Of a stretch of DNA of 64,000 nucleotides, positions 1 to 64,000 are shown piece by piece. This stretch comes from an uncultured virus (IMG/VR IMGVR_UViG_3300044641_006529) (lineage: Duplodnaviria > Heunggongvirae > Uroviricota > Caudoviricetes). Where the stretch lies: the IMG/VR virus record IMGVR_UViG_3300044641_006529; one strand, 5' to 3'. Made by a program: the position numbers and the translations under genes. Under the pieces are notes generated by a model that saw nothing but the letters and a program-made list of their open reading frames with translations, was not told where the DNA came from and made no database searches. How positions within the stretch are numbered: the stretch's first letter is position 1; each line of letters begins with the position of its first letter.

Positions 1-2
1 AA

Positions 3-263
3 ATTGGAAAAAGCATATACACCAAAAAACGTGTAACAAAAGCTGAAAAAGAAAAAATGGTAGGTCAAGCTACCCGTTATGGTAGAAAAACAAGCGTTGA
101 CACTACTAACAAAGAGGGAAAAGCGTATAAACAAAAGCCAGTACCAAATCCAAGTCCTAAAGCAGATGCAAAACGTAGTGCATTAGCCGCTGGGAAACGA
201 ATTACAACTTGGGGTACTAAATACACCGAAACAAGGGTAAATCGCAGCGATAAGCGAAAATAA
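3..263 (+). CDS. 5'-truncated basic protein with a D-x2-R-x-A-x3-G-x-R...Y-x-E-x-R-x2-SD motif
   Basis: Frame is open from base 3, so the gene probably starts before the window. The motif DAKRSALAAGKR..GTKYTETRVNRSD resembles a segment of ORF 26472. Confidence 0.65.
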   Translation: MGKSIYTKKRVTKAEKEKMVGQATRYGRKTSVDTTNKEGKAYKQKPVPNPSPKADAKRSALAAGKRITTWGTKYTETRVNRSDKRK

Positions 264-276
264 ATAGCTTGAAACT

Positions 277-1146
277 ATGAATAAACTTTTAGAGGGGAAT
301 AGAATTTATTACGTGGTTGGTGCTATGGTATTAACCAGCGTTATAATCTTTCTAAGTTTAGCAAAGAAAAAAAGCCTTCAAGCGTTAAATTGGAGCAACG
401 ATGCTAATTTCTTTACTAACTCTGATGGCAAAAACCTTTCTAAACTTGCTTCTAATGTTGGGATTACTTTGCAAAGAAACAAAGGTCTTGGTGGTAGCTA
501 TGATAAAAGCAAATATCAATCATACAAAACCAATAGCAATGTTTACTGGGCTATTTACGACATAAACAACGATAAACTTATTGCGACAAGTTCTAACGCT
601 TCAACAAACGTTTATGGAGCGTCAGTACCAAAAGTTTGTGTAAGCGCAGCAGCTTTCTCTAAAACAAATGGAAAGCTACCTTCTGATTCAGACTATGAAA
701 AGGTAATTAAGCTGTTAGTTCAAAGCGATAACAACGTTTGGACTGCTGTTCAAAATATTGCTGGCGGTGACGATGGCGTTAATAGTTGGGCAAGTTATAT
801 GGGCTATAAAATGAAACCCGCACGAAAAGGTGGAAACCAATCAAACGCTATTGATATGTGCAAATTTTGGGCTGATGTGTGTTATAATCGCTTTGCTGGA
901 GCGGATAACATATTCAGAATTACCAGTTCGTGCCAAACAAGTGCGTCAAGGTCAAAAAAACTGATGCCAACAAACGTTTTAATAGGAGGCAAAACTGGTA
1001 GTTGGGAAAGCTATAATCACGATACGTGCTGGATACAAAATGGCAATAGATTTTATTCAATTTCAGTATTGACAACACTTGGTTCAGCGGGTAGCGATGC
1101 AATAGCGCAAATGTTTAGAGGGTTATACGAAGAATACGCTAATTAA
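277..1146 (+). CDS. Membrane-anchored serine beta-lactamase/PBP-fold hydrolase
   Basis: N-terminal hydrophobic helix; SxxK (ASVPK), SDN and KTG motifs in canonical order. Confidence 0.85.
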   Translation: MNKLLEGNRIYYVVGAMVLTSVIIFLSLAKKKSLQALNWSNDANFFTNSDGKNLSKLASNVGITLQRNKGLGGSYDKSKYQSYKTNSNVYWAIYDINNDKLIATSSNASTNVYGASVPKVCVSAAAFSKTNGKLPSDSDYEKVIKLLVQSDNNVWTAVQNIAGGDDGVNSWASYMGYKMKPARKGGNQSNAIDMCKFWADVCYNRFAGADNIFRITSSCQTSASRSKKLMPTNVLIGGKTGSWESYNHDTCWIQNGNRFYSISVLTTLGSAGSDAIAQMFRGLYEEYAN

Positions 1147-1183
1147 TTCAAAATAAAATTGAAAACGACTACAAAGATACTTT

Positions 1184-1888
1184 TTGATGTTACCCAACCT
1201 AAATAATCTTAACAAAAGCGGCAAAATAGCCTTATATCTTATCGGAGGCGCATTATTTGTGTCCGTGATATATCTTGCTGCCAAAAATCTTTTTAAGGGC
1301 AAGAAAACGCCCCTAAAGAACAAAAACCCCAAAAAACTACTCTTTATTGGAGATTCATTAACGGATATTGACTACAAGGGAAAACCAACCTACACCTATC
1401 CAATGAAGATTCAGCAAAAACGCCCCGATTTACAAATTGATGTTTTGGCAGAAGGTGGAGAAATAACAAAGTGGATGCTGGATAATTTACCCAACCAGCT
1501 AAAAAGAAAAAAATACGATAGAGTTTACATTTTTGGAGGTCTTAATGATGCTTACTCCCAACTAACGGTTGATACAGCCATAAGAAATAATCAATCAATG
1601 GTTGATTTGATAAACAAAAATGGGGCAGATGCTTATATAATTTTGGGATATAACATAGACGGAATACAAACTTTGGACAGAGTAAAGCCCACACGTTATG
1701 TTACAACCGTTGAAGCGTTCATACCTCTTATTGCGAAGTACAAGGAGTTTCAAAAAAGGCTACCAAACGAGATTAAAAACGCCAATTTTGTTCCTATCAT
1801 AAACGTTGATGGAATGACCACAGATGGCACACACATAACTGGCAAGGCACACGAAATATTCGCAGATAAAATTATAAGTACATTGTAA
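1184..1888 (+). CDS. Membrane-anchored SGNH/GDSL hydrolase
   Basis: N-terminal TM helix; FIGDSLT, GGLND and DGTH blocks. Confidence 0.88.
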   Translation: MMLPNLNNLNKSGKIALYLIGGALFVSVIYLAAKNLFKGKKTPLKNKNPKKLLFIGDSLTDIDYKGKPTYTYPMKIQQKRPDLQIDVLAEGGEITKWMLDNLPNQLKRKKYDRVYIFGGLNDAYSQLTVDTAIRNNQSMVDLINKNGADAYIILGYNIDGIQTLDRVKPTRYVTTVEAFIPLIAKYKEFQKRLPNEIKNANFVPIINVDGMTTDGTHITGKAHEIFADKIISTL

Positions 1889-1940
1889 TAGGGCTTTTTA
1901 TTATATTTGTTTTTATCTGTTGTTTCTTTGTTTAGTTTGT

Positions 1941-1977
1941 AGGGGCTGCGTTGTAAAGCGTAGCCCTTATTTTTTTT
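1941..1977 (+). terminator. Rho-independent terminator
   Basis: GGGCTGCG...CGTAGCCC stem followed by a T-run. Confidence 0.75.
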
Positions 1978-1986
1978 CAGAAAAGG

Positions 1987-2017
1987 TTTGCATCGTAAGT
2001 TTACATTTGTAAATTTG
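1987..2017 (+). promoter_or_regulatory. Bacteroidota sigma70-type promoter (TTTG-N19-TAAATTTG)
   Basis: TTTG at 1987-1990 and TAAATTTG at 2010-2017; further TAnnTTTG copies at 1902, 2002 and 2074. Confidence 0.7.
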
Positions 2018-2021
2018 CCCC

Positions 2022-2182
2022 GCTAACGTTTCAAAAATGCTAAGTATTCAAAACACTTTCCGAGTAAAAAACATACATTTGCAGCGCAAACCGTTTGCTT
2101 ACGGTTTTAGTTGCTTTTATAAAAAGTTCTTTGTGGGGTTCGGGGCTAAACTATATGCCAATAGCATTTTATCAACGTTAGC
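2022..2182 (+). ncRNA. Candidate structured RNA or origin element bounded by a 21-bp imperfect inverted repeat
   Basis: 2022-2042 GCTAACGTTtcaAAAATGCTA pairs with 2162-2182 at 18 of 21 positions; internal hairpin at 2081-2114. Confidence 0.4.
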
Positions 2183-2221
2183 ACCTTTGACAAAAATTAC
2201 AGCATAAAAGTCGCCCCCCCT

Positions 2222-3091
2222 ATGAAGAAAAACAGAAAGCCGACAAAGGGCGTTAGATATGTCGCCAACGTACTTAAAACGTACCAAAAGAGAAAATTCC
2301 CTTCCTATAAAGCCGCATTACCCGAAGCACGTAGAATTGTTGCTGAGTTAAAGGCAACCGAGCAAAAGGTTAATATTAAAAACATTTGGTCATTATCCCG
2401 TGAAAGAAAAAGGGGCAGACCAGCAAAACCACAGCAACAAGTTGTTGCGCCCGAACCATATTTTGAGTTAGTACAGCCTAAATGGTACTTTGAATTTGAA
2501 GCATACCCATTATGGATTCAAAGGTCAACTAACAAAATTTGGTTTACCTCAAAGCTGTTCCCAAGCGATAAAGATGCCATTCAAGGGGGTAGCTTACCCG
2601 ACTATTATCAATATTTTGGACGGTATGTAACGTTCTGCAACAAAGTAATACAAGAAACTGAGCGAAGCCGTTACGAAAATGAATTTAGGGTAATGTGCAA
2701 CCCACCAACACAAAACCCAGCGAAAGGAAATAGATGGGAGTGCGAAATAATTTCAGTTGCAAAGGATGGAAAAACTGAAATTGATTATGGTTTTAATCCC
2801 GATTTGCCCGATGTGTCACCCGATAGGGAAAACCCCAATGCCTATCCTTCTGAACCAACAGAACCCACGCCCACGCCCACGCCCACGCCCACACCCACGC
2901 CCACACCACCTCCAAGCGCACCCACTACGCCACCTACACCAAGTGAGCCACCAAAAAGCAAAATTGCCGAGTTCCTTGAAGCGCAAAAAAGACTGGAGCA
3001 AAACCTTAAAGACAACCTAATAACTAAAGAGCAATATCAAGAAATATTGTTAAGCCTATCACGTAATCTAAAAGCTGGAGGAAACCTATGA
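2222..3091 (+). CDS. Hypothetical protein with Pro/Thr linker and SHOCT-like C-terminus
   Basis: Long ORF with ATGA overlap into the next gene; (PT)7 linker; C-terminal NLITKEQYQE. Confidence 0.7.
   Translation: MKKNRKPTKGVRYVANVLKTYQKRKFPSYKAALPEARRIVAELKATEQKVNIKNIWSLSRERKRGRPAKPQQQVVAPEPYFELVQPKWYFEFEAYPLWIQRSTNKIWFTSKLFPSDKDAIQGGSLPDYYQYFGRYVTFCNKVIQETERSRYENEFRVMCNPPTQNPAKGNRWECEIISVAKDGKTEIDYGFNPDLPDVSPDRENPNAYPSEPTEPTPTPTPTPTPTPTPPPSAPTTPPTPSEPPKSKIAEFLEAQKRLEQNLKDNLITKEQYQEILLSLSRNLKAGGNL
2864..2905 (+). repeat. (CCCACR)7 coding tandem repeat giving a Pro-Thr linker
   Basis: Seven directly visible 6-nt units. Confidence 0.9.
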
Positions 3092-3873
3092 GAGCCTACA
3101 ACCGATACGAAGTAAATCAGTATGATTATAAAAAGCTAATAGAAACACAGCTTTTAAATAATGCAGAAATTAAAGAGCAAACGGTTGGTAGTCGAAGAAA
3201 GTTATTTGTAGATAATAGCCTTGTTGCTACAACGTGCCAAAGCGCAAACTTAAACTTGGGGAAAATATCCAATCAAATGTTTAAGGTGTTTTTGTCGAAC
3301 TTTACTAAGCAGTTACATAAGCAGTTTTTAAAAAACGATGCGCTATTCACCTTGTCAATATCACCAGTTATTCCAGCAAGGGCAAAAAACCAAGATATTT
3401 GGAGCGAAGTTAAGGTAGGCGAATACTTTTATTGCGTAGATATAAATAGCGCATATTGGCAAGTTGCTTTTATGTTAGGTTACATAAAAGAGCCGTTTTA
3501 TCATAAATATTTAAGATGCGATGAATATAAACAAGCAAAACGCTATTGTATTTCCTTTCTCGCACGGCAAAACAAAAGCACATATATTTCCAACGGATGC
3601 GTCACCAATCATATTACGTGTGACACAAGTCTTTATAGGGTGGTTTACGAAAATATACGACACAAGCTATACAATTTAGTTAATGAAATGATTGAGGCGG
3701 TAGATAACAAGCAAATTCAATACAATGTTGATGCTGTTTATGTACTATCTGAAAATTTGAGTACCGTTCAAAACGTATTAAAAAATAATAATCTTTTACA
3801 TAAGATTATTGAGTGCAGAAAGGTTGGGGAAAACGAATACACCTACAAGGGCAAAACACGTAAATTCAAATAA
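3088..3873 (+). CDS. Minimal family-B polymerase palm-like protein
   Basis: YCVDINSAYW resembles PolB DxxSLYP; AKRYCISF is at the region III position; YNVDAVYV resembles YGDTDS; no exonuclease domain. Confidence 0.5.
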   Translation: MRAYNRYEVNQYDYKKLIETQLLNNAEIKEQTVGSRRKLFVDNSLVATTCQSANLNLGKISNQMFKVFLSNFTKQLHKQFLKNDALFTLSISPVIPARAKNQDIWSEVKVGEYFYCVDINSAYWQVAFMLGYIKEPFYHKYLRCDEYKQAKRYCISFLARQNKSTYISNGCVTNHITCDTSLYRVVYENIRHKLYNLVNEMIEAVDNKQIQYNVDAVYVLSENLSTVQNVLKNNNLLHKIIECRKVGENEYTYKGKTRKFK

Positions 3874-3898
3874 CACAATCACAATCAAATTCAGCATT

Positions 3899-4315
3899 AT
3901 GGAACAGAAAAAAAGCACCATTACAGCGGCTATTTACAGCAACGAATGGAAAAACCCAAGCGGTATGTCAACTTTTTATTACGATGTAACATTAGAAAAT
4001 GGCGATAGGGGTTCGGTAGGCGTTACTCAAAAGAACTCTCCTAAAGTTGCCGTAGGAAACGAGATTACATACACCTTAAATGGGTTAAAAATGAAAATTG
4101 TACAATCAGAATCAAGCGCACCCGCTCAGACTGGGACAAAACCATACAAAAGGTCGGGAGGAAGCCAAGACCCTTATTTGGGATATGCTTGGAGTTATGC
4201 CAAAGATTTAATTATTGCTGGTAAAACTATGAGCGATATTGAAGAACTGGATAAGGTAGCTACCTATATTCACAATCGAATGACTAATATGCAACAATCT
4301 AATAACAACGAATAA
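3899..4315 (+). CDS. Putative OB-fold ssDNA-binding protein
   Basis: Beta-rich N-terminal half (YYDVTLENGDRG..VGNEITYT) in a replication context; ATG at 3899 preferred to the overlapping upstream start. Confidence 0.5.
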   Translation: MEQKKSTITAAIYSNEWKNPSGMSTFYYDVTLENGDRGSVGVTQKNSPKVAVGNEITYTLNGLKMKIVQSESSAPAQTGTKPYKRSGGSQDPYLGYAWSYAKDLIIAGKTMSDIEELDKVATYIHNRMTNMQQSNNNE

Positions 4316-4316
4316 T

Positions 4317-4673
4317 ATGGCGGCTTACGTTTCTCTTTCACTAAAGAACCCCGATGGCACTTATACTAAGTGTATGGTTAAAATTTACGACACCCCCGAT
4401 AAGTATGGCAATAATGCAGTAATGTTTGTTGAACAAACTGAGGAAGAAAAGAAAGCTAATGCTAAAAAGACATATTTAGCAAACGGGAAAGTTGTTTGGA
4501 CAGATGGTAGCGTGTGCAAACCATCAAAACTTTCAGATTTTGCCGAAGTTGATAATAAGCCGCCAATTAGCGAAGCATCATCACAAAAAAGCCCGTTGTT
4601 TAACAATTTTAATTTTGTTGAAAAGCCGAACAGCGTAGATTTTTCTGATGGAGTTGACGATTTGCCGTTTTAA
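4317..4673 (+). CDS. SSB-like protein with acidic DDLPF tail
   Basis: C-terminal DGVDDLPF, typical of SSB interaction tails. Confidence 0.6.
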   Translation: MAAYVSLSLKNPDGTYTKCMVKIYDTPDKYGNNAVMFVEQTEEEKKANAKKTYLANGKVVWTDGSVCKPSKLSDFAEVDNKPPISEASSQKSPLFNNFNFVEKPNSVDFSDGVDDLPF

Positions 4674-4713
4674 TAAAAGTTATTAACGAGGCAATCACGT
4701 TTTATTATAGTTG

Positions 4714-4721
4714 TATATTTG
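4714..4721 (+). promoter_or_regulatory. Bacteroidota -7 promoter element (TATATTTG)
   Basis: Intergenic, about 20 nt upstream of ATG 4741. Confidence 0.55.
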
Positions 4722-4740
4722 TACCAGCAATAAATGATTT

Positions 4741-4950
4741 ATGGAAGCACGAATTACATTTTTTGACGATAACATTATTGGATATGATGCTTTAGGTAGA
4801 GGCATTATTGATATTGATTCCGAAATGGATGCTTTAATATGTAGTGGACACACCCTTATAGAATCTATAAATATTCTTACAGAGGTGGCACAAATTTATA
4901 ATGAAACGTATGTTTTACTCAGCAGCAAAAACACACAATGGAAGAAATAA
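4741..4950 (+). CDS. Hypothetical protein
   Basis: ORF after a promoter motif, overlapping the next gene. Confidence 0.55.
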   Translation: MEARITFFDDNIIGYDALGRGIIDIDSEMDALICSGHTLIESINILTEVAQIYNETYVLLSSKNTQWKK

Positions 4951-5327
4951 TATCGGCATTGCGCCAAAATGTTGAGGACGGCATATTAACACAAGAGTTT
5001 GTTGACCAGCTAATTAGAGAATTGACTGGGGATGATGTAATGGAGCGAACAGACTTTTGGATTACTAAAGATAATTTGCTGGTATGTGTAAACCATATAG
5101 AAACCATAAAGGAAAATTTGCCTTACGTGGTTAAAGATATACTTGAAAACAAATGGAAGCAGCAAAACATTAAGTTGGATAGTATTAAGGTTGTTAGTAG
5201 TAGTCGTTCTGAATTTAGAATTATTTACAGCATTTACTACATTAACAAATATGGGCAAAAAATACCAGTATCATTACAAGACGTTTACGATGTACTTATT
5301 CGGGTAGATTTTGATGAAGATTTATAA
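4938..5327 (+). CDS. Hypothetical protein
   Basis: Coupled ORF in operon. Confidence 0.6.
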   Translation: MEEIISALRQNVEDGILTQEFVDQLIRELTGDDVMERTDFWITKDNLLVCVNHIETIKENLPYVVKDILENKWKQQNIKLDSIKVVSSSRSEFRIIYSIYYINKYGQKIPVSLQDVYDVLIRVDFDEDL

Positions 5328-5553
5328 GGTTGTGCCAGTTTTTAATGGCAATGTTTTATACGATGTAGGCAATTACTTTTTTACCGAAGAAGATGCTGAG
5401 TTGTTTATAGACTATTTGGAAGATAATGAACTGGAGCAAAATGTAGATTCGTTTGAATTAATAACAATTACAATACACACATTTGCAGATATTGTATTTG
5501 CTATAAATGGTCATAAGAAGTATTTGGATATAAAACGAAATAACATTAACTGA
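5311..5553 (+). CDS. Hypothetical protein
   Basis: Coupled ORF in operon. Confidence 0.55.
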   Translation: MMKIYKVVPVFNGNVLYDVGNYFFTEEDAELFIDYLEDNELEQNVDSFELITITIHTFADIVFAINGHKKYLDIKRNNIN

Positions 5554-5554
5554 A

Positions 5555-6151
5555 ATGATTGATAAGCTAATTTCATTACACGTTCTAAATAGCATATTCA
5601 AAAACGATGCTGCTTGTTCTATAAGTGCGATGGCAAAGATGCTATATATAAATTGCCTTACTCACCACTTTACTATGAAACCAGCAATTCTTTCTAATCT
5701 AAATGACTTTGTTTTAACCGTTAATGAAATACCAAACTTTAATTCGTTCAAGAGTCTATTTGACGAACTGAGCAAAGCAAAGCTAATCAGATTTAGTAGT
5801 GAATATTTGCTTTTTCATAGCCATTGGGTTAAGTATATGGAATTATCTAATTTACCAACGGCAGAAAGCCCTATGATGCAAGTTTACAAAAGCTACGATG
5901 CTGGTCATTATGCAGACGAATTGTTTAGTAGTATGCACTTATTAGAATTAACAGCAATGAAGTATGCCTTAAACAAAACACAAGTGAATTATTTGCTCAA
6001 TATGTTTATTAAGGAACAAAAAGCTACTGATAAGAAATATACGAATAGCGGTGATGTGAAAAAGCACTTTATTTATTGGTGTGCAAATAACAAAGACAAA
6101 GTACCCAAAGAAAATACAACTAAAAGCAATTCAAAAATTCTCGGACTATGA
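5555..6151 (+). CDS. Putative replication initiator/helicase-loader-like protein
   Basis: ATGA overlap with DnaB; helical C-terminus (FIKEQKA..KKHFIYW) like proteins preceding DnaB in Bacteroidota phages. Confidence 0.45.
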   Translation: MIDKLISLHVLNSIFKNDAACSISAMAKMLYINCLTHHFTMKPAILSNLNDFVLTVNEIPNFNSFKSLFDELSKAKLIRFSSEYLLFHSHWVKYMELSNLPTAESPMMQVYKSYDAGHYADELFSSMHLLELTAMKYALNKTQVNYLLNMFIKEQKATDKKYTNSGDVKKHFIYWCANNKDKVPKENTTKSNSKILGL

Positions 6152-7638
6152 GATACAAAAAGAAACCACTTACGCTTGAATCTTATAATTCAAAACTGCC
6201 ACCCTCTGACATAGAGATAGAAGAAGCGGTATTAGGTTCTATCCTTGTCAATTCAACTTTACTTGACGACATTATTGCAGATTTTTCCGAACTGCTTTTT
6301 TTTGGCGAACACAATAAAGCAATAGCAAGGCATATTATTACAGCATATAATAATAACGTTGGTGTAGATTTGCTAACTATTGTTTCCAGTTTACGCAAAG
6401 ACGAAAAAGCAAAAGAAGTTACTGCTGCATACGTTTCTAAACTAACAAACCGAATTGGGTCAACTATACGATTTGAATTTCACTTTCGCATTTTGCAAGA
6501 GAACGCCCTTAAACGTGAAATGATTGCAATTTGTGGTGAATCATTGCGAAAAACATTTGAAAACGAAGATGATATTTACAAGCTGTTTTTAGAAACACAA
6601 AACAACTTGGAGAACTCTTTTAAGAAAGTATCTAACTATAAGATTAAAACAGCGAATAGTGTACATAAAGAAATATTAAATACCGCTTGGGGCGTTTTAA
6701 ACTTAGGAATAAATGCTGGCATACCTACGGGATTGAAACTTGTGGATAATTTAACGAATGGTTGGCAAAAAAGCGATTTCATTATTTTAGCTGGGCGACC
6801 ATCAATGGGCAAAACCGCGTGTGCTATTTCTATGATTATGCACCCATCAGTAGAATTGCAAATTCCTATTGGTATATTCTCGCTTGAAATGAGTGCTGAA
6901 CAACTTGTAAGTCGTATGCAAAGCTATATGTCGGGGGTTAATGTTGGCAGAATAGTTAAAAAGCAATTAAACCAAGATGAACTTATAAAAATTCAAGGCG
7001 ATTGTTTTAAATTGGAAGATGCCCCAATATACATTGATGATACCGCTGCAATTACTATAAGTGACTTAAAGGCGAAAACTCGCAAATTGGTTAAAGAACA
7101 CGGAGTGAAACTTATTGTAATTGATTATTTACAGCTAATGCGTTCGGGTATGAATACATTTAGCCGTGAACAAGAAATTGCTGAGATTTCAAGAAACATA
7201 AAAGCACTTGCAAAAGAACTTAGTATTCCAATAATTGCACTTAGTCAATTGTCAAGGTCGGTAGAGGGACGAGGTGGAGATAAAAAGCCGCAGTTATCTG
7301 ATTTACGGGAATCGGGACAAATAGAACAAGATGCGGATATGGTTTTATTTTGTTACAGACCCGAATATTACAATATAGACAGCTATGAAATAGGCAATGA
7401 GGTTTTTGATAGTAGTGGCTTGTTTATGCTACTTGTTTCTAAGCACAGAAACGGTGAACTTGGCGAAATACCATTAAACTTTGTCCACGCACAAACCAAA
7501 GTAGAAAATAGAGAATTAAAATTTGGAAATAATCAATTTAGTGGTACATTTGACAAACCTAATACGAACGTATTAAGCGGAATCAGAAACACGTCTTTTG
7601 ACGATATGTTAGCTAATGACGATAGTCCGTTTATTTAG
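6148..7638 (+). CDS. dnaB: Replicative DNA helicase
   Basis: PPSDIEIEEAVLG N-terminal domain; AGRPSMGKT; FSLEMS; IVIDYLQL; LSQLSR; SDLRESGQIEQDAD; KHRNG. Confidence 0.97.
   Translation: MRYKKKPLTLESYNSKLPPSDIEIEEAVLGSILVNSTLLDDIIADFSELLFFGEHNKAIARHIITAYNNNVGVDLLTIVSSLRKDEKAKEVTAAYVSKLTNRIGSTIRFEFHFRILQENALKREMIAICGESLRKTFENEDDIYKLFLETQNNLENSFKKVSNYKIKTANSVHKEILNTAWGVLNLGINAGIPTGLKLVDNLTNGWQKSDFIILAGRPSMGKTACAISMIMHPSVELQIPIGIFSLEMSAEQLVSRMQSYMSGVNVGRIVKKQLNQDELIKIQGDCFKLEDAPIYIDDTAAITISDLKAKTRKLVKEHGVKLIVIDYLQLMRSGMNTFSREQEIAEISRNIKALAKELSIPIIALSQLSRSVEGRGGDKKPQLSDLRESGQIEQDADMVLFCYRPEYYNIDSYEIGNEVFDSSGLFMLLVSKHRNGELGEIPLNFVHAQTKVENRELKFGNNQFSGTFDKPNTNVLSGIRNTSFDDMLANDDSPFI
7522..7552 (+). 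promoter_or_regulatory. Bacteroidota-type promoter within the dnaB 3' end (TTTG-N19-TACATTTG)
   Basis: Canonical spacing, upstream of the HTH/RecET genes. Confidence 0.45.
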
Positions 7639-7647
7639 ATTTACGAT

Positions 7648-7920
7648 ATGTCGCAACTAAGAAAACCCAAGCAGAAACTACATAGCAACAAGATACGGAT
7701 TATTTTGGCTGAGATAGGTATGTCGCAACAAGAGTTAAGCGATTTAACCATTAAAGACGTTAGCAACCTTTCTAAAATTATAAATGGCAAAAGGCGTTGT
7801 ATTTCTTTGCCAGTAGCCTTTCAAATAGCTGGTGCTTTAGGGAAAACGGTTGAAGAAGTTTTTATCTATAAAAAACCCAACAATGAGGAAAATTCTAATA
7901 TTTCTACACAATCTGTATAG
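7648..7920 (+). CDS. XRE/Cro-family HTH regulator
   Basis: GMSQQELSD..SNLSKIINGK..IAGALGKTVEEVF. Confidence 0.88.
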   Translation: MSQLRKPKQKLHSNKIRIILAEIGMSQQELSDLTIKDVSNLSKIINGKRRCISLPVAFQIAGALGKTVEEVFIYKKPNNEENSNISTQSV

Positions 7921-8335
7921 ACGCTATTTCAAAAGCAACGAAGAAAGCGCAACAGACAAACGCTTACAAGTAAACGAACCATTTGTTCCAGTTGAGCGAA
8001 TAAACGGATGGGCTAAAAATGACGTTACAAATAACGTTGCACCGAATTACACCTACACCGCAACAGCCGAAGTAACTGAAATAAAATATATTAAAAAAGA
8101 CGTTATTGCCGAAGCAAAGCGAAAATCTATTTTAAAGCAGCAATGGTTTATTCAATATCTTAAAAGCAAAGGCTCGGATGGAGATACAGCATTGAATATA
8201 GGTAAGGAGTACGGAAAACAAGTAAAAAACCACACTCACTATCGAAGCACACAAGCCGTTAAAACATTAAACACACTATTGAGAAAAGGGGTTGTTGAAA
8301 GGGTTAATAAAACAACTTGGCGAATTAAACAATAA
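7883..8335 (+). CDS. Hypothetical protein, possible C-terminal winged helix
   Basis: C-terminal TLNTLLRKGVVERVNKTTWRI; start codon uncertain. Confidence 0.5.
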   Translation: MRKILIFLHNLYRRYFKSNEESATDKRLQVNEPFVPVERINGWAKNDVTNNVAPNYTYTATAEVTEIKYIKKDVIAEAKRKSILKQQWFIQYLKSKGSDGDTALNIGKEYGKQVKNHTHYRSTQAVKTLNTLLRKGVVERVNKTTWRIKQ

Positions 8336-8338
8336 TCT

Positions 8339-9181
8339 ATGATACTAAATTTAGAATACGTGAAAGACACTTTTAAAGAGTATCTTTCAAGGGATGGCGT
8401 TTCTGCGTCCGATTTAAAATTGTTTTTGGAAAGCCCACGAACTTACTACTTTGCAAAAAACAACGAAGTTGATGAAGAAGTAAAAAGGCATTTTGCTATT
8501 GGCAGCGCAGTACACGAATTGCTTATGGAAGAAAAGCTATTTTACAAAAACTATGTTGTTTCTCCGAAGTTTGACCGAAGAACCAAAGAGGGCAAAACAG
8601 CTTACGCTGAATTTGAGGAAATAGCCAATGGAAGGTCTATTATAATGCAAGACGAAATGGCTATGATATTGGAAATGGTTTGTTCGGCAAAACTTAATCA
8701 CACGCTAACAGAATTGCTGGAAGATGGTATTTATGAAGTAAGCTGTTATGGTGTAGATGAAAAAACTGGTTTAAATATTCGTGTTCGTCCCGACATTTTG
8801 CCGAAAAACAGAAGCACCATAGTTGATATTAAAACGTGCAACGATTCAAGCCCAAAGAAGTTTAAAAACGATGTTTACAGCTATGGATATTCGTTAAGCG
8901 CAGCGTTTTATATGGACGTTTTGAGCAGAGAGAACTACGTATTTGCCGCAATCGAAAAAACAGCCCCTTACCAAGCGTCTTTATATTGTCTTTCTGATGA
9001 AATGATAGAGTATGGACGTAGCCAGTATAGAATGGCGTTAGATTTACTTAAATGGAGTATAGATAATGATTATTGGTGCGACTATGTAGAGTTTGAAATT
9101 CTTAAAGAAAGCTATATGCTGGACAGCCTTGACACCGCATTGGAAACTATTCAGCAGTCAGAACTAATCAAAATTTTGTAA
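8339..9181 (+). CDS. RecE/exonuclease VIII-like PD-(D/E)xK nuclease (DUF3799-like)
   Basis: VSASDLK, IGSAVH, RVRPD..IVDIKT and AAFY motifs; near RecT. Confidence 0.85.
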   Translation: MILNLEYVKDTFKEYLSRDGVSASDLKLFLESPRTYYFAKNNEVDEEVKRHFAIGSAVHELLMEEKLFYKNYVVSPKFDRRTKEGKTAYAEFEEIANGRSIIMQDEMAMILEMVCSAKLNHTLTELLEDGIYEVSCYGVDEKTGLNIRVRPDILPKNRSTIVDIKTCNDSSPKKFKNDVYSYGYSLSAAFYMDVLSRENYVFAAIEKTAPYQASLYCLSDEMIEYGRSQYRMALDLLKWSIDNDYWCDYVEFEILKESYMLDSLDTALETIQQSELIKIL

Positions 9182-9198
9182 ACTTTAATTTTTCATAT

Positions 9199-9621
9199 AT
9201 GAAAATCACAGAAACAACCCAACAAACACCACAACTTTTTGTAGTTGAAAAAAAGACGTTTTTAACCGAAACAGAAATTGCCGACATTTTTCGCAAAGTG
9301 TGGAGAAAACGTTGGAACGAGGCAATTGCTTCAAAAATGGAAAACGCAGACGAAATTGATATGGAGCAAAACCTAAACGGCTTAGTTGAACGTTTGGTAA
9401 AGGAGGCGTTTTATGGCGTTAAAACAGAGGGCAAAAGTGCGGAGGGCAAAAAGTTCATTTTGTATTCAATTTGCAGCTACACAATTGCTCCTATTGACGA
9501 AGATGATGGAGAAACAGAAGTGTTTTTAGACGTTGAGGACTTTTGGCAAAACGAGGACGGAGAACTGATTGATGTTCATTCGGAGGAAAACGATGGTCTT
9601 ATTGCAAACGTAATTTTGTAA
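9199..9621 (+). CDS. Hypothetical acidic protein
   Basis: ORF between the RecE-like and RecT genes. Confidence 0.65.
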   Translation: MKITETTQQTPQLFVVEKKTFLTETEIADIFRKVWRKRWNEAIASKMENADEIDMEQNLNGLVERLVKEAFYGVKTEGKSAEGKKFILYSICSYTIAPIDEDDGETEVFLDVEDFWQNEDGELIDVHSEENDGLIANVIL

Positions 9622-9625
9622 TAGT

Positions 9626-10471
9626 ATGGATGCAGACAAAAAAACACAGATAGCAGCGTTTGAAAACGTGTTGGATAAATACAAAACAGCAATTAGTAAT
9701 TTACTGGGTACTAAATACGGCATATCACCAGCCGAGTTTATGGTAAAGGTTGTTAATGCTGTTAAGAAAACACCCGAATTACTCAAATGTAGTCCCCAGT
9801 CACTATTTGGCAGCATATTATATTTTGCTGAAATAGGTTTGCCGTTTAATACTCCCGAAGGATTTGGCTATATTTTGCCCTATAAAGTTAAGGGCAACTA
9901 TGAAGCAACGCCAATAATTGGTTACAAGGGGTTAATTGAAATGGCATATCGAAACCCTAAAATGAAAAGTATTCGCATACAAGCGGTTTATTCGAATGAC
10001 CAGTTTGAATACGAGTATGGTACGCTCGACTATATTAAGCACAAACCAATTGTGGTTGGGGAAAGAGGCGATTTAATAGCGGTATATGCAATTGCAAGAC
10101 TTGAAGGCATAGTCCCATTGTTCCAAGTAGTTCATAAAAACGAATTGGATGCCATTCAGAAACTCAGTAAATCGGGCAACAGCGACTATTCTCCTTACAA
10201 TAATGGAACTGATGTTTTTAATATTATGCAGTCCAAAGTTGCGTTAAAATTGTTATTTAAAACGCTGCCAAAAACCGACAACGATGTGCTTATAAAGGCA
10301 CTTGAACTGGACAACAAGTTTGACTACGAAAACAAGACACGCATTAAAGCTACGGACGATGGCTACGAAGTTTATCAAGAGCAACCAAAAGTAACCGCTA
10401 CTGAGGTACAAGCTATGCCCGAAATGGAAATTCAAGTTAGTCAACAATTTAACGAACTATTGCAATCGTAA
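9626..10471 (+). CDS. recT: RecT-family single-strand annealing protein
   Basis: PELLKCSPQS, GYILPY, IIGYKGLIEMAYR, AVYSNDQF and KTLPK motifs. Confidence 0.9.
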   Translation: MDADKKTQIAAFENVLDKYKTAISNLLGTKYGISPAEFMVKVVNAVKKTPELLKCSPQSLFGSILYFAEIGLPFNTPEGFGYILPYKVKGNYEATPIIGYKGLIEMAYRNPKMKSIRIQAVYSNDQFEYEYGTLDYIKHKPIVVGERGDLIAVYAIARLEGIVPLFQVVHKNELDAIQKLSKSGNSDYSPYNNGTDVFNIMQSKVALKLLFKTLPKTDNDVLIKALELDNKFDYENKTRIKATDDGYEVYQEQPKVTATEVQAMPEMEIQVSQQFNELLQS

Positions 10472-11229
10472 TGAGCCAACAAACGTTTATATTCATTCAC
10501 GACCAAGATTTGTTGCTGGAGTTTGAGAGAAACCACAAATTCAGCAATTTGCAAGGTTCTGTTTACTATATGTTTTTGGGCAATAGACCAGTATATAAGG
10601 TTATTAATAAGCCGAACGTCTATGTAGCACGTATGCTGACAAATAACATAGAGGAACACAAGTATTTTAGTAGCTATACTGGGTGGTATGCCGTGTTTCA
10701 TAATAATCTTATTAAAGCAGATATAGTAAATCTATTTGAATATGATATAAACTACGTTGCGAATATTAACGAAATTATTGATGCAATGATTGAGGGCGTA
10801 GATATGATTGGCTATATTCCATTGTTTATGCGAGATTATGAATTGTATAAAAACACAAAATGGAGCAAAGAGATTATTGAATCAATAGAAAAACATTATG
10901 GTATTAAAATACCCGAATTAATAGAGGGCGAATTGTCTAATAATCCTATTAAAAAATGGTGTGCGACCAGTAATTATACTTTTACCAAACCAACATTTGT
11001 GGAGTATATGCGCTGGTTTGCACCCATAGAACAAGATTTAATTGAGTTAGAGAATAGCGGACACGCACACGAACGCTCCATAACATATTTTCAGCTAATG
11101 TGTAATAAGAAAATTCGTAAAACAAAAGACATTATTGAGCATTTCCAGTTAAACTCTCACGGCACTCAGACGCACGATAACGAAACCAACGCAATCGAAA
11201 AACTAATAAAAAGCGAACCAAAAATCTAA
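10471..11229 (+). CDS. Putative glycosyltransferase-like protein
   Basis: FEYD, GHAHER and SH motifs reminiscent of GT-A-like phage proteins; adjacent to FkbM. Confidence 0.45.
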   Translation: MSQQTFIFIHDQDLLLEFERNHKFSNLQGSVYYMFLGNRPVYKVINKPNVYVARMLTNNIEEHKYFSSYTGWYAVFHNNLIKADIVNLFEYDINYVANINEIIDAMIEGVDMIGYIPLFMRDYELYKNTKWSKEIIESIEKHYGIKIPELIEGELSNNPIKKWCATSNYTFTKPTFVEYMRWFAPIEQDLIELENSGHAHERSITYFQLMCNKKIRKTKDIIEHFQLNSHGTQTHDNETNAIEKLIKSEPKI

Positions 11230-11235
11230 TTCACT

Positions 11236-11829
11236 ATGTATAGTCAGCAAGACGAGGAATACTACATTACCCAATATTTTAATGGAAGCGTAGGAACGTT
11301 TCTTGACTTGGGTGCTTTTGACGGAATAAACCTATCTAATACAAGGCGTTTAATGGAACTTGGCTGGGGCGGGGTATGTGTTGAGCCGCATCCGATAACC
11401 TTTAACAACTTGGAGCATAATTGCAGCCAATTTCAATCGGTTATGTGCTATCAGTTTGCAATGGCTAATAAAAACGATACGGTTGATTTTTATGTAAATG
11501 ACACTTATTACAGCACAATAAAAGAGGACGAACTAAGCAAGTGGGCTGGAGTACATTCTTTTTCTAAATCGCAAGTTGATACGCAAACCTTTGAACATTT
11601 TATGTCTTATAGTCCCTACAAGACGTTTGATTTTATAAGTATAGACTGCGAGGGCGTGGATTATGAAATACTATCTCAAATTAACTTAAAAGAGGTGGGA
11701 TGCAAACTTATTTGTGTGGAAACCAACAACGTGAATATAGAAAAATTTATAACGTATATTTCGCAATTTGAAAATTTTAGCGTAATTGCACGAAACAACA
11801 TTAACCTTATAATGGGAATAATATATTGA
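11236..11829 (+). CDS. FkbM-family methyltransferase
   Basis: YSQ, FLDLGAFDG..SNT, GVCVEP, FISIDCEG and ICVE motifs. Confidence 0.92.
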   Translation: MYSQQDEEYYITQYFNGSVGTFLDLGAFDGINLSNTRRLMELGWGGVCVEPHPITFNNLEHNCSQFQSVMCYQFAMANKNDTVDFYVNDTYYSTIKEDELSKWAGVHSFSKSQVDTQTFEHFMSYSPYKTFDFISIDCEGVDYEILSQINLKEVGCKLICVETNNVNIEKFITYISQFENFSVIARNNINLIMGIIY

Positions 11830-11832
11830 CCT

Positions 11833-12483
11833 ATGGAAAACAGCATTTTTAATTCAACAGATTACAAAGCCATTGATACAGCACGGTTTGAGCATTTAGC
11901 TGGTTTAGAAATACCACTAAAAGGAAAAACAATTTTGGAACTGGGTGCGGGTATTGGAAACCATACAGAAAACCTTAAAACATATAGTCCTAAAAAAATT
12001 ATTTGTGTTGAAGGTCGTGAACAGAATTTAGCCTATTTACAGCAACGTTTCGCAAAGCACAAAAGCATTATGTGTTTTTTGCATAATCTTGAATTAGGGC
12101 TACCCGATTTATCTGAATATAAAATTGACGTAGTGTACAATTTTGGTTTATTGTATCACCTATCTAACCCCGAAAAGCTAATTAAAGATTTGGCTAAATT
12201 GAAGCACGATACAATGATACTTGAAACGTGTGTTTCTACAATCGGTGAATTGAATCCAACTTTAGAACCAGCATCAAATGTTTCACAAGCGTTAGACGGT
12301 GTGGGTTGCAGACCCAGTTTAGATTATCTAACTGAACTGCTGAATAAAACATACGAATTTGTTGAAGTGTGTAAAACACAGCCTAACCATCCGCAATTTG
12401 ACGTTTATGGTGTCGTTACTCCCGAACAACTAAAACGTGTCGTAATAGTTTGCAGAAAAGTTAAAGCTGCAAAAAAATTATGA
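11833..12483 (+). CDS. Class I SAM-dependent methyltransferase
   Basis: ILELGAGIG, VEGR, GLLYHL and ILET motifs. Confidence 0.88.
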   Translation: MENSIFNSTDYKAIDTARFEHLAGLEIPLKGKTILELGAGIGNHTENLKTYSPKKIICVEGREQNLAYLQQRFAKHKSIMCFLHNLELGLPDLSEYKIDVVYNFGLLYHLSNPEKLIKDLAKLKHDTMILETCVSTIGELNPTLEPASNVSQALDGVGCRPSLDYLTELLNKTYEFVEVCKTQPNHPQFDVYGVVTPEQLKRVVIVCRKVKAAKKL

Positions 12484-13001
12484 ACCCTACCCCAATAGAT
12501 TTGCTTCCAAGTTTTTTACGCAAAATGGAACTGGCAAATACTACTACGCAATCAAGATATATATTTAACGTTTGTCCTATGGGAGCGGTACGAATGACGC
12601 AATCTGACAAATGGAAAAAGCCTAATCACATAAACCCTAAGTTACGTATGCGTGAGTGTGTGAGAAGGTATTTTGAATATAAAGATTTTTTAAAGGCGGC
12701 AGCGAAGCAAATGAATTACGAACTAAAAATAGAGTTAAACATAGTTTTTGTAATGCCTATGCCACAAAGCTGGTCAGCTAAAAAGAAACAAAAAATGGAC
12801 GGTATGCCTTGCGTAGTAAGACCCGATTTAGACAATTTAATTAAAGGTTTTCAAGACGCATTAGCCGAAACAGACGATGGTAATGTTTGGCGTTACACAG
12901 CCGAAAAACGCTATGGATATGAGCCAAAAATTGTTGCTATTGAAATAATGGAAAACCCATACAAAAGGGAAGTTGAGGAATTTTTAGACCCCACAATTTA
13001 A
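12480..13001 (+). CDS. rusA: RusA-family Holliday junction resolvase
   Basis: MPMPQSWS..RPDLDNLIKGFQDAL..DDGNV. Confidence 0.85.
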   Translation: MNPTPIDLLPSFLRKMELANTTTQSRYIFNVCPMGAVRMTQSDKWKKPNHINPKLRMRECVRRYFEYKDFLKAAAKQMNYELKIELNIVFVMPMPQSWSAKKKQKMDGMPCVVRPDLDNLIKGFQDALAETDDGNVWRYTAEKRYGYEPKIVAIEIMENPYKREVEEFLDPTI

Positions 13002-13660
13002 GCTATCGTTTTAAAGTCTGTTCTTATAATATCCAGCGCTCCGTCTTTACCAAGCATTTTGGCAATGTATGAGCGTGTTATTGTATTAACATCGTCTGCC
13101 AACGCTTTTGGAGTTGCGTGGTTTCCAGTACGCGCTTTTTTGCCCGTATCACCATACGCCCCAGCATTGTAAACAGCAATAATTCTATCAAGACGTAAAT
13201 AGCCTAAATACGTAGCCCAAGATTCATCCATCATTTGTCCCAAAATAATTGAGCCAATAAGAATGTTTAATTCGGGCTTAACTTGGTCAGCATTAGTAAT
13301 AGTGCGGGTTTTCCCTTTGGAATCAAATATAATTTGATATGCGCCAAGTTTTTCACGCTCTGCTGGTGTCAATCTCCCTTTAGCAAATTCGTCCTCCAAT
13401 TGCGCTTTGGCATATTGCCTATTCCATTGCATAAGACCTTGCGTTGGGTGTCCTTTGCCACCAGCGTTAGGGTCGCCCCCCGATTCAACTATTGTAAATG
13501 CTAAAAGAATACTTGCTGGTATTTTTGAATTTTTTGAAGCAAATTGAAAATATGTGCCATACTTTTTCATAGTGTTGCCAATAATTTCAACCAGCTTCTC
13601 TCTTGTATTCCAAGATGCTGGAGAGGTCAATCCCGCTGCTGGAACATTAAGTTTTGTCAT
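12998..13660 (-). CDS. Lytic transglycosylase (SLT family)
   Basis: IVESGG (catalytic Glu), GLMQ and AVYNAG motifs. Confidence 0.88.
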   Translation of the reverse strand: MTKLNVPAAGLTSPASWNTREKLVEIIGNTMKKYGTYFQFASKNSKIPASILLAFTIVESGGDPNAGGKGHPTQGLMQWNRQYAKAQLEDEFAKGRLTPAEREKLGAYQIIFDSKGKTRTITNADQVKPELNILIGSIILGQMMDESWATYLGYLRLDRIIAVYNAGAYGDTGKKARTGNHATPKALADDVNTITRSYIAKMLGKDGALDIIRTDFKTIA

Positions 13661-13669
13661 ATTATTTTA

Positions 13670-14335
13670 TTATTTTATGTTAGGAAAATCGTCTTTTATA
13701 ATCTGCAATGTCCCGCCAGTACCAATTATTTTTGTAATGAAATTTCGTGTAGGTGTATCAATTACGCTTAGATAATTATTTATAGTTGGGTGCGAAACGG
13801 TTGTGGCTTGTTTTCCAGCATCACTTTGAGTTCCACTATAATAAACAGCGGCTACTTTGTCCATACGAAGCCCAGCTTGGTCGTTTGCCCATTTTTCATC
13901 AAATAATTGACCTAAAATGATTGAACCAATAACAATGTTTAACGCCCCATTTAACTGGTCGCCAACTTGAATGTCACGATTCAGTTTTTTGTTTTTATCA
14001 ATGGTAATGTTGCTTTGTTTCAAAAAATCAATCTCGGCTGGTGAAAGCCTACCTTGTGCAGCTTCGTTTTCTAAAACTTGACGGGCAAATCGCCTATCCC
14101 ATTTCATTAATCCTCGTTTAAAGCCATCCCCACCAGCATAATAATCACCATTTGACGCAGCAATTATAAATCCTAAAATAACGCTTTCGGGCAGTTTTGA
14201 TGTGCGTGAAGCAAAATTAATGATAGTGCCATACTTATTGTAGGTATCCTTAATGGTTTTAACCTTTTTATCGTAAAGAATATTAAAATATTCATCGGGT
14301 GCTTTAACTCCCTTTGGAGGTACATTGAAATTCAT
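13670..14335 (-). CDS. SLT paralogue lacking the catalytic Glu
   Basis: Colinear with the 12998 gene, but IAASNG, GLMK and AVYYSG replace the catalytic motifs. Confidence 0.8.
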   Translation of the reverse strand: MNFNVPPKGVKAPDEYFNILYDKKVKTIKDTYNKYGTIINFASRTSKLPESVILGFIIAASNGDYYAGGDGFKRGLMKWDRRFARQVLENEAAQGRLSPAEIDFLKQSNITIDKNKKLNRDIQVGDQLNGALNIVIGSIILGQLFDEKWANDQAGLRMDKVAAVYYSGTQSDAGKQATTVSHPTINNYLSVIDTPTRNFITKIIGTGGTLQIIKDDFPNIK

Positions 14336-14418
14336 AGTTGCAAAATTTCCACAAACATAATAAATTAATAATTAACTACATTGGTAAGAACTTACCAAGT
14401 GGATTATATATAAATTTA

Positions 14419-14426
14419 TATATTTG
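14419..14426 (+). promoter_or_regulatory. Bacteroidota -7 element (TATATTTG) for the polyvalent-protein operon
   Basis: In the divergent intergenic gap, 15 nt before ATG 14441. Confidence 0.55.
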
Positions 14427-14440
14427 CAAATCTTTGTGCT

Positions 14441-17400
14441 ATGACAAAAAAAACAAACGATGGTAAGCGTGGGGGCAATTTAGTTGGAAAGCCCCACAAC
14501 GACAAAAACGGAAACCCCGTAGGCGGTATTAAAGCTGTTGTAAGTGATGCTGGTGGCAAGCCCGTTGAGTTGGAGGGTGGAGAGGTTATAATTAACAAAG
14601 AGGCATCAAAAAAACATTGGAGAGAACTCAGCCGCATCAATCAGTCCGCTGGTAATGGCGTACCAATAAATGAGCCTATTGACCCACACGACCACGACCC
14701 CGAAGATTCATATAAAGATGGTGGCAAAATCGAATTTAATGCAAACGAAGTGCCGAACCGTTGGATTTTGTCGTATGCAGAGAAAATCAGAACAAAACAC
14801 CCCGAAATTTGGGATTTAGGTGGTAACATATTTGGCAACGAAGCATACAAAAATTTAAAGCGTGTTGCTGAACGTGGCTACTGGTTGGATAGTGAAGAAT
14901 GGATGTATAAAAAATGGCGTTCGTTTGTTGCTCGTCACAAGCAAGATTTCAGAATAGCTGGGGTTATTGCAATGTTAAAATGGGCAGATAAAGTTGATAG
15001 GGGCTGGTCTTATATGAAAGACCTTATCGAAGCCGAAATTAAAAAGCGTGAAGATAAAAAAGGTTTTGGTGGTATTCTTGGAAAAGCAAAGGACAAAATT
15101 AAGTCTAAAGCCAAAGAAACAAAGCGTAACATTGCGTTAGACGTAATTTACGATACAAAGGATAAGGTTAAAGCCAAAAAAGACATTAATTCACTACGGG
15201 CAGCATCAGAACTTGTCGAAAATAAATATTCGCAAGGCGGTGGTGTTGTTACCTACAAAAATAAGTTCAATAAGAAGTACGGCTTTGAGCCAAACGAAAG
15301 CCATAGCCTTGCTGAAATTGCTAAACTGACAAAGCTAAAGCTATCAGCACTACAAGATATTTACGATAAGGGTATTGGCGCATACAAGACAAACCCACAA
15401 TCTGTACGACCAAACGTTAAGTCCAAAGAACAATGGGCGATGGCAAGGGTTTACTCTGCCGTTATGGGTGGAAAGGCTGCTAAAGTAGATGCTAACGAAC
15501 TGGAGCGAGGCAAAAAATATGCAAAAGGCGGTTTAATTGCTCCTAATGGAAAACAATCTAATCTAACCCCCGAACAATACAAATTAGTACGAACTAAAGC
15601 ATTTAAAGATTGGTTTGGCGATTGGGAGAATGACCCTAAAAACGCTTCAAAAGTAGTTGATGAAAATGGAGAGCCGTTGGTTGTTTATAGGGGTATGCCA
15701 AAGAAAAGACGAGTTGGTAATGTTTTTAAATACAATGTTAACTTATTCGGTACAAAAGGTGTTGGAGGTAGGCAAACCAATAAATTCGCATTCTATTTTG
15801 CTGACAAAAAAGAAGTTGCTGAAAATTATGGTGAAAATTTATCTGATGACGATGGTGGTTATATTGTTAAACCATATTTCTTGAATATTAGGAACTTATT
15901 TGAAGCGTTTTCAAAAAAGAATCAACACGAAATAAAATTCAAAGAACTTTATGATTTGGCAAATAAAACGGGAAAGCCAATCTACTTAAAAAATTATAAG
16001 GGCGAGGTCGAAACTAATTCTAAGGGCAATCCAATTCAATGGAAAGACCAAAGTTCTGAATGGGTAAATAAATATGAACACGGAGATATAAATTCAACAT
16101 TTTCCTATTTTGCGGATTGGTCAAACAAACAAGGGAATCAATGGTTTTGGAGGGTATATTTAGAAACGTATTTAAATTACAATGGATTGGTATTTTATGA
16201 AGTATCACAAAATGCGGATTATGATGAAGTAGGTAATAGTATAAAACCAAAATATGGTGATGAATACTCTAAAACCTATGCGGTCTTTAAACCAACCCAA
16301 ATCAAACTTGCCGATGGCAGCAACACGACATTCAATGGAAGTAACCCCGATATTAGGTTTGCCGATGGTGGCGAGGTTTATCATTTAGGGGGCGGTATGA
16401 GCAAGCGTCTTGCGCCAAATGGAAAGCCCAGCAATTTAACACACGAACAATGGCATTTAGTTCGCACACCCGAATTTAAGGCGTGGTTTGGCGATTGGGA
16501 AAACTCACCCGAAACCGCATCAAAAGTAGTCGATGAAAATGGTGAGCCGTTGGTGGTTTATCACGCAACAAAAAATGAATTTACCGTTTTTGAAGTCGGC
16601 AAAAACACTATTGGAACATTTGGAAAAGGAATATATTTTGCTAATTCAAAAGGATATGTTTCTGTATATAATAGGGGAGAAAAACAAAGAATTTTATCTG
16701 TTTTTTTAAATATTACAAATCCTATAATTATAAATAATAATGAAATGCCTATTGGATATGAACGATATTCTCCCGAAAGGATGAATGAAAATAAAGGCAT
16801 AAGTAGAGATTTTACCTTAAAAGCAAAAGCGGAAAATTTTAATGGAGTTGTAGCAAGTGTTGGTTATAAAGATATTGAATATGTCGTTTTTGAACCTAAC
16901 CAAATCAAACTTGCTGACGGTAGCAATACGACATTCGATGGCAGCAACCCCGATATTAGGTACGAGCAAGGTGGTGGGTTAGAATTTTACGAAAGAACCT
17001 ATGCCGATGGCACAAAGCAAAAATTTACAATCAAAGAATATTCGGATATTGTAAAAAATCGTGAACTTGGGAAGGGTATGGGTGGCGAAGTTTATCATTT
17101 AGTGAGCAAGCACCTTGCGCCAAATGGAAAGCCAAGCAATCTAACACACGAACAATGGCATTTAGTTCGCACACCCGAATTTAAGGCGTGGTTTGGCGAC
17201 TGGGAGAAACTTGCTTATGCAAAAGTTAAAGATGCTGCAATGGACGAAATAACTTTGGAAAACCTATCAAAAGACATTTCTAAAGTTGTCGATGAAAATG
17301 GTGAACCTTTGGTGGTTTATAGGGGCTTTAATTCAAAATCAGATAAAGGCAATGTTTTCGGTTATGGAGTAAATAGGTTTAAGCATAATCGTAAAGCAAA

Positions 17401-20400
17401 TAGGTTTGCTCACTATTTCACAAAGTCTAAAATTGTAGCGCATAAATATGCTGAACAAGGAGAGAAAAAAAACGATACAGACATAATTGTAAAAGCATAT
17501 TTTTTAAACGCAAAAAAACCATTAGACTTAACTATAAAAAATCCTAAATATCCTAAATTTGATGAATGGGTGAAAGTTAGGGATTCTATATTTGAAAATT
17601 CTGACTATAAGTTAATAGAGCAACTTGAAAAAAGACAAATACCATTACACTCATATTTGTTTTCAAGCGTAATTTCTTCCAATAACGAAAATGATTTGGA
17701 TGAATTAAGCAGATTGAAAATAAAGGAGTTGAACGACAAGATACAATCCCAAGCATCCGAACAAATGGAAAGATATAAAAGTTCGGAGGACATAGACCTT
17801 GTTAATCTTGTTAGCCTTATTGGTAAAACATCATTGGATGATTTATTAGGCTCTGAATATAATAGCAACGAGGCATCATCAAGGCGTAAAGTATATGAAT
17901 GGTTTATAAATCAAAAATCATCAGACACTTTGGTTGTTGAAGACTTGGATATGATATTGAGAAATTTCATACTAAAGAACAAATATGATGGCGGTGTTTT
18001 CAAGGAATGGCAATTCGGTATTAAAACAGAAACAGACAAAGAAGTGTACTTTGTTTTTGAATCAAATCAAATTAAGTTAGCGGATGGCAGCAACACGACA
18101 TTCAATGGAAGTAACCCCGATATTAGGTATGATAATGGTGGCGTTATTTATAGTGCGAAACAAAAAGTGTTAAGTGGCGAAATTAATTCAGACGATGCGG
18201 CTATTTTAATTGATGAAAATGGTTTTGAGGTTACTGACGAATTGTATGACGAATTAAGAGAGGCTGAAAACATATTTAGGAATAAAGGCAGAGGGCTTCA
18301 AGTTGGAGATTTGGTAATAGTAAGGGGTAAACACGGACTTGATAATTTTGAGGGTAATTACAGAGGCACTATGCCCGATGGCAAATTAATAGTTTGGACA
18401 AAAAGCGGAAGTCAAATAGCAATCAGCAAAGACGAAATAATCAATTCTGTTTCGGATAAATATTCTGCTGGCGGGGAAGTAAAGTTGAACACATACCAAC
18501 AAAGGATTAATGCTAACTTGGAACAAATGGGAACACCATCGTCCGAGTGGAGTGCCGTACCGATTAGTGGCTTTGCTGATACCGATGCAGACGGCAAAAT
18601 TGTAACAATGCCACAATTCTCTTTTCCACAAGGATATGTTAAAGCACCTACATTATTTCCTAATAATCAAAGCGGAAATATGAATTGCGAGTTGTGTGGT
18701 CGGATGCCTATAAAAAATGCTTTTTACATACAAAACGACAAGAAAAAGTTTACATTGTTAGTTGGTTCAGAGTGCGTAACGCATTTCGGGGAGGGCGCAT
18801 CGGGTAAACAAAATGAACGCTCTTTTAAGGTTGCAAGAGCAATTATTTTGGACAATGATATGATTATGTTAAAGAGGTTTTTAAACGACAACTTTAAGAC
18901 AATTGTTGATATTGGTTATGGCAGAAAAAACGCTAAATGGAAAACCTTTTATACGCCATCAGACGAAACAAGAGATTATTTTGCAGAAATATCCAAACTT
19001 AAAACATTGGGTGTTTTTGATGTTCTTTATGATACTAAAAAGGCAAATAAATACGACAACAATGATACAATATACACCTACTACATACATAGTATAGTTC
19101 CTACTTTTGGTTACGAATCAATAAAAAAGGGCGGCTACGGATGGTCTGACGAAAAAATAGAAAAAGACTTATTGACTTGGTATTCACGCAATGAAAAATT
19201 GGCTATTAGCATATATACCGCAGTTGAAAAATTGTGTAAGGCTTTTCAAATTGATTTTGACGAAAACCAATATATTTATTTTAAACAATATTTAGATTCT
19301 AATAAAATGGAATTTGGAGGCGAACTTGCCAAAGGAATTAAAACTGAAATGGAGCATAGTGCAACCATAAATAACTTTAAACGCAGCAACGTTTCTACTG
19401 AACAAGTTGCAACAGCTATTGCAAAAGACCATTTAAAGGAGAACAAAAAATACTATTCTCGCTTGTCTGATGTTGAACGTAAAATGAAGCAAGGGGGTAA
19501 CACTTTTGTAGCACGTATGGACACGCCCGATGGCGAACAAACACGCCTAACGTATTTCCAGCAAAACATTGTACGAACAAAAGCATTTAAAGACTTCTTT
19601 GGTGACTGGGAAACGGCAGCAAAAAACTTTATTGCTGATGGGTATCGAAACTTTGATGTACACTACGCAAACGTATCAAAGGTGATTAATTTACAAACAT
19701 TAGAGCCTATTGTATTATTTCACGGCACTAACACGGATAAAGAATTTTACGATTTTGACGTGGCAACCGAAAAGCAAATGGGCAGACCCTACGCATATTT
19801 TTCATACGAAGAAAAATATGCGGAAAACTTTATGCAATACAGCCAACGAAACCAAGCTGGTGTGCCTCTTAAATATAAAGCGTTTATAAATGTTCGCAAA
19901 CCTTTATATGCTGTTGGTGAAAAGTTTGAATTGAAAAGAGAAAACGAAGATTATTGGTTCGATGTAGTTACAGACCGTATGATTTTTGACATTTTGGGCA
20001 ACAGCCCTAACCAACAAAAAGTTGATGATTATAAAAACGTTTTCCGAACTCAAATTTATGGTTTTCTTCAAAGGGTTTTTAGTGGTAACAAATTGCCTTT
20101 TTGGACGGCAATGGCAAGGGATACAAAAAGCGTGTTCAAAAGATTTTTAATGACTTACAAGTATGATGGCATTATTTACCACGAAGAAATTTCAAGCATT
20201 TTTGATGAATCAGACCCATCACAATATACGAAAGCAGTTACGGTGTTCAACGCAAACGATATTAAACTGGCAGACGGCAGAAATTTAACGTTCGACCCAA
20301 TGAAGTCAGACGTTCGATATGCTGATGGTGGAAACATAAATACAACCAGCGTTGAGGTTAAACCAGTAAGCGAGATTGACGCATTAGGCAAACAGCTTTT

Positions 20401-20524
20401 TGGTAATCAGTATGTTGAAAAAATTGGTATGTTTGATGGCGAAGAAGTGGAAATATCCGAACCAGCTAAACAAAACCATAATAACTTGTTCGTGCAAAAT
20501 CTTATCAATAAATTGAAGAAATGA
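14441..20524 (+). CDS. Large polyvalent protein with four ART-PolyVal-like ADP-ribosyltransferase modules plus DUF5824-like, Zn-ribbon and DUF5661-like segments
   Basis: Four VRT..FK.WFGDWE..KV....EP....(H/R)..QIKLADG-type units; KGIKTEMEH..AIAKDHL.E...YY; CELCG..VGSEC. Confidence 0.85.
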   Translation: MTKKTNDGKRGGNLVGKPHNDKNGNPVGGIKAVVSDAGGKPVELEGGEVIINKEASKKHWRELSRINQSAGNGVPINEPIDPHDHDPEDSYKDGGKIEFNANEVPNRWILSYAEKIRTKHPEIWDLGGNIFGNEAYKNLKRVAERGYWLDSEEWMYKKWRSFVARHKQDFRIAGVIAMLKWADKVDRGWSYMKDLIEAEIKKREDKKGFGGILGKAKDKIKSKAKETKRNIALDVIYDTKDKVKAKKDINSLRAASELVENKYSQGGGVVTYKNKFNKKYGFEPNESHSLAEIAKLTKLKLSALQDIYDKGIGAYKTNPQSVRPNVKSKEQWAMARVYSAVMGGKAAKVDANELERGKKYAKGGLIAPNGKQSNLTPEQYKLVRTKAFKDWFGDWENDPKNASKVVDENGEPLVVYRGMPKKRRVGNVFKYNVNLFGTKGVGGRQTNKFAFYFADKKEVAENYGENLSDDDGGYIVKPYFLNIRNLFEAFSKKNQHEIKFKELYDLANKTGKPIYLKNYKGEVETNSKGNPIQWKDQSSEWVNKYEHGDINSTFSYFADWSNKQGNQWFWRVYLETYLNYNGLVFYEVSQNADYDEVGNSIKPKYGDEYSKTYAVFKPTQIKLADGSNTTFNGSNPDIRFADGGEVYHLGGGMSKRLAPNGKPSNLTHEQWHLVRTPEFKAWFGDWENSPETASKVVDENGEPLVVYHATKNEFTVFEVGKNTIGTFGKGIYFANSKGYVSVYNRGEKQRILSVFLNITNPIIINNNEMPIGYERYSPERMNENKGISRDFTLKAKAENFNGVVASVGYKDIEYVVFEPNQIKLADGSNTTFDGSNPDIRYEQGGGLEFYERTYADGTKQKFTIKEYSDIVKNRELGKGMGGEVYHLVSKHLAPNGKPSNLTHEQWHLVRTPEFKAWFGDWEKLAYAKVKDAAMDEITLENLSKDISKVVDENGEPLVVYRGFNSKSDKGNVFGYGVNRFKHNRKANRFAHYFTKSKIVAHKYAEQGEKKNDTDIIVKAYFLNAKKPLDLTIKNPKYPKFDEWVKVRDSIFENSDYKLIEQLEKRQIPLHSYLFSSVISSNNENDLDELSRLKIKELNDKIQSQASEQMERYKSSEDIDLVNLVSLIGKTSLDDLLGSEYNSNEASSRRKVYEWFINQKSSDTLVVEDLDMILRNFILKNKYDGGVFKEWQFGIKTETDKEVYFVFESNQIKLADGSNTTFNGSNPDIRYDNGGVIYSAKQKVLSGEINSDDAAILIDENGFEVTDELYDELREAENIFRNKGRGLQVGDLVIVRGKHGLDNFEGNYRGTMPDGKLIVWTKSGSQIAISKDEIINSVSDKYSAGGEVKLNTYQQRINANLEQMGTPSSEWSAVPISGFADTDADGKIVTMPQFSFPQGYVKAPTLFPNNQSGNMNCELCGRMPIKNAFYIQNDKKKFTLLVGSECVTHFGEGASGKQNERSFKVARAIILDNDMIMLKRFLNDNFKTIVDIGYGRKNAKWKTFYTPSDETRDYFAEISKLKTLGVFDVLYDTKKANKYDNNDTIYTYYIHSIVPTFGYESIKKGGYGWSDEKIEKDLLTWYSRNEKLAISIYTAVEKLCKAFQIDFDENQYIYFKQYLDSNKMEFGGELAKGIKTEMEHSATINNFKRSNVSTEQVATAIAKDHLKENKKYYSRLSDVERKMKQGGNTFVARMDTPDGEQTRLTYFQQNIVRTKAFKDFFGDWETAAKNFIADGYRNFDVHYANVSKVINLQTLEPIVLFHGTNTDKEFYDFDVATEKQMGRPYAYFSYEEKYAENFMQYSQRNQAGVPLKYKAFINVRKPLYAVGEKFELKRENEDYWFDVVTDRMIFDILGNSPNQQKVDDYKNVFRTQIYGFLQRVFSGNKLPFWTAMARDTKSVFKRFLMTYKYDGIIYHEEISSIFDESDPSQYTKAVTVFNANDIKLADGRNLTFDPMKSDVRYADGGNINTTSVEVKPVSEIDALGKQLFGNQYVEKIGMFDGEEVEISEPAKQNHNNLFVQNLINKLKK
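16399..17205 (+). repeat. Near-identical ~100-bp direct repeats (16399-16500 and 17104-17205) at ART-module starts
   Basis: Shared CTTGCGCCAAATGGAAAGCC...GAATTTAAGGCGTGGTTTGGCGA; module ends also repeat near 16300-16357, 16900-16960 and 18070-18127. Confidence 0.85.
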
Positions 20525-22332
20525 GCAGACTATACGGGGCAGAGCGTGTAGCCCAAATAAGGGCAAAACTAAAAGAAAAATATCCGTACATTAAATTCTC
20601 TATTACAAAAGACGGATATAATGGCGTAAACATTCGTATCCTTGAAGCACCTATTGATTTTTCGGATGAAGAAAATCAACAAGCAAAAGCGGCTTTAAAA
20701 GATATTGAGGATATTGCAAGCGAGGGCGTTACATATCGTGAAACGGGAGATTATGGCAATCAACCCGATTTTTATGTTTGGGTAAGGGTTGGTACTTGGG
20801 ACAAGCCTTTTGTTTACAAGCCATCAGCAAGTCCTACTACAAGCGTAGGTGGTACAAAAAAGCCATTTACAAGAGGAACAACCAGCACCAACTACGACAA
20901 GGGAACGGTGGTTTTAGAGTGCAATAGCGGTTGGAAGGTTTACAAAAAAACATTGCCCGACAATAGGGTTGTATATAACGCTGTTAAAGACAAAGACGTA
21001 GCCTCAAATAAAGACGACTGGAACGCTATCAAAGGCGAAGTTTATGTAGAGGCTGGATTTAAGTGGGGACGTTTTGGAGCATTTGAACGATGGGGTGAAA
21101 TAGACGATAGCGTAGAAAGCATTGTGCTTAATGATTTGTGTGCTGTTTTCAAAAAATACTACAAAAAAACATCACAAATCACAGAACCAACAACAATACC
21201 AACAAAAGACGAATATGGGGAGTTTGTTTATGGTACAAACTGGAATGTTCCTAAAGAATATGGGCAACAATTAGTTGATGAATTTTATTTGACAAAAGAA
21301 AAGCCGTTTCTTGTAGCACAGACGGACGATATAAGAAATTTACAATATAGAGTTAGCTTTTCATTTGAGATAACGTCTGAACGAAAAAAAATATTTTATA
21401 TTAATGAACCAAATTTAGGGTATTCATTTTACATTAGCGACAAAGATGGCAAGTTTGAAGTGGGCAGAGTTGTTTTATTAGACCCCGATAGACCTCCTAC
21501 TATCAATAATTATTCTAATACAATATTTTATAATTTTATAAACTATTTTGAATTTGATAAGCCAGTAGAAATTACACAATTAAAAGAAGCAATTATTGAA
21601 GAAATATTAGATGGGCTTAAATATGAAAACAAATTAAAAGGTGAACCTATCGGTGGAGAAAATACCGCTTATCAAAATGTACCGCCCAATCCAAAACTTG
21701 AATACGTTAAAATTAATTGGGCAGAAGGGTTTGAGAGATATACAAGTCTGTTGCCTAAATCTTTCAATTCGTTTACAGCCGCTACTAAATTTATTGCAGA
21801 TAATATTGGAGAGATAGATGAATTGGGTTACGATAAACACGGTGTAGAATGGAAATGGACATTTGATGATACAGTATATTCGGATAGATGGGATATTGGA
21901 CAATCTTTAAACCCAAACACAATTTCTAACTTATGGGCTTATGGGTATTTGCAAAGATTATGTTTCGAAGCGTGGCGATTATCTTCAGTTTTTGACTATG
22001 TTAGAGCAAATGAATTTATTAAAAAAATAGGAAAAGATGGATTTGAATTAACTCCTAAACAGTTTGATGCAACCCTTCAAGATATTATTTCCTATTATCC
22101 TACTGATACTGGTCAGTTTGCATATAATTCTTCTGATGCTCGCTTATACGCATTTTTTGATGCCTACCCCGCGATATGGGAATTTTTTAAAGAACCTCAA
22201 CCACAGCAACCACAAGGCAATGTGGAACAAGAAACACGAAACCTCTTACGCTCCTTAGAATTGATAAGGGGCGATGGAACTAACCAAGAAATTGAACAAC
22301 TAATCAGAGCATTACGACTTATATTAAATTAA
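20521..22332 (+). CDS. Polyvalent protein with LPD29-like and LPD25-like domains
   Basis: IRAKLKEKYPYIKFSI at the N-terminus; VKINWAEG..SF..GYDK..YSDRWDIG internally. Confidence 0.6.
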   Translation: MSRLYGAERVAQIRAKLKEKYPYIKFSITKDGYNGVNIRILEAPIDFSDEENQQAKAALKDIEDIASEGVTYRETGDYGNQPDFYVWVRVGTWDKPFVYKPSASPTTSVGGTKKPFTRGTTSTNYDKGTVVLECNSGWKVYKKTLPDNRVVYNAVKDKDVASNKDDWNAIKGEVYVEAGFKWGRFGAFERWGEIDDSVESIVLNDLCAVFKKYYKKTSQITEPTTIPTKDEYGEFVYGTNWNVPKEYGQQLVDEFYLTKEKPFLVAQTDDIRNLQYRVSFSFEITSERKKIFYINEPNLGYSFYISDKDGKFEVGRVVLLDPDRPPTINNYSNTIFYNFINYFEFDKPVEITQLKEAIIEEILDGLKYENKLKGEPIGGENTAYQNVPPNPKLEYVKINWAEGFERYTSLLPKSFNSFTAATKFIADNIGEIDELGYDKHGVEWKWTFDDTVYSDRWDIGQSLNPNTISNLWAYGYLQRLCFEAWRLSSVFDYVRANEFIKKIGKDGFELTPKQFDATLQDIISYYPTDTGQFAYNSSDARLYAFFDAYPAIWEFFKEPQPQQPQGNVEQETRNLLRSLELIRGDGTNQEIEQLIRALRLILN

Positions 22333-22338
22333 AACCCG

Positions 22339-23829
22339 ATGGAAGAACTTTTATTAGATTTGGAGGCATTACGCTCGTCTATTTCCGACCCACGATTGAA
22401 TGATGAAATGCGTCAACGTATGCAGTTGCAAATTGAAAATGTAGAACAGCAAATACGTGAATTAGAAGCGCAACAGCAACAGCCAGCAGCCGCTACAACC
22501 CCAACTACACGCACAAGGCGTAAGCGCAGTAGTGCTGCACCACAAGTTCAAGATTCTGATAATGAATTTATGAATACATTGTTAGGCACTATTGAAACAC
22601 TATTAACGTCTAATGTTGGCAGCGGAATAGACACCCCCCAAGTGCGTAACATAATTCAAAATTATTTACGTACCGACAAGGTTAAGCTATCCGAACTGGA
22701 TAAATCTATTTTGGACGAGATAAAGAAAAATCAAATCCAACAACTACAAATACCCAATTTTAGCCAACCGATTCAAGTTAGTTCAGTCGTTTCTAAAATC
22801 CCGAACTTCTATGAGATTATTGACGATGTTTTAGCTGGAAACAATGTGTACCTAATTGGTGAGGCTGGGGGCGGTAAAACATACACGGCAGAAATGATTG
22901 CAAAGACATTGAAGCGAGAATATGTTACAATAAATTGCTCACAATATACAAGCCCATTGGAGATTTTAGGTGGTCAATCGGTAGAGGGATTTAAGCAAGG
23001 TAAACTTATTGATTGCTGGAGAAATGGTAAAATCCTAATCTTGGACGAAATGCCCAAACTGGATAGCAATACCGCTGGTTTATTCAACGATGCTTTAGCA
23101 AAAAGCAGTAAAACACGTCCAAGCGAAGCCGCTCTTATTAACTCAGCAAATGCAGAAGAACCACCAATTATGCGTAATAGCGACTTTGGTGTGATTGCAA
23201 CTGGTAACATTTATCCTAACGAACCACCAGCACCGCAATATCGTGGTAACAACCAGCAAGACTTGTCGTTGCTTGACCGTTTTTCGGGTAGTGTTTACTA
23301 TACAGAGTTTGACGGAAACACAGACGAAAACACCACACGCTTTAAGTTTTTATATGACTTTTTAGTAGGTAACTACTATCAATATATTCAAGCTAAAGCA
23401 TCGGGTTCATCGTTGCCTACGCCAACTGGTTTACGTACCATTATTGAACACAGAGGGATGAAAAACTTAGCGTTGGTCAGTTATCGTACTAACATTTCAT
23501 TCCGTGTTGGATTTGAGTACGAACTGGTACGTGAAATAGCAAGGCGACAAGGGGTAAACATAGACATAATTGGTAAAACGTTACTTAAAACGTTTAAAAG
23601 CTATATGGTTGCTTTCCGAAGCAATATGACGGTTTACAACGACCTTATAAATGAAACTGGATATACAGACGCTTACATTCAAAATTTAGCTGCAACCTCA
23701 ATTGATAGCATTTTAACTGGAGCAGACGGATTTTTAGATAGTCTTAACCCCAAAGTGCGAGAAAACGCAGACCCAATTTATCGTAGATACAGCGATTTTT
23801 ATGTGGCGCAATCTGTAAATGTCAAGTAA
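22339..23829 (+). CDS. MoxR/CobS-type AAA+ ATPase
   Basis: GEAGGGKT, LILDE, ATGN and LLDRF motifs. Confidence 0.88.
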   Translation: MEELLLDLEALRSSISDPRLNDEMRQRMQLQIENVEQQIRELEAQQQQPAAATTPTTRTRRKRSSAAPQVQDSDNEFMNTLLGTIETLLTSNVGSGIDTPQVRNIIQNYLRTDKVKLSELDKSILDEIKKNQIQQLQIPNFSQPIQVSSVVSKIPNFYEIIDDVLAGNNVYLIGEAGGGKTYTAEMIAKTLKREYVTINCSQYTSPLEILGGQSVEGFKQGKLIDCWRNGKILILDEMPKLDSNTAGLFNDALAKSSKTRPSEAALINSANAEEPPIMRNSDFGVIATGNIYPNEPPAPQYRGNNQQDLSLLDRFSGSVYYTEFDGNTDENTTRFKFLYDFLVGNYYQYIQAKASGSSLPTPTGLRTIIEHRGMKNLALVSYRTNISFRVGFEYELVREIARRQGVNIDIIGKTLLKTFKSYMVAFRSNMTVYNDLINETGYTDAYIQNLAATSIDSILTGADGFLDSLNPKVRENADPIYRRYSDFYVAQSVNVK

Positions 23830-23837
23830 GCCGTAAA

Positions 23838-25097
23838 ATGTTTCAGCAAAGGGATTTAGACGCAAATAATACAGCTTTCTATTTTAATTCATTAACGGAT
23901 ATTATAAATTTCGTCAATGATACTACACCTATTGCAACTGGAAATGCAAGGCGGGTTTTGCAGAGGCTTAATAGCGATGCGTATGTTAGGGATAACATAC
24001 GCGATGTTACGTGGTATGGAACAACTGATATTAATAAAGTTAGAAACCCAACTACCTTTTTATTTGAAAATGAATTAGAGAGGCAATTGGACGTTTTGCG
24101 AAGTCGGACTTATACAATAGAAGCACAAGATTTAGACCAAAACAAGCAAATAAAATTTACCGAAAAAGAAATAGGTATATTTTCGTTTGATTTAGCCTCT
24201 TTGGGATTAATACCAGTTTATGAATTTTACAGCCCTATTTTAAACAAAGTAGTATCGGGAAATGTAATTTTCAGCGAAAAAAACCAGCAAGGAGTTTTAA
24301 TATTTTATCATAAACAGCAAGATGAAATACCCAAACACCAAGTTGAATACAATTTAGGTATGGCTGGTTATTATAGCCCAATATTAAAGCGGGTAGTGGA
24401 CAAAAGTGAATTAGTAGAAACCGCAGATTTAAAATTAATATTTCCTTTCAAAGATGGAGTAGAACAACATATTGTTGAGCGTAGGCACAAATTGGATGCT
24501 AATGAAAACAAAATGTTTACTACAACATTTAAAAAGTCCTTTATTGAAATACCAAAAGTTGAAAAGCCAATGCCGCGAATTGATTTATTGATTGGCACTA
24601 ATTTTTCATCGAGTACAAGCGCAACAACGGAAATGATGTTTAATTCACTACCCGCAATTGCTCTTGCCGAAAAACTAACAACTTTGGGAATACCGTTTAG
24701 AATAATTGCTTGTTATGGTGGGGAAAGAACCAACAAAAACATATTTGGGTTTACATCACTTAAAAGAGAAGGTGAAATATTTAATAAGAATCAATTATCC
24801 ATCAATTTATCTGATGGTAGATATATTAGAGGTACACGCTTTAAAGCGGCAATTTGTATGCAGTTTTTAGGTGGCGTTAATGATAGGTATATTGATACGG
24901 ATATTAGCATACCTATTACTGACCCACAACGAATTAAAAATGCGTACATAAATTTTTTAGAAACATCAGACAATCCCGAAGATATACGTTCATCCGAAAA
25001 TCCACGCACTAAAATAGCCATTTCGGGTTCGTTAAGCCAAGCGCAAGCCCAAGCGGAATATGAAAGAATAATTCAAGAAATATCACGTATAATATGA
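23838..25097 (+). CDS. Probable vWA-like partner of the AAA+ ATPase
   Basis: Position directly after the MoxR-type ATPase; degenerate strand-loop IDLLIGTNFSSS followed by alpha/beta pattern. Confidence 0.5.
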   Translation: MFQQRDLDANNTAFYFNSLTDIINFVNDTTPIATGNARRVLQRLNSDAYVRDNIRDVTWYGTTDINKVRNPTTFLFENELERQLDVLRSRTYTIEAQDLDQNKQIKFTEKEIGIFSFDLASLGLIPVYEFYSPILNKVVSGNVIFSEKNQQGVLIFYHKQQDEIPKHQVEYNLGMAGYYSPILKRVVDKSELVETADLKLIFPFKDGVEQHIVERRHKLDANENKMFTTTFKKSFIEIPKVEKPMPRIDLLIGTNFSSSTSATTEMMFNSLPAIALAEKLTTLGIPFRIIACYGGERTNKNIFGFTSLKREGEIFNKNQLSINLSDGRYIRGTRFKAAICMQFLGGVNDRYIDTDISIPITDPQRIKNAYINFLETSDNPEDIRSSENPRTKIAISGSLSQAQAQAEYERIIQEISRII

Positions 25098-25396
25098 CAC
25101 CAGCACAAATAGAAACCATAAAATTACAAAAGGAGTTATTTGCCGAATCGTGCAAAGGGTATAACAACTTTATGTCCAGCGACAGCAGTTTTGGTATTTA
25201 CAAAAGTGTTAACGAGGACGATGATAACATAACATTGATAATTACTACCGTAGATGGTATAAGCGACTTTGACCAGCCGTATTTTCGTACAACTAATTTA
25301 TTGGTTCAACCTAATGGTAATTTAGTAAATTTGGTAGATTTTTATTCTGAAAAAGAAGTGCTTGAATACGTAGCAAAACTTAAAAAACTGGTATAA
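25094..25396 (+). CDS. Hypothetical protein
   Basis: Overlapping start and stop codons with both neighbours. Confidence 0.65.
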   Translation: MTPAQIETIKLQKELFAESCKGYNNFMSSDSSFGIYKSVNEDDDNITLIITTVDGISDFDQPYFRTTNLLVQPNGNLVNLVDFYSEKEVLEYVAKLKKLV

Positions 25397-26469
25397 TGGG
25401 GGCTTTATTAACAGCACTTGATGTAAACGAATCTGCACAAGATAAACTTAGCACAGCTACATTCCAAGCTGAGAAGCTGATTATTGGGCTAATGAATATA
25501 TATCAAAACCTCCCCAGTAATAATAACAAAAAAGAATTATTAGCTAATACTATTGCGGAAACAACAAGAATGATGCTGTTAAAGGTTCGGCAAGAATTAG
25601 AAATGCCTAATCAAACTACGCCTACTCAAACTCAACCACAGCCAACCAACGAAGTCGAAAGGTCAATATATATAGATGGTGAGTTTTTTCAAAATTATGA
25701 GGGTGAATTTGGATATATTGATATTTTAACGCAAAGGTTTGGCTCAACTAAATATTTAAGCCGTGAAACAGAATTGCCAAACGGAGATTATAGACTTGAC
25801 ATTATTAGTGGAGAGGTTTTTATATATGGGCAAAAAACGCCCTTACGTAATAGGATTCCTAAAACTTATGGGACAGATTTAATGTTTGAATTGTTTTTGC
25901 TTGATTATCAAATTGTAATTAGAAAAGATGCTGGCGCACTCAGTTTGATTTTAACAAGCAACATAATTTCAAATACATATTTAATTAAAGAAGCTGCAAA
26001 GCGTATTTCCTTTAAATTGTATGATTATTATACATTGGAAGGTTTTGCTTATCCAAACTATGTAAGTCCGTCTATGGATGATATACTTGAACCTAAAGCT
26101 ATTGCCGAAGAAATTGATATGTTTATAAAACAATACGAACAAGGCACACTAACATCAACGGCAGCAACACCTACACCAGCGGCAATAACGCATACGCCAC
26201 CGCCACCAGTTCAACCCCCAGCGGTAACACCACCTATGCCACCAGTTACAATGCCTACTCCAACAGCACCACCCATCACGGACACGCACACGGGGAATAC
26301 TGGTTTTTATGACGAAGAAAACTACGAAACGTGGTCAACTACGCAATTGCAAACAGAAATTGAAGATATTAGAGGCGCACTTGAACTATTTGAACCAAGT
26401 GAACCCGAATATCAAGAACTATCATACAGACTTGATATAATTGAACAAATACTTGAAAATCGAAATTAA
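25396..26469 (+). CDS. Hypothetical protein with Pro/Thr-rich linkers
   Basis: Long coupled ORF. Confidence 0.7.
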   Translation: MGALLTALDVNESAQDKLSTATFQAEKLIIGLMNIYQNLPSNNNKKELLANTIAETTRMMLLKVRQELEMPNQTTPTQTQPQPTNEVERSIYIDGEFFQNYEGEFGYIDILTQRFGSTKYLSRETELPNGDYRLDIISGEVFIYGQKTPLRNRIPKTYGTDLMFELFLLDYQIVIRKDAGALSLILTSNIISNTYLIKEAAKRISFKLYDYYTLEGFAYPNYVSPSMDDILEPKAIAEEIDMFIKQYEQGTLTSTAATPTPAAITHTPPPPVQPPAVTPPMPPVTMPTPTAPPITDTHTGNTGFYDEENYETWSTTQLQTEIEDIRGALELFEPSEPEYQELSYRLDIIEQILENRN

Positions 26470-26471
26470 AA

Positions 26472-29159
26472 ATGGCGACACAAAATACTAAGCCCGTATC
26501 CCAAGCGGTAGAAAATAAGACAGAAGCTATTGCTGCATTGGAGCGCAAGATAGCAGAAGCTAAAAGCGAGATAGCGAAAAAAGCCCTAAAAGAGAAGCTG
26601 GAACGCCTAAAACAAGAGGCGCAAGATAGTGATGTAGAGGCTAATAAATTAGCTGTCGTATTACTTAAACAGCGTAAAAAGATTAAAGAGTTGGCACAGA
26701 AAGATTTTGATGCGCTAATTAGACGTTTGGCAAATAAGCCTCAGTATTCATTCCTCAAAAATTACACACGGGATGAAATTGTACGTGATATGAGCCGCAA
26801 AGCAAAACCAGTTGGATGGCGTTTTAAGGGCAAAAACAACTATAAAATACCCAGCAAAAAACAAGTTACCGAAGGGGTTAAGAAGGGCAATGTGTATTAC
26901 GAAAATCGTCCTAAACAATCCGATGTTAGCTTCCCAGCGCAGTTAGGCAAAGGCGGTGGTATTAATATGAACAATAATTGTATAGTAGCGATTGTTCAAA
27001 TGGTAGATAAAATCAATGAGGTAAGAGATTATTACATTTACGATAACAAACTTATAATAATTTTACAAGACGAATTAATGGTGTATGCTGTTGAAATGGC
27101 TAACGCAAATTTATCTAAAATAAAAGGCTGTTCAGAAGTCGTAGATGGCGAGTTTGAAATTGGATATGATGAAAATTACCAAACATTGATTTTGCCTCTA
27201 AAAACCGATAACGTTTCAGTTGGAAAATTTAACAAAGGCGGTGGGGTTGATTTAACAAAAAATGATATTGAAATATTAGGAGTGCCGAGAAGCCGAATTA
27301 CTGAAAAAGAATGGCAATCTATTTTAAGAATGGCTAAATATCAGAATGGCGCAACATTTATTCTTAAAGACGATAGAGGAATAGACGTTAAACCACAAGT
27401 TGAATACGAATGGTATATAAAAGAAAAATATGCAAATGGCGGTGGGGTTGGTTATGACTATTATCCTCAATACGATATAAACGAAGAAGGTAATTTTGCA
27501 GCAACTATTGGCGGTAAAAACTACGAAATAATTTATCGGGATGATGTAAGCCAAATGTATGACTTGTTTCAAGACGGCAATATGATTGCAAGTGATACTT
27601 ACATTCGCAACCTAATGAGTTTTGATAAATATGACACGGACGATATGCCAGTAATTCGCACCCAGTTTGAGGAAGATTATTTTGAATATGGCGATGGTGG
27701 TAATATTCCATACGTGGTTTGGACATCAAAAGACGGCAACACAAGGCAGCTATACAAAACATACAAATCAATGAAAGCAGCTAAAATTGCTGCAAAAAAA
27801 TTAATTACGAGTGGCGATTATGAAGAAGTAGGAACAAAGCCTAAAACCTCTTATGAAAAAAACGGTTTTTATGCTGATGGTGGCGAAATTGACACGGACG
27901 ATAAAGTTTGGAAAGTTTATTCACTTGGTAGTCGTTGGCAAATAGGCAAATCAGATGGAACTATGTTTGGTAGTTTTTCAAGTAAAGATGAAGCAGAAAT
28001 GGAGGCGTTTCAAAAAAATATGCACATTTCTAATATTTATCCTTATTTCGCCAAAGGCGGTAAAGTGAAGCCAAAAATGGTTCGTTCCCAGTTTGAGGAA
28101 GAAGAATTTGAGTATGGGGGTGGCGGTTCAATTGATGATGTTTTTAATGAACAAGATTTTGATTCTCTAAAAAAGGGTGATGAAATAACAATTACCTACG
28201 AATCGGGAATTTCTCGCAGCAACAACGTTGAGTTGAAGGTGCAAAGCAAAACAACGGTTGGGAAAGGCAAATCATATCAATCTGAAAAAATAACTTTCAT
28301 TAACAAAGCAAATCCGACTGGCGTAAGATATTATGCCTATAAAAGAGTAAACGGAAATATTGGGTTTGCAATTGGAGATATGGCAATTTGGGGCGTTAAG
28401 CAGCAAAATAATTATGGCAAAGGCGGGGTAATTAAATATTACGATGAATCCAATGCTTACAGATTAGGTTCTCCAGCATCAATGCCAAAAAATTTACAAG
28501 CAAAAATTAGTTATGATTTGTTGCGACCATACTTTGCTGGAAATTTCGGTTGGAAGTATGATAAAAAAATGCACGATGGCTATTTGTTTAACCTTGACGA
28601 TTACGATAAAGAGTTTATTGCTAATCAAAACATTAAGCTAAAACAAGGCGAAAAAATATACCGATATACAAACGAAAGGGCAGCAATAGGTGGATACGTT
28701 TTCTTTATCAAAATAAACTGCGACAAAGAACTAATTTACTTTATGCGAATAGCTGACTTTGGCGATGAATCTATTGAGTTTGACACCAAAGGCATCAAGC
28801 CAACATTCCTAAACCTTATCAAAAACGAAGGGGGAAAAAGCTATGGCGATGGTGGTGAGGTAGATTTTGATAATATTGATATGCCAATTATTCGCACTCA
28901 GTTTGAAGAAGAATATTTTGAGTATGCCAAAGGCGGTAATGCTGGAGAGCCACACAGAAAAGAACAAATGGGTAAAGGTGGTGGTGTTTCTACAAAATTC
29001 AATTATATAATTGTCCTTATTAAAAACGAGGGCGAAGAAAACGAAGAAACATTTACTGTTGCTCAATTTGTAGCTCAAGGTGATGCTTTTATTGCCGCAC
29101 GCGCTTTAAGCGATAGCCATTATAAAAGCAATATCAAATACCGTGTACTCTATAAATAA
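26472..29159 (+). CDS. Polyvalent protein of small domains separated by [FYM]xxGG motifs
   Basis: Eleven xxxGG junctions; three copies of R(T/S)QFEE..FEY..GG. Confidence 0.8.
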   Translation: MATQNTKPVSQAVENKTEAIAALERKIAEAKSEIAKKALKEKLERLKQEAQDSDVEANKLAVVLLKQRKKIKELAQKDFDALIRRLANKPQYSFLKNYTRDEIVRDMSRKAKPVGWRFKGKNNYKIPSKKQVTEGVKKGNVYYENRPKQSDVSFPAQLGKGGGINMNNNCIVAIVQMVDKINEVRDYYIYDNKLIIILQDELMVYAVEMANANLSKIKGCSEVVDGEFEIGYDENYQTLILPLKTDNVSVGKFNKGGGVDLTKNDIEILGVPRSRITEKEWQSILRMAKYQNGATFILKDDRGIDVKPQVEYEWYIKEKYANGGGVGYDYYPQYDINEEGNFAATIGGKNYEIIYRDDVSQMYDLFQDGNMIASDTYIRNLMSFDKYDTDDMPVIRTQFEEDYFEYGDGGNIPYVVWTSKDGNTRQLYKTYKSMKAAKIAAKKLITSGDYEEVGTKPKTSYEKNGFYADGGEIDTDDKVWKVYSLGSRWQIGKSDGTMFGSFSSKDEAEMEAFQKNMHISNIYPYFAKGGKVKPKMVRSQFEEEEFEYGGGGSIDDVFNEQDFDSLKKGDEITITYESGISRSNNVELKVQSKTTVGKGKSYQSEKITFINKANPTGVRYYAYKRVNGNIGFAIGDMAIWGVKQQNNYGKGGVIKYYDESNAYRLGSPASMPKNLQAKISYDLLRPYFAGNFGWKYDKKMHDGYLFNLDDYDKEFIANQNIKLKQGEKIYRYTNERAAIGGYVFFIKINCDKELIYFMRIADFGDESIEFDTKGIKPTFLNLIKNEGGKSYGDGGEVDFDNIDMPIIRTQFEEEYFEYAKGGNAGEPHRKEQMGKGGGVSTKFNYIIVLIKNEGEENEETFTVAQFVAQGDAFIAARALSDSHYKSNIKYRVLYK

Positions 29160-29168
29160 TTAATTACT

Positions 29169-32100
29169 ATGAAACTCTTTACAAAAGACATCGACAAGAA
29201 GCTGTTTGCTCAATATTCAATGGGCAGCAACTTAGAAAACCAAATGGTGGTTGCTAAAATATTTAATCCTTATGGGCGTGGTGTTTGGTATCTATTAAAT
29301 AGCGACCCTAACGACCCCGATTACTTATGGGCTATTGTTAACCTTTTTGAAGTTGAAATGGGCAGCGTTAGTCGTTCAGAACTGGAATCTATACTTGTGC
29401 CTCCTTACAGATTGCCTCTTGAAAGAGATTTGTACTTTACTCCCGTAAATGCAAAGGTTCTATTTGATGGCTTACTACAAGGGAAGCACTATTCAAAAGG
29501 TGGTAGTGTTGATGAAACAATTGGTTTTTTAAGACTTAACAATATAGATAAAATCGGAACGGTTGATTATGGCATAATCTCAACACCAATAAATGAAAAA
29601 CAACATTTTGAACTAAAAAAAATAGTTGAAAATAATGCCCTATATGATACCGTAAAAAAGTATAGGTTAGAAATCAAATATTATAAAAATGGTTATGCTC
29701 GGAGGGATTCTAATGAATATTTAAGTATTCTTAGTGAAAATCAAGGCAAAGCAATAATTGATTATTTTAAATCCTCAATGGCTAAAGGCGGTATGATGCA
29801 ACACGGTTTAAAAACTGGGGATAAAATTGTTGGCAAAAGCGGTTCTGATGGAATTAAAATTTATAATAAACAAAGCCGTGAAGCTGGAAGTGTAAATATA
29901 TCAACTGGGCAGCGAAATACGGATAAATATGCAAATGGGGGTGACCTAAGTAATGTATTCAACAAGTGGAGAGTTGTTGAGGAACAAGTAAAGTTTGCTG
30001 TTTTGCGAAATATTGGTATTGATAGGGCAACTGAACTTAATAGACGTTATGACCGCTATCCGATTAGACCATATCAACTACTTGAAAGAGCCGTTTACAG
30101 TAATTTGCTGTTACTTGACGAGATTAATAATGACGTTATAAATAGCGCGATTGAAGCCTCTATCGATACAGCCGATATGGAAGAAGTTGGTAGTAGCGAT
30201 TTTACGTATGTAATGAAGTCTATGTTAGACGGTGCTGGGCTTGAAACAGCATTTGTAAATAATTCGCTTAAACGAGTGGACGCTAATGGCAATCCATTGA
30301 ATTTGCAAAACGAATTGCCAACAAAGACTATGTTTGCGGATGGTGGTTCAATAGGTTATGAACACGATGTAAATATTGTAACAAATAGAGAGGGCGAAAA
30401 CTATCTGTTTCCAAGCAATAAGGAAGATAACTCAATGGGTGTTTTGTTGAAACGTGGTGGCAGAGCAAGTGAAGTTTTAAAAGAAACAGATTATATTTCC
30501 AATCGTAAAATTGATGCAATAATTATTGACGGCAAACGCTACGATGGCAAAAGCATAGTTGATGGCGTTTATTTGCGAAAAACAGCAAGTGGGAGTGCGG
30601 ATATGCCACAGCAGTCAGCAGCACCAGTTGTTGAGCCAAGCAAACCCAAATCAGCAAAGCCAACACGTAAGCCAAAACCTATGGGTGATGGTAGCGAATT
30701 GCTGAATCCACAATTTGCTGAAATAGATGCTCAAATGTTTGAACGCAGATTTGGAGTGTCGGTTAAAGTTATAGCAGATGAACTAAAGGGCTATGATAAA
30801 AATAGCGTTTTTCTTGGGGATGCGTGGCGAACTTATGAATCTGTAAGCGGCAAGGAGGTAAGCAATACTGAAGTAGGGGCGTTTTATAAATTTTTGTTAG
30901 CTGGATTTAGTTTTTACAATGTAAAACTCGGCAAGAGCAAGGCGATTAAGTTGCCAAACTTTGACGAACAAGATTTGGATAACGGACTACGTATTCACAT
31001 TAAGCCACAATATGCGAAGCCTTTGTCAAAAGAGGGTTTTCTGAGTATGAAAAACATTCTCGGCACAGACGTATTACGCCCTATAATGATGGGCGTTTAT
31101 TTTGACGATGGAAACCTAATAGGAACTGATGCACACAAACTTGTGATTATTAAGCAAACCCAAAGCGAAAGCGAACTAAAGACTATATTTAAAGACCTTA
31201 TTAAAAAAGAGGTAAATAAGTATGCTGGGGGTAGAGATGCTGATAAAATTATTGAAGAAAAAGTAAATGCAATATTTGATGGTGGCTTGGATAAAAAGCC
31301 AATTAATTTTACAACTGGTATGTTTGATGATGGAACTAAATATCCAAACTATCAAGCTGTTATACCTAAAAACACCGAATATTCAGAGAGCGTATCAATT
31401 CAAGCATTAATTGACGCTTGTAATGGGGTTTATGAAGCGCAAAACAACTGCTATGAAATAATTAAAAACATACTCTTTAATTTCATAAATGGACAAAATG
31501 AACAAGAAATTGCATTTAACTCAGAATATTTATTAGATACATTACAAGTGTTGCAAGTAAATGGAGCAAAAAGCGTTAAATTAAGTCCTTCTACCCCAAC
31601 AAGAGCGTGTGGTATTTATGCCGATAACGGCAACTACGCACTAATAATGCCCACAATGACAAGTTACAGCGTAAACGCACCTTGCAACTATTCTATTCCT
31701 ATGAAAACCACAGAAAGCAATTTTATTCCAAGCGACAGCGTAATCGCTAAGTTTAAGTACAAAGCTGGTGGTCAAATAACCGAAGCACAAAGGGAGAAAA
31801 TAGAAACTGTTATGGACGAGTACGGTCAAGGCAAACTTAACATTGGTTTATCCGAAGCGGGTGTTTCTAAAATAGAAAAAAAAGCTAACGGGGGCGATGT
31901 TGCTAAATCTTATGAAGTTGAATATGAAATTAGTGGCAAAAAACACAAGTCAACTTATCTCCTATATCAAAGCGATAGGGTAGAGAAAATGCTTCCACCC
32001 GATGCAAAGATTATCAGTATAAAAGAAACATCAAAAATGGCTAAAGGTGGCGGTGTTGCATCTTTTAAGGAAGGCGATATTGTGAAGTCAAAAGACCCAA

Positions 32101-32291
32101 AAGACGGCTACGGAACAATTACGGAAATAGTAGGCAGCGTGGCATTAGTTGATTTTCAAGATAAACTTTCAAATCACATAAGAAAATTATCCTTTTCTAA
32201 TTTGGAAAAAGTTACTATAAGTCAATTTAAAAATAGATTTCAAAGTAGGGCTTATATGAAGCCAAAAGATGGATGGAAGCACAAAAAATAA
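29169..32291 (+). CDS. Polyvalent protein: DUF2958-like N-terminus, partial DnaN/beta-clamp-like region, KOW/SH3-like C-terminus
   Basis: KIFNPYG..WY..EMGSVS..ERDLYF; RPIMMGVYF..GTDAHKL..YPNYQAVIP..IAFNSEYLLD..LIMP. Confidence 0.75.
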   Translation: MKLFTKDIDKKLFAQYSMGSNLENQMVVAKIFNPYGRGVWYLLNSDPNDPDYLWAIVNLFEVEMGSVSRSELESILVPPYRLPLERDLYFTPVNAKVLFDGLLQGKHYSKGGSVDETIGFLRLNNIDKIGTVDYGIISTPINEKQHFELKKIVENNALYDTVKKYRLEIKYYKNGYARRDSNEYLSILSENQGKAIIDYFKSSMAKGGMMQHGLKTGDKIVGKSGSDGIKIYNKQSREAGSVNISTGQRNTDKYANGGDLSNVFNKWRVVEEQVKFAVLRNIGIDRATELNRRYDRYPIRPYQLLERAVYSNLLLLDEINNDVINSAIEASIDTADMEEVGSSDFTYVMKSMLDGAGLETAFVNNSLKRVDANGNPLNLQNELPTKTMFADGGSIGYEHDVNIVTNREGENYLFPSNKEDNSMGVLLKRGGRASEVLKETDYISNRKIDAIIIDGKRYDGKSIVDGVYLRKTASGSADMPQQSAAPVVEPSKPKSAKPTRKPKPMGDGSELLNPQFAEIDAQMFERRFGVSVKVIADELKGYDKNSVFLGDAWRTYESVSGKEVSNTEVGAFYKFLLAGFSFYNVKLGKSKAIKLPNFDEQDLDNGLRIHIKPQYAKPLSKEGFLSMKNILGTDVLRPIMMGVYFDDGNLIGTDAHKLVIIKQTQSESELKTIFKDLIKKEVNKYAGGRDADKIIEEKVNAIFDGGLDKKPINFTTGMFDDGTKYPNYQAVIPKNTEYSESVSIQALIDACNGVYEAQNNCYEIIKNILFNFINGQNEQEIAFNSEYLLDTLQVLQVNGAKSVKLSPSTPTRACGIYADNGNYALIMPTMTSYSVNAPCNYSIPMKTTESNFIPSDSVIAKFKYKAGGQITEAQREKIETVMDEYGQGKLNIGLSEAGVSKIEKKANGGDVAKSYEVEYEISGKKHKSTYLLYQSDRVEKMLPPDAKIISIKETSKMAKGGGVASFKEGDIVKSKDPKDGYGTITEIVGSVALVDFQDKLSNHIRKLSFSNLEKVTISQFKNRFQSRAYMKPKDGWKHKK

Positions 32292-32318
32292 TACATTTGT
32301 AAATCAAATAATTTCACT

Positions 32319-32816
32319 ATGGAATTTCAGTATAAAAACGCACTTAGGGAGTATAATGTAACTGAGGCAGAATTGACGGACGATGCGAAAAATGGCATTA
32401 TGCAGATTAATCAGATTCAAAAATCTATTAAAATGCTTGAAGCACGGGGCAAAAAACCCACAAAACAAGCATTAGCCAAAATCAAAACGTTTGACAAATG
32501 GGTTTACTATGAGATTTTAGACTATGTTAACGACACAGATAAGAACTCAAATGAAGCACCTTTTGAAGCCGAAGAAATAATTAACGAGTTGGAAAACAAG
32601 GTGGACACATTAGGTTTGGAGGTAGAAAGCGAACTGGATAAGTTGTTTCAAAGCGGAACGACTAAGTTATCTATTGAGGATATTGAAAACGATGCCCCAA
32701 AGTCTTATAAAGTTATTTTTGATTCATACAAAGATGGCGAGGACAATGGAATTGTAACAACTAAATTTTCTCTGTTAGAAAAGGACGACAACTACTTTCA
32801 CTTAAATAAAAACTAA
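32319..32816 (+). CDS. Hypothetical protein
   Basis: ORF preceded by TACATTTG at 32292. Confidence 0.7.
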   Translation: MEFQYKNALREYNVTEAELTDDAKNGIMQINQIQKSIKMLEARGKKPTKQALAKIKTFDKWVYYEILDYVNDTDKNSNEAPFEAEEIINELENKVDTLGLEVESELDKLFQSGTTKLSIEDIENDAPKSYKVIFDSYKDGEDNGIVTTKFSLLEKDDNYFHLNKN

Positions 32817-32817
32817 A

Positions 32818-32970
32818 ATGATAGCAAAATTTGATACTCAGAGCGCAGCCCCATCGTCCAAAGCTGGTGGTAAGATAGGCACGTTTATCTTGTTCGGGTT
32901 GCTCATTGTGGCTGGTGTTTATGTTTACACCAACTACATAGCAAAACCAAAACAAGAAAAAGATGCTTGA
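32818..32970 (+). CDS. Small membrane protein (50 aa), below the ORF-track cutoff
   Basis: MIAKFDTQSAAPSSKAGGKIGTFILFGLLIVAGVYVYTNYIAKPKQEKDA; fills the gap between neighbours. Confidence 0.7.
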   Translation: MIAKFDTQSAAPSSKAGGKIGTFILFGLLIVAGVYVYTNYIAKPKQEKDA

Positions 32971-33163
32971 TATAAACGCAAAACAAAATCGTAAAATAAC
33001 ACTACTGGCTACACTTATTGGTGGCATTGGTGGGTTGTTGGCTATTGCTTGGTATATTCAACGGCTGAAACACGGGCGGGATGATAAAAAGCTGAAAGAA
33101 TTGGAAAGAGAGATTAAGTTGTTGCAGATAAAAACAATAAAGGAGCAAAACGGCTACTCATAA
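32963..33163 (+). CDS. Small membrane protein with coiled coil
   Basis: TM segment ITLLATLIGGIGGLLAIAWYI. Confidence 0.7.
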   Translation: MLDINAKQNRKITLLATLIGGIGGLLAIAWYIQRLKHGRDDKKLKELEREIKLLQIKTIKEQNGYS

Positions 33164-33179
33164 AGTTTTAATTTAATTA

Positions 33180-33210
33180 TTTGGAAATGATTTTTATTGT
33201 GGTATATTTG
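33180..33210 (+). promoter_or_regulatory. Bacteroidota promoter (TTTG-N19-TATATTTG)
   Basis: Exact consensus and spacing, upstream of ATG 33233. Confidence 0.7.
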
Positions 33211-33232
33211 CACCACAACTAAAACTATTTCA

Positions 33233-33721
33233 ATGAAAACAACATCACGTACTGCTCTAATTATTGAGCAAAGCTGCCAAGCACTCAAAGAGTTTGCAGA
33301 AACATTTAACACCGAAGAACCTATTTTTGGGTTGACGCAAAAGGCGAAACTCATAATGGAAAAGCACAATCGAAACCATCACCTTGTTTTGGCATTATAT
33401 CGTTTGGGCTACATTAAAAAAGTTCGGCACAATATGTATGTTAACATTTTGCGACCAACTCATATTAGCAAATCCCTTGTAACCAAGTTTGTCGAAAACA
33501 TTAATAACCACAATAAAGAGTTATTGCAAAAACAAGTTACAGAAATGCCACAAACCTCCAGCGAAACATATTGGCTAATGTGCGATGGCGTGTGGGTTAG
33601 TTCACACAATTCGCTTGACGAACTAAAACAATCTATGCATAAGCATCCAGTAGGCAACTATACTGCTGTTAAAGTGCTGGGCAAAATTGAAATAAAAACA
33701 ATAGCCACTTACGAATTTTAG
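33233..33721 (+). CDS. Hypothetical protein
   Basis: ATG 33233 lies downstream of the promoter; the upstream start in the ORF track overlaps it. Confidence 0.6.
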   Translation: MKTTSRTALIIEQSCQALKEFAETFNTEEPIFGLTQKAKLIMEKHNRNHHLVLALYRLGYIKKVRHNMYVNILRPTHISKSLVTKFVENINNHNKELLQKQVTEMPQTSSETYWLMCDGVWVSSHNSLDELKQSMHKHPVGNYTAVKVLGKIEIKTIATYEF

Positions 33722-33759
33722 TATATTTGTATCTGTGTTCAAGTTTAGTTTATAGTAGG

Positions 33760-33786
33760 GACGCACCTTTAGGGGTGCGTTTTTTT
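33760..33786 (+). terminator. Rho-independent terminator
   Basis: GACGCACC...GGTGCGTT stem plus T-run. Confidence 0.75.
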
Positions 33787-34065
33787 ATGGCTGTTTTTCA
33801 ATGTTTAGAATATTGGCAAGGGTGTACCACCGACCATACTTGAACCTACTGCTTAAAAAGAAAGTTACACCTACTTTGTCGCCTACTGCAATATCGTGTT
33901 TAACCGTATCAAAATAGGCTCGCTTCGCAACAAGGTTTACGTACCTTTTGGAATTATAACCAACCTCAATGGTAAAGCTGGGAAACTGCTCGGAATCTAT
34001 AACTTCATTTACGATTCCTACAATTTTATTAAAATTTAATTGAGATATATTTAATAAAGACACGT
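33785..34065 (-). CDS. DUF3127-like OB-fold protein
   Basis: IAVGDKVGVTFFLSSR..GRWYT..NILNIE; start uncertain (possible GTG near 34065). Confidence 0.55.
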
Positions 34066-34140
34066 TATATGCAAAGTTCAAAAATAATTTTAATAGCTTA
34101 TTTAAAATAATATCTTTGTGTTGTTTTACACAATGCAAAT

Positions 34141-34650
34141 ATGTCAAAAGATAGCGATGATGTTGAAAGTCTGCTAATTAAGATACAAGAGGGGCTGAAC
34201 AAATTTGGTGTAGAAAAACTAAATATGGCAATCAGTAAAATATTGCTTCAAGACAGAGAGGACAAAACAAAAGAAATAGAATTTTGCATTAATCTCGTTT
34301 GTGGTCACTTCGGAATAAGCACCAAAACAATATACAGCAAGAGCGCACGGGGGGATTTACAAGATGCAAAACAGATAGCCTACTGCTTATTGCATTTTAA
34401 TCTACATTTGCCAATTCGGTTTATAGCGACCAATGTTTTTAGAAACTGGCACACTTCCGTTGCTAATGGCATAAAGAGGCTAAAAACAGCAGACATTACT
34501 CATAAACAAGAGCGTGTTTTTATTGAAACCTACGAATATTTAAGGGTAAGGCTTATAGAAAATTTAAACACAATCTACTCTAACCATAATCAGTATGAAA
34601 ATCTACAACAAGCGGGGGAAGAAAAATTACAAAGAGCAGAAATTAATTAA
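34141..34650 (+). CDS. DnaA C-terminal (domain IV)-like HTH protein
   Basis: VCGHFGIS..SKSAR..AKQIAYCL..HTSVANGIKR; TATCTTTG promoter element at 34111. Confidence 0.75.
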   Translation: MSKDSDDVESLLIKIQEGLNKFGVEKLNMAISKILLQDREDKTKEIEFCINLVCGHFGISTKTIYSKSARGDLQDAKQIAYCLLHFNLHLPIRFIATNVFRNWHTSVANGIKRLKTADITHKQERVFIETYEYLRVRLIENLNTIYSNHNQYENLQQAGEEKLQRAEIN

Positions 34651-35818
34651 TGATTTAGAAAATGTACTTTCTAAAAAGTTTGCCAATGATTCTGACTTTA
34701 AAAGCAAATTTGTACCCGCAAACTCCTACGATGATTTAAAAAAACTTTATAACCGATATGTGCCAACTGATGTGGCATTTGAAGAATTACCAAAAACAGA
34801 ACCAACCGAACCAATGGCAAAGGAAAAAGAAGTTGACCAAGATTTAGAACTGGAAAACGAAATAGAATTATCACCATCTTCGTCCCGAAATGTTGACCCT
34901 TTTAATAGAAACAATCCAATCATTCGTGATTATGTATTGGGTGACGAATCATTAAATAAAGACCCTTATAAAAATAGCGGAAAAACCGATTTTGCCGAAC
35001 CTACCAGTTTTGATGAAGCGTTTGAAATTCCCGATGGAACGGAAACCGAAAACGAGGCTCAACCAAAAACAGAGAAACAGAGCAAACCGAGAGCGGAAAA
35101 AAGAGAGCCAAGCGAACCTCTTAATCCAGCTTACGATGATATGAGCGCAAATAAAAAGCGCAAAAACACCAAAAAGTTTGCAAAGTATATTGTTGAAACG
35201 GTTTGTATGCTATCCGAAAAGGGGTTTGTATGGTTTGCAACAAAAGACATAAATGAAAGCAAACTGGCAGAATACGAACTTAATGGCGAAATGGACTTGT
35301 CATTAATGCTTACTTTGGGCGATGGACAAGAGCAAACCGTAAAAGAGTTTTTTGCTGGTCAATGTTTGGCAGCACAGCAATTAGCGGTAATAGGCGAAGA
35401 ACAAAAGTCTGACTTAGCTGATGCGTTGGCAGAAGTAATGATGGAAAAGGGCGTTACACCCACGCCCACGCAAGAGTTAATCTTAATTTCACTACAAATA
35501 TTTGGCGGTCAAGCATTAACGCTATTTGCTATGCGTAGTCAAACGTCAAGTGTTTTAAACCAGTTGCGTGTATTGAAAAACGGAGGCGCAGAAGCACCAG
35601 CCGAGCCACGCTACGAAGCACCACCAGTTTATGAAACGCCACCACAAAGCCAACGTCAAGCTGACCCGCCAACACCAAAGCAAGAGATTGAAAACGATAT
35701 GAGAAATCAAGCGTTAGAACAGCAGCTTATGGAAGAACAAGCTGCGTTTGAACAATATTTTACTCAATCGCCAAATGAATTAGCTTTGGTGGATGAAATT
35801 GTTGAAACCAAAGAATGA
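34595..35818 (+). CDS. Acidic protein with a hydrophobic segment, coupled to the ATPase
   Basis: ATGA overlap with the ATPase gene; segment LILISLQIFGGQALTLFAM. Confidence 0.7.
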   Translation: MKIYNKRGKKNYKEQKLINDLENVLSKKFANDSDFKSKFVPANSYDDLKKLYNRYVPTDVAFEELPKTEPTEPMAKEKEVDQDLELENEIELSPSSSRNVDPFNRNNPIIRDYVLGDESLNKDPYKNSGKTDFAEPTSFDEAFEIPDGTETENEAQPKTEKQSKPRAEKREPSEPLNPAYDDMSANKKRKNTKKFAKYIVETVCMLSEKGFVWFATKDINESKLAEYELNGEMDLSLMLTLGDGQEQTVKEFFAGQCLAAQQLAVIGEEQKSDLADALAEVMMEKGVTPTPTQELILISLQIFGGQALTLFAMRSQTSSVLNQLRVLKNGGAEAPAEPRYEAPPVYETPPQSQRQADPPTPKQEIENDMRNQALEQQLMEEQAAFEQYFTQSPNELALVDEIVETKE

Positions 35819-36669
35819 AAAAGAAAGAGAAAATAGTTAATAATGACCGTGAAGCGGGTATGATGGCTTGTACTGGCATACAAGGCGTGGGGAAAACATA
35901 CCTCAATATGCACATAATTAAAGACTACGTAAAGGACAAATTCTACAATAAGGTTCGTGGCAGAAAGTGTCTTATAATGGACACCAATGGCGAGTACACC
36001 AAAGAGCAATTTCAAGCTAACGATTGTGATGGAATTGACCCAAAGCGTATAGCTATTTCAGATATAGGGGCGTGGTGTAGAACTGAGGGTGGAGAATGTA
36101 GGCGAATAGATGCCAAAAACATAGGAATTGACCATAAAGTAAAGCTGATTAACTACATTATGGAGCATTTTCGTAATGGAATGTTGGTTTTAGAAGATAT
36201 TAATACCTACATTTTATCTGTAACGTTTATGAAAGAAATTGTAGGGGGGTTGGTAAATCTTCGTCACAGAGGCGTTGACGTTTTAATTAGCTATCAGTCG
36301 GCACGTCCAGTTGAGCCACGTATTTGGCAAAATGCTCGTTGGGTTCGTATGCACTACCAAGCTGATGATGTAAACGATATAAAAGGAAAGCTGCCAAACA
36401 TTAAACTATATAAGATTGCTCAAAACATAGTTAATAACCGCTATTTTTCGGGAGATAAACGTTTCTATGTTTATATTCACAATTTTGCCAATAAGATAGA
36501 GGGGGACTTTACGCCCTATGAGTTTCAGTTGGCTGCGGAACAATATCTTAACGCAAATTCAAAATATATAAAAGAACACGCTGCAATTCTCGGTACAAAA
36601 AACTTAGACGATGCACGTAAACAGCTTATTATTCAATACTACCAACAATACTTTTTTGATAGCAAATAA
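35815..36669 (+). CDS. FtsK/HerA-superfamily ATPase, A32/P9-like, probable genome-packaging ATPase
   Basis: Walker A GIQGVGKT; IMDTNGEY; Walker B LVLED; LRHRG arginine finger; ISYQ sensor; stand-alone 284 aa. Confidence 0.75.
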   Translation: MKKKEKIVNNDREAGMMACTGIQGVGKTYLNMHIIKDYVKDKFYNKVRGRKCLIMDTNGEYTKEQFQANDCDGIDPKRIAISDIGAWCRTEGGECRRIDAKNIGIDHKVKLINYIMEHFRNGMLVLEDINTYILSVTFMKEIVGGLVNLRHRGVDVLISYQSARPVEPRIWQNARWVRMHYQADDVNDIKGKLPNIKLYKIAQNIVNNRYFSGDKRFYVYIHNFANKIEGDFTPYEFQLAAEQYLNANSKYIKEHAAILGTKNLDDARKQLIIQYYQQYFFDSK

Positions 36670-36908
36670 TGGACGGGGTTTGGTTTTACGTATGGCTTTT
36701 TACGGTTTTAAATTTATTTAGTCTTAGCTTGATGCATACGGTAGATGCAGATAAAACCAATAAACTACTTTACACTTATTATACTTTGATATGCACAAAC
36801 TCAATTAACGGCTTTTTTATTTTAATTTACTTAATTGTATTTCGCATACCATCGTTCATTCCAGTATCAATCTATAAAATCGTCAAACATTGGATATTTA
36901 CAAAATAA
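36669..36908 (+). CDS. Small two-TM membrane protein
   Basis: Two hydrophobic stretches; coupled to the ATPase gene. Confidence 0.55.
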   Translation: MDGVWFYVWLFTVLNLFSLSLMHTVDADKTNKLLYTYYTLICTNSINGFFILIYLIVFRIPSFIPVSIYKIVKHWIFTK

Positions 36909-37159
36909 ATACGCTGGAGCAAAACATTTTGGTTCACGAATCTTTAAAGGAGGCGTTGCAAATACGTATTTATCACCTTAAAGACAAAACATTCAAAAAA
37001 GAGTATAAGCGTAATGAAAACACCATTAAGGTTTTGCAGTCAGTCATAGCAGTAAAAAAGGTCGAACAAACCCTAAGTGAATTGTACCACAAATTACATA
37101 ACATAGTTAGCATAAATGAACCCGTATCAGACAGCAATATTATTTCCAATATCCAGTAA
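36890..37159 (+). CDS. Hypothetical coiled-coil protein
   Basis: Overlapping ORF in operon. Confidence 0.5.
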   Translation: MDIYKINTLEQNILVHESLKEALQIRIYHLKDKTFKKEYKRNENTIKVLQSVIAVKKVEQTLSELYHKLHNIVSINEPVSDSNIISNIQ

Positions 37160-37832
37160 TGTAGAGTTAAGCAAATTCTGTTTTAGTAGGCTTTTGCAAC
37201 TATATCCCGCTGGTAACATTTTGCTCATTACACACGCGCACACAGACGAAGGACACAAATTAGCCTTTGATTTGAGCGAACGATATGCGGCTAAAATAAT
37301 TCCTACTTGCAACAGCTTGGGCGAATTACTAAATACTTGCATAGATAGTGTCGATAGCAAATATTTTTGTTATTATCCCCCAAACACAAGGGCATCAGAA
37401 AACAGCATACACGGGCTTATTTATAAATTAGAAAACATTGTGGACGCTGGAGTGGTCGGCATAAAGTCTAATGAAAACGTTTGCATATTAACTTCAATGC
37501 TAAACGCAGACGATAGATTTGAACTGGTACATTGTGAAACTAATGGGTTTGTTTCGGGAATGTGGTTAGCCAAAACCGAACTACTAAAATCAATTCGATT
37601 TGAAACAGACGCATTATTGCAACCACACGTTGTAGATATTGTGAGTAAAACGGCAAACCTAAAAGGATTATGCAACTTTTACGTGATAGGTGAGCATAGG
37701 ATTAATTTTCCAGTAATGGATTCTCTTTTGTTTCCACAGCCTACGCAAACCAGCGAAAAAGCGTTTAAGAAAAAAATAAACGAAATTTTTAAACTATACA
37801 CCAATGAGCGAAAATCGGAAAGTTATGCTTGA
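37116..37832 (+). CDS. Degenerate GT-A/GT2-like protein
   Basis: LLNTCIDSVDSKYFCY..AGVVG pattern with no DxD motif. Confidence 0.45.
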   Translation: MNPYQTAILFPISSNVELSKFCFSRLLQLYPAGNILLITHAHTDEGHKLAFDLSERYAAKIIPTCNSLGELLNTCIDSVDSKYFCYYPPNTRASENSIHGLIYKLENIVDAGVVGIKSNENVCILTSMLNADDRFELVHCETNGFVSGMWLAKTELLKSIRFETDALLQPHVVDIVSKTANLKGLCNFYVIGEHRINFPVMDSLLFPQPTQTSEKAFKKKINEIFKLYTNERKSESYA

Positions 37833-38223
37833 AATATTGATATATGGCTTAACAAGTGATAAAAGCCGCATATCTGATTTGTTAGCCAAAATACAACGTC
37901 AAATTGATAAGCGTAGAGCGGACAAGCCAATTGTAAGGGCTTTGTGGTATATTGATAACGGGGAAAAAACTGATTATGAAAAACAAGACTGGCTTATAAA
38001 CGAAGCCAATGCCTTGTTCTATGTTTTCGTGCCAACAACCTATGAAATAGACGACAAATTTGTTGCTAATCATTTAACCAGCGCAAAGCTGATGCACAAA
38101 GCTATTCGCAAGTGTAAAGCACTAAACATTAAGCCTAAAAGCACAAATAAGGCAAAACAAATTGTTCCGCAAGAAGCCCTTTCTAATAATAGCCCATTTG
38201 AGGAATTTGAAATACTTGACTAA
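37804..38223 (+). CDS. Truncated/degenerate GT2-like protein
   Basis: LEILI..IQRQI..IDNGE..FYVFV, with no DxD motif. Confidence 0.4.
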   Translation: MSENRKVMLEILIYGLTSDKSRISDLLAKIQRQIDKRRADKPIVRALWYIDNGEKTDYEKQDWLINEANALFYVFVPTTYEIDDKFVANHLTSAKLMHKAIRKCKALNIKPKSTNKAKQIVPQEALSNNSPFEEFEILD

Positions 38224-38636
38224 TGGAAAAGGTTTATTATAGCGTATTAAAAGAAAACATTGAAGTTCAGCACAAACTACTTGGATTGCTGGAACAAAAG
38301 GTTGAAGCTACAAGGGAAGAAATTAAAAACCCTAAATTAGCGAAGCTAACAGCTATTGATTTAGAAATAAGCGTCATTCGGACTAATGCCGAAATAGACA
38401 CACTAAAAAAGGTTCTGCAAGAGAAAGAAAACTACTTTCAAAAGTATGCTGAAAAGTTTGAAAAGGACGTAGCTGAAATGAATTTGAACTATGCTAAAGT
38501 TGTAAAACGTGCCGAGTTTGAAGCATCTAAAAAACCACAGCTATCCGAATTTTTATCTAAAAGCAAAAACGTTGATTTAGAGGGCAACATAGAGGCTAAA
38601 CTTTACTTTTATAATAGAGTTAAAGCATTTTTATAA
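38223..38636 (+). CDS. Hypothetical coiled-coil protein
   Basis: Coupled ORF. Confidence 0.65.
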   Translation: MEKVYYSVLKENIEVQHKLLGLLEQKVEATREEIKNPKLAKLTAIDLEISVIRTNAEIDTLKKVLQEKENYFQKYAEKFEKDVAEMNLNYAKVVKRAEFEASKKPQLSEFLSKSKNVDLEGNIEAKLYFYNRVKAFL

Positions 38637-39379
38637 TGTTTCCAAAAGTTTTATTAGCGTGTCCTACTGCGGACGTTAAAAATTATTGTTTTGAGCAATG
38701 GATTGAAAACGTCTTTTCGCTAAACTATCCAAATTATGATATTCTAATGTTTGATAATTCAAACGATGGTGGCGAGAACGCTAAATATTTACAAAACTTT
38801 GTGTGGCAAAAATATGGGAAATTGGGCGAACGGTTTAAAGCCATCAACTCCCTTATTCAAAATGGTGTTCAAGCAAACAGCACTTATGTTAAATTGTGTA
38901 TGTCGCATAACGATTGCCGTACCTATGCTTTGAAAAACAACTATGATTATTTGTTTCATTTAGAAAGCGATATAATGCCCCCAAAAGACGTTATACAAAG
39001 GCTTATGTTTCATAAGAAAAATGTAATAGGTGGTGTGTACTATATTGCGGAGGGTAGCGGCAGAAGAAACATTATTTACCAACACCTTGAACTTGCTCCA
39101 ACACATTTAACTTCAATAGAAACGCTCGTTTCAGAAGAAATTAATTTAATGGATGGTGAAATAAAAAAAGTGGCACAAATTGGGCTGGGTTGCGTATTGA
39201 TAACACGAAAGCTATTGGAAAAAATACATTTTCGTTATGAAAATCATCGAACTTGCCACCCCGACACTTATTTCAATGAGGATTGTTATTCTATTAATGT
39301 ACCAGTTTATGCTGATACGTCTATTATATGCAGCCACGAAAACAAAGCGTGGGGAATTATAGGTTTGGATTTTATATGA
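38636..39379 (+). CDS. GT2-family glycosyltransferase
   Basis: VLLACPT, FDNS, FHLESD, GLGCVLI and PDTYF motifs. Confidence 0.8.
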   Translation: MFPKVLLACPTADVKNYCFEQWIENVFSLNYPNYDILMFDNSNDGGENAKYLQNFVWQKYGKLGERFKAINSLIQNGVQANSTYVKLCMSHNDCRTYALKNNYDYLFHLESDIMPPKDVIQRLMFHKKNVIGGVYYIAEGSGRRNIIYQHLELAPTHLTSIETLVSEEINLMDGEIKKVAQIGLGCVLITRKLLEKIHFRYENHRTCHPDTYFNEDCYSINVPVYADTSIICSHENKAWGIIGLDFI

Positions 39380-40164
39380 AAGATAAAGCGATTGCTTTTT
39401 TGTGTGTTCAACCACACGAAAAATTGTTGGATTTTGCCAACCAAATATTTGACCAGCTAAATATTGAGGTTTATATAATCGTTGACGATTTTGAATGGAA
39501 GCCTATGCACGGTAAATATACAACCGTACAAATAGCCGATGATATGGTTATTTCAAGGGGTTATGTTGGTTCTAACATAGGCACTAACCATACTATGATT
39601 AATAAAAGAGTTGTTGCTATGGATAAATGTTTATACTGGTTTTGTGAGTGTGTAGATTATAGGCAAATTTGGTTTTTTGAGGACGATGTTTTTATACCGT
39701 CAATAGATGCGCTAAAAAACCTAATTACAAGATATTCTAAATATGACCTCATAACGCCCAATAATTTTAAAAAAACCGATGCTGCAATGGACTGGCATTG
39801 GAAACATATATTTGAATCTATAAAGCCTCCATATTATTATTCTATGGTTTGCGCTATGGGTATATCAAAAAAAGTATTACGGGCTATAAAGCAATATGTA
39901 GAGCAAAATAACAAGCTGTTTTATTTGGAAGCTATGTTTAACACTATTGCTATGCAAAAGGGGTACAGAGTAGTGGGCGCAAAAGAGTTAAAATCTATTG
40001 TATGGCTTGGGGACTGGACGTTAGACCAAATGGTACAATTGCCCAACAATATTTATCACCCTATTAAAAACATTTCCGAACACCCGAAAATGCGGTTAGA
40101 ACTGGCTAAATTAATTAAATCAAATTATAAAGCTACTGATGTCATTCCCGAATTTTTGCTTTAA
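39376..40164 (+). CDS. Putative glycosyltransferase
   Basis: IIVDD, IWFFEDDV and YHPIK motifs; ATGA overlap favours a start at 39376. Confidence 0.65.
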   Translation: MKDKAIAFLCVQPHEKLLDFANQIFDQLNIEVYIIVDDFEWKPMHGKYTTVQIADDMVISRGYVGSNIGTNHTMINKRVVAMDKCLYWFCECVDYRQIWFFEDDVFIPSIDALKNLITRYSKYDLITPNNFKKTDAAMDWHWKHIFESIKPPYYYSMVCAMGISKKVLRAIKQYVEQNNKLFYLEAMFNTIAMQKGYRVVGAKELKSIVWLGDWTLDQMVQLPNNIYHPIKNISEHPKMRLELAKLIKSNYKATDVIPEFLL

Positions 40165-40267
40165 TTATACAATATTAAACATCGTAACAATCTATATATT
40201 AAATTAATACAAAGTATTATTGGCTTTGCGTACAAGCTATACAAGCCTATTGCTAATTAGGTTTAAA

Positions 40268-40275
40268 TAATTTTG
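40268..40275 (+). promoter_or_regulatory. TAnnTTTG element upstream of the capsid operon
   Basis: TAATTTTG about 30 nt before ATG 40306. Confidence 0.45.
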
Positions 40276-40305
40276 CTTCCATACTAATAGTTAAAAGCGA
40301 AAGCT

Positions 40306-40410
40306 ATGTTTACGAAAAGCAATTTAATATCTGCTGGAACTACATTAATCGTTGTAATGATTGGATTGTACGTTCACGATAAGTTTGTTGTTAAGATGAT
40401 TAAAAAATAA
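40306..40410 (+). CDS. Small membrane protein (34 aa), below the ORF-track cutoff
   Basis: MFTKSNLISAGTTLIVVMIGLYVHDKFVVKMIKK. Confidence 0.6.
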   Translation: MFTKSNLISAGTTLIVVMIGLYVHDKFVVKMIKK

Positions 40411-40565
40411 TCATTAAACGCAACGGAGTTGGCATACCCCGTACCTTTCTTTATGCTGTGTCTTTATAGACAATTGTGCATTAGCCAAAAAGTGAAAAGC
40501 GATAACGCAGAAGCCAAAGAGAACCAATTAATTTTTTTGTTTAACAATTTTCATTTTTAGAACCG

Positions 40566-41303
40566 ATGAACTCAATCGAAAACGAACTTCACGGGTATAT
40601 TAACGGAACAGAGGCAATGAGTGGATTCGATTCATACGATTCTTACGAAGGCGATATGAGTTACTTCGATGATGATTACGATTCATTCGATGGTGACGAT
40701 TTTTCGTATGCTGCTGGTACTCCGAACGTTGGTGTTTCTGACCCATACGTTATTTCATACCAAAACACAACTACTGCGACTGCAACTGCAACCGTATTTG
40801 GTTACAACAACTTTTTTGGCGATACGGCTAACAACTTTAACAATACTGGCTTTGTGGTTACAAACTTACAAGGTGGTACTTATGGTCGTTTGATTGCACA
40901 ATCAAACAACAAGCCGTTCAAAATCGGAAAATGGCGTTTCCAATCAACTACACCTACCAACTTGCAGCAAACGATGGCAATTAACCACGTTGACGCAAAC
41001 GGTAAGACATACACCGTACCTTTGAACTTATCAATTATGCGTGATGCTTACCAGCAACAGTCTGATATTATTGACGTTACCCGTCCAGTTACGGTGGATG
41101 CCAATACATTCTGCACACTTCCCGTTGCTGGTTCATCAACCGTAGTGATTTCAATGTTCCCAGTTTCCATCCTAAGTGGTGCTGCCGAACTTAACGGAGG
41201 TCGCTTTATGAACCAAGCCCGTGCGCCACGTTTAAGTGGTAAAAACGTTGCTCCAGTTGTAATTCAAACAACGCAAGACGTAAAAGGGATTACGAAAGGT
41301 TAA
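40566..41303 (+). CDS. Candidate major capsid protein (single-jelly-roll-like) with acidic N-terminal propeptide
   Basis: About 150-aa alternating beta-strand core; codons typical of high expression (TTC, AAC, TAC, GGT, CGT); long leader and own terminator; first large gene of the virion module. The fold is inferred. Confidence 0.6.
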   Translation: MNSIENELHGYINGTEAMSGFDSYDSYEGDMSYFDDDYDSFDGDDFSYAAGTPNVGVSDPYVISYQNTTTATATATVFGYNNFFGDTANNFNNTGFVVTNLQGGTYGRLIAQSNNKPFKIGKWRFQSTTPTNLQQTMAINHVDANGKTYTVPLNLSIMRDAYQQQSDIIDVTRPVTVDANTFCTLPVAGSSTVVISMFPVSILSGAAELNGGRFMNQARAPRLSGKNVAPVVIQTTQDVKGITKG

Positions 41304-41322
41304 AACGTAGCAAATAAATAAG

Positions 41323-41366
41323 AGGGGGCGAGGCGTATCTAACTATTTGCCTTGCCCCTTTTTTTT
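41323..41366 (+). terminator. Rho-independent terminator after the candidate capsid gene
   Basis: GGGGCGAGGC...GCCTTGCCCC followed by T8. Confidence 0.85.
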
Positions 41367-41378
41367 AAAACTTATATT

Positions 41379-41936
41379 ATGCGTAGAGGCGGTACACGAA
41401 AACCAAAAAAAGATATTACCTTAATGACTTTGTTATCACAAGAAGCCACTAAGGATTCACGGGACTTGTTGAAAAAATACAACATTCCCGATGCGAAAAA
41501 CTACGCTGATTTAGAACAAAAACTTGCCGATTTATACTATAAGTCAACCGACAAAATTGGCATTGAAAAAGATTTAGCGCAAATTCACCCGCACAAAAAT
41601 TGGCTACTAAAACGACTTGTTGAAGAAAAGAAAGAACAAGAGCCGAAAGAGGTAGTTCAAAAAGAAATTATTTCCGAACAAACCACTCAGCAACCAAACA
41701 TAACTTGTTGCGGCAATCCTTATTGCCCAGCGCACGGGTGTATGGGAATGGGAATGGGAATGGGACGTTACAGAGGCGGCTATTCCTACATTGATGATAT
41801 GCCTATTCCACCAACACCATCATTAAGACCCGAAGAAAGCAAAAAAGGTATAGACTTAAAAGACTACATTGGGTTTGCTGGAGTAGTGGCAATTATTGGA
41901 ATGGCTTTTTACGTAGTAACAAAAGCTAATAAATAA
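41379..41936 (+). CDS. Virion-module protein with C-terminal TM anchor
   Basis: YIGFAGVVAIIGMAFYVV followed by basic residues; ATG 41379 lies after the terminator. Confidence 0.7.
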   Translation: MRRGGTRKPKKDITLMTLLSQEATKDSRDLLKKYNIPDAKNYADLEQKLADLYYKSTDKIGIEKDLAQIHPHKNWLLKRLVEEKKEQEPKEVVQKEIISEQTTQQPNITCCGNPYCPAHGCMGMGMGMGRYRGGYSYIDDMPIPPTPSLRPEESKKGIDLKDYIGFAGVVAIIGMAFYVVTKANK

Positions 41937-41937
41937 A

Positions 41938-42351
41938 ATGGTAGTATATACAAATTCAGAAATAAGGGTTTTAACACCAAACGGTGAACACCAAAACTTT
42001 ACAGAAACCGCAGATACAATTCCAAGCGGTACTGAAATGACTGGTATTTTTAAAACCGTACAAGGTATGCGTAGGGGTGAGCCTTTTGCATATCGTGTTT
42101 TTATGTCTGATAAAGGTGAAATAGTTTATGCTGATAGCGTAAGCCCCAAAATGAATATTCTACCCGAAATTATGTCAAGTGCTGATGGAGGCAAAACCAA
42201 CTATTTACCAATAGTTATTGGAGTTGGTGGCGCAATATTAGGCTATTTTGCTACACGAAAATTAAAACAACACATACCCTACCAGCCCATAATTATTGCT
42301 GCTGGAGTAGGTGTTGCTTCTTACTTTCTTTACAAAAAACTCAAAAATTAA
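41938..42351 (+). CDS. Virion-module protein with two C-terminal TM helices
   Basis: SSADGG precedes two hydrophobic helices. Confidence 0.7.
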   Translation: MVVYTNSEIRVLTPNGEHQNFTETADTIPSGTEMTGIFKTVQGMRRGEPFAYRVFMSDKGEIVYADSVSPKMNILPEIMSSADGGKTNYLPIVIGVGGAILGYFATRKLKQHIPYQPIIIAAGVGVASYFLYKKLKN

Positions 42352-42369
42352 TATCAAATACACTCAATT

Positions 42370-43725
42370 ATGGCACAAGCAACAATTATTCGTTTAGGCG
42401 ATGCCAATTTTTCACCAGCAATGTTTTCATTCGATGCTGACTATGGTGATGTTTCAGAGTTTCGTGGTCGTGGTCGTGCAAGACGACAAGCCCGTAGACA
42501 AGACAGAGCCAAAAAGCGTGATGAACGCAGACGCACCCGACAAGAGGCACGTCAAGGGCGAAAAGCTGCACGTCAAGAGCGTAGAGCAACAATGCGAGAT
42601 ACACGCAGAGCAAGACGAGAAGAGAGCCGAAACAAGCGGAATGAGGCAAGATTAGCACGTAGAGAGCGCAGACAAGAGTCCCGTGAAACAAGGCGTGATA
42701 TGAAGGCAAGAGCCGAATCTGCCCGTGATTTAGAAGCAGCACAAACACAATCTGAAATAGATGAACTAACACCAATGCCAGTTGATGAAGGTGGCTACGA
42801 TGAAGGTGGTTACGCTGATGAAGGTGGTTATGCTGATGAAGGTGGCTACGATGAAGGTGGCTATGCTGATGAAGGTGGCTATGCTGACGAGGGTGGCTAT
42901 GATGATGAAGGTGGCTATGATGATGAAGGTGGTTATGATGATGAAGGTGGCGAAGATTATGGTTTTGACGGAGATACATTTAGTATGTTTGACAAAGGAG
43001 AAGAATTGCCAATTGAAGCACGGGTCGATGATTTAGAAATCAATCCAGCAGTTTTAGACGTTGCAAAACGTATTGAATGGAACAAGGAATTGTGCTGCCA
43101 GTTATGTGAAAAAGCTGGTAGTGGTTCTATGCCACAAGAACTTGCAGAAAAGGAAATTGATAAGGCACAGTTGCGTATTGATGAATTACAAAGCTGTATG
43201 GATGCCTATTGCAATTTTGATGGCGACTTTTTTGATTCGGCTGATGGTTTAAAGAAATTTAAGTTTCAACCACGCAGAGCGGCAACCAAAGAAGAACGTG
43301 CAAGACGTATTTCAGCACTTCGTAAAGCATTAACAGTTGCTAAAAATGACCGTACACGTATCAGCGGTAAGCGTAAAAAATTACGTGAAATGGCAAAACG
43401 AGGTAATCGCCTTGCTAAAAAAATGTTAGAGCGTGAAAACTTGAAGCGTTTAGCATTGCAAGGTACTGAGGCGGGAATGAAAGGGCTAACTCAAATCCAG
43501 TCCAGTTTACAGCCTAATGTTGCACCACAAAGCATTGTCATTCCAGCAAAATCTAACGCAGACGGATATTCTAATTCATACGACTTAGATGCTGAAAACG
43601 TAGATATTTACTTGGGTGCAGATGGCGATAAAACAACTAAGTTTCCAGTTAAGCCAATTTTAATTGGTTTGGGCGTGGCTGCTGTGGTTGTTGCTGGCTA
43701 CTTTATTATTAAGCGCAATAAATAA
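42370..43725 (+). CDS. Arg-rich/acidic-repeat core-like protein with C-terminal TM anchor
   Basis: About 85-aa Arg-rich block, ten DEGG(Y) units, second basic block, TM helix. Confidence 0.75.
   Translation: MAQATIIRLGDANFSPAMFSFDADYGDVSEFRGRGRARRQARRQDRAKKRDERRRTRQEARQGRKAARQERRATMRDTRRARREESRNKRNEARLARRERRQESRETRRDMKARAESARDLEAAQTQSEIDELTPMPVDEGGYDEGGYADEGGYADEGGYDEGGYADEGGYADEGGYDDEGGYDDEGGYDDEGGEDYGFDGDTFSMFDKGEELPIEARVDDLEINPAVLDVAKRIEWNKELCCQLCEKAGSGSMPQELAEKEIDKAQLRIDELQSCMDAYCNFDGDFFDSADGLKKFKFQPRRAATKEERARRISALRKALTVAKNDRTRISGKRKKLREMAKRGNRLAKKMLERENLKRLALQGTEAGMKGLTQIQSSLQPNVAPQSIVIPAKSNADGYSNSYDLDAENVDIYLGADGDKTTKFPVKPILIGLGVAAVVVAGYFIIKRNK
42784..42951 (+). repeat. Coding tandem repeat of ten 15-18-nt units encoding (A/D)DEGGY
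   Basis: Visible GATGAAGGTGGYTAY units. Confidence 0.9.
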
Positions 43726-43736
43726 TAAGTACAAAT

Positions 43737-44387
43737 ATGGCTACATTCATAAACAAGTTTAATTACGCTCTTAAAGAGGGCGATTTGCAAGAGGCAAACG
43801 CAGAATTAATGCGTGAGTTAGCCGCTATACTTGTTCGTGATAAAGCCGACTTTGTAGATATGCTGAATGAATCGGGCGTATTGGCTGATGTCGAAACGCC
43901 CGATGCACAGCTTATTGAGTTATTTGTAACCAATGTAGGTCAAAACAAAAAATTAATGCTCAATTCGGCACTATTAGTTAACCAACACAATCGTAAAATG
44001 GGATTTGATGGGGAACAAGAGTTAGACGACAATTTGGTTAAGGAAAGTTATTTGTGTATGAAATCTTGTTTTACTGACGAGCCAATAGGGGAAAATTACT
44101 CAAACATTGCTCCAGCGTTGCTTGTACCCCTTATCGGTGCGGGTGTAAAATTAGCATCAAAAGGCGTTGACGCTGCTGGTAAAAGAAGGAGCGAAAAAGA
44201 CCAGCAAAAATTGGCTAAACAGCAAATGATTGAAGAAGCCCGTAGGCGAAAAGAGGAAGAAAAACGTAGGCTTAGAGAGGAAAAAGAAAAGCGTGAAGAA
44301 CGTAGGCGAAAAACTATGTTGTATGCTGGAGTTGGAGTAACGGGGTTGCTTATAATTGGTTTTATCGTTTATCGGGCAACTAAATGA
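43737..44387 (+). CDS. Virion-module protein with charged coiled coil and C-terminal TM
   Basis: MLYAGVGVTGLLIIGFIVY. Confidence 0.7.
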   Translation: MATFINKFNYALKEGDLQEANAELMRELAAILVRDKADFVDMLNESGVLADVETPDAQLIELFVTNVGQNKKLMLNSALLVNQHNRKMGFDGEQELDDNLVKESYLCMKSCFTDEPIGENYSNIAPALLVPLIGAGVKLASKGVDAAGKRRSEKDQQKLAKQQMIEEARRRKEEEKRRLREEKEKREERRRKTMLYAGVGVTGLLIIGFIVYRATK

Positions 44388-44485
44388 ACAAAACACTATC
44401 ACTAATTATAATTATTGGACTTGGTATTTATTTTTACAATGGGTATAAAAAAAGCCAGTCCGAAAACAAACCAAAAATAAAATAA
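44384..44485 (+). CDS. Small membrane protein (33 aa), below the ORF-track cutoff
   Basis: MNKTLSLIIIIGLGIYFYNGYKKSQSENKPKIK; ATGA overlap with the upstream gene. Confidence 0.65.
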   Translation: MNKTLSLIIIIGLGIYFYNGYKKSQSENKPKIK

Positions 44486-44486
44486 G

Positions 44487-44999
44487 ATGGCTCTTAAAAC
44501 ATACATAATGACATCGGACTATAAAGCCCCCTACGTTACAGCAACGGGTGTGCCTCATAATCCGTCCTCCATTCGACTAAAAAAATTTAGAAAAGGTCAA
44601 ATTGTTAAGGGTGAAATGAAACACGCTAATAATAAGCCATCATTTGTGCTTGTTAATGGTGTTTGTGTAGTTCCTATTGGTTGCCTAAAAGAACTCGTTA
44701 CCAAAGAAATTAAGGTGGCTGTTGACGGCACAAAGAGTAGTGCTGAACAAGTAGTGCCAAATATGGTTCAGCCGCCTAAAATAAATACAAATCCCCAAGT
44801 ACGCTATATGGATGCAGCATTAATTGGCGGTTTAGTTGGTTTTGCACTTGTTTATCTTGCTGAAAAACAAGGTATATTACAGCCAAGTGAACAACACAAT
44901 TATAAGCTATATGGGGCAATAGGTGGCGCATTGCTGGGGGGGTATTACGTTTATCGTAAAAAAACACAAGTTAATGTTAAACGAATTGAAAAGGAATAA
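44487..44999 (+). CDS. Virion-module protein with two C-terminal TM helices
   Basis: AALIGGLVGFALVYL and LYGAIGGALLGGYYVY. Confidence 0.7.
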   Translation: MALKTYIMTSDYKAPYVTATGVPHNPSSIRLKKFRKGQIVKGEMKHANNKPSFVLVNGVCVVPIGCLKELVTKEIKVAVDGTKSSAEQVVPNMVQPPKINTNPQVRYMDAALIGGLVGFALVYLAEKQGILQPSEQHNYKLYGAIGGALLGGYYVYRKKTQVNVKRIEKE

Positions 45000-45002
45000 A
45001 CT

Positions 45003-45389
45003 ATGGAAGTTACTACATCAGCACCTATTTTAATTGATGGTCAAAATAATATAGAGGATTATTATAATGCCAATGCAAATAGACGTGCAAGAAATCGCTC
45101 ACGCAGACGCAGAGGCGAAGGCTTTGGACAAAATCTTCAACGTTTGTTGAAAAACCCTTTTGTTCAAAATTTGGCATCGGCAAAATTAGGCATTAAACCA
45201 GTTGAGGATGAAGGTGGGAACACGGGTTCGTCAATTCCCGATTTGCCATCAAGCGGTGAGCCAATGAAAGCTAAACAAGGAATGTCAACGGGAGTTAAAG
45301 TTGCAATTGGAGTTGGAATTTTAGCTGTTATTGGGGTAGCAGTATATTTTGTTTTGAAAAACAAAAAAGGCAAAGCTAAAACTACATAA
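45003..45389 (+). CDS. Virion-module protein with Arg patch and C-terminal TM
   Basis: RRARNRSRRRR; VAIGVGILAVIGVAVYFVL. Confidence 0.7.
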   Translation: MEVTTSAPILIDGQNNIEDYYNANANRRARNRSRRRRGEGFGQNLQRLLKNPFVQNLASAKLGIKPVEDEGGNTGSSIPDLPSSGEPMKAKQGMSTGVKVAIGVGILAVIGVAVYFVLKNKKGKAKTT

Positions 45390-45390
45390 T

Positions 45391-45978
45391 ATGGAAATCA
45401 TTACACGCAATCCAGTTTGGACAGATTCGGATTATTACTTATATGCTTCGGGAAGGCGAAGAAGGACGGGTATTCGTAAGAAAAAGCGATATGGTTTAAA
45501 TAAAGCCATAGGTTATCATCCAACGGTTGCAGCAGTTCGATATTTTAAAGATAGAAGTGACGAAAACAAACGACTGGACAGACAAGCTGCGGTAAACGAA
45601 AGGCGCAGACAAGAAGGGGGCAGACCACCAAGACGAAACGAACGTCAAGTTACGGGTGGCGGCAGACCACCAAGACGAAGCGAACGTCAAGTTACGGGTA
45701 GCGAAAGCCCATCGCCACGTAGAAGCAGACCAGCACCTAAAAGACGACCAGTTTTGCCAAGAGGGGCAAGAAGAACGTCAGCTACGCCACCACGCCCCGA
45801 AAACAGACCGCCAAGACCGCCACGCCCCGAAGGAAAGCCTAACACCCAACCAGTTGACAAACCAGCCGAAACAACACAATCGTTTTTGAAAAACAAGGCT
45901 GTGATAATAGGTATAGGCGTTTTAGTTGTTGGTGTAATTGGTTATTTCATTTTTAAATCGTCTAAAGCGAACAAATGA
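45391..45978 (+). CDS. Arg/Pro-rich protein with C-terminal TM
   Basis: Duplicated GGRPPRR.ERQVTG; VIIGIGVLVVGVIGYFIF. Confidence 0.7.
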   Translation: MEIITRNPVWTDSDYYLYASGRRRRTGIRKKKRYGLNKAIGYHPTVAAVRYFKDRSDENKRLDRQAAVNERRRQEGGRPPRRNERQVTGGGRPPRRSERQVTGSESPSPRRSRPAPKRRPVLPRGARRTSATPPRPENRPPRPPRPEGKPNTQPVDKPAETTQSFLKNKAVIIGIGVLVVGVIGYFIFKSSKANK

Positions 45979-46760
45979 TAACAAGCCAATACGATAGTAA
46001 TAATAGACGATTTTGTTTAAGCATTTATGTTTCCACACCAACGCCCAAAAAATTCAGAATATGGGCAGAAGATTTAGGAAAACGCAATAGCAAATATGTC
46101 GATAGGGAAATTGAAGTAAAAGATAAACGACAAATATTTCTTTCATTTCCAGTTTCCCCAGCTAAACTATTTATTGGCTGTGCCAACGTTGACAGCCCAA
46201 CGGACAAAGATTTTAAAGTTCAAATGATTGAATCTGCCCTAACAGATTACAACGTTTGGCTTGACCAAGACACTACAAACTTTTTAAAACTTGCAATTCC
46301 ATTTAGTCAAGTATGTGGCTTTAAAGGAGCAAATGCACAAGGAAAGGTGTTTGAGTGCAAAGATAAAACGTTTAGAATTAAGTATTTTGACGTAATAAGA
46401 GATTTCAGAGCGGGCATTATTAATACCCCAGCACGTATTGGACACACTACTGGCACTATTGAGGTTGCTAAAGCAAAGTTTGACAAATACACTATTCCTA
46501 TGCGAATGATGATTTTGTTACACGAATTTTGCCACAAGTATAAAAACCCAAAAATAGGACTGGAAATATCCAACGAAGTTGGGGCAGACATTAATGCCTT
46601 ATACATATATTTAGGATTGGGGTTTTCAAAGATTGATGCAATTTGTGTTTACGCTAACGTATTTCTAAAAGCACAAACGCAAGGTAATATCCATCGGATG
46701 CGTAAAATAATGGATTATATTAATAAATTTGAAAACGAAAGTTTTGCTTACCGAAATTAA
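45975..46760 (+). CDS. Zincin-like metalloprotease (HExxH), candidate maturation protease
   Basis: ILLHEFCH (HEFCH at 46521-46535) followed by E-x2-AD-x2-A, a gluzincin-like third-ligand pattern. Confidence 0.7.
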   Translation: MITSQYDSNNRRFCLSIYVSTPTPKKFRIWAEDLGKRNSKYVDREIEVKDKRQIFLSFPVSPAKLFIGCANVDSPTDKDFKVQMIESALTDYNVWLDQDTTNFLKLAIPFSQVCGFKGANAQGKVFECKDKTFRIKYFDVIRDFRAGIINTPARIGHTTGTIEVAKAKFDKYTIPMRMMILLHEFCHKYKNPKIGLEISNEVGADINALYIYLGLGFSKIDAICVYANVFLKAQTQGNIHRMRKIMDYINKFENESFAYRN

Positions 46761-46766
46761 AAAGCT

Positions 46767-47855
46767 ATGTTTCACGAACAAGATGAAGAATTTGTTGATT
46801 TCGATTACGAAAACTTTGTATTAAACACCGAAGAAGATGCTAATACAGAGGGTGAAGAATATGGCTATGCCAATGGGGATGGCAATGGTGAGGAATATGA
46901 AGATGATTATGCCGTTGATAATAGTGATGCCTTTGACGACATTGATGATTTCGTTATTGAAACCGATTTCTCCGAAGTAACTGGTAAATCATATAAGCAA
47001 ACGACTAAAAAAGTTGGGCGAAGATTAGATACACGAAGCAAAAGACTGTCAAAGCGTAAAGCAGCACCGCAACGCAATCCTATTCGTAGAAGAACACCCC
47101 AACCAGTTGAAAAGCAGCCAAGACTTTCACGTAGAGTACCCAAAAAGCCTTTGTCAAGAACGCACGGAGTTGAAGAAGGAAATTACAAAATAAGAGGTCA
47201 AGCTGAAAAGAAGATTGGAAAAGTAATTGTTCCAAGAGATAGAAAAGTAATAGTTGAGGGGGTTAGCAAATTTATTCTCAGCGATAAAGGGGAAAAAGCA
47301 AAAAAAATAGGGTATTACAAGGGTAAAAAACTGAGGGAATTAAATATCATAATTAACAACTTGGGCGGTACAGATTTCACCGTTAATTTATTTGACCCTT
47401 CGATGCCATTGGACTATTTATTTTCAACTGGTAATAACCTCAACAATAAAGTAATAATTGCTGGTGGGCAAGTTAGCTATTCTGATATGCTTTATAACAT
47501 TTTGGCTAACCCAACAATGATTGTTAAAGGGCAAATGAATATTGCTGGTGCATCACCTACTTTACAAGGCAACCAAAGACTTTTTATTTACGACAAGTCA
47601 ATAGATGGAACACAAGAAATAACACCATTTAATATTGACCTACAAGTAGATACAATGCAAGTTTTCGCAGACGTAATTTACTTTGACTTGAAACAAGCTA
47701 TTGGCAAACCTTTCATTCCCGATGGAATGGAAACAATTCAATATAAAGTGTTGGCTGGCAATTCAGTAACATTTACATTTTTCTACACCCAAGTTTCATT
47801 AAAGAAATTCTTTTATAAAGAAGCAAGAGTAAGTAAGACACGCAAACTAATTTAG
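46767..47855 (+). CDS. Capsid-protein paralogue with acidic then basic N-terminal extension
   Basis: The C-terminal ~150 aa align by eye with the core of ORF 40566. Confidence 0.6.
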   Translation: MFHEQDEEFVDFDYENFVLNTEEDANTEGEEYGYANGDGNGEEYEDDYAVDNSDAFDDIDDFVIETDFSEVTGKSYKQTTKKVGRRLDTRSKRLSKRKAAPQRNPIRRRTPQPVEKQPRLSRRVPKKPLSRTHGVEEGNYKIRGQAEKKIGKVIVPRDRKVIVEGVSKFILSDKGEKAKKIGYYKGKKLRELNIIINNLGGTDFTVNLFDPSMPLDYLFSTGNNLNNKVIIAGGQVSYSDMLYNILANPTMIVKGQMNIAGASPTLQGNQRLFIYDKSIDGTQEITPFNIDLQVDTMQVFADVIYFDLKQAIGKPFIPDGMETIQYKVLAGNSVTFTFFYTQVSLKKFFYKEARVSKTRKLI

Positions 47856-47856
47856 A

Positions 47857-49044
47857 ATGGCATCAATAAACGCCACACCATATCAGAATCCCACACGAAT
47901 TGTTACTGGCAGCGTAGCTGTTGATAACGATGATTTAGCGTTGTATTGCGATACAAGTACGGGGGCTGTAAATATTGGGCTTTTGTCCATACCCGCTAAT
48001 GCTTGGAATACCCTTTATAAATTATATATAGTTGATATTAGCAACAACGCAGCGACAAATAATATTATAATAACGCCCGCTGCTGGTCAAACAATTAATG
48101 GGGCTTCATCAATTACAATTAACGCAAATGGCGGTGCGGCTTTGCTTCAAATAGGTTCAAATATTGGATATTTTGCAACCTACTATCCATTACAAACTGG
48201 CGGGACGGTAACATCAATTACGGCATTGCCTCCATTAACTGGCGGTACTATTATTAACAGCGGTAACATAGGCTGGAGTGATACTGGCTGGATAAATTGT
48301 GATGGTTTTGATTTTATGGCTGGTAGTTCAGAGCGACCCCAATTTAGAATTTACGGCAATCAAGTATTTTTGAGAGGTACTGCTATTGTTCCATTAGCAA
48401 ACGCTGGTGTATTTATACCTATGGTAACAACTGGTCTTGCTGGGTCTTACTATGTAAACGAACAATTTGCAAGCCCATTCACATCGACAAGCGGTAGCGT
48501 TCTTGGTGTTACAGCGTTGGGTAGCGGGTCATTAGTTTTTGCACTTGGTACAGATATAATTCCAGCAACATTTGTAGGCACAAAGCAATTTACAGAATTT
48601 TATTCTCAAATGGTTGTTGGCGCAAGACCAATAGCGACAAATGGTACTGGCACTTACATTTACCTAACTGGACAATATGTGATTAGGTTTGGTAAAGGGT
48701 CTTTATCAACATTACGGGTTGACAGCATTAGAGAATATGAAGATGGCAGCTATGATTTAAGCGGAGGCATAACCCCAGGCTCCGTTGGAACATCAAATCT
48801 TCGCCAAATAGTAGGTAGTGTAAAGGCATCACAATATGCACCAAATTATCAACGTATGCTGCTTGGTGTTGACGCAACTTCATCATCTTCATCAACAACA
48901 TCGTTTCCACAAAATTATGATATTTTTATTGACCCGTCAACGTCTAATCCAACAGATTTCTTTTTTGACGTAGATTCCTCCCGTGCTGCTGATATGGGTG
49001 GTTTTCAATTTCGTCTTGACGGCATAACAACATTTTTAGACTAA
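47857..49044 (+). CDS. Putative spike/receptor-binding protein A
   Basis: Beta-rich, T/G/S-rich; paralogue of the next gene. Confidence 0.6.
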   Translation: MASINATPYQNPTRIVTGSVAVDNDDLALYCDTSTGAVNIGLLSIPANAWNTLYKLYIVDISNNAATNNIIITPAAGQTINGASSITINANGGAALLQIGSNIGYFATYYPLQTGGTVTSITALPPLTGGTIINSGNIGWSDTGWINCDGFDFMAGSSERPQFRIYGNQVFLRGTAIVPLANAGVFIPMVTTGLAGSYYVNEQFASPFTSTSGSVLGVTALGSGSLVFALGTDIIPATFVGTKQFTEFYSQMVVGARPIATNGTGTYIYLTGQYVIRFGKGSLSTLRVDSIREYEDGSYDLSGGITPGSVGTSNLRQIVGSVKASQYAPNYQRMLLGVDATSSSSSTTSFPQNYDIFIDPSTSNPTDFFFDVDSSRAADMGGFQFRLDGITTFLD

Positions 49045-50507
49045 TGGCACTTTATAGCACACCTTTTGAAAACACGGTCAGAATTGTTAGCGGTAATGCC
49101 GCTGCCCTTCCCGATGATGTTGTTATTTTATGCAATACAACTGCTGGGGCTGTTACATTAATTCTTCAAGATATACCAATTAATCGTTGGAATGTGCTTT
49201 GGAAATTATTTGTAATTGATTATTCTAATAACGCATCTGTTAATTTAATAACGATAAACGCACCATCGGGTCAAACCATAAATTTAGGAAGCAGCGTAGT
49301 TATAAATTCTAATGGGGGAGGGTATGTTTTTGAAATAAGTGGTAATGGTTCATATTTAGGCACTCCTACATCGGGTGGTGGTGGTGGTGGTGGTGGTGTT
49401 ACGTCAGTTGGCGTAACTGCACCTATAACTAATTCGGGTTCTTCTACTGCGCCAGTCATAGGAATTACGGAGGCAAATGGTTCAACAAGTGGGTATTTAA
49501 GCGCATTAAACTTTAATGCGTTTAGTTCAAAAGGTTCGCCTTTGGCAATTATAAACTCAGCAAATACTACCGTTACAACTGCCGCAACGTCTATAAAATT
49601 CGACACAAATTTAAACACATCAAATGTTGGTGGGGCTGTAACAGTAAGTGCAAATGGCGCAGCCGTTGACGTACAAAAAAATAGTGTAGATATTGTAACA
49701 AGCGTTACTAAAATAAATTTTGATAGCGATTTTGATGTTACGGCAAGTGTTACGCCAAATAAGGTTAATGTCGGATTGGCTCTTGGTTCGTGGCAAAATT
49801 GCGAGGGTTTTGAACATCAAGCAACAATTACAACCGTTCAAAGACCTCAATGTAGGGTAGTTGGTGGTATATTGTACTTTCGTGGAACGGCTATCGTACC
49901 CCTTGCTACAACAGCTTTAGGAACTACTTATGTCCCACCTTCATCAACAACACTTGCCTATTATGATGATGCTTACGCATTTGTTTTTCAAGGCACAAGT
50001 GGTTTGGTTAAAGGTTGCCTATTAACGAACAATCTTATTGAATTTAATTTAGGAGCAAGTATAATTCCTCCCTCAATTACCTTTGCAGCAAGTGGCAAGT
50101 TTAATAGTGGGTGGAAACTATACCATCGTGGTATTGCATCAATACCACCAAAAGGAACGCTATTAACTACGCTTCTAAAAGCCGAAATGGAGCAAGGTAT
50201 ATTAAGAATATATCCCTACGCTTACGAGGAAATTACACTAACTGGGCAATTCGGTGTTGTAGGTACTGGTAGATTAATGACTGCTGCCGTAGAAAATGGG
50301 GCGAAAAATATTGATTTTACAACCTCTGTACCGAATGGAGTTGGGCCTGCACCAAGTTATACTCATTCATCAAATGACACAAGCAATTTTTATATGAAAT
50401 ACGCTTTTACAAGCATACCTTCTTTTACATACGATGTGATAAGTGCTGAAAATACTTATTTAGGTGGATTTCATATTGAACTTGACGGACTAATGGCATT
50501 TCCTTAA
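49044..50507 (+). CDS. Putative spike/receptor-binding protein B
   Basis: Shares the N-terminal domain, RPQ.R..G....RGTAIVPLA and GGF...LDG with the preceding gene. Confidence 0.6.
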   Translation: MALYSTPFENTVRIVSGNAAALPDDVVILCNTTAGAVTLILQDIPINRWNVLWKLFVIDYSNNASVNLITINAPSGQTINLGSSVVINSNGGGYVFEISGNGSYLGTPTSGGGGGGGGVTSVGVTAPITNSGSSTAPVIGITEANGSTSGYLSALNFNAFSSKGSPLAIINSANTTVTTAATSIKFDTNLNTSNVGGAVTVSANGAAVDVQKNSVDIVTSVTKINFDSDFDVTASVTPNKVNVGLALGSWQNCEGFEHQATITTVQRPQCRVVGGILYFRGTAIVPLATTALGTTYVPPSSTTLAYYDDAYAFVFQGTSGLVKGCLLTNNLIEFNLGASIIPPSITFAASGKFNSGWKLYHRGIASIPPKGTLLTTLLKAEMEQGILRIYPYAYEEITLTGQFGVVGTGRLMTAAVENGAKNIDFTTSVPNGVGPAPSYTHSSNDTSNFYMKYAFTSIPSFTYDVISAENTYLGGFHIELDGLMAFP

Positions 50508-50519
50508 AATCAAAAAAAT

Positions 50520-50843
50520 ATGGCAAAAACAATTTATATAACTCAACCCGCACCACAGCGGACAGACTCAACCCTAAATTTAATAATTGGCGGTGTTATT
50601 TCTGTTGCCGTAATAGGAGCATTAGTTTACTTTGGGCGAAAATTTTACCGAAACAATTTTACCAGTTTTGGATTTGCCACAAAAATTAAAAAATATGGCA
50701 AATCACAAGGAACGTTGGAAGTGCTTATGAAAATGGACAAGGGATATTTAAAGGCTTGGTCAGATGCGGCAGAAGATGGTGCTGAAACATTTGCATATCA
50801 AAATAAAACATATTGGACACAAGGCGGTAGCGCAAAAAAATAA
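50520..50843 (+). CDS. Membrane protein with N-terminal TM
   Basis: LIIGGVISVAVIGALVYF. Confidence 0.7.
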   Translation: MAKTIYITQPAPQRTDSTLNLIIGGVISVAVIGALVYFGRKFYRNNFTSFGFATKIKKYGKSQGTLEVLMKMDKGYLKAWSDAAEDGAETFAYQNKTYWTQGGSAKK

Positions 50844-50864
50844 TTAATTAAAATTTCAATTTAT

Positions 50865-51473
50865 ATGGCAAACGAAGTAGTAATGGTTTCACAGCCAACA
50901 AGAGCATTACAAGGGCTTCCAGCTTGGGCAAAAGGCGTAGTTGCAATAGCAATTACTGGAGGGGCAATTTTTGTCGGTTATCAATTATATCGTCTTATCA
51001 GAAAAATAGGTTCGGGAGAAGGTAAAGGTAAGGATGATACGCCACAACAAACTGCTGAACAAGCAGCAAATGATTATGAAAGTGCCGTACAACAAGGGCA
51101 AAAATTATCTTTTACCCCAAGTGCTTATAACGCAGCAGCCGAAGCTATTATCAAATTTTTGGATGGTTGTGAAACTGCTACTGGTGGAGAATTAAGTGCA
51201 ATAGGCGAGGTTATTAAAATTGTTAAAAAACCTATTGACTGGTTGTATCTACAAAAAATATTTGGACAAAAAGACATTGATAATTGTGGTTGGGGAACTG
51301 GCGATACACGTTATTCTCTAAGCGCATTATTAAAAGACCAATTGGATAGTTTTGTTCTGATTACTCCAATACCCGAAACAAGATTAGGTGGGTGGAAAGT
51401 GCCTTCGGGTTATTATGCTGATACCATATTGATTTTGGAGAAATATATGAAAGAAAAGGGCATAGCGTTCTAA
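50865..51473 (+). CDS. Membrane protein with N-terminal TM and possible annexin-like helical domain
   Basis: GVVAIAITGGAIFVGY followed by a helical domain. Confidence 0.65.
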   Translation: MANEVVMVSQPTRALQGLPAWAKGVVAIAITGGAIFVGYQLYRLIRKIGSGEGKGKDDTPQQTAEQAANDYESAVQQGQKLSFTPSAYNAAAEAIIKFLDGCETATGGELSAIGEVIKIVKKPIDWLYLQKIFGQKDIDNCGWGTGDTRYSLSALLKDQLDSFVLITPIPETRLGGWKVPSGYYADTILILEKYMKEKGIAF

Positions 51474-51680
51474 TTGTACGAATTTGTAATAAATAAACCA
51501 AATAGTAAACTGCGTAAAACCATTAAATAATAAGGTTTACAAAGCATAATAGAAGGATTTAAAAATGCAAAATTATTACAATTGTACAACCCCGCTCAAA
51601 AACATAAATAACCCTTAAAAAGAAAAACGTGCAATTTTGCATATATTCAATAATTACTAACCCTTAAATTAAAAAAAGCG

Positions 51681-51875
51681 ATGAACGTAAACACTAAGCA
51701 AATCGTTCGGCTTGTAACTCTTGGCGGTGCTGCCGTACTGGTTGTAAATTCCGCAATGGGAGTTGTTAAAGCTGGTTTCACAAGAGGCGCAATTATGCCG
51801 ATTGTTTCGATTGTTGTAGGAGTTGCTGCATTTAACTATGCAATGGCATCTACTACCGTAACGGTAAAAAAATAA
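51681..51875 (+). CDS. Small two-TM membrane protein
   Basis: Almost entirely hydrophobic; follows an AT-rich intergenic region. Confidence 0.7.
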   Translation: MNVNTKQIVRLVTLGGAAVLVVNSAMGVVKAGFTRGAIMPIVSIVVGVAAFNYAMASTTVTVKK

Positions 51876-51892
51876 TCGAAAAACATTGGATT

Positions 51893-52150
51893 ATGTTTGA
51901 TAAAACTATTAAGCGAATTAAAGTTAATCCAATAGGAACAATTATTGGTTTGGTGGGGGGGTACTATGTAGCTAACCGTTATTTAGCCTCCCCGTCAACA
52001 ATAATGTCCTTATTTGTAACCGCTTTAGGGGGGATAGGTGGGTCTTATGTTGAATCCAAAATAAAGGCATATAAAAGTTTGCCGCAAAAAGGGGACGTTG
52101 AGTTAACTTTTAAAACAAGAGAAGAACTTTTAGCATCACGAAAAAAATGA
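51893..52150 (+). CDS. Small two-TM glycine-zipper membrane protein
   Basis: IGTIIGLVGG and ALGGIGG. Confidence 0.65.
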   Translation: MFDKTIKRIKVNPIGTIIGLVGGYYVANRYLASPSTIMSLFVTALGGIGGSYVESKIKAYKSLPQKGDVELTFKTREELLASRKK

Positions 52151-52701
52151 ATACTAAAAAGATACTTTTTTACTCGGCTGCTGGTGTTTTTTTAATCGCT
52201 GGTGGTTATTTGCTTTATGTTAAGGTTGTAAAGCCAATAATTGACAAACGAAAGGCAAACAGATTAGATACTCCAGCCGCCCCTACGGATATTTCAACTG
52301 GTGGCTCAACTGGTGGCACAACTGGTGGCACAACTGGTGATAAAATGAAAACCAAAGAACAAATGAAAGGCGAGGCAATATCAAAAGGTATGTTCGCTTA
52401 TAAATTTTGGGATTCATATTTAGGGCGGTGGGGTTATTTTTCAACTGGAAAAAAGGCAGAAGGTGGTTATGCAATCAAGCCCGATGTTGAAATTTATAAC
52501 GTTAAACCAACAAGCGGATTAACCCAAAAAGAAGCAACAAGAGGTTTGCAAGAGTGGGTAAACACAAAGGGCGCAAAAATAACAGAAGATGGTTTATTTG
52601 GATTAAACACCGCAAATGCAATGGTTCGTTATGCAAAGACAATAGGCGTGAGTGGTGATGGTTGGGCATTAAACGACAATCAACAAAGTGTTGCTGCATA
52701 A
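52147..52701 (+). CDS. Membrane-anchored protein with peptidoglycan-binding domain
   Basis: N-terminal TM; LQEWVN..EDGLFGLNTANA matches the PG_binding_1 pattern. Confidence 0.7.
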   Translation: MNTKKILFYSAAGVFLIAGGYLLYVKVVKPIIDKRKANRLDTPAAPTDISTGGSTGGTTGGTTGDKMKTKEQMKGEAISKGMFAYKFWDSYLGRWGYFSTGKKAEGGYAIKPDVEIYNVKPTSGLTQKEATRGLQEWVNTKGAKITEDGLFGLNTANAMVRYAKTIGVSGDGWALNDNQQSVAA

Positions 52702-52742
52702 ACAAAATATTACAAGCAAAAATTACATTTAAAGAAATAAAA

Positions 52743-53693
52743 ATGGAAAAGCGTAAATACATCGTTCCAAGTGCAACATCAGACGTTACTGACATAACTG
52801 ATTCAGACTACTACTCTTTAGCAACGGGCGACACAATTAGTGATTCTGTTACCCAAAAAGGACGTGAAGGCAAAACAATAACTATAAGCACAACCGACTA
52901 TTCATTAGCCGCTGGTGGAAAAAAGAAAGGAGGGCTTATACATACCCCTATTGTTCAGCGTCAAGCCTCACAGCGTGACTATGCTGGAGCGTATGCGTAT
53001 GCCACAGACGAAGATATTGAGGATATGGAAAACATATCATATCTTGGATTTGACGGTGAATACTACTTTTTTGAAGCAGATACATTTTCGTATGGTGACG
53101 GTGAAAAGAAAGAAAAGAGAACAAGAGCAGAAAGAAAGGCAGATAGAGAGCAACGTAGAGCAGACCGAAAAGCAAATAAAGGGAAAGACGATGCAACTGG
53201 CGAAAAGAAAGAACGTGGCAAGTTTTTCACTAACATTTGGAGCGCAACAAAAAAGTTCTTTTCCGAATGGGGCGCACGAATTAAAAAGCGCAGAGAGGAA
53301 CGTAAAGAAAAAAAATCATTGCGTGAATTTAGGGCGCATCAAGTCGCTTTAGAAAACGCAAAGGCGCAAGGAATGTCCGATGAACAAGCTAAAAAAATAG
53401 CGGGGGACGTTGCAGCAAAAATTAGAGCAGAGCAAGAAAAGTTTATTGGCAATGCCGAAAAACAAGCATACGACAAAGCAAAAGAACAAAATCTACCAAT
53501 TGAGCAAGTAGAAAAAAAGGCTGACGAGGCTGGTCAAAAGGCTGAGGAACAAGTATTTGCGGGTGGATATACCACAGACGACAAAGAAAAACAAGGATTT
53601 TGGAAATCATTGCCTACTGGCGGTAAAATTGGAATAATTGGCGGTGGCGTAGTGTTGCTTGGGCTTATTACCTATCTAATTGTAAAAAAATAA
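52743..53693 (+). CDS. Virion-module protein with acidic N-terminus, basic coiled coil and C-terminal TM
   Basis: ATG 52743; IGIIGGGVVLLGLITYLIV. Confidence 0.7.
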   Translation: MEKRKYIVPSATSDVTDITDSDYYSLATGDTISDSVTQKGREGKTITISTTDYSLAAGGKKKGGLIHTPIVQRQASQRDYAGAYAYATDEDIEDMENISYLGFDGEYYFFEADTFSYGDGEKKEKRTRAERKADREQRRADRKANKGKDDATGEKKERGKFFTNIWSATKKFFSEWGARIKKRREERKEKKSLREFRAHQVALENAKAQGMSDEQAKKIAGDVAAKIRAEQEKFIGNAEKQAYDKAKEQNLPIEQVEKKADEAGQKAEEQVFAGGYTTDDKEKQGFWKSLPTGGKIGIIGGGVVLLGLITYLIVKK

Positions 53694-53695
53694 TT

Positions 53696-53968
53696 ATGTC
53701 GTCACAAAACCAAACCGTTTGGACTTACCAAGTCACAAATTCATCGTTTACAATTACCTCAGATATGGGATTGAGGTCGGTGTCATTATATCTTGCTTCG
53801 GGCAATGCTATAATTAGCGGGTCAAAAGAGGTTATCGGAATAGCATCTGTAAATTTGAGTTTGCAAAACAGCTTTCCGATAACGTTGAGTGCGGACGGGC
53901 CTGCGGTGTTGGAGGGCATAACAATAGATTCAACCCCAACGGGAAATGTTTATATAATAGGTCGTTAA
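53696..53968 (+). CDS. Small beta-rich structural protein
   Basis: Alternating beta pattern; directly precedes the fibre gene. Confidence 0.55.
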   Translation: MSSQNQTVWTYQVTNSSFTITSDMGLRSVSLYLASGNAIISGSKEVIGIASVNLSLQNSFPITLSADGPAVLEGITIDSTPTGNVYIIGR

Positions 53969-53971
53969 AAT

Positions 53972-56644
53972 ATGGGCGTAACGTTTAACTCATTTGGATT
54001 TAATGGTGGTGGAACTGGTGGTGGCGGTAGCCCAGGCCCCCCAGGTACCCCAGGCTCTGTATGGCGCAACGGCACAAATCCACCCGACCCATCTTTAGGC
54101 ATTAACGGTGATTATTATTTACAAAATTCAACTGGAATTGTTTTTACTAAAGTCGCTGGTGTTTATCAGCCAATAGCCAACATTGATGGAACAGACGGAA
54201 CAGACGGTTCGGTGTGGTACAATGGGTCGGGCGCGCCCTCCCCAAGCCCTTCATTTAATCCCAATGATTATTATTTAGACACCTCTAATGGCGATGTTTA
54301 CACTTACAATGGAAGTAGTTGGGGTACGCAAATAGCAAATATAGATGGTGCGGACGGAACTAATGGGACGGTATGGTATGCCAACAATGGGTTTCCACCG
54401 CCAGCGGGTACATATATTGTAGGCGATTTTTATCTTAATAATGATGATGGCGAAGTCTATCAATACGATGGAACAAACTGGATTTCTCAAATAAACATTA
54501 AGGGCGCAAGTGGTACACAATGGTTCACGGGTGCTACTCCACCGTCTGCATTACAATCTAATGGCGACTTTTATCTTGATGGTTCAACGGGCGATGTTTA
54601 CGAACAAATAGCTAACGTATGGACAGCAACGGGAACAAACATTAAAGGTGCAAACGGAACGAACGGTACAGATGGTTCTGTTTGGTATTCGGGCGCAACC
54701 GTGCCACCAACCATAACTGGATATAACATATCAGATTATTTTCTTGAAACAACAACTGGTAATGTTTATCAAAACAATGGTGTAATTTGGGATTTTCAAT
54801 TAACGCTTTCGGGCGTTGCTGGGAGTAGTTGGTTTAATGGCAATGGCGCACCAACCGTAATTGAAAACGATGGCGACTATTACCTTGACGATTTAACGGG
54901 CGATGTTTATACCCAAGTAAGCGGTGCTTGGGCATTAACGGGAAATATTAAGGGGCCTGCGGGGGCGGCTGGCGCAGACGGGCAAGATGGTTCTTCAAGT
55001 TCGTATTTCTTTTACCGCACAAAAACTACTATTATAAGTGGCGACCCTTTATCTCTACACATTCGTTGGAATAATGTTACGCCTCAAATATCTGCAACCG
55101 AATTAGGCATTAGTAAAGAAACAGAAGATGGAGTTGACATTAGTATATTTTTGGCATTATTACAAGTTGGCGATACAATAGTTATTCAAGATAAAGACGT
55201 TGCAGCCAATTTTCAAACTTGGGAGGTAAGCGGTGCGATAACCGACAATCCAACTTGGGTTTCTGTACCCGTAACTTTTGTTACATCGGGTGGAACGGGT
55301 ACAAGTAATTTTGCCAATAATTTAGAAGTTATCGTTGCAATTAGCCGTGAAGGTACGGCTGGTGCAGATGGCGCAAACTCCACTCGTTATGGTTTTGATA
55401 GTACCACTACCGCCCCTACTGCTCCAACCGCAAATAGATTTGCAACCGACAATACCGACCTAACATTGGTAACTGCTTTTAGTGCAGACCAATTAAACCA
55501 AAACGGATTAAATTTTACTGATTGGTGGACATTATTAGAAAATTGGTACAATACAAAAGGTTTAGCTAACAACCTATTGCAAATTCGTGAGGTTGGAAAT
55601 GATAGTAATGTTTTTGGTAGTTATAATATAATACAAGTAAAGTGGTTTGGAACTTATGTCACTTTAGATTTACTCTTTCTCGCTGGACAAGGAACATTAG
55701 ACCCTACAAAAACCTATGTAATAAGTTATGCACTCGTAGGGGCTGAGGGTTCTGCTAATCAAGGCATATCGGCTGCAAATAATGTACAATGGATTTATGA
55801 TACAGTTAGTCCACCATTGGGTGCTTATTTTGCGTATCAAGGAACGGGTGGTTTGGCTTCTCAAATTACTTCTTTTGAACTAAACGATACAAGCACTACG
55901 GGAAATCAATTTGATTGGTTAGAGTATGCAAGAACAACATCGCTAACGGGTAGTGTTGGTATTTTATCGGTTTGTGATATAACAAGCCCTACTACTCAAA
56001 GCAATTTTACAATAAGTAGCATAACGGATGATGGTGGGTATCATACTTTTAATGTTAGTTTTTTAGGTGGAGCTGATTTTGATTTTAATACATTAACGGC
56101 ATCAGCGTCAACAGTTTCATTCGCATACGTTTTTAATGGCGTAGGCGGTGGTGGTACGATAGGTGTTTATTATCCCGATATATCTTCGCCAATTGATTTG
56201 GCAACAAATACGATGGTATTTACGGGTGGTGGTGTTACCGTAACCCAAATAAGCGCAAGCGATGTTGAAATAAACATTCCAAGTGGTGGTAGCGATGGTT
56301 CTATTGTTGCATCAATACGCTCATTAAGCACATCAACAACGCTTTCTCCTTTCACGGTTGGCGCTTTAACCATACCTTATAATGGAAATATAACGGGATG
56401 GACTATTTTTAGCGATGTTTCGGGTAGTTGCACGGTTGATTTTTTAAGTGGGAGTTATGCCTCATATCCACCAACTACAAGTATTTTTAGTGGCAATGCA
56501 CCAAATCTTGCATCAAACGTAAAAAACGAATTATTAAGTTTGTCTATTGGCGTTACACAAGGCGATGTTTTACTCTGTAATCTTGTATCTATTTCGGGTA
56601 CAATGTCGAGAATTGATGTTACATTATTAATCACAAAATCGTAA
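53972..56644 (+). CDS. Fibre/spike protein with collagen-like triplets and six W..G..P...(G)D(Y/F)(Y/F)L...G.V(Y/F) repeats
   Basis: Repeats visible in the translation. Confidence 0.75.
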   Translation: MGVTFNSFGFNGGGTGGGGSPGPPGTPGSVWRNGTNPPDPSLGINGDYYLQNSTGIVFTKVAGVYQPIANIDGTDGTDGSVWYNGSGAPSPSPSFNPNDYYLDTSNGDVYTYNGSSWGTQIANIDGADGTNGTVWYANNGFPPPAGTYIVGDFYLNNDDGEVYQYDGTNWISQINIKGASGTQWFTGATPPSALQSNGDFYLDGSTGDVYEQIANVWTATGTNIKGANGTNGTDGSVWYSGATVPPTITGYNISDYFLETTTGNVYQNNGVIWDFQLTLSGVAGSSWFNGNGAPTVIENDGDYYLDDLTGDVYTQVSGAWALTGNIKGPAGAAGADGQDGSSSSYFFYRTKTTIISGDPLSLHIRWNNVTPQISATELGISKETEDGVDISIFLALLQVGDTIVIQDKDVAANFQTWEVSGAITDNPTWVSVPVTFVTSGGTGTSNFANNLEVIVAISREGTAGADGANSTRYGFDSTTTAPTAPTANRFATDNTDLTLVTAFSADQLNQNGLNFTDWWTLLENWYNTKGLANNLLQIREVGNDSNVFGSYNIIQVKWFGTYVTLDLLFLAGQGTLDPTKTYVISYALVGAEGSANQGISAANNVQWIYDTVSPPLGAYFAYQGTGGLASQITSFELNDTSTTGNQFDWLEYARTTSLTGSVGILSVCDITSPTTQSNFTISSITDDGGYHTFNVSFLGGADFDFNTLTASASTVSFAYVFNGVGGGGTIGVYYPDISSPIDLATNTMVFTGGGVTVTQISASDVEINIPSGGSDGSIVASIRSLSTSTTLSPFTVGALTIPYNGNITGWTIFSDVSGSCTVDFLSGSYASYPPTTSIFSGNAPNLASNVKNELLSLSIGVTQGDVLLCNLVSISGTMSRIDVTLLITKS

Positions 56645-56648
56645 TTAA

Positions 56649-59600
56649 ATGGCAGCATTAACTTGGACGGGTGCAGTAGATAATAATTATAGCAATGGCG
56701 GTAATTGGATTGGCGGTACTGGAGGCGCACCATTAAATAATGATACAATTACGTTTAGCGGGTCTGTTGATTGTAATTTAGGAACAAACAGAACCATTGG
56801 TGGGGTTACATTTACTGGATACACGGGAACATTAATATTTGGCACGTTTAACCTACTTGTAAATGGAAATTTAACCCTACAATCATCGGCTATTAATACT
56901 TCGGGTACTGGTTTGCTAATTATCGGCACTACTTCAACAATTACTCCAAACGGTGGCAGTTGGTCGGGCAACCTTCAATTAGGCAGCGCAACGTCAATAA
57001 CTATTTCTTTGGCTGGTGGTTTTAGCGTCACACAAACACTATCATTTTCATCCACCGTATCATTAGCGGGAACAACATCGAGTTTTAATCTAACAGCAAA
57101 CGGCAACGTGGTTGCTAATGGTGGTTGTATTGTTTCAACTACGGTTTCAAATCCCATAACGCTTGTATTTGCTGGTGCTACAACCCAATGGTCGGGAACG
57201 GGTAGATTAGGCTGTAATGTTCAGTTTTTAAATCCAGCAGCCAATTTTACAGTCAGCAGTACGGTTGAATTTGGGTCTATTGTAAGCGGCTCTCAACCAC
57301 CGCAACTTCAAGCTATTTCAGCAGCATCAATAACAACGTCAGCCTCAACATTAAATATTATTGGTAATTGCTCGTTATCCACACAATCAGTTATTTGGAA
57401 TAATGTTGTCTTTATAAACACAGTTAATCCTTTCCAAGTATTTTGTGGTGAAACATTAAAAATTGGTGGTTCTTTGACAAATAATACTTCCGTTATTCTC
57501 GCAAAGTCAGGCCCAACTATTACCTTACAATTAAACGGCAGTTTAATAAATAATAGTTTGATAAACACCCCCTTTGGAGTAACGTTCAAGATTGAGGTTT
57601 TGGGTAATGCTTCAACGCCATCAGAATTATTTACGAATAACCCATCTCCATTTGGTCAACTCTATGTAAATTGCGACATTGATATAGTTGCTGGCGCAAA
57701 TACAATTGTATTATCAAATTCAATCAATGGTTTGAGCGGGCTTACAAATATATTTACCTTTGGAAACCCAAGCCTTATTGGTGGAAGCACAAGCCCACGT
57801 TTTAGATATGTTTCGGGCAACTTTACAACAAGTGGCAGAACTATTTATTTACAAGGTTGTACCCTTGAAATGAATGGGTACTCATTGGGTGATGTGGGTA
57901 TAGTGCCTACGCAAGCGCAAGGTCTTGGCAATGATTTTTACACCATAAATCTTGTAGGAAATACATCAATTTCGGGTTCGTTAATAACGGGTGTAAAAAA
58001 TTATTCGGGTGGCGGCATTATAAATAGCACTACGGGTACTAATCTTGACATTGGAGGCTCTTTAACTGCTGGATTTACTCAAATAAATCAAATAGGAGGC
58101 AATACTATTTTACGAATGGTGGGGTCGGGTACGCTTGGCGGTAGTTCTTATACTTGGAGCAACGTTACGCTACAATCGGGAAACTACACCATAACCAATT
58201 TTAAATATGGTAATCCTTATGTAAGCGGTATTTATGTAGGTATTTTACCAACATTTCTATATGTTGGCGGTGCAATTACTTGGAATGGAACACTATCAAT
58301 AACAAGAGCAATTTTGGATTTAGGCGCACAAGTGCTGAATAATTTAACAATAGCTACAAGTAATAGTAGTAATAGTGGTTTTGCATATTTTATTAGAATT
58401 AAAGGCAGTATTTTAAATGTAAATGGCAATTTTAATATTGGCGATGCTGCTAATCAATATGGCTTTTTTGAACTAAATGCCGACCCATTAACTCCAACGG
58501 CAAGACTTGATGTTTTTGGCAATGTTACTTTGGTTGGAACTATTGGGTTTAGCGGTATTAATGGCACAAGCCGTATTTATATGCGAGGAACTGGCACATT
58601 GTCGGGGGGTACATTTGCTGGCAATGGTGGATTTGGTGTTGATGTTTTTATACAAGGCGTTGCAATTACAATTGGCAATGTTACATTTACTCCACAAGCT
58701 GGTAAACGGTTAGAATACATAAGCACTTCGTCCTCATTTAATACTTCGACTGGGCTTATATCAATATCCAACACATTAACTATTAAATCATTGGGTCAAA
58801 ATTTCGGTGATGTTTTATTGGCGGGAAATATAATACTTGAAGATAATTTGACGTTGAGCGACTTTACAACGGATAGTTTAGCCAACGCACAAAGACTTAT
58901 AAGCGGAACTGGATTAACCTTAACCATTAGGCGAAACTTAACTTTAAATAATAGTGGTGGGGTTTTAACAACTTCGGGTGTTACTCCTATATCCAAAATA
59001 GTTTTGGACGCTTCTGAAACGGGTACTGGTACTTGGAGCGCAACAAATCAGCCAATAACAACAATAGACGTTGACCTAAATGCGCCTACACGAACAATTA
59101 ATGTAACTGGCACGGTTGGTTTTAATGGTGGTGCTGCGCCACAAAAAACTCTAAAATGGTTTAGCGGAACAACTATTTCAGCAGCGGGTAGTACACTTAC
59201 AACAAATGGCGGGTTTTTCGATTTAGGAAATCAAGCGTGGGGTTCATTTGTTGTAGGTGGTGGTACGTCAATAAGTTTAATATCAGATGCTAATTTTACT
59301 AATGTAACCGTTGGTTCTGCCAACACTACTACTACATTTAATGGGGTGAGTTCGGCAAAGGTGTTAACGATTAATGGAAATTATACATTTAATGGCTCAA
59401 ACCATTTAACTGGAGTTGTCCCCGTAAGTATATTATATAATGGCAATGGCACTTGGACATCAAGCGGATTAACGGTATTAGATATTACGCTTGCAGCGGG
59501 AACACGTACATTAAGCGGAACAATTTCTTGGGGCGGTAATAAAACATTCATTGCAACGGGGGGTACATTAGCATCGGCTGGTTCTACGTTTAGTGTAGTC

Positions 59601-60371
59601 GGCAGCAATACAATTACGGTTGACAGAGTAACGATTGGCAGCTTTAACAATGTAACAACATCGGCTAACACAACAACCACATTAAATGCTCAAATGGGCA
59701 TATTGGGAACGTTGGCTTTAAGCAATACGGCAGCAAATGTAACAACATTTGCGTCAAGTTCGACTTTTGGATGGAACGCTGTTAATTTTACTCACGGTGG
59801 GGGCGATACAATTTGCATACTAAACGCTGGTTCTACTTATAATGTAAGCGGTACGTTTACGCTTTTGGGAACATCAAATACGGTTAGGGCAACTTTGCGT
59901 TCAAGTAAACTTTCAAGTTTTACTGGTACGGCAAATGGTACAACATTAACATTAGCTACGCCTCCGAGCGGAACGCCTATTGAACCAAATATGGTTTTAA
60001 GCCAAGCATCGGGTGTCGCCCCACTTTCGTCTTTTGGAGCAATGCTTCCTAACAGACCTATAATTCAAAGTGGTGCTGGATTAAGTTGGGTTCTTGACCC
60101 AGCGTTTCCCGTTCCAGCTTCAACTGGTTCAATACCTATGGAGGCTGGTATAAAAGCTAACTTTAACCTTGCTGCTGGTACTGGAAATGCGCTTGTGTTA
60201 AATGCCACTACCAAAGACATTAATTCGATTGGTGGGCAAACTATCTATGCTTTCCAAACCTATTTGGATACCCCAACAAATCCACAAGCGAATTTATTCA
60301 GAACAATTAACTGGAACTCATTGCTACCACCATCTTCACCGATTGGAGTAGGATTTTTAAGCGTAACATAA
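56649..60371 (+). CDS. Large G/S/T/N-rich beta-helix-like adhesin/spike
   Basis: 1240 aa; N-terminal WTGA..N.SN..NW; repetitive beta-solenoid pattern. Confidence 0.7.
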   Translation: MAALTWTGAVDNNYSNGGNWIGGTGGAPLNNDTITFSGSVDCNLGTNRTIGGVTFTGYTGTLIFGTFNLLVNGNLTLQSSAINTSGTGLLIIGTTSTITPNGGSWSGNLQLGSATSITISLAGGFSVTQTLSFSSTVSLAGTTSSFNLTANGNVVANGGCIVSTTVSNPITLVFAGATTQWSGTGRLGCNVQFLNPAANFTVSSTVEFGSIVSGSQPPQLQAISAASITTSASTLNIIGNCSLSTQSVIWNNVVFINTVNPFQVFCGETLKIGGSLTNNTSVILAKSGPTITLQLNGSLINNSLINTPFGVTFKIEVLGNASTPSELFTNNPSPFGQLYVNCDIDIVAGANTIVLSNSINGLSGLTNIFTFGNPSLIGGSTSPRFRYVSGNFTTSGRTIYLQGCTLEMNGYSLGDVGIVPTQAQGLGNDFYTINLVGNTSISGSLITGVKNYSGGGIINSTTGTNLDIGGSLTAGFTQINQIGGNTILRMVGSGTLGGSSYTWSNVTLQSGNYTITNFKYGNPYVSGIYVGILPTFLYVGGAITWNGTLSITRAILDLGAQVLNNLTIATSNSSNSGFAYFIRIKGSILNVNGNFNIGDAANQYGFFELNADPLTPTARLDVFGNVTLVGTIGFSGINGTSRIYMRGTGTLSGGTFAGNGGFGVDVFIQGVAITIGNVTFTPQAGKRLEYISTSSSFNTSTGLISISNTLTIKSLGQNFGDVLLAGNIILEDNLTLSDFTTDSLANAQRLISGTGLTLTIRRNLTLNNSGGVLTTSGVTPISKIVLDASETGTGTWSATNQPITTIDVDLNAPTRTINVTGTVGFNGGAAPQKTLKWFSGTTISAAGSTLTTNGGFFDLGNQAWGSFVVGGGTSISLISDANFTNVTVGSANTTTTFNGVSSAKVLTINGNYTFNGSNHLTGVVPVSILYNGNGTWTSSGLTVLDITLAAGTRTLSGTISWGGNKTFIATGGTLASAGSTFSVVGSNTITVDRVTIGSFNNVTTSANTTTTLNAQMGILGTLALSNTAANVTTFASSSTFGWNAVNFTHGGGDTICILNAGSTYNVSGTFTLLGTSNTVRATLRSSKLSSFTGTANGTTLTLATPPSGTPIEPNMVLSQASGVAPLSSFGAMLPNRPIIQSGAGLSWVLDPAFPVPASTGSIPMEAGIKANFNLAAGTGNALVLNATTKDINSIGGQTIYAFQTYLDTPTNPQANLFRTINWNSLLPPSSPIGVGFLSVT

Positions 60372-60382
60372 TTTCTTTCAAT

Positions 60383-60532
60383 ATGAACAAAACGGTCAAA
60401 ATAGCAACAATATTAATAGGCGTAGGACTTGCGGGTTTTGTGGGCTACAAAATCTATAATTACTATCGCTTTCGTTCGGGAAACCCAATTAAAGACAATC
60501 GTAAAATTGATATAGTAACCGATAAGAAATGA
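60383..60532 (+). CDS. Small membrane protein (49 aa), below the ORF-track cutoff
   Basis: MNKTVKIATILIGVGLAGFVGYKIY...; ATGA overlap with the next gene. Confidence 0.7.
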   Translation: MNKTVKIATILIGVGLAGFVGYKIYNYYRFRSGNPIKDNRKIDIVTDKK

Positions 60533-61023
60533 AAAAAAAAATTACAACTCCGATAATTCTCGGTGTTGCTACATTTATTGTAGTAGCTGGGATTTTTGTT
60601 TATTCTCAAATAAACAAGCTGAAAAACTTTACGCTTAAATTTCATAAGATAAAGAACTTTAAGGCTTCGTTGAGCGCAATAACTTTTGACCTTTATATGA
60701 AGTTTACAAATAACTCTGATATTCAAATAGCTTTGGTCGAACAAAACTATAAGATATATCTTAATGGTACATTTGTAACAAACCTAAGTTCAAAGGACAA
60801 ACAAGTGATTGCGCCAAAAGGGGATTCAATTTTAAAGGTGGGTGTTAATATTACCGCTGCACGTTTGGGTACACTATTAGGTTCAATGTCTGTGCAAGAG
60901 TTGGGCAAAATCAAGCAACAAAAACTGCGTATTGATAGCGAAATTAAATATGACCGTAATGGCAAAACACTATCATTCAGCACAAGTTCAGAAGATACAA
61001 TTCAAAAATGGATTGAGGAATAA
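60529..61023 (+). CDS. Membrane-anchored LEA_2/WHy-like protein
   Basis: N-terminal TM; FTNNSDI..YKIYLNG..IAPKG pattern. Confidence 0.65.
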   Translation: MKKKITTPIILGVATFIVVAGIFVYSQINKLKNFTLKFHKIKNFKASLSAITFDLYMKFTNNSDIQIALVEQNYKIYLNGTFVTNLSSKDKQVIAPKGDSILKVGVNITAARLGTLLGSMSVQELGKIKQQKLRIDSEIKYDRNGKTLSFSTSSEDTIQKWIEE

Positions 61024-61058
61024 TTGAATTATATTTGTACTCATAAAATCAAATCAGT

Positions 61059-61301
61059 ATGAATATGTTTAGCAACCTTATGGGCGGTCTTATTGACAAA
61101 GAACAGATTACCCACGATACAATCCAAACTACTCTTGAAAACATTGCAGAAGAACTAAACTGCAACTGGAACGAGTTTTTTGTAATGATTAAGCCTACCG
61201 ACAACGAGTTTGAAATGAAGTTTTACATTTACCAACAAGCTACTGGCGAAGCACCAAAGTTTGTTCGTGAAATTTCGCTCAAAGAGATATTGGGTGGATA
61301 A
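61059..61301 (+). CDS. Hypothetical protein
   Basis: Preceded by TATATTTG at 61030. Confidence 0.7.
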   Translation: MNMFSNLMGGLIDKEQITHDTIQTTLENIAEELNCNWNEFFVMIKPTDNEFEMKFYIYQQATGEAPKFVREISLKEILGG

Positions 61302-61309
61302 ATAATTTA

Positions 61310-62023
61310 ATGCTTATGAGTTTACTTGCAGACTTTTTTTCGACCATTTTAGCTGGGGAATCAAAAACTTATAACGACCATAATTGGTACATTACTGGAA
61401 GTAAACTAAAGGGCTACATTCAAGGTGGCTTTGGAACGCCCTATTCATTACTGGGCAATAAGCCTTTAAGCGAACACACCATTGGTGAAGTTATGCAATT
61501 TCAATCAAGGGGAAGGGATGCTACGGGTCAATTGTGGGCTACGGGTAGGTATCAAATTATACCCACAACTTTTAAAGGGTTAGTTTCTGATTTGAAGCTA
61601 AAAACCACCGATAAGTATGACAAAGCAACCCAAGATAAAATGGGATTGCGCTTGCTTACGGAAAGAACCAACTTGCGTAACTATTTAACATCAGCCGTTC
61701 CCGACACTACACAAAATCTTGAAAAAGCTGCTTTATCGGTTGCTATGATATGGAGTTCGGTTGGAGTGCCATATCAAGTTCAAGGCAAATATGGAACGGT
61801 TCAAAAAAACCAGTCGTATTATTCGGGCGGTGGTGATAGGGCAAGTATTACAACCGAAAAGGTGCAAGAAAAACTAAAGGCGTTAAGAAATAATTGGTTA
61901 GCAGCAACAACGGAAACGATTGTTGAAAAAAAAAAATTAGTTGGTGCGTTCGCTTTTTTGCTTGTATTAGCATCGGGCTGGGTCGCATATCGTCTTTATA
62001 TAAAAAAACCTATAATTCCGTAG
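61310..62023 (+). CDS. Lysozyme-fold muralytic enzyme with C-terminal TM anchor
   Basis: AGES..YN, TIGEV, ATGRYQIIPTT and TQD motifs; TM helix after EKKK. Confidence 0.8.
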   Translation: MLMSLLADFFSTILAGESKTYNDHNWYITGSKLKGYIQGGFGTPYSLLGNKPLSEHTIGEVMQFQSRGRDATGQLWATGRYQIIPTTFKGLVSDLKLKTTDKYDKATQDKMGLRLLTERTNLRNYLTSAVPDTTQNLEKAALSVAMIWSSVGVPYQVQGKYGTVQKNQSYYSGGGDRASITTEKVQEKLKALRNNWLAATTETIVEKKKLVGAFAFLLVLASGWVAYRLYIKKPIIP

Positions 62024-62026
62024 AAT

Positions 62027-62647
62027 ATGACATCACCTAAACTTGTTGATTTAATACATTCACTAAAAAATAAAGATTATGTGGTTTTTGAAGAACCGTA
62101 TAAATTAAATATTGTAGGCATACGCTCGGCTGATGCAAAACAAAATTCATTCGATGATTTAATTTGTGTTTTTTATAAAGACGACAACAATAAGTGGGAG
62201 TACAATTGTTATGCAGCAACCACCGACCCAGGCACATATTTTCTTAACAACCCTATGAGCGGTCTTGGTACAGCCGCTTTAAAAGAGGGGCAATATATAG
62301 ATGCTTATGCACAAGGGTTGCACAAAGGTCAGTATAAAGCACTTGTTCAAGCTGAACCAGTTACAACATATCGTGACCCCGATAGAAATTCCATATTTGA
62401 TTTTAACAGCAAAACAACAACTGGCAAGTATGGTATAAATATTCATAAAGCTGGTGCTAATAGCGAAGTAGTAAATAACTGGAGTGCTGGTTGCCAAGTT
62501 TTTAAACGCTCAAATGACTTTGCTGATTTTTTAAAATTAACCGACACACACCGACAAAAGTATGGTAACAAATTCACCTACACTTTGCTTGACGAACGAG
62601 CGGACTTAAAAAAAAAAGAAGATACCTCTTGTACGCATCTCTCTTAG
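62027..62647 (+). CDS. L,D-transpeptidase-like (His/Cys) putative lysin; a -1 frame extension to 62736 adds a TM anchor
   Basis: NIVGIR, FDD, TTDPG and GINIH..WSAGCQV motifs. Confidence 0.7.
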   Translation: MTSPKLVDLIHSLKNKDYVVFEEPYKLNIVGIRSADAKQNSFDDLICVFYKDDNNKWEYNCYAATTDPGTYFLNNPMSGLGTAALKEGQYIDAYAQGLHKGQYKALVQAEPVTTYRDPDRNSIFDFNSKTTTGKYGINIHKAGANSEVVNNWSAGCQVFKRSNDFADFLKLTDTHRQKYGNKFTYTLLDERADLKKKEDTSCTHLS

Positions 62648-62738
62648 TTCTCGCTGGTGGGGTATTTGTTTATTGGAAAGGCTATTTCAAAGAGTATTTA
62701 AAAACGCCAAAACAACTAATTAACAATTTAAAGTAAAA

Positions 62739-63179
62739 ATGATTATTAGCGGAAAAGTAAAAAGTAATGGTAATGATTTGCTAATTGGTGCGATAGTTTA
62801 CGAATCGTCCGAAGCGGGTGCGCCTATCAATAATGTTGCAACAACGACAAGTGTTGATGGAAACTACACGCTCAATACAAAAGCAGCCAATAGCTATCTT
62901 ACGGCAAAGCTAATAGGATATTCAGCTAAAACTATAAAAGCAGAAAATCCAAGTATTAATTTCGTATTACAGCCTACTACACAAACATTGGGTACGGTGG
63001 AAATATTTGCGGATGCACCAAAGCCCCCCGAACCGCCAAAGCCTCAACCACCACCACCCAAAATAAGCTGGTGGGATAAAAACAGCCTTTACGTTTATTT
63101 GGGTGCTGGGGCATTAGCAACAATAATTATTGCAGCAATCATAACCTCGCAAATTAGTAAACCAGTTAAAGGTGCATAA
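62739..63179 (+). CDS. CarboxypepD_reg/SusC N-terminal-extension-like domain with Pro linker and C-terminal TM
   Basis: ISGKV..LIGA.V..TTT..DGNYTL..LIGY..INFVL..LGTVEI. Confidence 0.75.
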   Translation: MIISGKVKSNGNDLLIGAIVYESSEAGAPINNVATTTSVDGNYTLNTKAANSYLTAKLIGYSAKTIKAENPSINFVLQPTTQTLGTVEIFADAPKPPEPPKPQPPPPKISWWDKNSLYVYLGAGALATIIIAAIITSQISKPVKGA

Positions 63180-63185
63180 ACCTCC

Positions 63186-63211
63186 AAAGCAGCCAATCGG
63201 TTGCTTTTTTT
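63186..63211 (+). terminator. Terminator between convergent genes
   Basis: AAAGCAGCC-AATC-GGTTGCTTT followed by a T-run. Confidence 0.7.
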
Positions 63212-63878
63212 ATTTTGGTAGCGTTGCTAAACCAAAGCCAAGTAAAAACCCGAAGCCAATTTTTGCCCCAGCCGTTTCATACCAACGTTTCTTTTTCATC
63301 AAATAAATATTGTCGAAATTGGTAAGTTGAACGTTGGGGTTGTCTATTTTTAATCGTACAACTTGATGTGACTTCCCTAAAAACCTTCCTCTCCATCCAT
63401 TTACCAGCGTATCCCCCACAGCATAGGTAAAATTAGCTTTCGTAATGAACGAATCTATTTGAATGGCATTTTTTGTAATAGTTCCACCGACTGAATACCA
63501 TTTGTCTGTTTTGTAAAATGACTGAGGCACGGACAAACACGAATCACCACAATTGTTTTCGTTGGTTTGCGCTAAAGGTATTTCGGTTTTTGTTACAATT
63601 TTAGTTTGCACTTTAACTATTTCTTTAGGCTTACGCATTTCCAGTTCTTTGATAATTTGTGCATAATTATCTTTTATACCATTAGCGGTGCTAAGTTTGT
63701 AACGCAAACTAACCAATTGACTTGAATCAGCTTCACGTCTTATTATGTATTTATTGTTTTCCGACTGGGCAGCGGTCAGTTCTCTTTCGATTTGCGACAC
63801 GTAACTGGCTTCATTGATAGCAAATAGTGTAAGTGCTGTAATAACAGCGGCTATAAGTAGCATTTTAACCTTTTCCAT
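63210..63878 (-). CDS. Membrane-anchored coiled-coil protein, possibly spanin-like
   Basis: N-terminal TM, coiled coil and hydrophobic C-terminus (KKRWYE..IGFGFLLGF); next to the lysins. Confidence 0.55.
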   Translation of the reverse strand: MEKVKMLLIAAVITALTLFAINEASYVSQIERELTAAQSENNKYIIRREADSSQLVSLRYKLSTANGIKDNYAQIIKELEMRKPKEIVKVQTKIVTKTEIPLAQTNENNCGDSCLSVPQSFYKTDKWYSVGGTITKNAIQIDSFITKANFTYAVGDTLVNGWRGRFLGKSHQVVRLKIDNPNVQLTNFDNIYLMKKKRWYETAGAKIGFGFLLGFGLATLPK

Positions 63879-63999
63879 AGTTTATTTTTTTTAGTAGTTT
63901 ATTCCAACACGTTTTAAAATTGTTAGAGTTTCTTAGTTTTTCTTTCAAAACCACTTTAGCTGTTTCTATTGGCATTTCGTAATCGCCAACATATTCTGC
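63865..63999 (-). CDS. 3' end of a gene running in from beyond the window
   Basis: Open frame from the window edge to a TAA overlapping the next start region. Confidence 0.4.
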   Translation of the reverse strand, partial: AEYVGDYEMPIETAKVVLKEKLRNSNNFKTCWNKLLKKINYGKG

Positions 64000-64000
64000 A

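Follow-up and report, generated by a model that had tools for sequence, protein, structure and literature searches.

The question raised by this locus is why three giant ORFs of an uncultured caudovirus (P0001, P0002 and P0003; Table 1) carry the same short Gly-Gly peptide over and over, and whether their products act intact or are cut there. The window analyzed is 64 kb of a ~75 kb contig, IMG/VR record IMGVR_UViG_3300044641_006529, with 69 ORFs. The ORFs were found with the extents given in a first-pass annotation (2027, 895, and 1040 aa), as were all 27 of the pentapeptides it listed, each at the expected place. All three encode phage polyvalent proteins, in which small effector-type modules that fold independently are strung together. 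P0001 matches ART-PolyVal at 192.4 bits (Pfam cut-off 31.2), both P0001 and P0003 combine several unrelated effector-type domains in one large protein, and relatives add LPD11, LPD23, NUDIX, GNAT, TopoIB, PolyA_pol, and Eco57I methylase domains. P0002 has no Pfam match; LPD11 is found in its homologues. The ORF overlapping the end of P0001 matches LPD29 (36.2 bits, cut-off 27).

Polyvalent proteins were described by Iyer, Burroughs, Anand, de Souza and Aravind (2017; PMC5512222) as giant mosaic proteins of phages and conjugative elements, built from ART-PolyVal, LPD, NUDIX, GNAT, methylase, helicase, and similar modules. As a class they are predicted there to travel with DNA. Proteolytic release of their domains is proposed, likened to RNA-virus polyproteins and attributed to embedded zincin domains, which occur in 36% of polyvalent proteins; some are cited as transferred or packaged unprocessed. 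The words “linker” and “glycine” are absent from the main text of that paper, and no junction motif is described there. Relative to that text, the class and its proposed processing were known before; what is new here is a defined, clade-specific junction peptide.

The three proteins, 3962 aa in all, contain 28 matches to the strict pattern [FYM]xxGG (11, 11, and 6; 0.71 per 100 aa), which adds YHLGG and FEYGG to the pentapeptides first listed and leaves LGKGG outside the pattern. This density is 7.3-fold higher than in the other 66 ORFs of the window (16 in 16519 aa, 0.097 per 100 aa), and 0 of 5000 residue shuffles per protein attained the observed count in any of the three (means 1.42, 0.96, and 0.74; maxima 7, 7, and 5). 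At the DNA level, WWBGCNRANGGNGG has 15 matches in the window against 0.53 expected from 100 shuffles, with 11 of the 15 inside the three ORFs. The full junction consensus is eight residues, K-[YMF]-A-[KDN]-G-G-[GE]-[VIL]. Its glycine codons are mixed (GGT, GGC, GGG, and GGA), so that conservation acts at the protein level. When 243 ART tails were located solely by their upstream NPDIR anchor, glycine was found in 92% at +3 and 91% at +4, and I, V, or L in 74% at +6; positions beyond are near background composition. The junction peptide occupies unstructured linker, and purifying selection acts on it at the protein level. It is missing from the window's putative structural proteins. Some of these have acidic or aromatic low-complexity stretches, and one window protein (42370-43725) has a tandem array of ~12 units resembling the motif, Y(A)DEGG.

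Table 1. Features of the window discussed in the text (nucleotide positions within the window; residue numbers are those of the protein named).
Feature	Position	Strand	Basis
P0001: polyvalent protein, 2027 aa, four ART-PolyVal units, DUF5824, DUF5661, 11 strict motifs	14441..20524	+	
ART unit 1, residues ~365-639, between YAKGG and FADGG	15533..16357	+	alignment
ART unit 2, residues ~652-840 (Pfam ART-PolyVal 698-832), between FADGG/YHLGG and YEQGG	16394..16960	+	Pfam, alignment
ART unit 3, residues ~880-1229, long insert; degenerate GKGMGG before, NPDIRYDNGG at end	17078..18127	+	alignment
ART unit 4, residues ~1687-1959, between MKQGG and YADGG	19499..20317	+	alignment
Junction YKDGG, P0001 residue 91	14711..14725	+	
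Junction YSQGG, P0001 residue 263	15227..15241	+	
Junction YAKGG, P0001 residue 360	15518..15532	+	
Double junction FADGG (residue 640) and YHLGG (residue 647), P0001	16358..16393	+	
Junction YEQGG, P0001 residue 841	16961..16975	+	
Junction YDNGG, P0001 residue 1230	18128..18142	+	
Junction YSAGG, P0001 residue 1341	18461..18475	+	
Junction MEFGG, P0001 residue 1623, directly ahead of DUF5661	19307..19321	+	
Junction MKQGG, P0001 residue 1682, directly behind DUF5661	19484..19498	+	
Junction YADGG, P0001 residue 1960	20318..20332	+	
603-aa protein, N-terminal LPD29, no junction motif; start overlaps P0001 stop by 4 nt	20521..22332	+	
MoxR-type AAA+ ATPase (AAA_5, 55.9 bits)	22339..23829	+	
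DUF7192 protein, probably vWA-like; in relatives it always follows the MoxR gene directly	23838..25097	+	
P0002: 895 aa, no Pfam family, ~9 small modules, 12 motifs (11 strict and LGKGG)	26472..29159	+	
Junction LGKGG, P0002 residue 158, end of 95%-identity block with P0004	26943..26957	+	
Junction FNKGG, P0002 residue 253	27228..27242	+	
Junction YANGG, P0002 residue 320	27429..27443	+	
Junction YGDGG, P0002 residue 406	27687..27701	+	
Junction YADGG, P0002 residue 467	27870..27884	+	
Junction FAKGG, P0002 residue 526	28047..28061	+	
Junction FEYGGGG, P0002 residues 546-552; high P0004 identity restarts here	28107..28127	+	
Junction YGKGG, P0002 residue 648	28413..28427	+	
Junction YGDGG, P0002 residue 791	28842..28856	+	
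Junction YAKGG, P0002 residue 818	28923..28937	+	
Junction MGKGG, P0002 residue 833	28968..28982	+	
P0003: 1040 aa, N-terminal DUF2958, clamp-like region ~620-815, six strict motifs, degenerate KANGG at 905	29169..32291	+	
Junction YSKGG, P0003 residue 108; 91%-identity block with P0017 stops just past it	29490..29504	+	
Junction MAKGG, P0003 residue 204	29778..29792	+	
Junction YANGG, P0003 residue 254	29928..29942	+	
Junction FADGG, P0003 residue 389; P0017 homology restarts here	30333..30347	+	
Junction YKAGG, P0003 residue 864	31758..31772	+	
Junction MAKGG, P0003 residue 957, downstream edge of 52-aa module absent from P0017	32037..32051	+	
261-aa HExxH protein, candidate stand-alone zincin-like metallopeptidase	45975..46760	+	invariant H183-E184-x-x-H187, E201, D205, N207

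The first-pass annotation held that the motifs bracket each recognizable domain, and suggested mapping them against domain boundaries from HMMs or AlphaFold; both comparisons bear it out. Among 49 proteins with 81 Pfam envelopes, 1 of 417 motifs falls inside an envelope, where chance would place 54.0 ± 6.6 (minimum 31 in 2000 randomizations). An AlphaFold model of P0002 places every one of the 12 motifs in coil with pLDDT<50, which makes up 42% of its residues. This is the arrangement of a virus-type polyprotein in the operational sense, with the same short motif at product junctions and not inside them. The median distance from the end of a domain to the next motif is 9 aa, LPD11 is flanked by motifs within 4-7 aa in four of five cases, and the spacing between motifs has its mode at 60-70 aa, with a trough between 30 and 50 aa. 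Each ART unit is preceded by a motif (degenerate for unit 3) and ends in NPDIR[YF]xxGG; DUF5661 (P0001 residues 1631-1681) has one on either side; and DUF2958 (P0003 residues 4-92) is followed by one at 108. The clamp-like region is bracketed too, within a 470-aa motif-free segment of P0003 (FADGG 389 to YKAGG 864) which also holds a Pro/Lys-rich linker, so the motif is dispensable for simple tethering. Throughout the three proteins, motifs are confined to sites between modules; the outward-facing ends of the first and last modules carry none.

The distribution among relatives is uneven. The best 150 ART relatives have 906 motifs where 149 are expected; 26 of these relatives show no more than chance, with tails reading NPDIRFS instead of NPDIR[FY]xxGG, and only 5 of 79 bacterial-genome loci and 4 of 78 IMG/VR loci show enrichment. 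The motif is specific to one large clade of uncultured phages; most other ART-PolyVal polyvalent proteins do not have it, and no relative in culture was found. The motifs are also joints for the gain, loss, and exchange of modules, as had been suspected: close relatives differ by whole modules, bounded exactly at motifs. P0002 and P0004 are 95% identical up to LGKGG, and highly identical again from FEYGGGG; P0003 and P0017 are 91% identical to just past YSKGG, with homology resuming at FADGG, and a 52-aa module of P0003 that is missing from P0017 has MAKGG (957) as its downstream edge. Elsewhere the swapped-module pairs are 69-95% identical. Of 1591 HSP endpoints, 587 lie within 5 aa of a motif (229 ± 18 expected).

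Exact bounding of swaps and of the 52-aa indel, and clustered HSP endpoints, are also what a mere recombination scar would leave, if modules had spread as cassettes with their flanks, or through GGNGGN microhomology, around a functionless peptide. This is very improbable, however: motif codons are not conserved; Gly-Gly persists in more than 90% of ART tails although the domains have diverged to ~50% identity and adjacent linker positions vary freely; and homologous recombination needs more than fifteen degenerate bases. Slighter still are the chances of an encapsidation or address signal, one per module, another idea of the first-pass annotation. The predicted travel of the polyvalent class with DNA (Iyer et al., 2017; PMC5512222) would suit it, but there is nothing upstream of N-terminal modules or downstream of C-terminal ones, so that one product per precursor would be unaddressed, and the claim is unsupported, as is the accompanying idea of two address codes. 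The same holds for the view of these modules as packaged cargo: by Pfam, a MuF or MuF_C head anchor is absent from the three proteins, the 66 other window ORFs, and 34 motif-rich relatives, a difference from polyvalent proteins as presented in the main text of that paper; 4 of 18 motif-poor relatives have MuF_C. A better case can be made for an uncleaved hinge, a selected structural spacer in giants that work intact as beads on a string. The Y/F/M residue would cap the preceding module, Gly-Gly would serve as a swivel, and the hydrophobic residue would start the next module, together preventing folding interference. Intact action is reported for the phage N4 virion RNA polymerase and several plasmid polyvalent proteins, and the unprocessed cases cited by Iyer et al. 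(PMC5512222) would suit a hinge. The motifs do lie in coil between folded blocks, with the +6 hydrophobic residue often opening the next strand in the P0002 model; a recognizable protease was not found near the giant genes; and small relatives bear the motif right after an N-terminal hydrophobic helix, as a plain spacer might be. Simple spacers rarely keep five or six fixed positions across domains 25-40% identical, however, the Pro/Lys linker of P0003 does without the motif, and orthologous junctions of other lineages do without Gly-Gly. On balance, a hinge is less likely than not, but it is the strongest of the rival readings.

The junction peptide could also be a docking motif, bound repeatedly by a partner. 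This might be a component of packaging or ejection, or the MoxR AAA+ ATPase and DUF7192 protein encoded between P0001 and P0002, acting to unfold, load, or thread the giants. The acidic mini-module MP[VI]IR[TS]QFEEE.FEY may be part of such a signal. MoxR AAA+ proteins beside a vWA partner are known from pairs of the NorQ-NorD and CbbQ-CbbO type. Here the ATPase match is well above its cut-off of 22 bits and that of the adjoining DUF7192 gene is below (23.2 bits, cut-off 27); model matches for the latter are weak (Foldseek E 0.05-1), although nearly all are to vWA domains, including NorD-VWA bound to NorQ. Of 52 motif-positive loci, 13 have the MoxR gene and 7 the DUF7192 gene, always beside MoxR; neither is found in 182 motif-negative loci. 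The tandem Y(A)DEGG-like units noted above may also be counted in favor of docking. Against this, the co-occurrence may be mere synteny in one clade, no such pair lies within 10 kb in many motif-positive loci, the vWA assignment falls short of significance, and nothing ties the motif itself to either protein. Docking is improbable, less so than a scar.

The explanation favored here, at a little short of an even chance, is that the junctions are processing sites cut in trans. The motif would be recognized by a phage protease, in which case the giants would be precursors, or polyproteins, cut into many small products. No peptidase family is among the Pfam matches at E≤0.01 for the 69 window ORFs, nor any GG|X-type cysteine protease (adenain/Ulp1-like or C39) in the same search; none is among the 25 neighbor families enriched in motif-positive loci; and four related viral records have no match to the S78 protease family. 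Of the earlier proposal of GG|X cleavage, then, cleavage itself stays plausible, and the GG|X-type protease was not found in these 64 kb of the ~75 kb contig, the remainder of which could encode one. An opposition between motif-poor relatives with an embedded peptidase and motif-rich ones without was not found either (1 of 18, a putative metallopeptidase, vs. 0 of 34). The best candidate, and the only one found, is a stand-alone HExxH...E...D protein (45975-46760). Its signature residues (Table 1), an HExxH with a downstream acidic ligand, do not vary among 26 sequences of 28-67% identity, and in a set of 122 each is conserved in at least 97%. ESM Atlas leads below the 0.9 bar are to metallopeptidase families, DUF4344 (0.87) and M48 (0.82), with an M78-containing cluster at TM 0.75 by row; Pfam gives nothing below E 0.03 (SprT-like at only E 0.19 for the homologue in record G001), and there is no significant PDB-sequence or PHROG match. 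From the motif and these sub-threshold leads, the protein is a candidate zincin-like metallopeptidase. It differs from the embedded zincins that Iyer et al. (PMC5512222) describe in being the product of a separate gene, no embedded peptidase having been detected here.

The candidate and the motif tend to occur together. Two of 50 viral records selected for ART have a homologue, and both are motif-rich; among 50 selected solely for the HExxH protein, 44 carry the motif DNA pattern. All 11 of the latter that are at least 90% complete have it, in 2-40 copies on one strand (0-2 for a reversed-pattern control), and copy numbers are 0-4 in 16 complete records that lack the protein. The motif-rich genomes are all related, however, so this association is confounded by common descent. 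Two high-GC records without the protein (G007 and G008) have three genuine-looking YA[DN]GGL sites in one 1080-aa protein, and in a complete record (G004), where no homologue is present, one protein bears the motif weakly. If a zincin is responsible, the scissile bond may lie ahead of a conserved hydrophobic position, as x|[YMF] or [GE]|[VIL], and not after Gly-Gly, a placement taken solely from the general preference of zincins for hydrophobic P1' residues. As the window's putative structural proteins are without the motif, general head maturation at this site would not be the enzyme's role.

Known systems offer partial parallels. Prohead-protease consensus sites end in Glu, and the T4 ADP-ribosyltransferase Alt is an injected enzyme cut by the prohead protease. 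In T4 (gp21), phiKZ, 201phi2-1, and SPN3US, one short consensus is likewise reused at many sites in several proteins; for SPN3US such processing at many sites is described (PMC10052503). Unlike the motif here, which putative structural proteins lack, prohead sites also occur in capsid proteins; the enzymes that cut them are assemblin/HK97-fold serine proteases. Adenain/Ulp1-like proteases of adenovirus and African swine fever virus cut at (M/I/L)xGG|x, and C39 peptidases cut double-glycine leaders; in both, Gly-Gly after a hydrophobic residue is the processing signal, and a similar pair is seen here. The hydrophobic residue of GG|X systems is at P4, however, whereas Y/M/F here stands three residues before the first G, at P5. 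Alike in operation, with no homology implied, are multi-effector precursors that are cleaved in linkers between their domains, among them the MARTX toxins, secreted bacterial toxins with shuffled effector modules on one chain and a short conserved site in unstructured linkers, where an internal cysteine protease domain cuts after Leu.

Processing in trans at a common junction would allow any module to adjoin any other with folding and processing undisturbed, and compatibility with any neighbor would explain the mosaic architectures. More tentatively, and on present evidence rather doubtfully, an abundant clade with genomes of ~50-100 kb may make its host-takeover and anti-defense proteins as polyproteins, cut by a dedicated stand-alone zincin at the universal delimiter K[YMF]A[KDN]GG[GE][VIL]. 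The delimiter would then be a plug-and-play socket: a small effector module could be inserted anywhere and still be released.

Polyvalent proteins are a major reservoir of phage counter-defense and host-takeover functions, and ideas on how their domains are marked off, set free, and traded are so far conjectural. The junction peptide would explain the extreme mosaicism of these proteins, and allows thousands of them to be split, from sequence only, into natural modules, typically of 60-70 aa and mostly in no known family. Together with the HExxH protein, it makes the long-standing processing proposal concretely and cheaply testable. If cleavage takes place, this would be a polyprotein strategy in a DNA phage, with its own pair of protease and site; and if a dedicated zincin and delimiter are responsible, the giant genes would amount to a self-indexing library, with unknown effector domains in the hundreds.

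The window is phage-like, with genes in one direction and a GC content of ~0.36. Three of its ORFs are giants (P0001, P0002, and P0003), as the first-pass annotation had them, and all 27 of the pentapeptides listed there were found. In strict form ([FYM]xxGG), the motif occurs 11, 11, and 6 times in P0001, P0002, and P0003, respectively, counts reached in none of 5000 residue shuffles per protein (shuffle means 1.42, 0.96, and 0.74); per 100 aa, these three ORFs hold 0.71 motifs, vs. 0.097 in the 66 others of the window. The consensus, drawn from 314 instances in 38 proteins, is K (38%), then Y (43%), M (37%), or F (20%), then A (58%), then K (35%), D (15%), or N (13%), then GG, followed by G (35%) or E (18%) and by V (44%), I (25%), L (10%), or M (7%). 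Codon choice at the motif sites varies, so it is the peptide that is conserved and not the DNA; a DNA-level cause (a recombination sequence or a Shine-Dalgarno-like pause) was rejected on these grounds. That the Met variants act as internal start codons was also rejected: the position is Tyr or Phe at 17 of the 22 strict sites in P0001 and P0002, and in 63% of the 314 instances.

Features of the window, with coordinates where available; aa, amino acids
Feature	Coordinates	Strand	Length	Content or description
P0001	14441-20524	+	2027 aa	Four ART-PolyVal units (192 bits), DUF5824, sub-threshold DUF5661
ART units of P0001	15533-20317
P0002	26472-29159	+	895 aa	No Pfam family
P0002 mini-module, copy 1	27645-27701			P0002 residues ~392-410
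P0002 mini-module, copy 2	28068-28127			P0002 residues ~533-552
P0002 mini-module, copy 3	28881-28937			P0002 residues ~804-822
P0003	29169-32291	+	1040 aa	DUF2958 and a clamp-like stretch
Genes upstream of the three ORFs				DnaB helicase, PD-(D/E)XK nuclease, RecT, methyltransferases, RusA, SLT lysozyme
Genes between the three ORFs				LPD29 protein, MoxR-type AAA+ ATPase, DUF7192 protein, two unknown proteins
Genes downstream of the three ORFs				Tail-fibre-like proteins and unknown genes
Left-end genes	277-1888			Beta-lactamase2-family domain protein (E 3e-9); GDSL-type lipase/acylhydrolase
HExxH protein	45975-46760		261 aa	HEFCH; putative metallopeptidase
Helix-protein region	41352-45000 and 35815-36669			Run of small proteins with hydrophobic C-terminal helices
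Y(A)DEGG protein	42370-43725		451 aa	Arg-rich N-terminus, ~12 tandem Y(A)DEGG units, hydrophobic C-terminal helix
Putative structural proteins	40566-41303 and 46767-47855			Long acidic/aromatic low-complexity starts (D/E with Y/F)
Neighbouring proteins	47857-49044 and 49044-50507			Similar ~65-aa N-terminal stretch, divergent beyond

The three giants are polyvalent proteins, as that class is understood by Iyer et al. (2017; PMC5512222). In P0001, every ART unit is extended at its N-terminus by ~45 conserved aa (LAPNGKPSNLT.EQW.LVRT.EFK.WFGDWE) and has a C-terminal tail (IKLADGSNTTF..SNPDIR[YF]). Neither element is covered by the Pfam ART-PolyVal model; even lineages without the GG motif keep the NPDIR[FY] tail.

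The proposal that the motifs bracket the recognizable domains is supported by four independent tests, based on Pfam envelopes, an AlphaFold model, motif spacing, and alignment ends. Only one of 417 motifs falls inside a Pfam envelope, vs. 54.0 ± 6.6 under random placement (minimum 31 in 2000). This count covers 81 envelopes in 49 proteins, with the single best stretch per family per protein; rows without a passing stretch, secondary overlapping families (such as DUF3990 and additional acetyltransferase models), and partial ART matches in P0074 and P0086 were omitted. The median distance from a domain end to the next motif is 9 aa, and it is exactly 9 aa for all 33 ART envelopes; LPD11 has a motif within 4-7 aa on each side in four of five cases. 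All 12 motifs in the P0002 model are in pLDDT<50 coil between folded blocks; such coil makes up 379 of the 895 residues, and the mean pLDDT is low (57.8, from a 37-row alignment). Distances between motifs (334 in all) have a sharp mode at 60-70 aa and a trough at 30-50 aa, with minor peaks at <10 aa and at 20-30 aa, the latter due to mini-module copies. Of 1591 ends of local alignments between relatives, 587 are no more than 5 aa from a motif (229 ± 18 expected), as are 39 of 105 for the three window proteins (16.4 expected); there is some circularity here, since the motif is itself a shared word.

The mini-module (MP[VI]IR[TS]QFEEE.FEY) is acidic and aromatic, has a junction motif at the end of each of its three P0002 copies, and is also found in the relatives P0004, P0040, and P0059; it resembles a short linear interaction motif. 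The tandem Y(A)DEGG units of another window protein resemble the junction motif, but are arrayed instead of separating domains.

Comparison of relatives bears out the suggestion that the motifs serve as joints for adding domains, since modules change at them. P0003 and its relative P0017 share 91% identity in residues 1-115, a block that stops just past YSKGG; residues 116-386 are unrelated, and homology (69%) returns exactly at FADGG. A 52-aa module edged by KANGG and MAKGG also differs between the two. P0002 and P0004 are 95% identical until LGKGG and highly identical again from YGGGG; the module that follows LGKGG in P0002 is found 350 residues further along in P0004, with a motif on either side.

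Among homologues of P0002, the motif is present in all 35 in the full-length range (0.47-1.56 per 100 aa) and in 21 of 22 shorter ones, in some of them behind an N-terminal hydrophobic helix. Four small relatives (P0043-P0046, ~230-315 aa) begin with such a helix, followed directly by FADGG, FEDGG, or MASGG and then by a single module or a few. Searching 1.84 billion representatives with a single ART unit gave 13,726 relatives, of which the best 150 contain 906 motifs, vs. 149 expected by composition; 26 of these 150 are at chance level. With tails located solely by the upstream NPDIR anchor, motif-rich ART tails read NPDIR[FY]xxGG, with G at 92 and 91% (n = 243), vs. NPDIRFS... in motif-poor ones, with G at just 9 and 16% (n = 82). 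A genome scan was queried with A2, the ART-unit alignment. Motif enrichment was found at 5 of 79 bacterial and archaeal genome loci, 4 of 78 IMG/VR loci, and 43 of 77 metagenome loci (ranked by similarity). No close cultured phage was found. A search of viral contigs for loci related to P0003 gave four pattern matches, none of which was confirmed. A Methylophilales phage protein shares residues 554-637 of P0002, exactly one inter-motif segment, and is without the motif. On these results, the motif is a trait of a single uncultured clade, not general to polyvalent proteins.

The first-pass annotation took the motifs for GG|X-type cleavage sites or encapsidation signals; the inter-module position of the motif held up, and no peptidase family was found among the 69 window ORFs (Pfam, E ≤ 0.01). 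Nor was any found in 53 motif-rich proteins or in the 25 gene families over-represented near motif-positive loci; HK97-type protease family PF04586 had no match in four related viral records, and a peptidase-like Pfam match in 0 of 34 motif-rich vs. 1 of 18 motif-poor relatives is an uninformative contrast. Apart from two HEQWH strings in ART-unit N-terminal extensions, an HExxH scan of all window ORFs returned a single protein, also found in G001, a complete related viral genome (76.7 kb) with 61 of its 71 motifs in five polyvalent ORFs. (G001 and three motif-positive loci also have homologues of the left-end GDSL protein.) The HExxH protein family is large (1263 clusters) and its conservation is unusually high, with the best 120 at 61-73% identity. 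H183, E184, H187, E201, D205, and N207 do not vary among 26 sequences with 28-67% identity, and in a set of 122 sequences their conservation is 97% or higher. Family searches gave no significant match; sub-threshold ESM Atlas leads are all to metallopeptidases.

The HExxH protein is encoded in two of 50 viral records selected by ART, both motif-rich, and the motif DNA pattern is present in 44 of 50 records chosen solely by the protein. Its 11 records with a completeness of 90% or more have 40, 11, 11, 11, 28, 5, 2, 7, 34, 5, and 13 pattern copies on a single strand (0-2 for a reversed-pattern control); sixteen complete records without the protein have 0-4. The association is clean, though confounded by shared ancestry and with exceptions: G004, weakly motif-bearing, and G007 and G008, with three YA[DN]GGL sites in one protein, lack the gene. 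In the latter two (loci L302 and L301, phage records with GC 0.67), the sites (YA[DN]GGL[LVI]) are spaced by 72 and 141 aa and lie towards the C-terminus of a 1080-aa protein. The HExxH protein is a candidate processing enzyme, a role that is possible but on the unlikely side.

Several functions are conceivable for the junction peptides. They could be processing sites, cut in trans by a protease, a function to which we give not quite an even chance. They might instead be selected hinges between modules, never cleaved, which is possible but on the unlikely side. Recognition is favored over plain tethering because the conserved positions span eight residues, because P0003 also has a motif-free linker, and because orthologous junctions in other lineages have no GG; against recognition, no product has been observed and no protease validated. 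Docking, for example of a MoxR/vWA-like pair, seems improbable. The MoxR AAA+ ATPase gene is among the most consistently co-located, at 13 of 52 motif-positive loci vs. 0 of 182 negative ones, with the DUF7192 gene always directly after it where present (7 of 52 vs. 0 of 182). Weak matches of the DUF7192 protein model (pLDDT 66; E 0.05-1) are nearly all to vWA domains, including NorQ-bound NorD-VWA, and the two are therefore likely a chaperone-type pair rather than a protease. Recombination scars or address signals take up the small probability that is left. Packaging as cargo found no direct support: no MuF anchor was found in the window or in 34 motif-rich relatives, vs. MuF_C in 4 of 18 motif-poor ones.

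The virion of this clade may be tailed or membrane-containing; both are possible given the helix proteins, the weak HerA/TrwB-type matches (E 0.003-0.005) of a P-loop protein in the same region, and the classing of four related IMG/VR records (G053, G065, G075, and G100) with inverted terminal repeats. The P-loop protein shares 70% identity with one from locus L082. From their sequences, the neighbouring proteins with similar N-termini are like paralogous fibre or spike proteins sharing an anchor. The acidic/aromatic starts of the putative structural proteins may be the separate structural-protein motif of the first-pass annotation; an ESM Atlas search for capsid type with the 40566-41303 product gave a poor model and no usable match.

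The polyvalent class and the idea of its proteolytic release are already known (Iyer et al., 2017; PMC5512222). The words “linker” and “glycine” are absent from the main text of that paper, whose supplementary alignments may show the motif, and the literature searches turned up no account of a junction motif of this kind. What the analysis shows is that the junction motif is a selected, clade-specific peptide that marks the boundaries between modules and is the site of their exchange.
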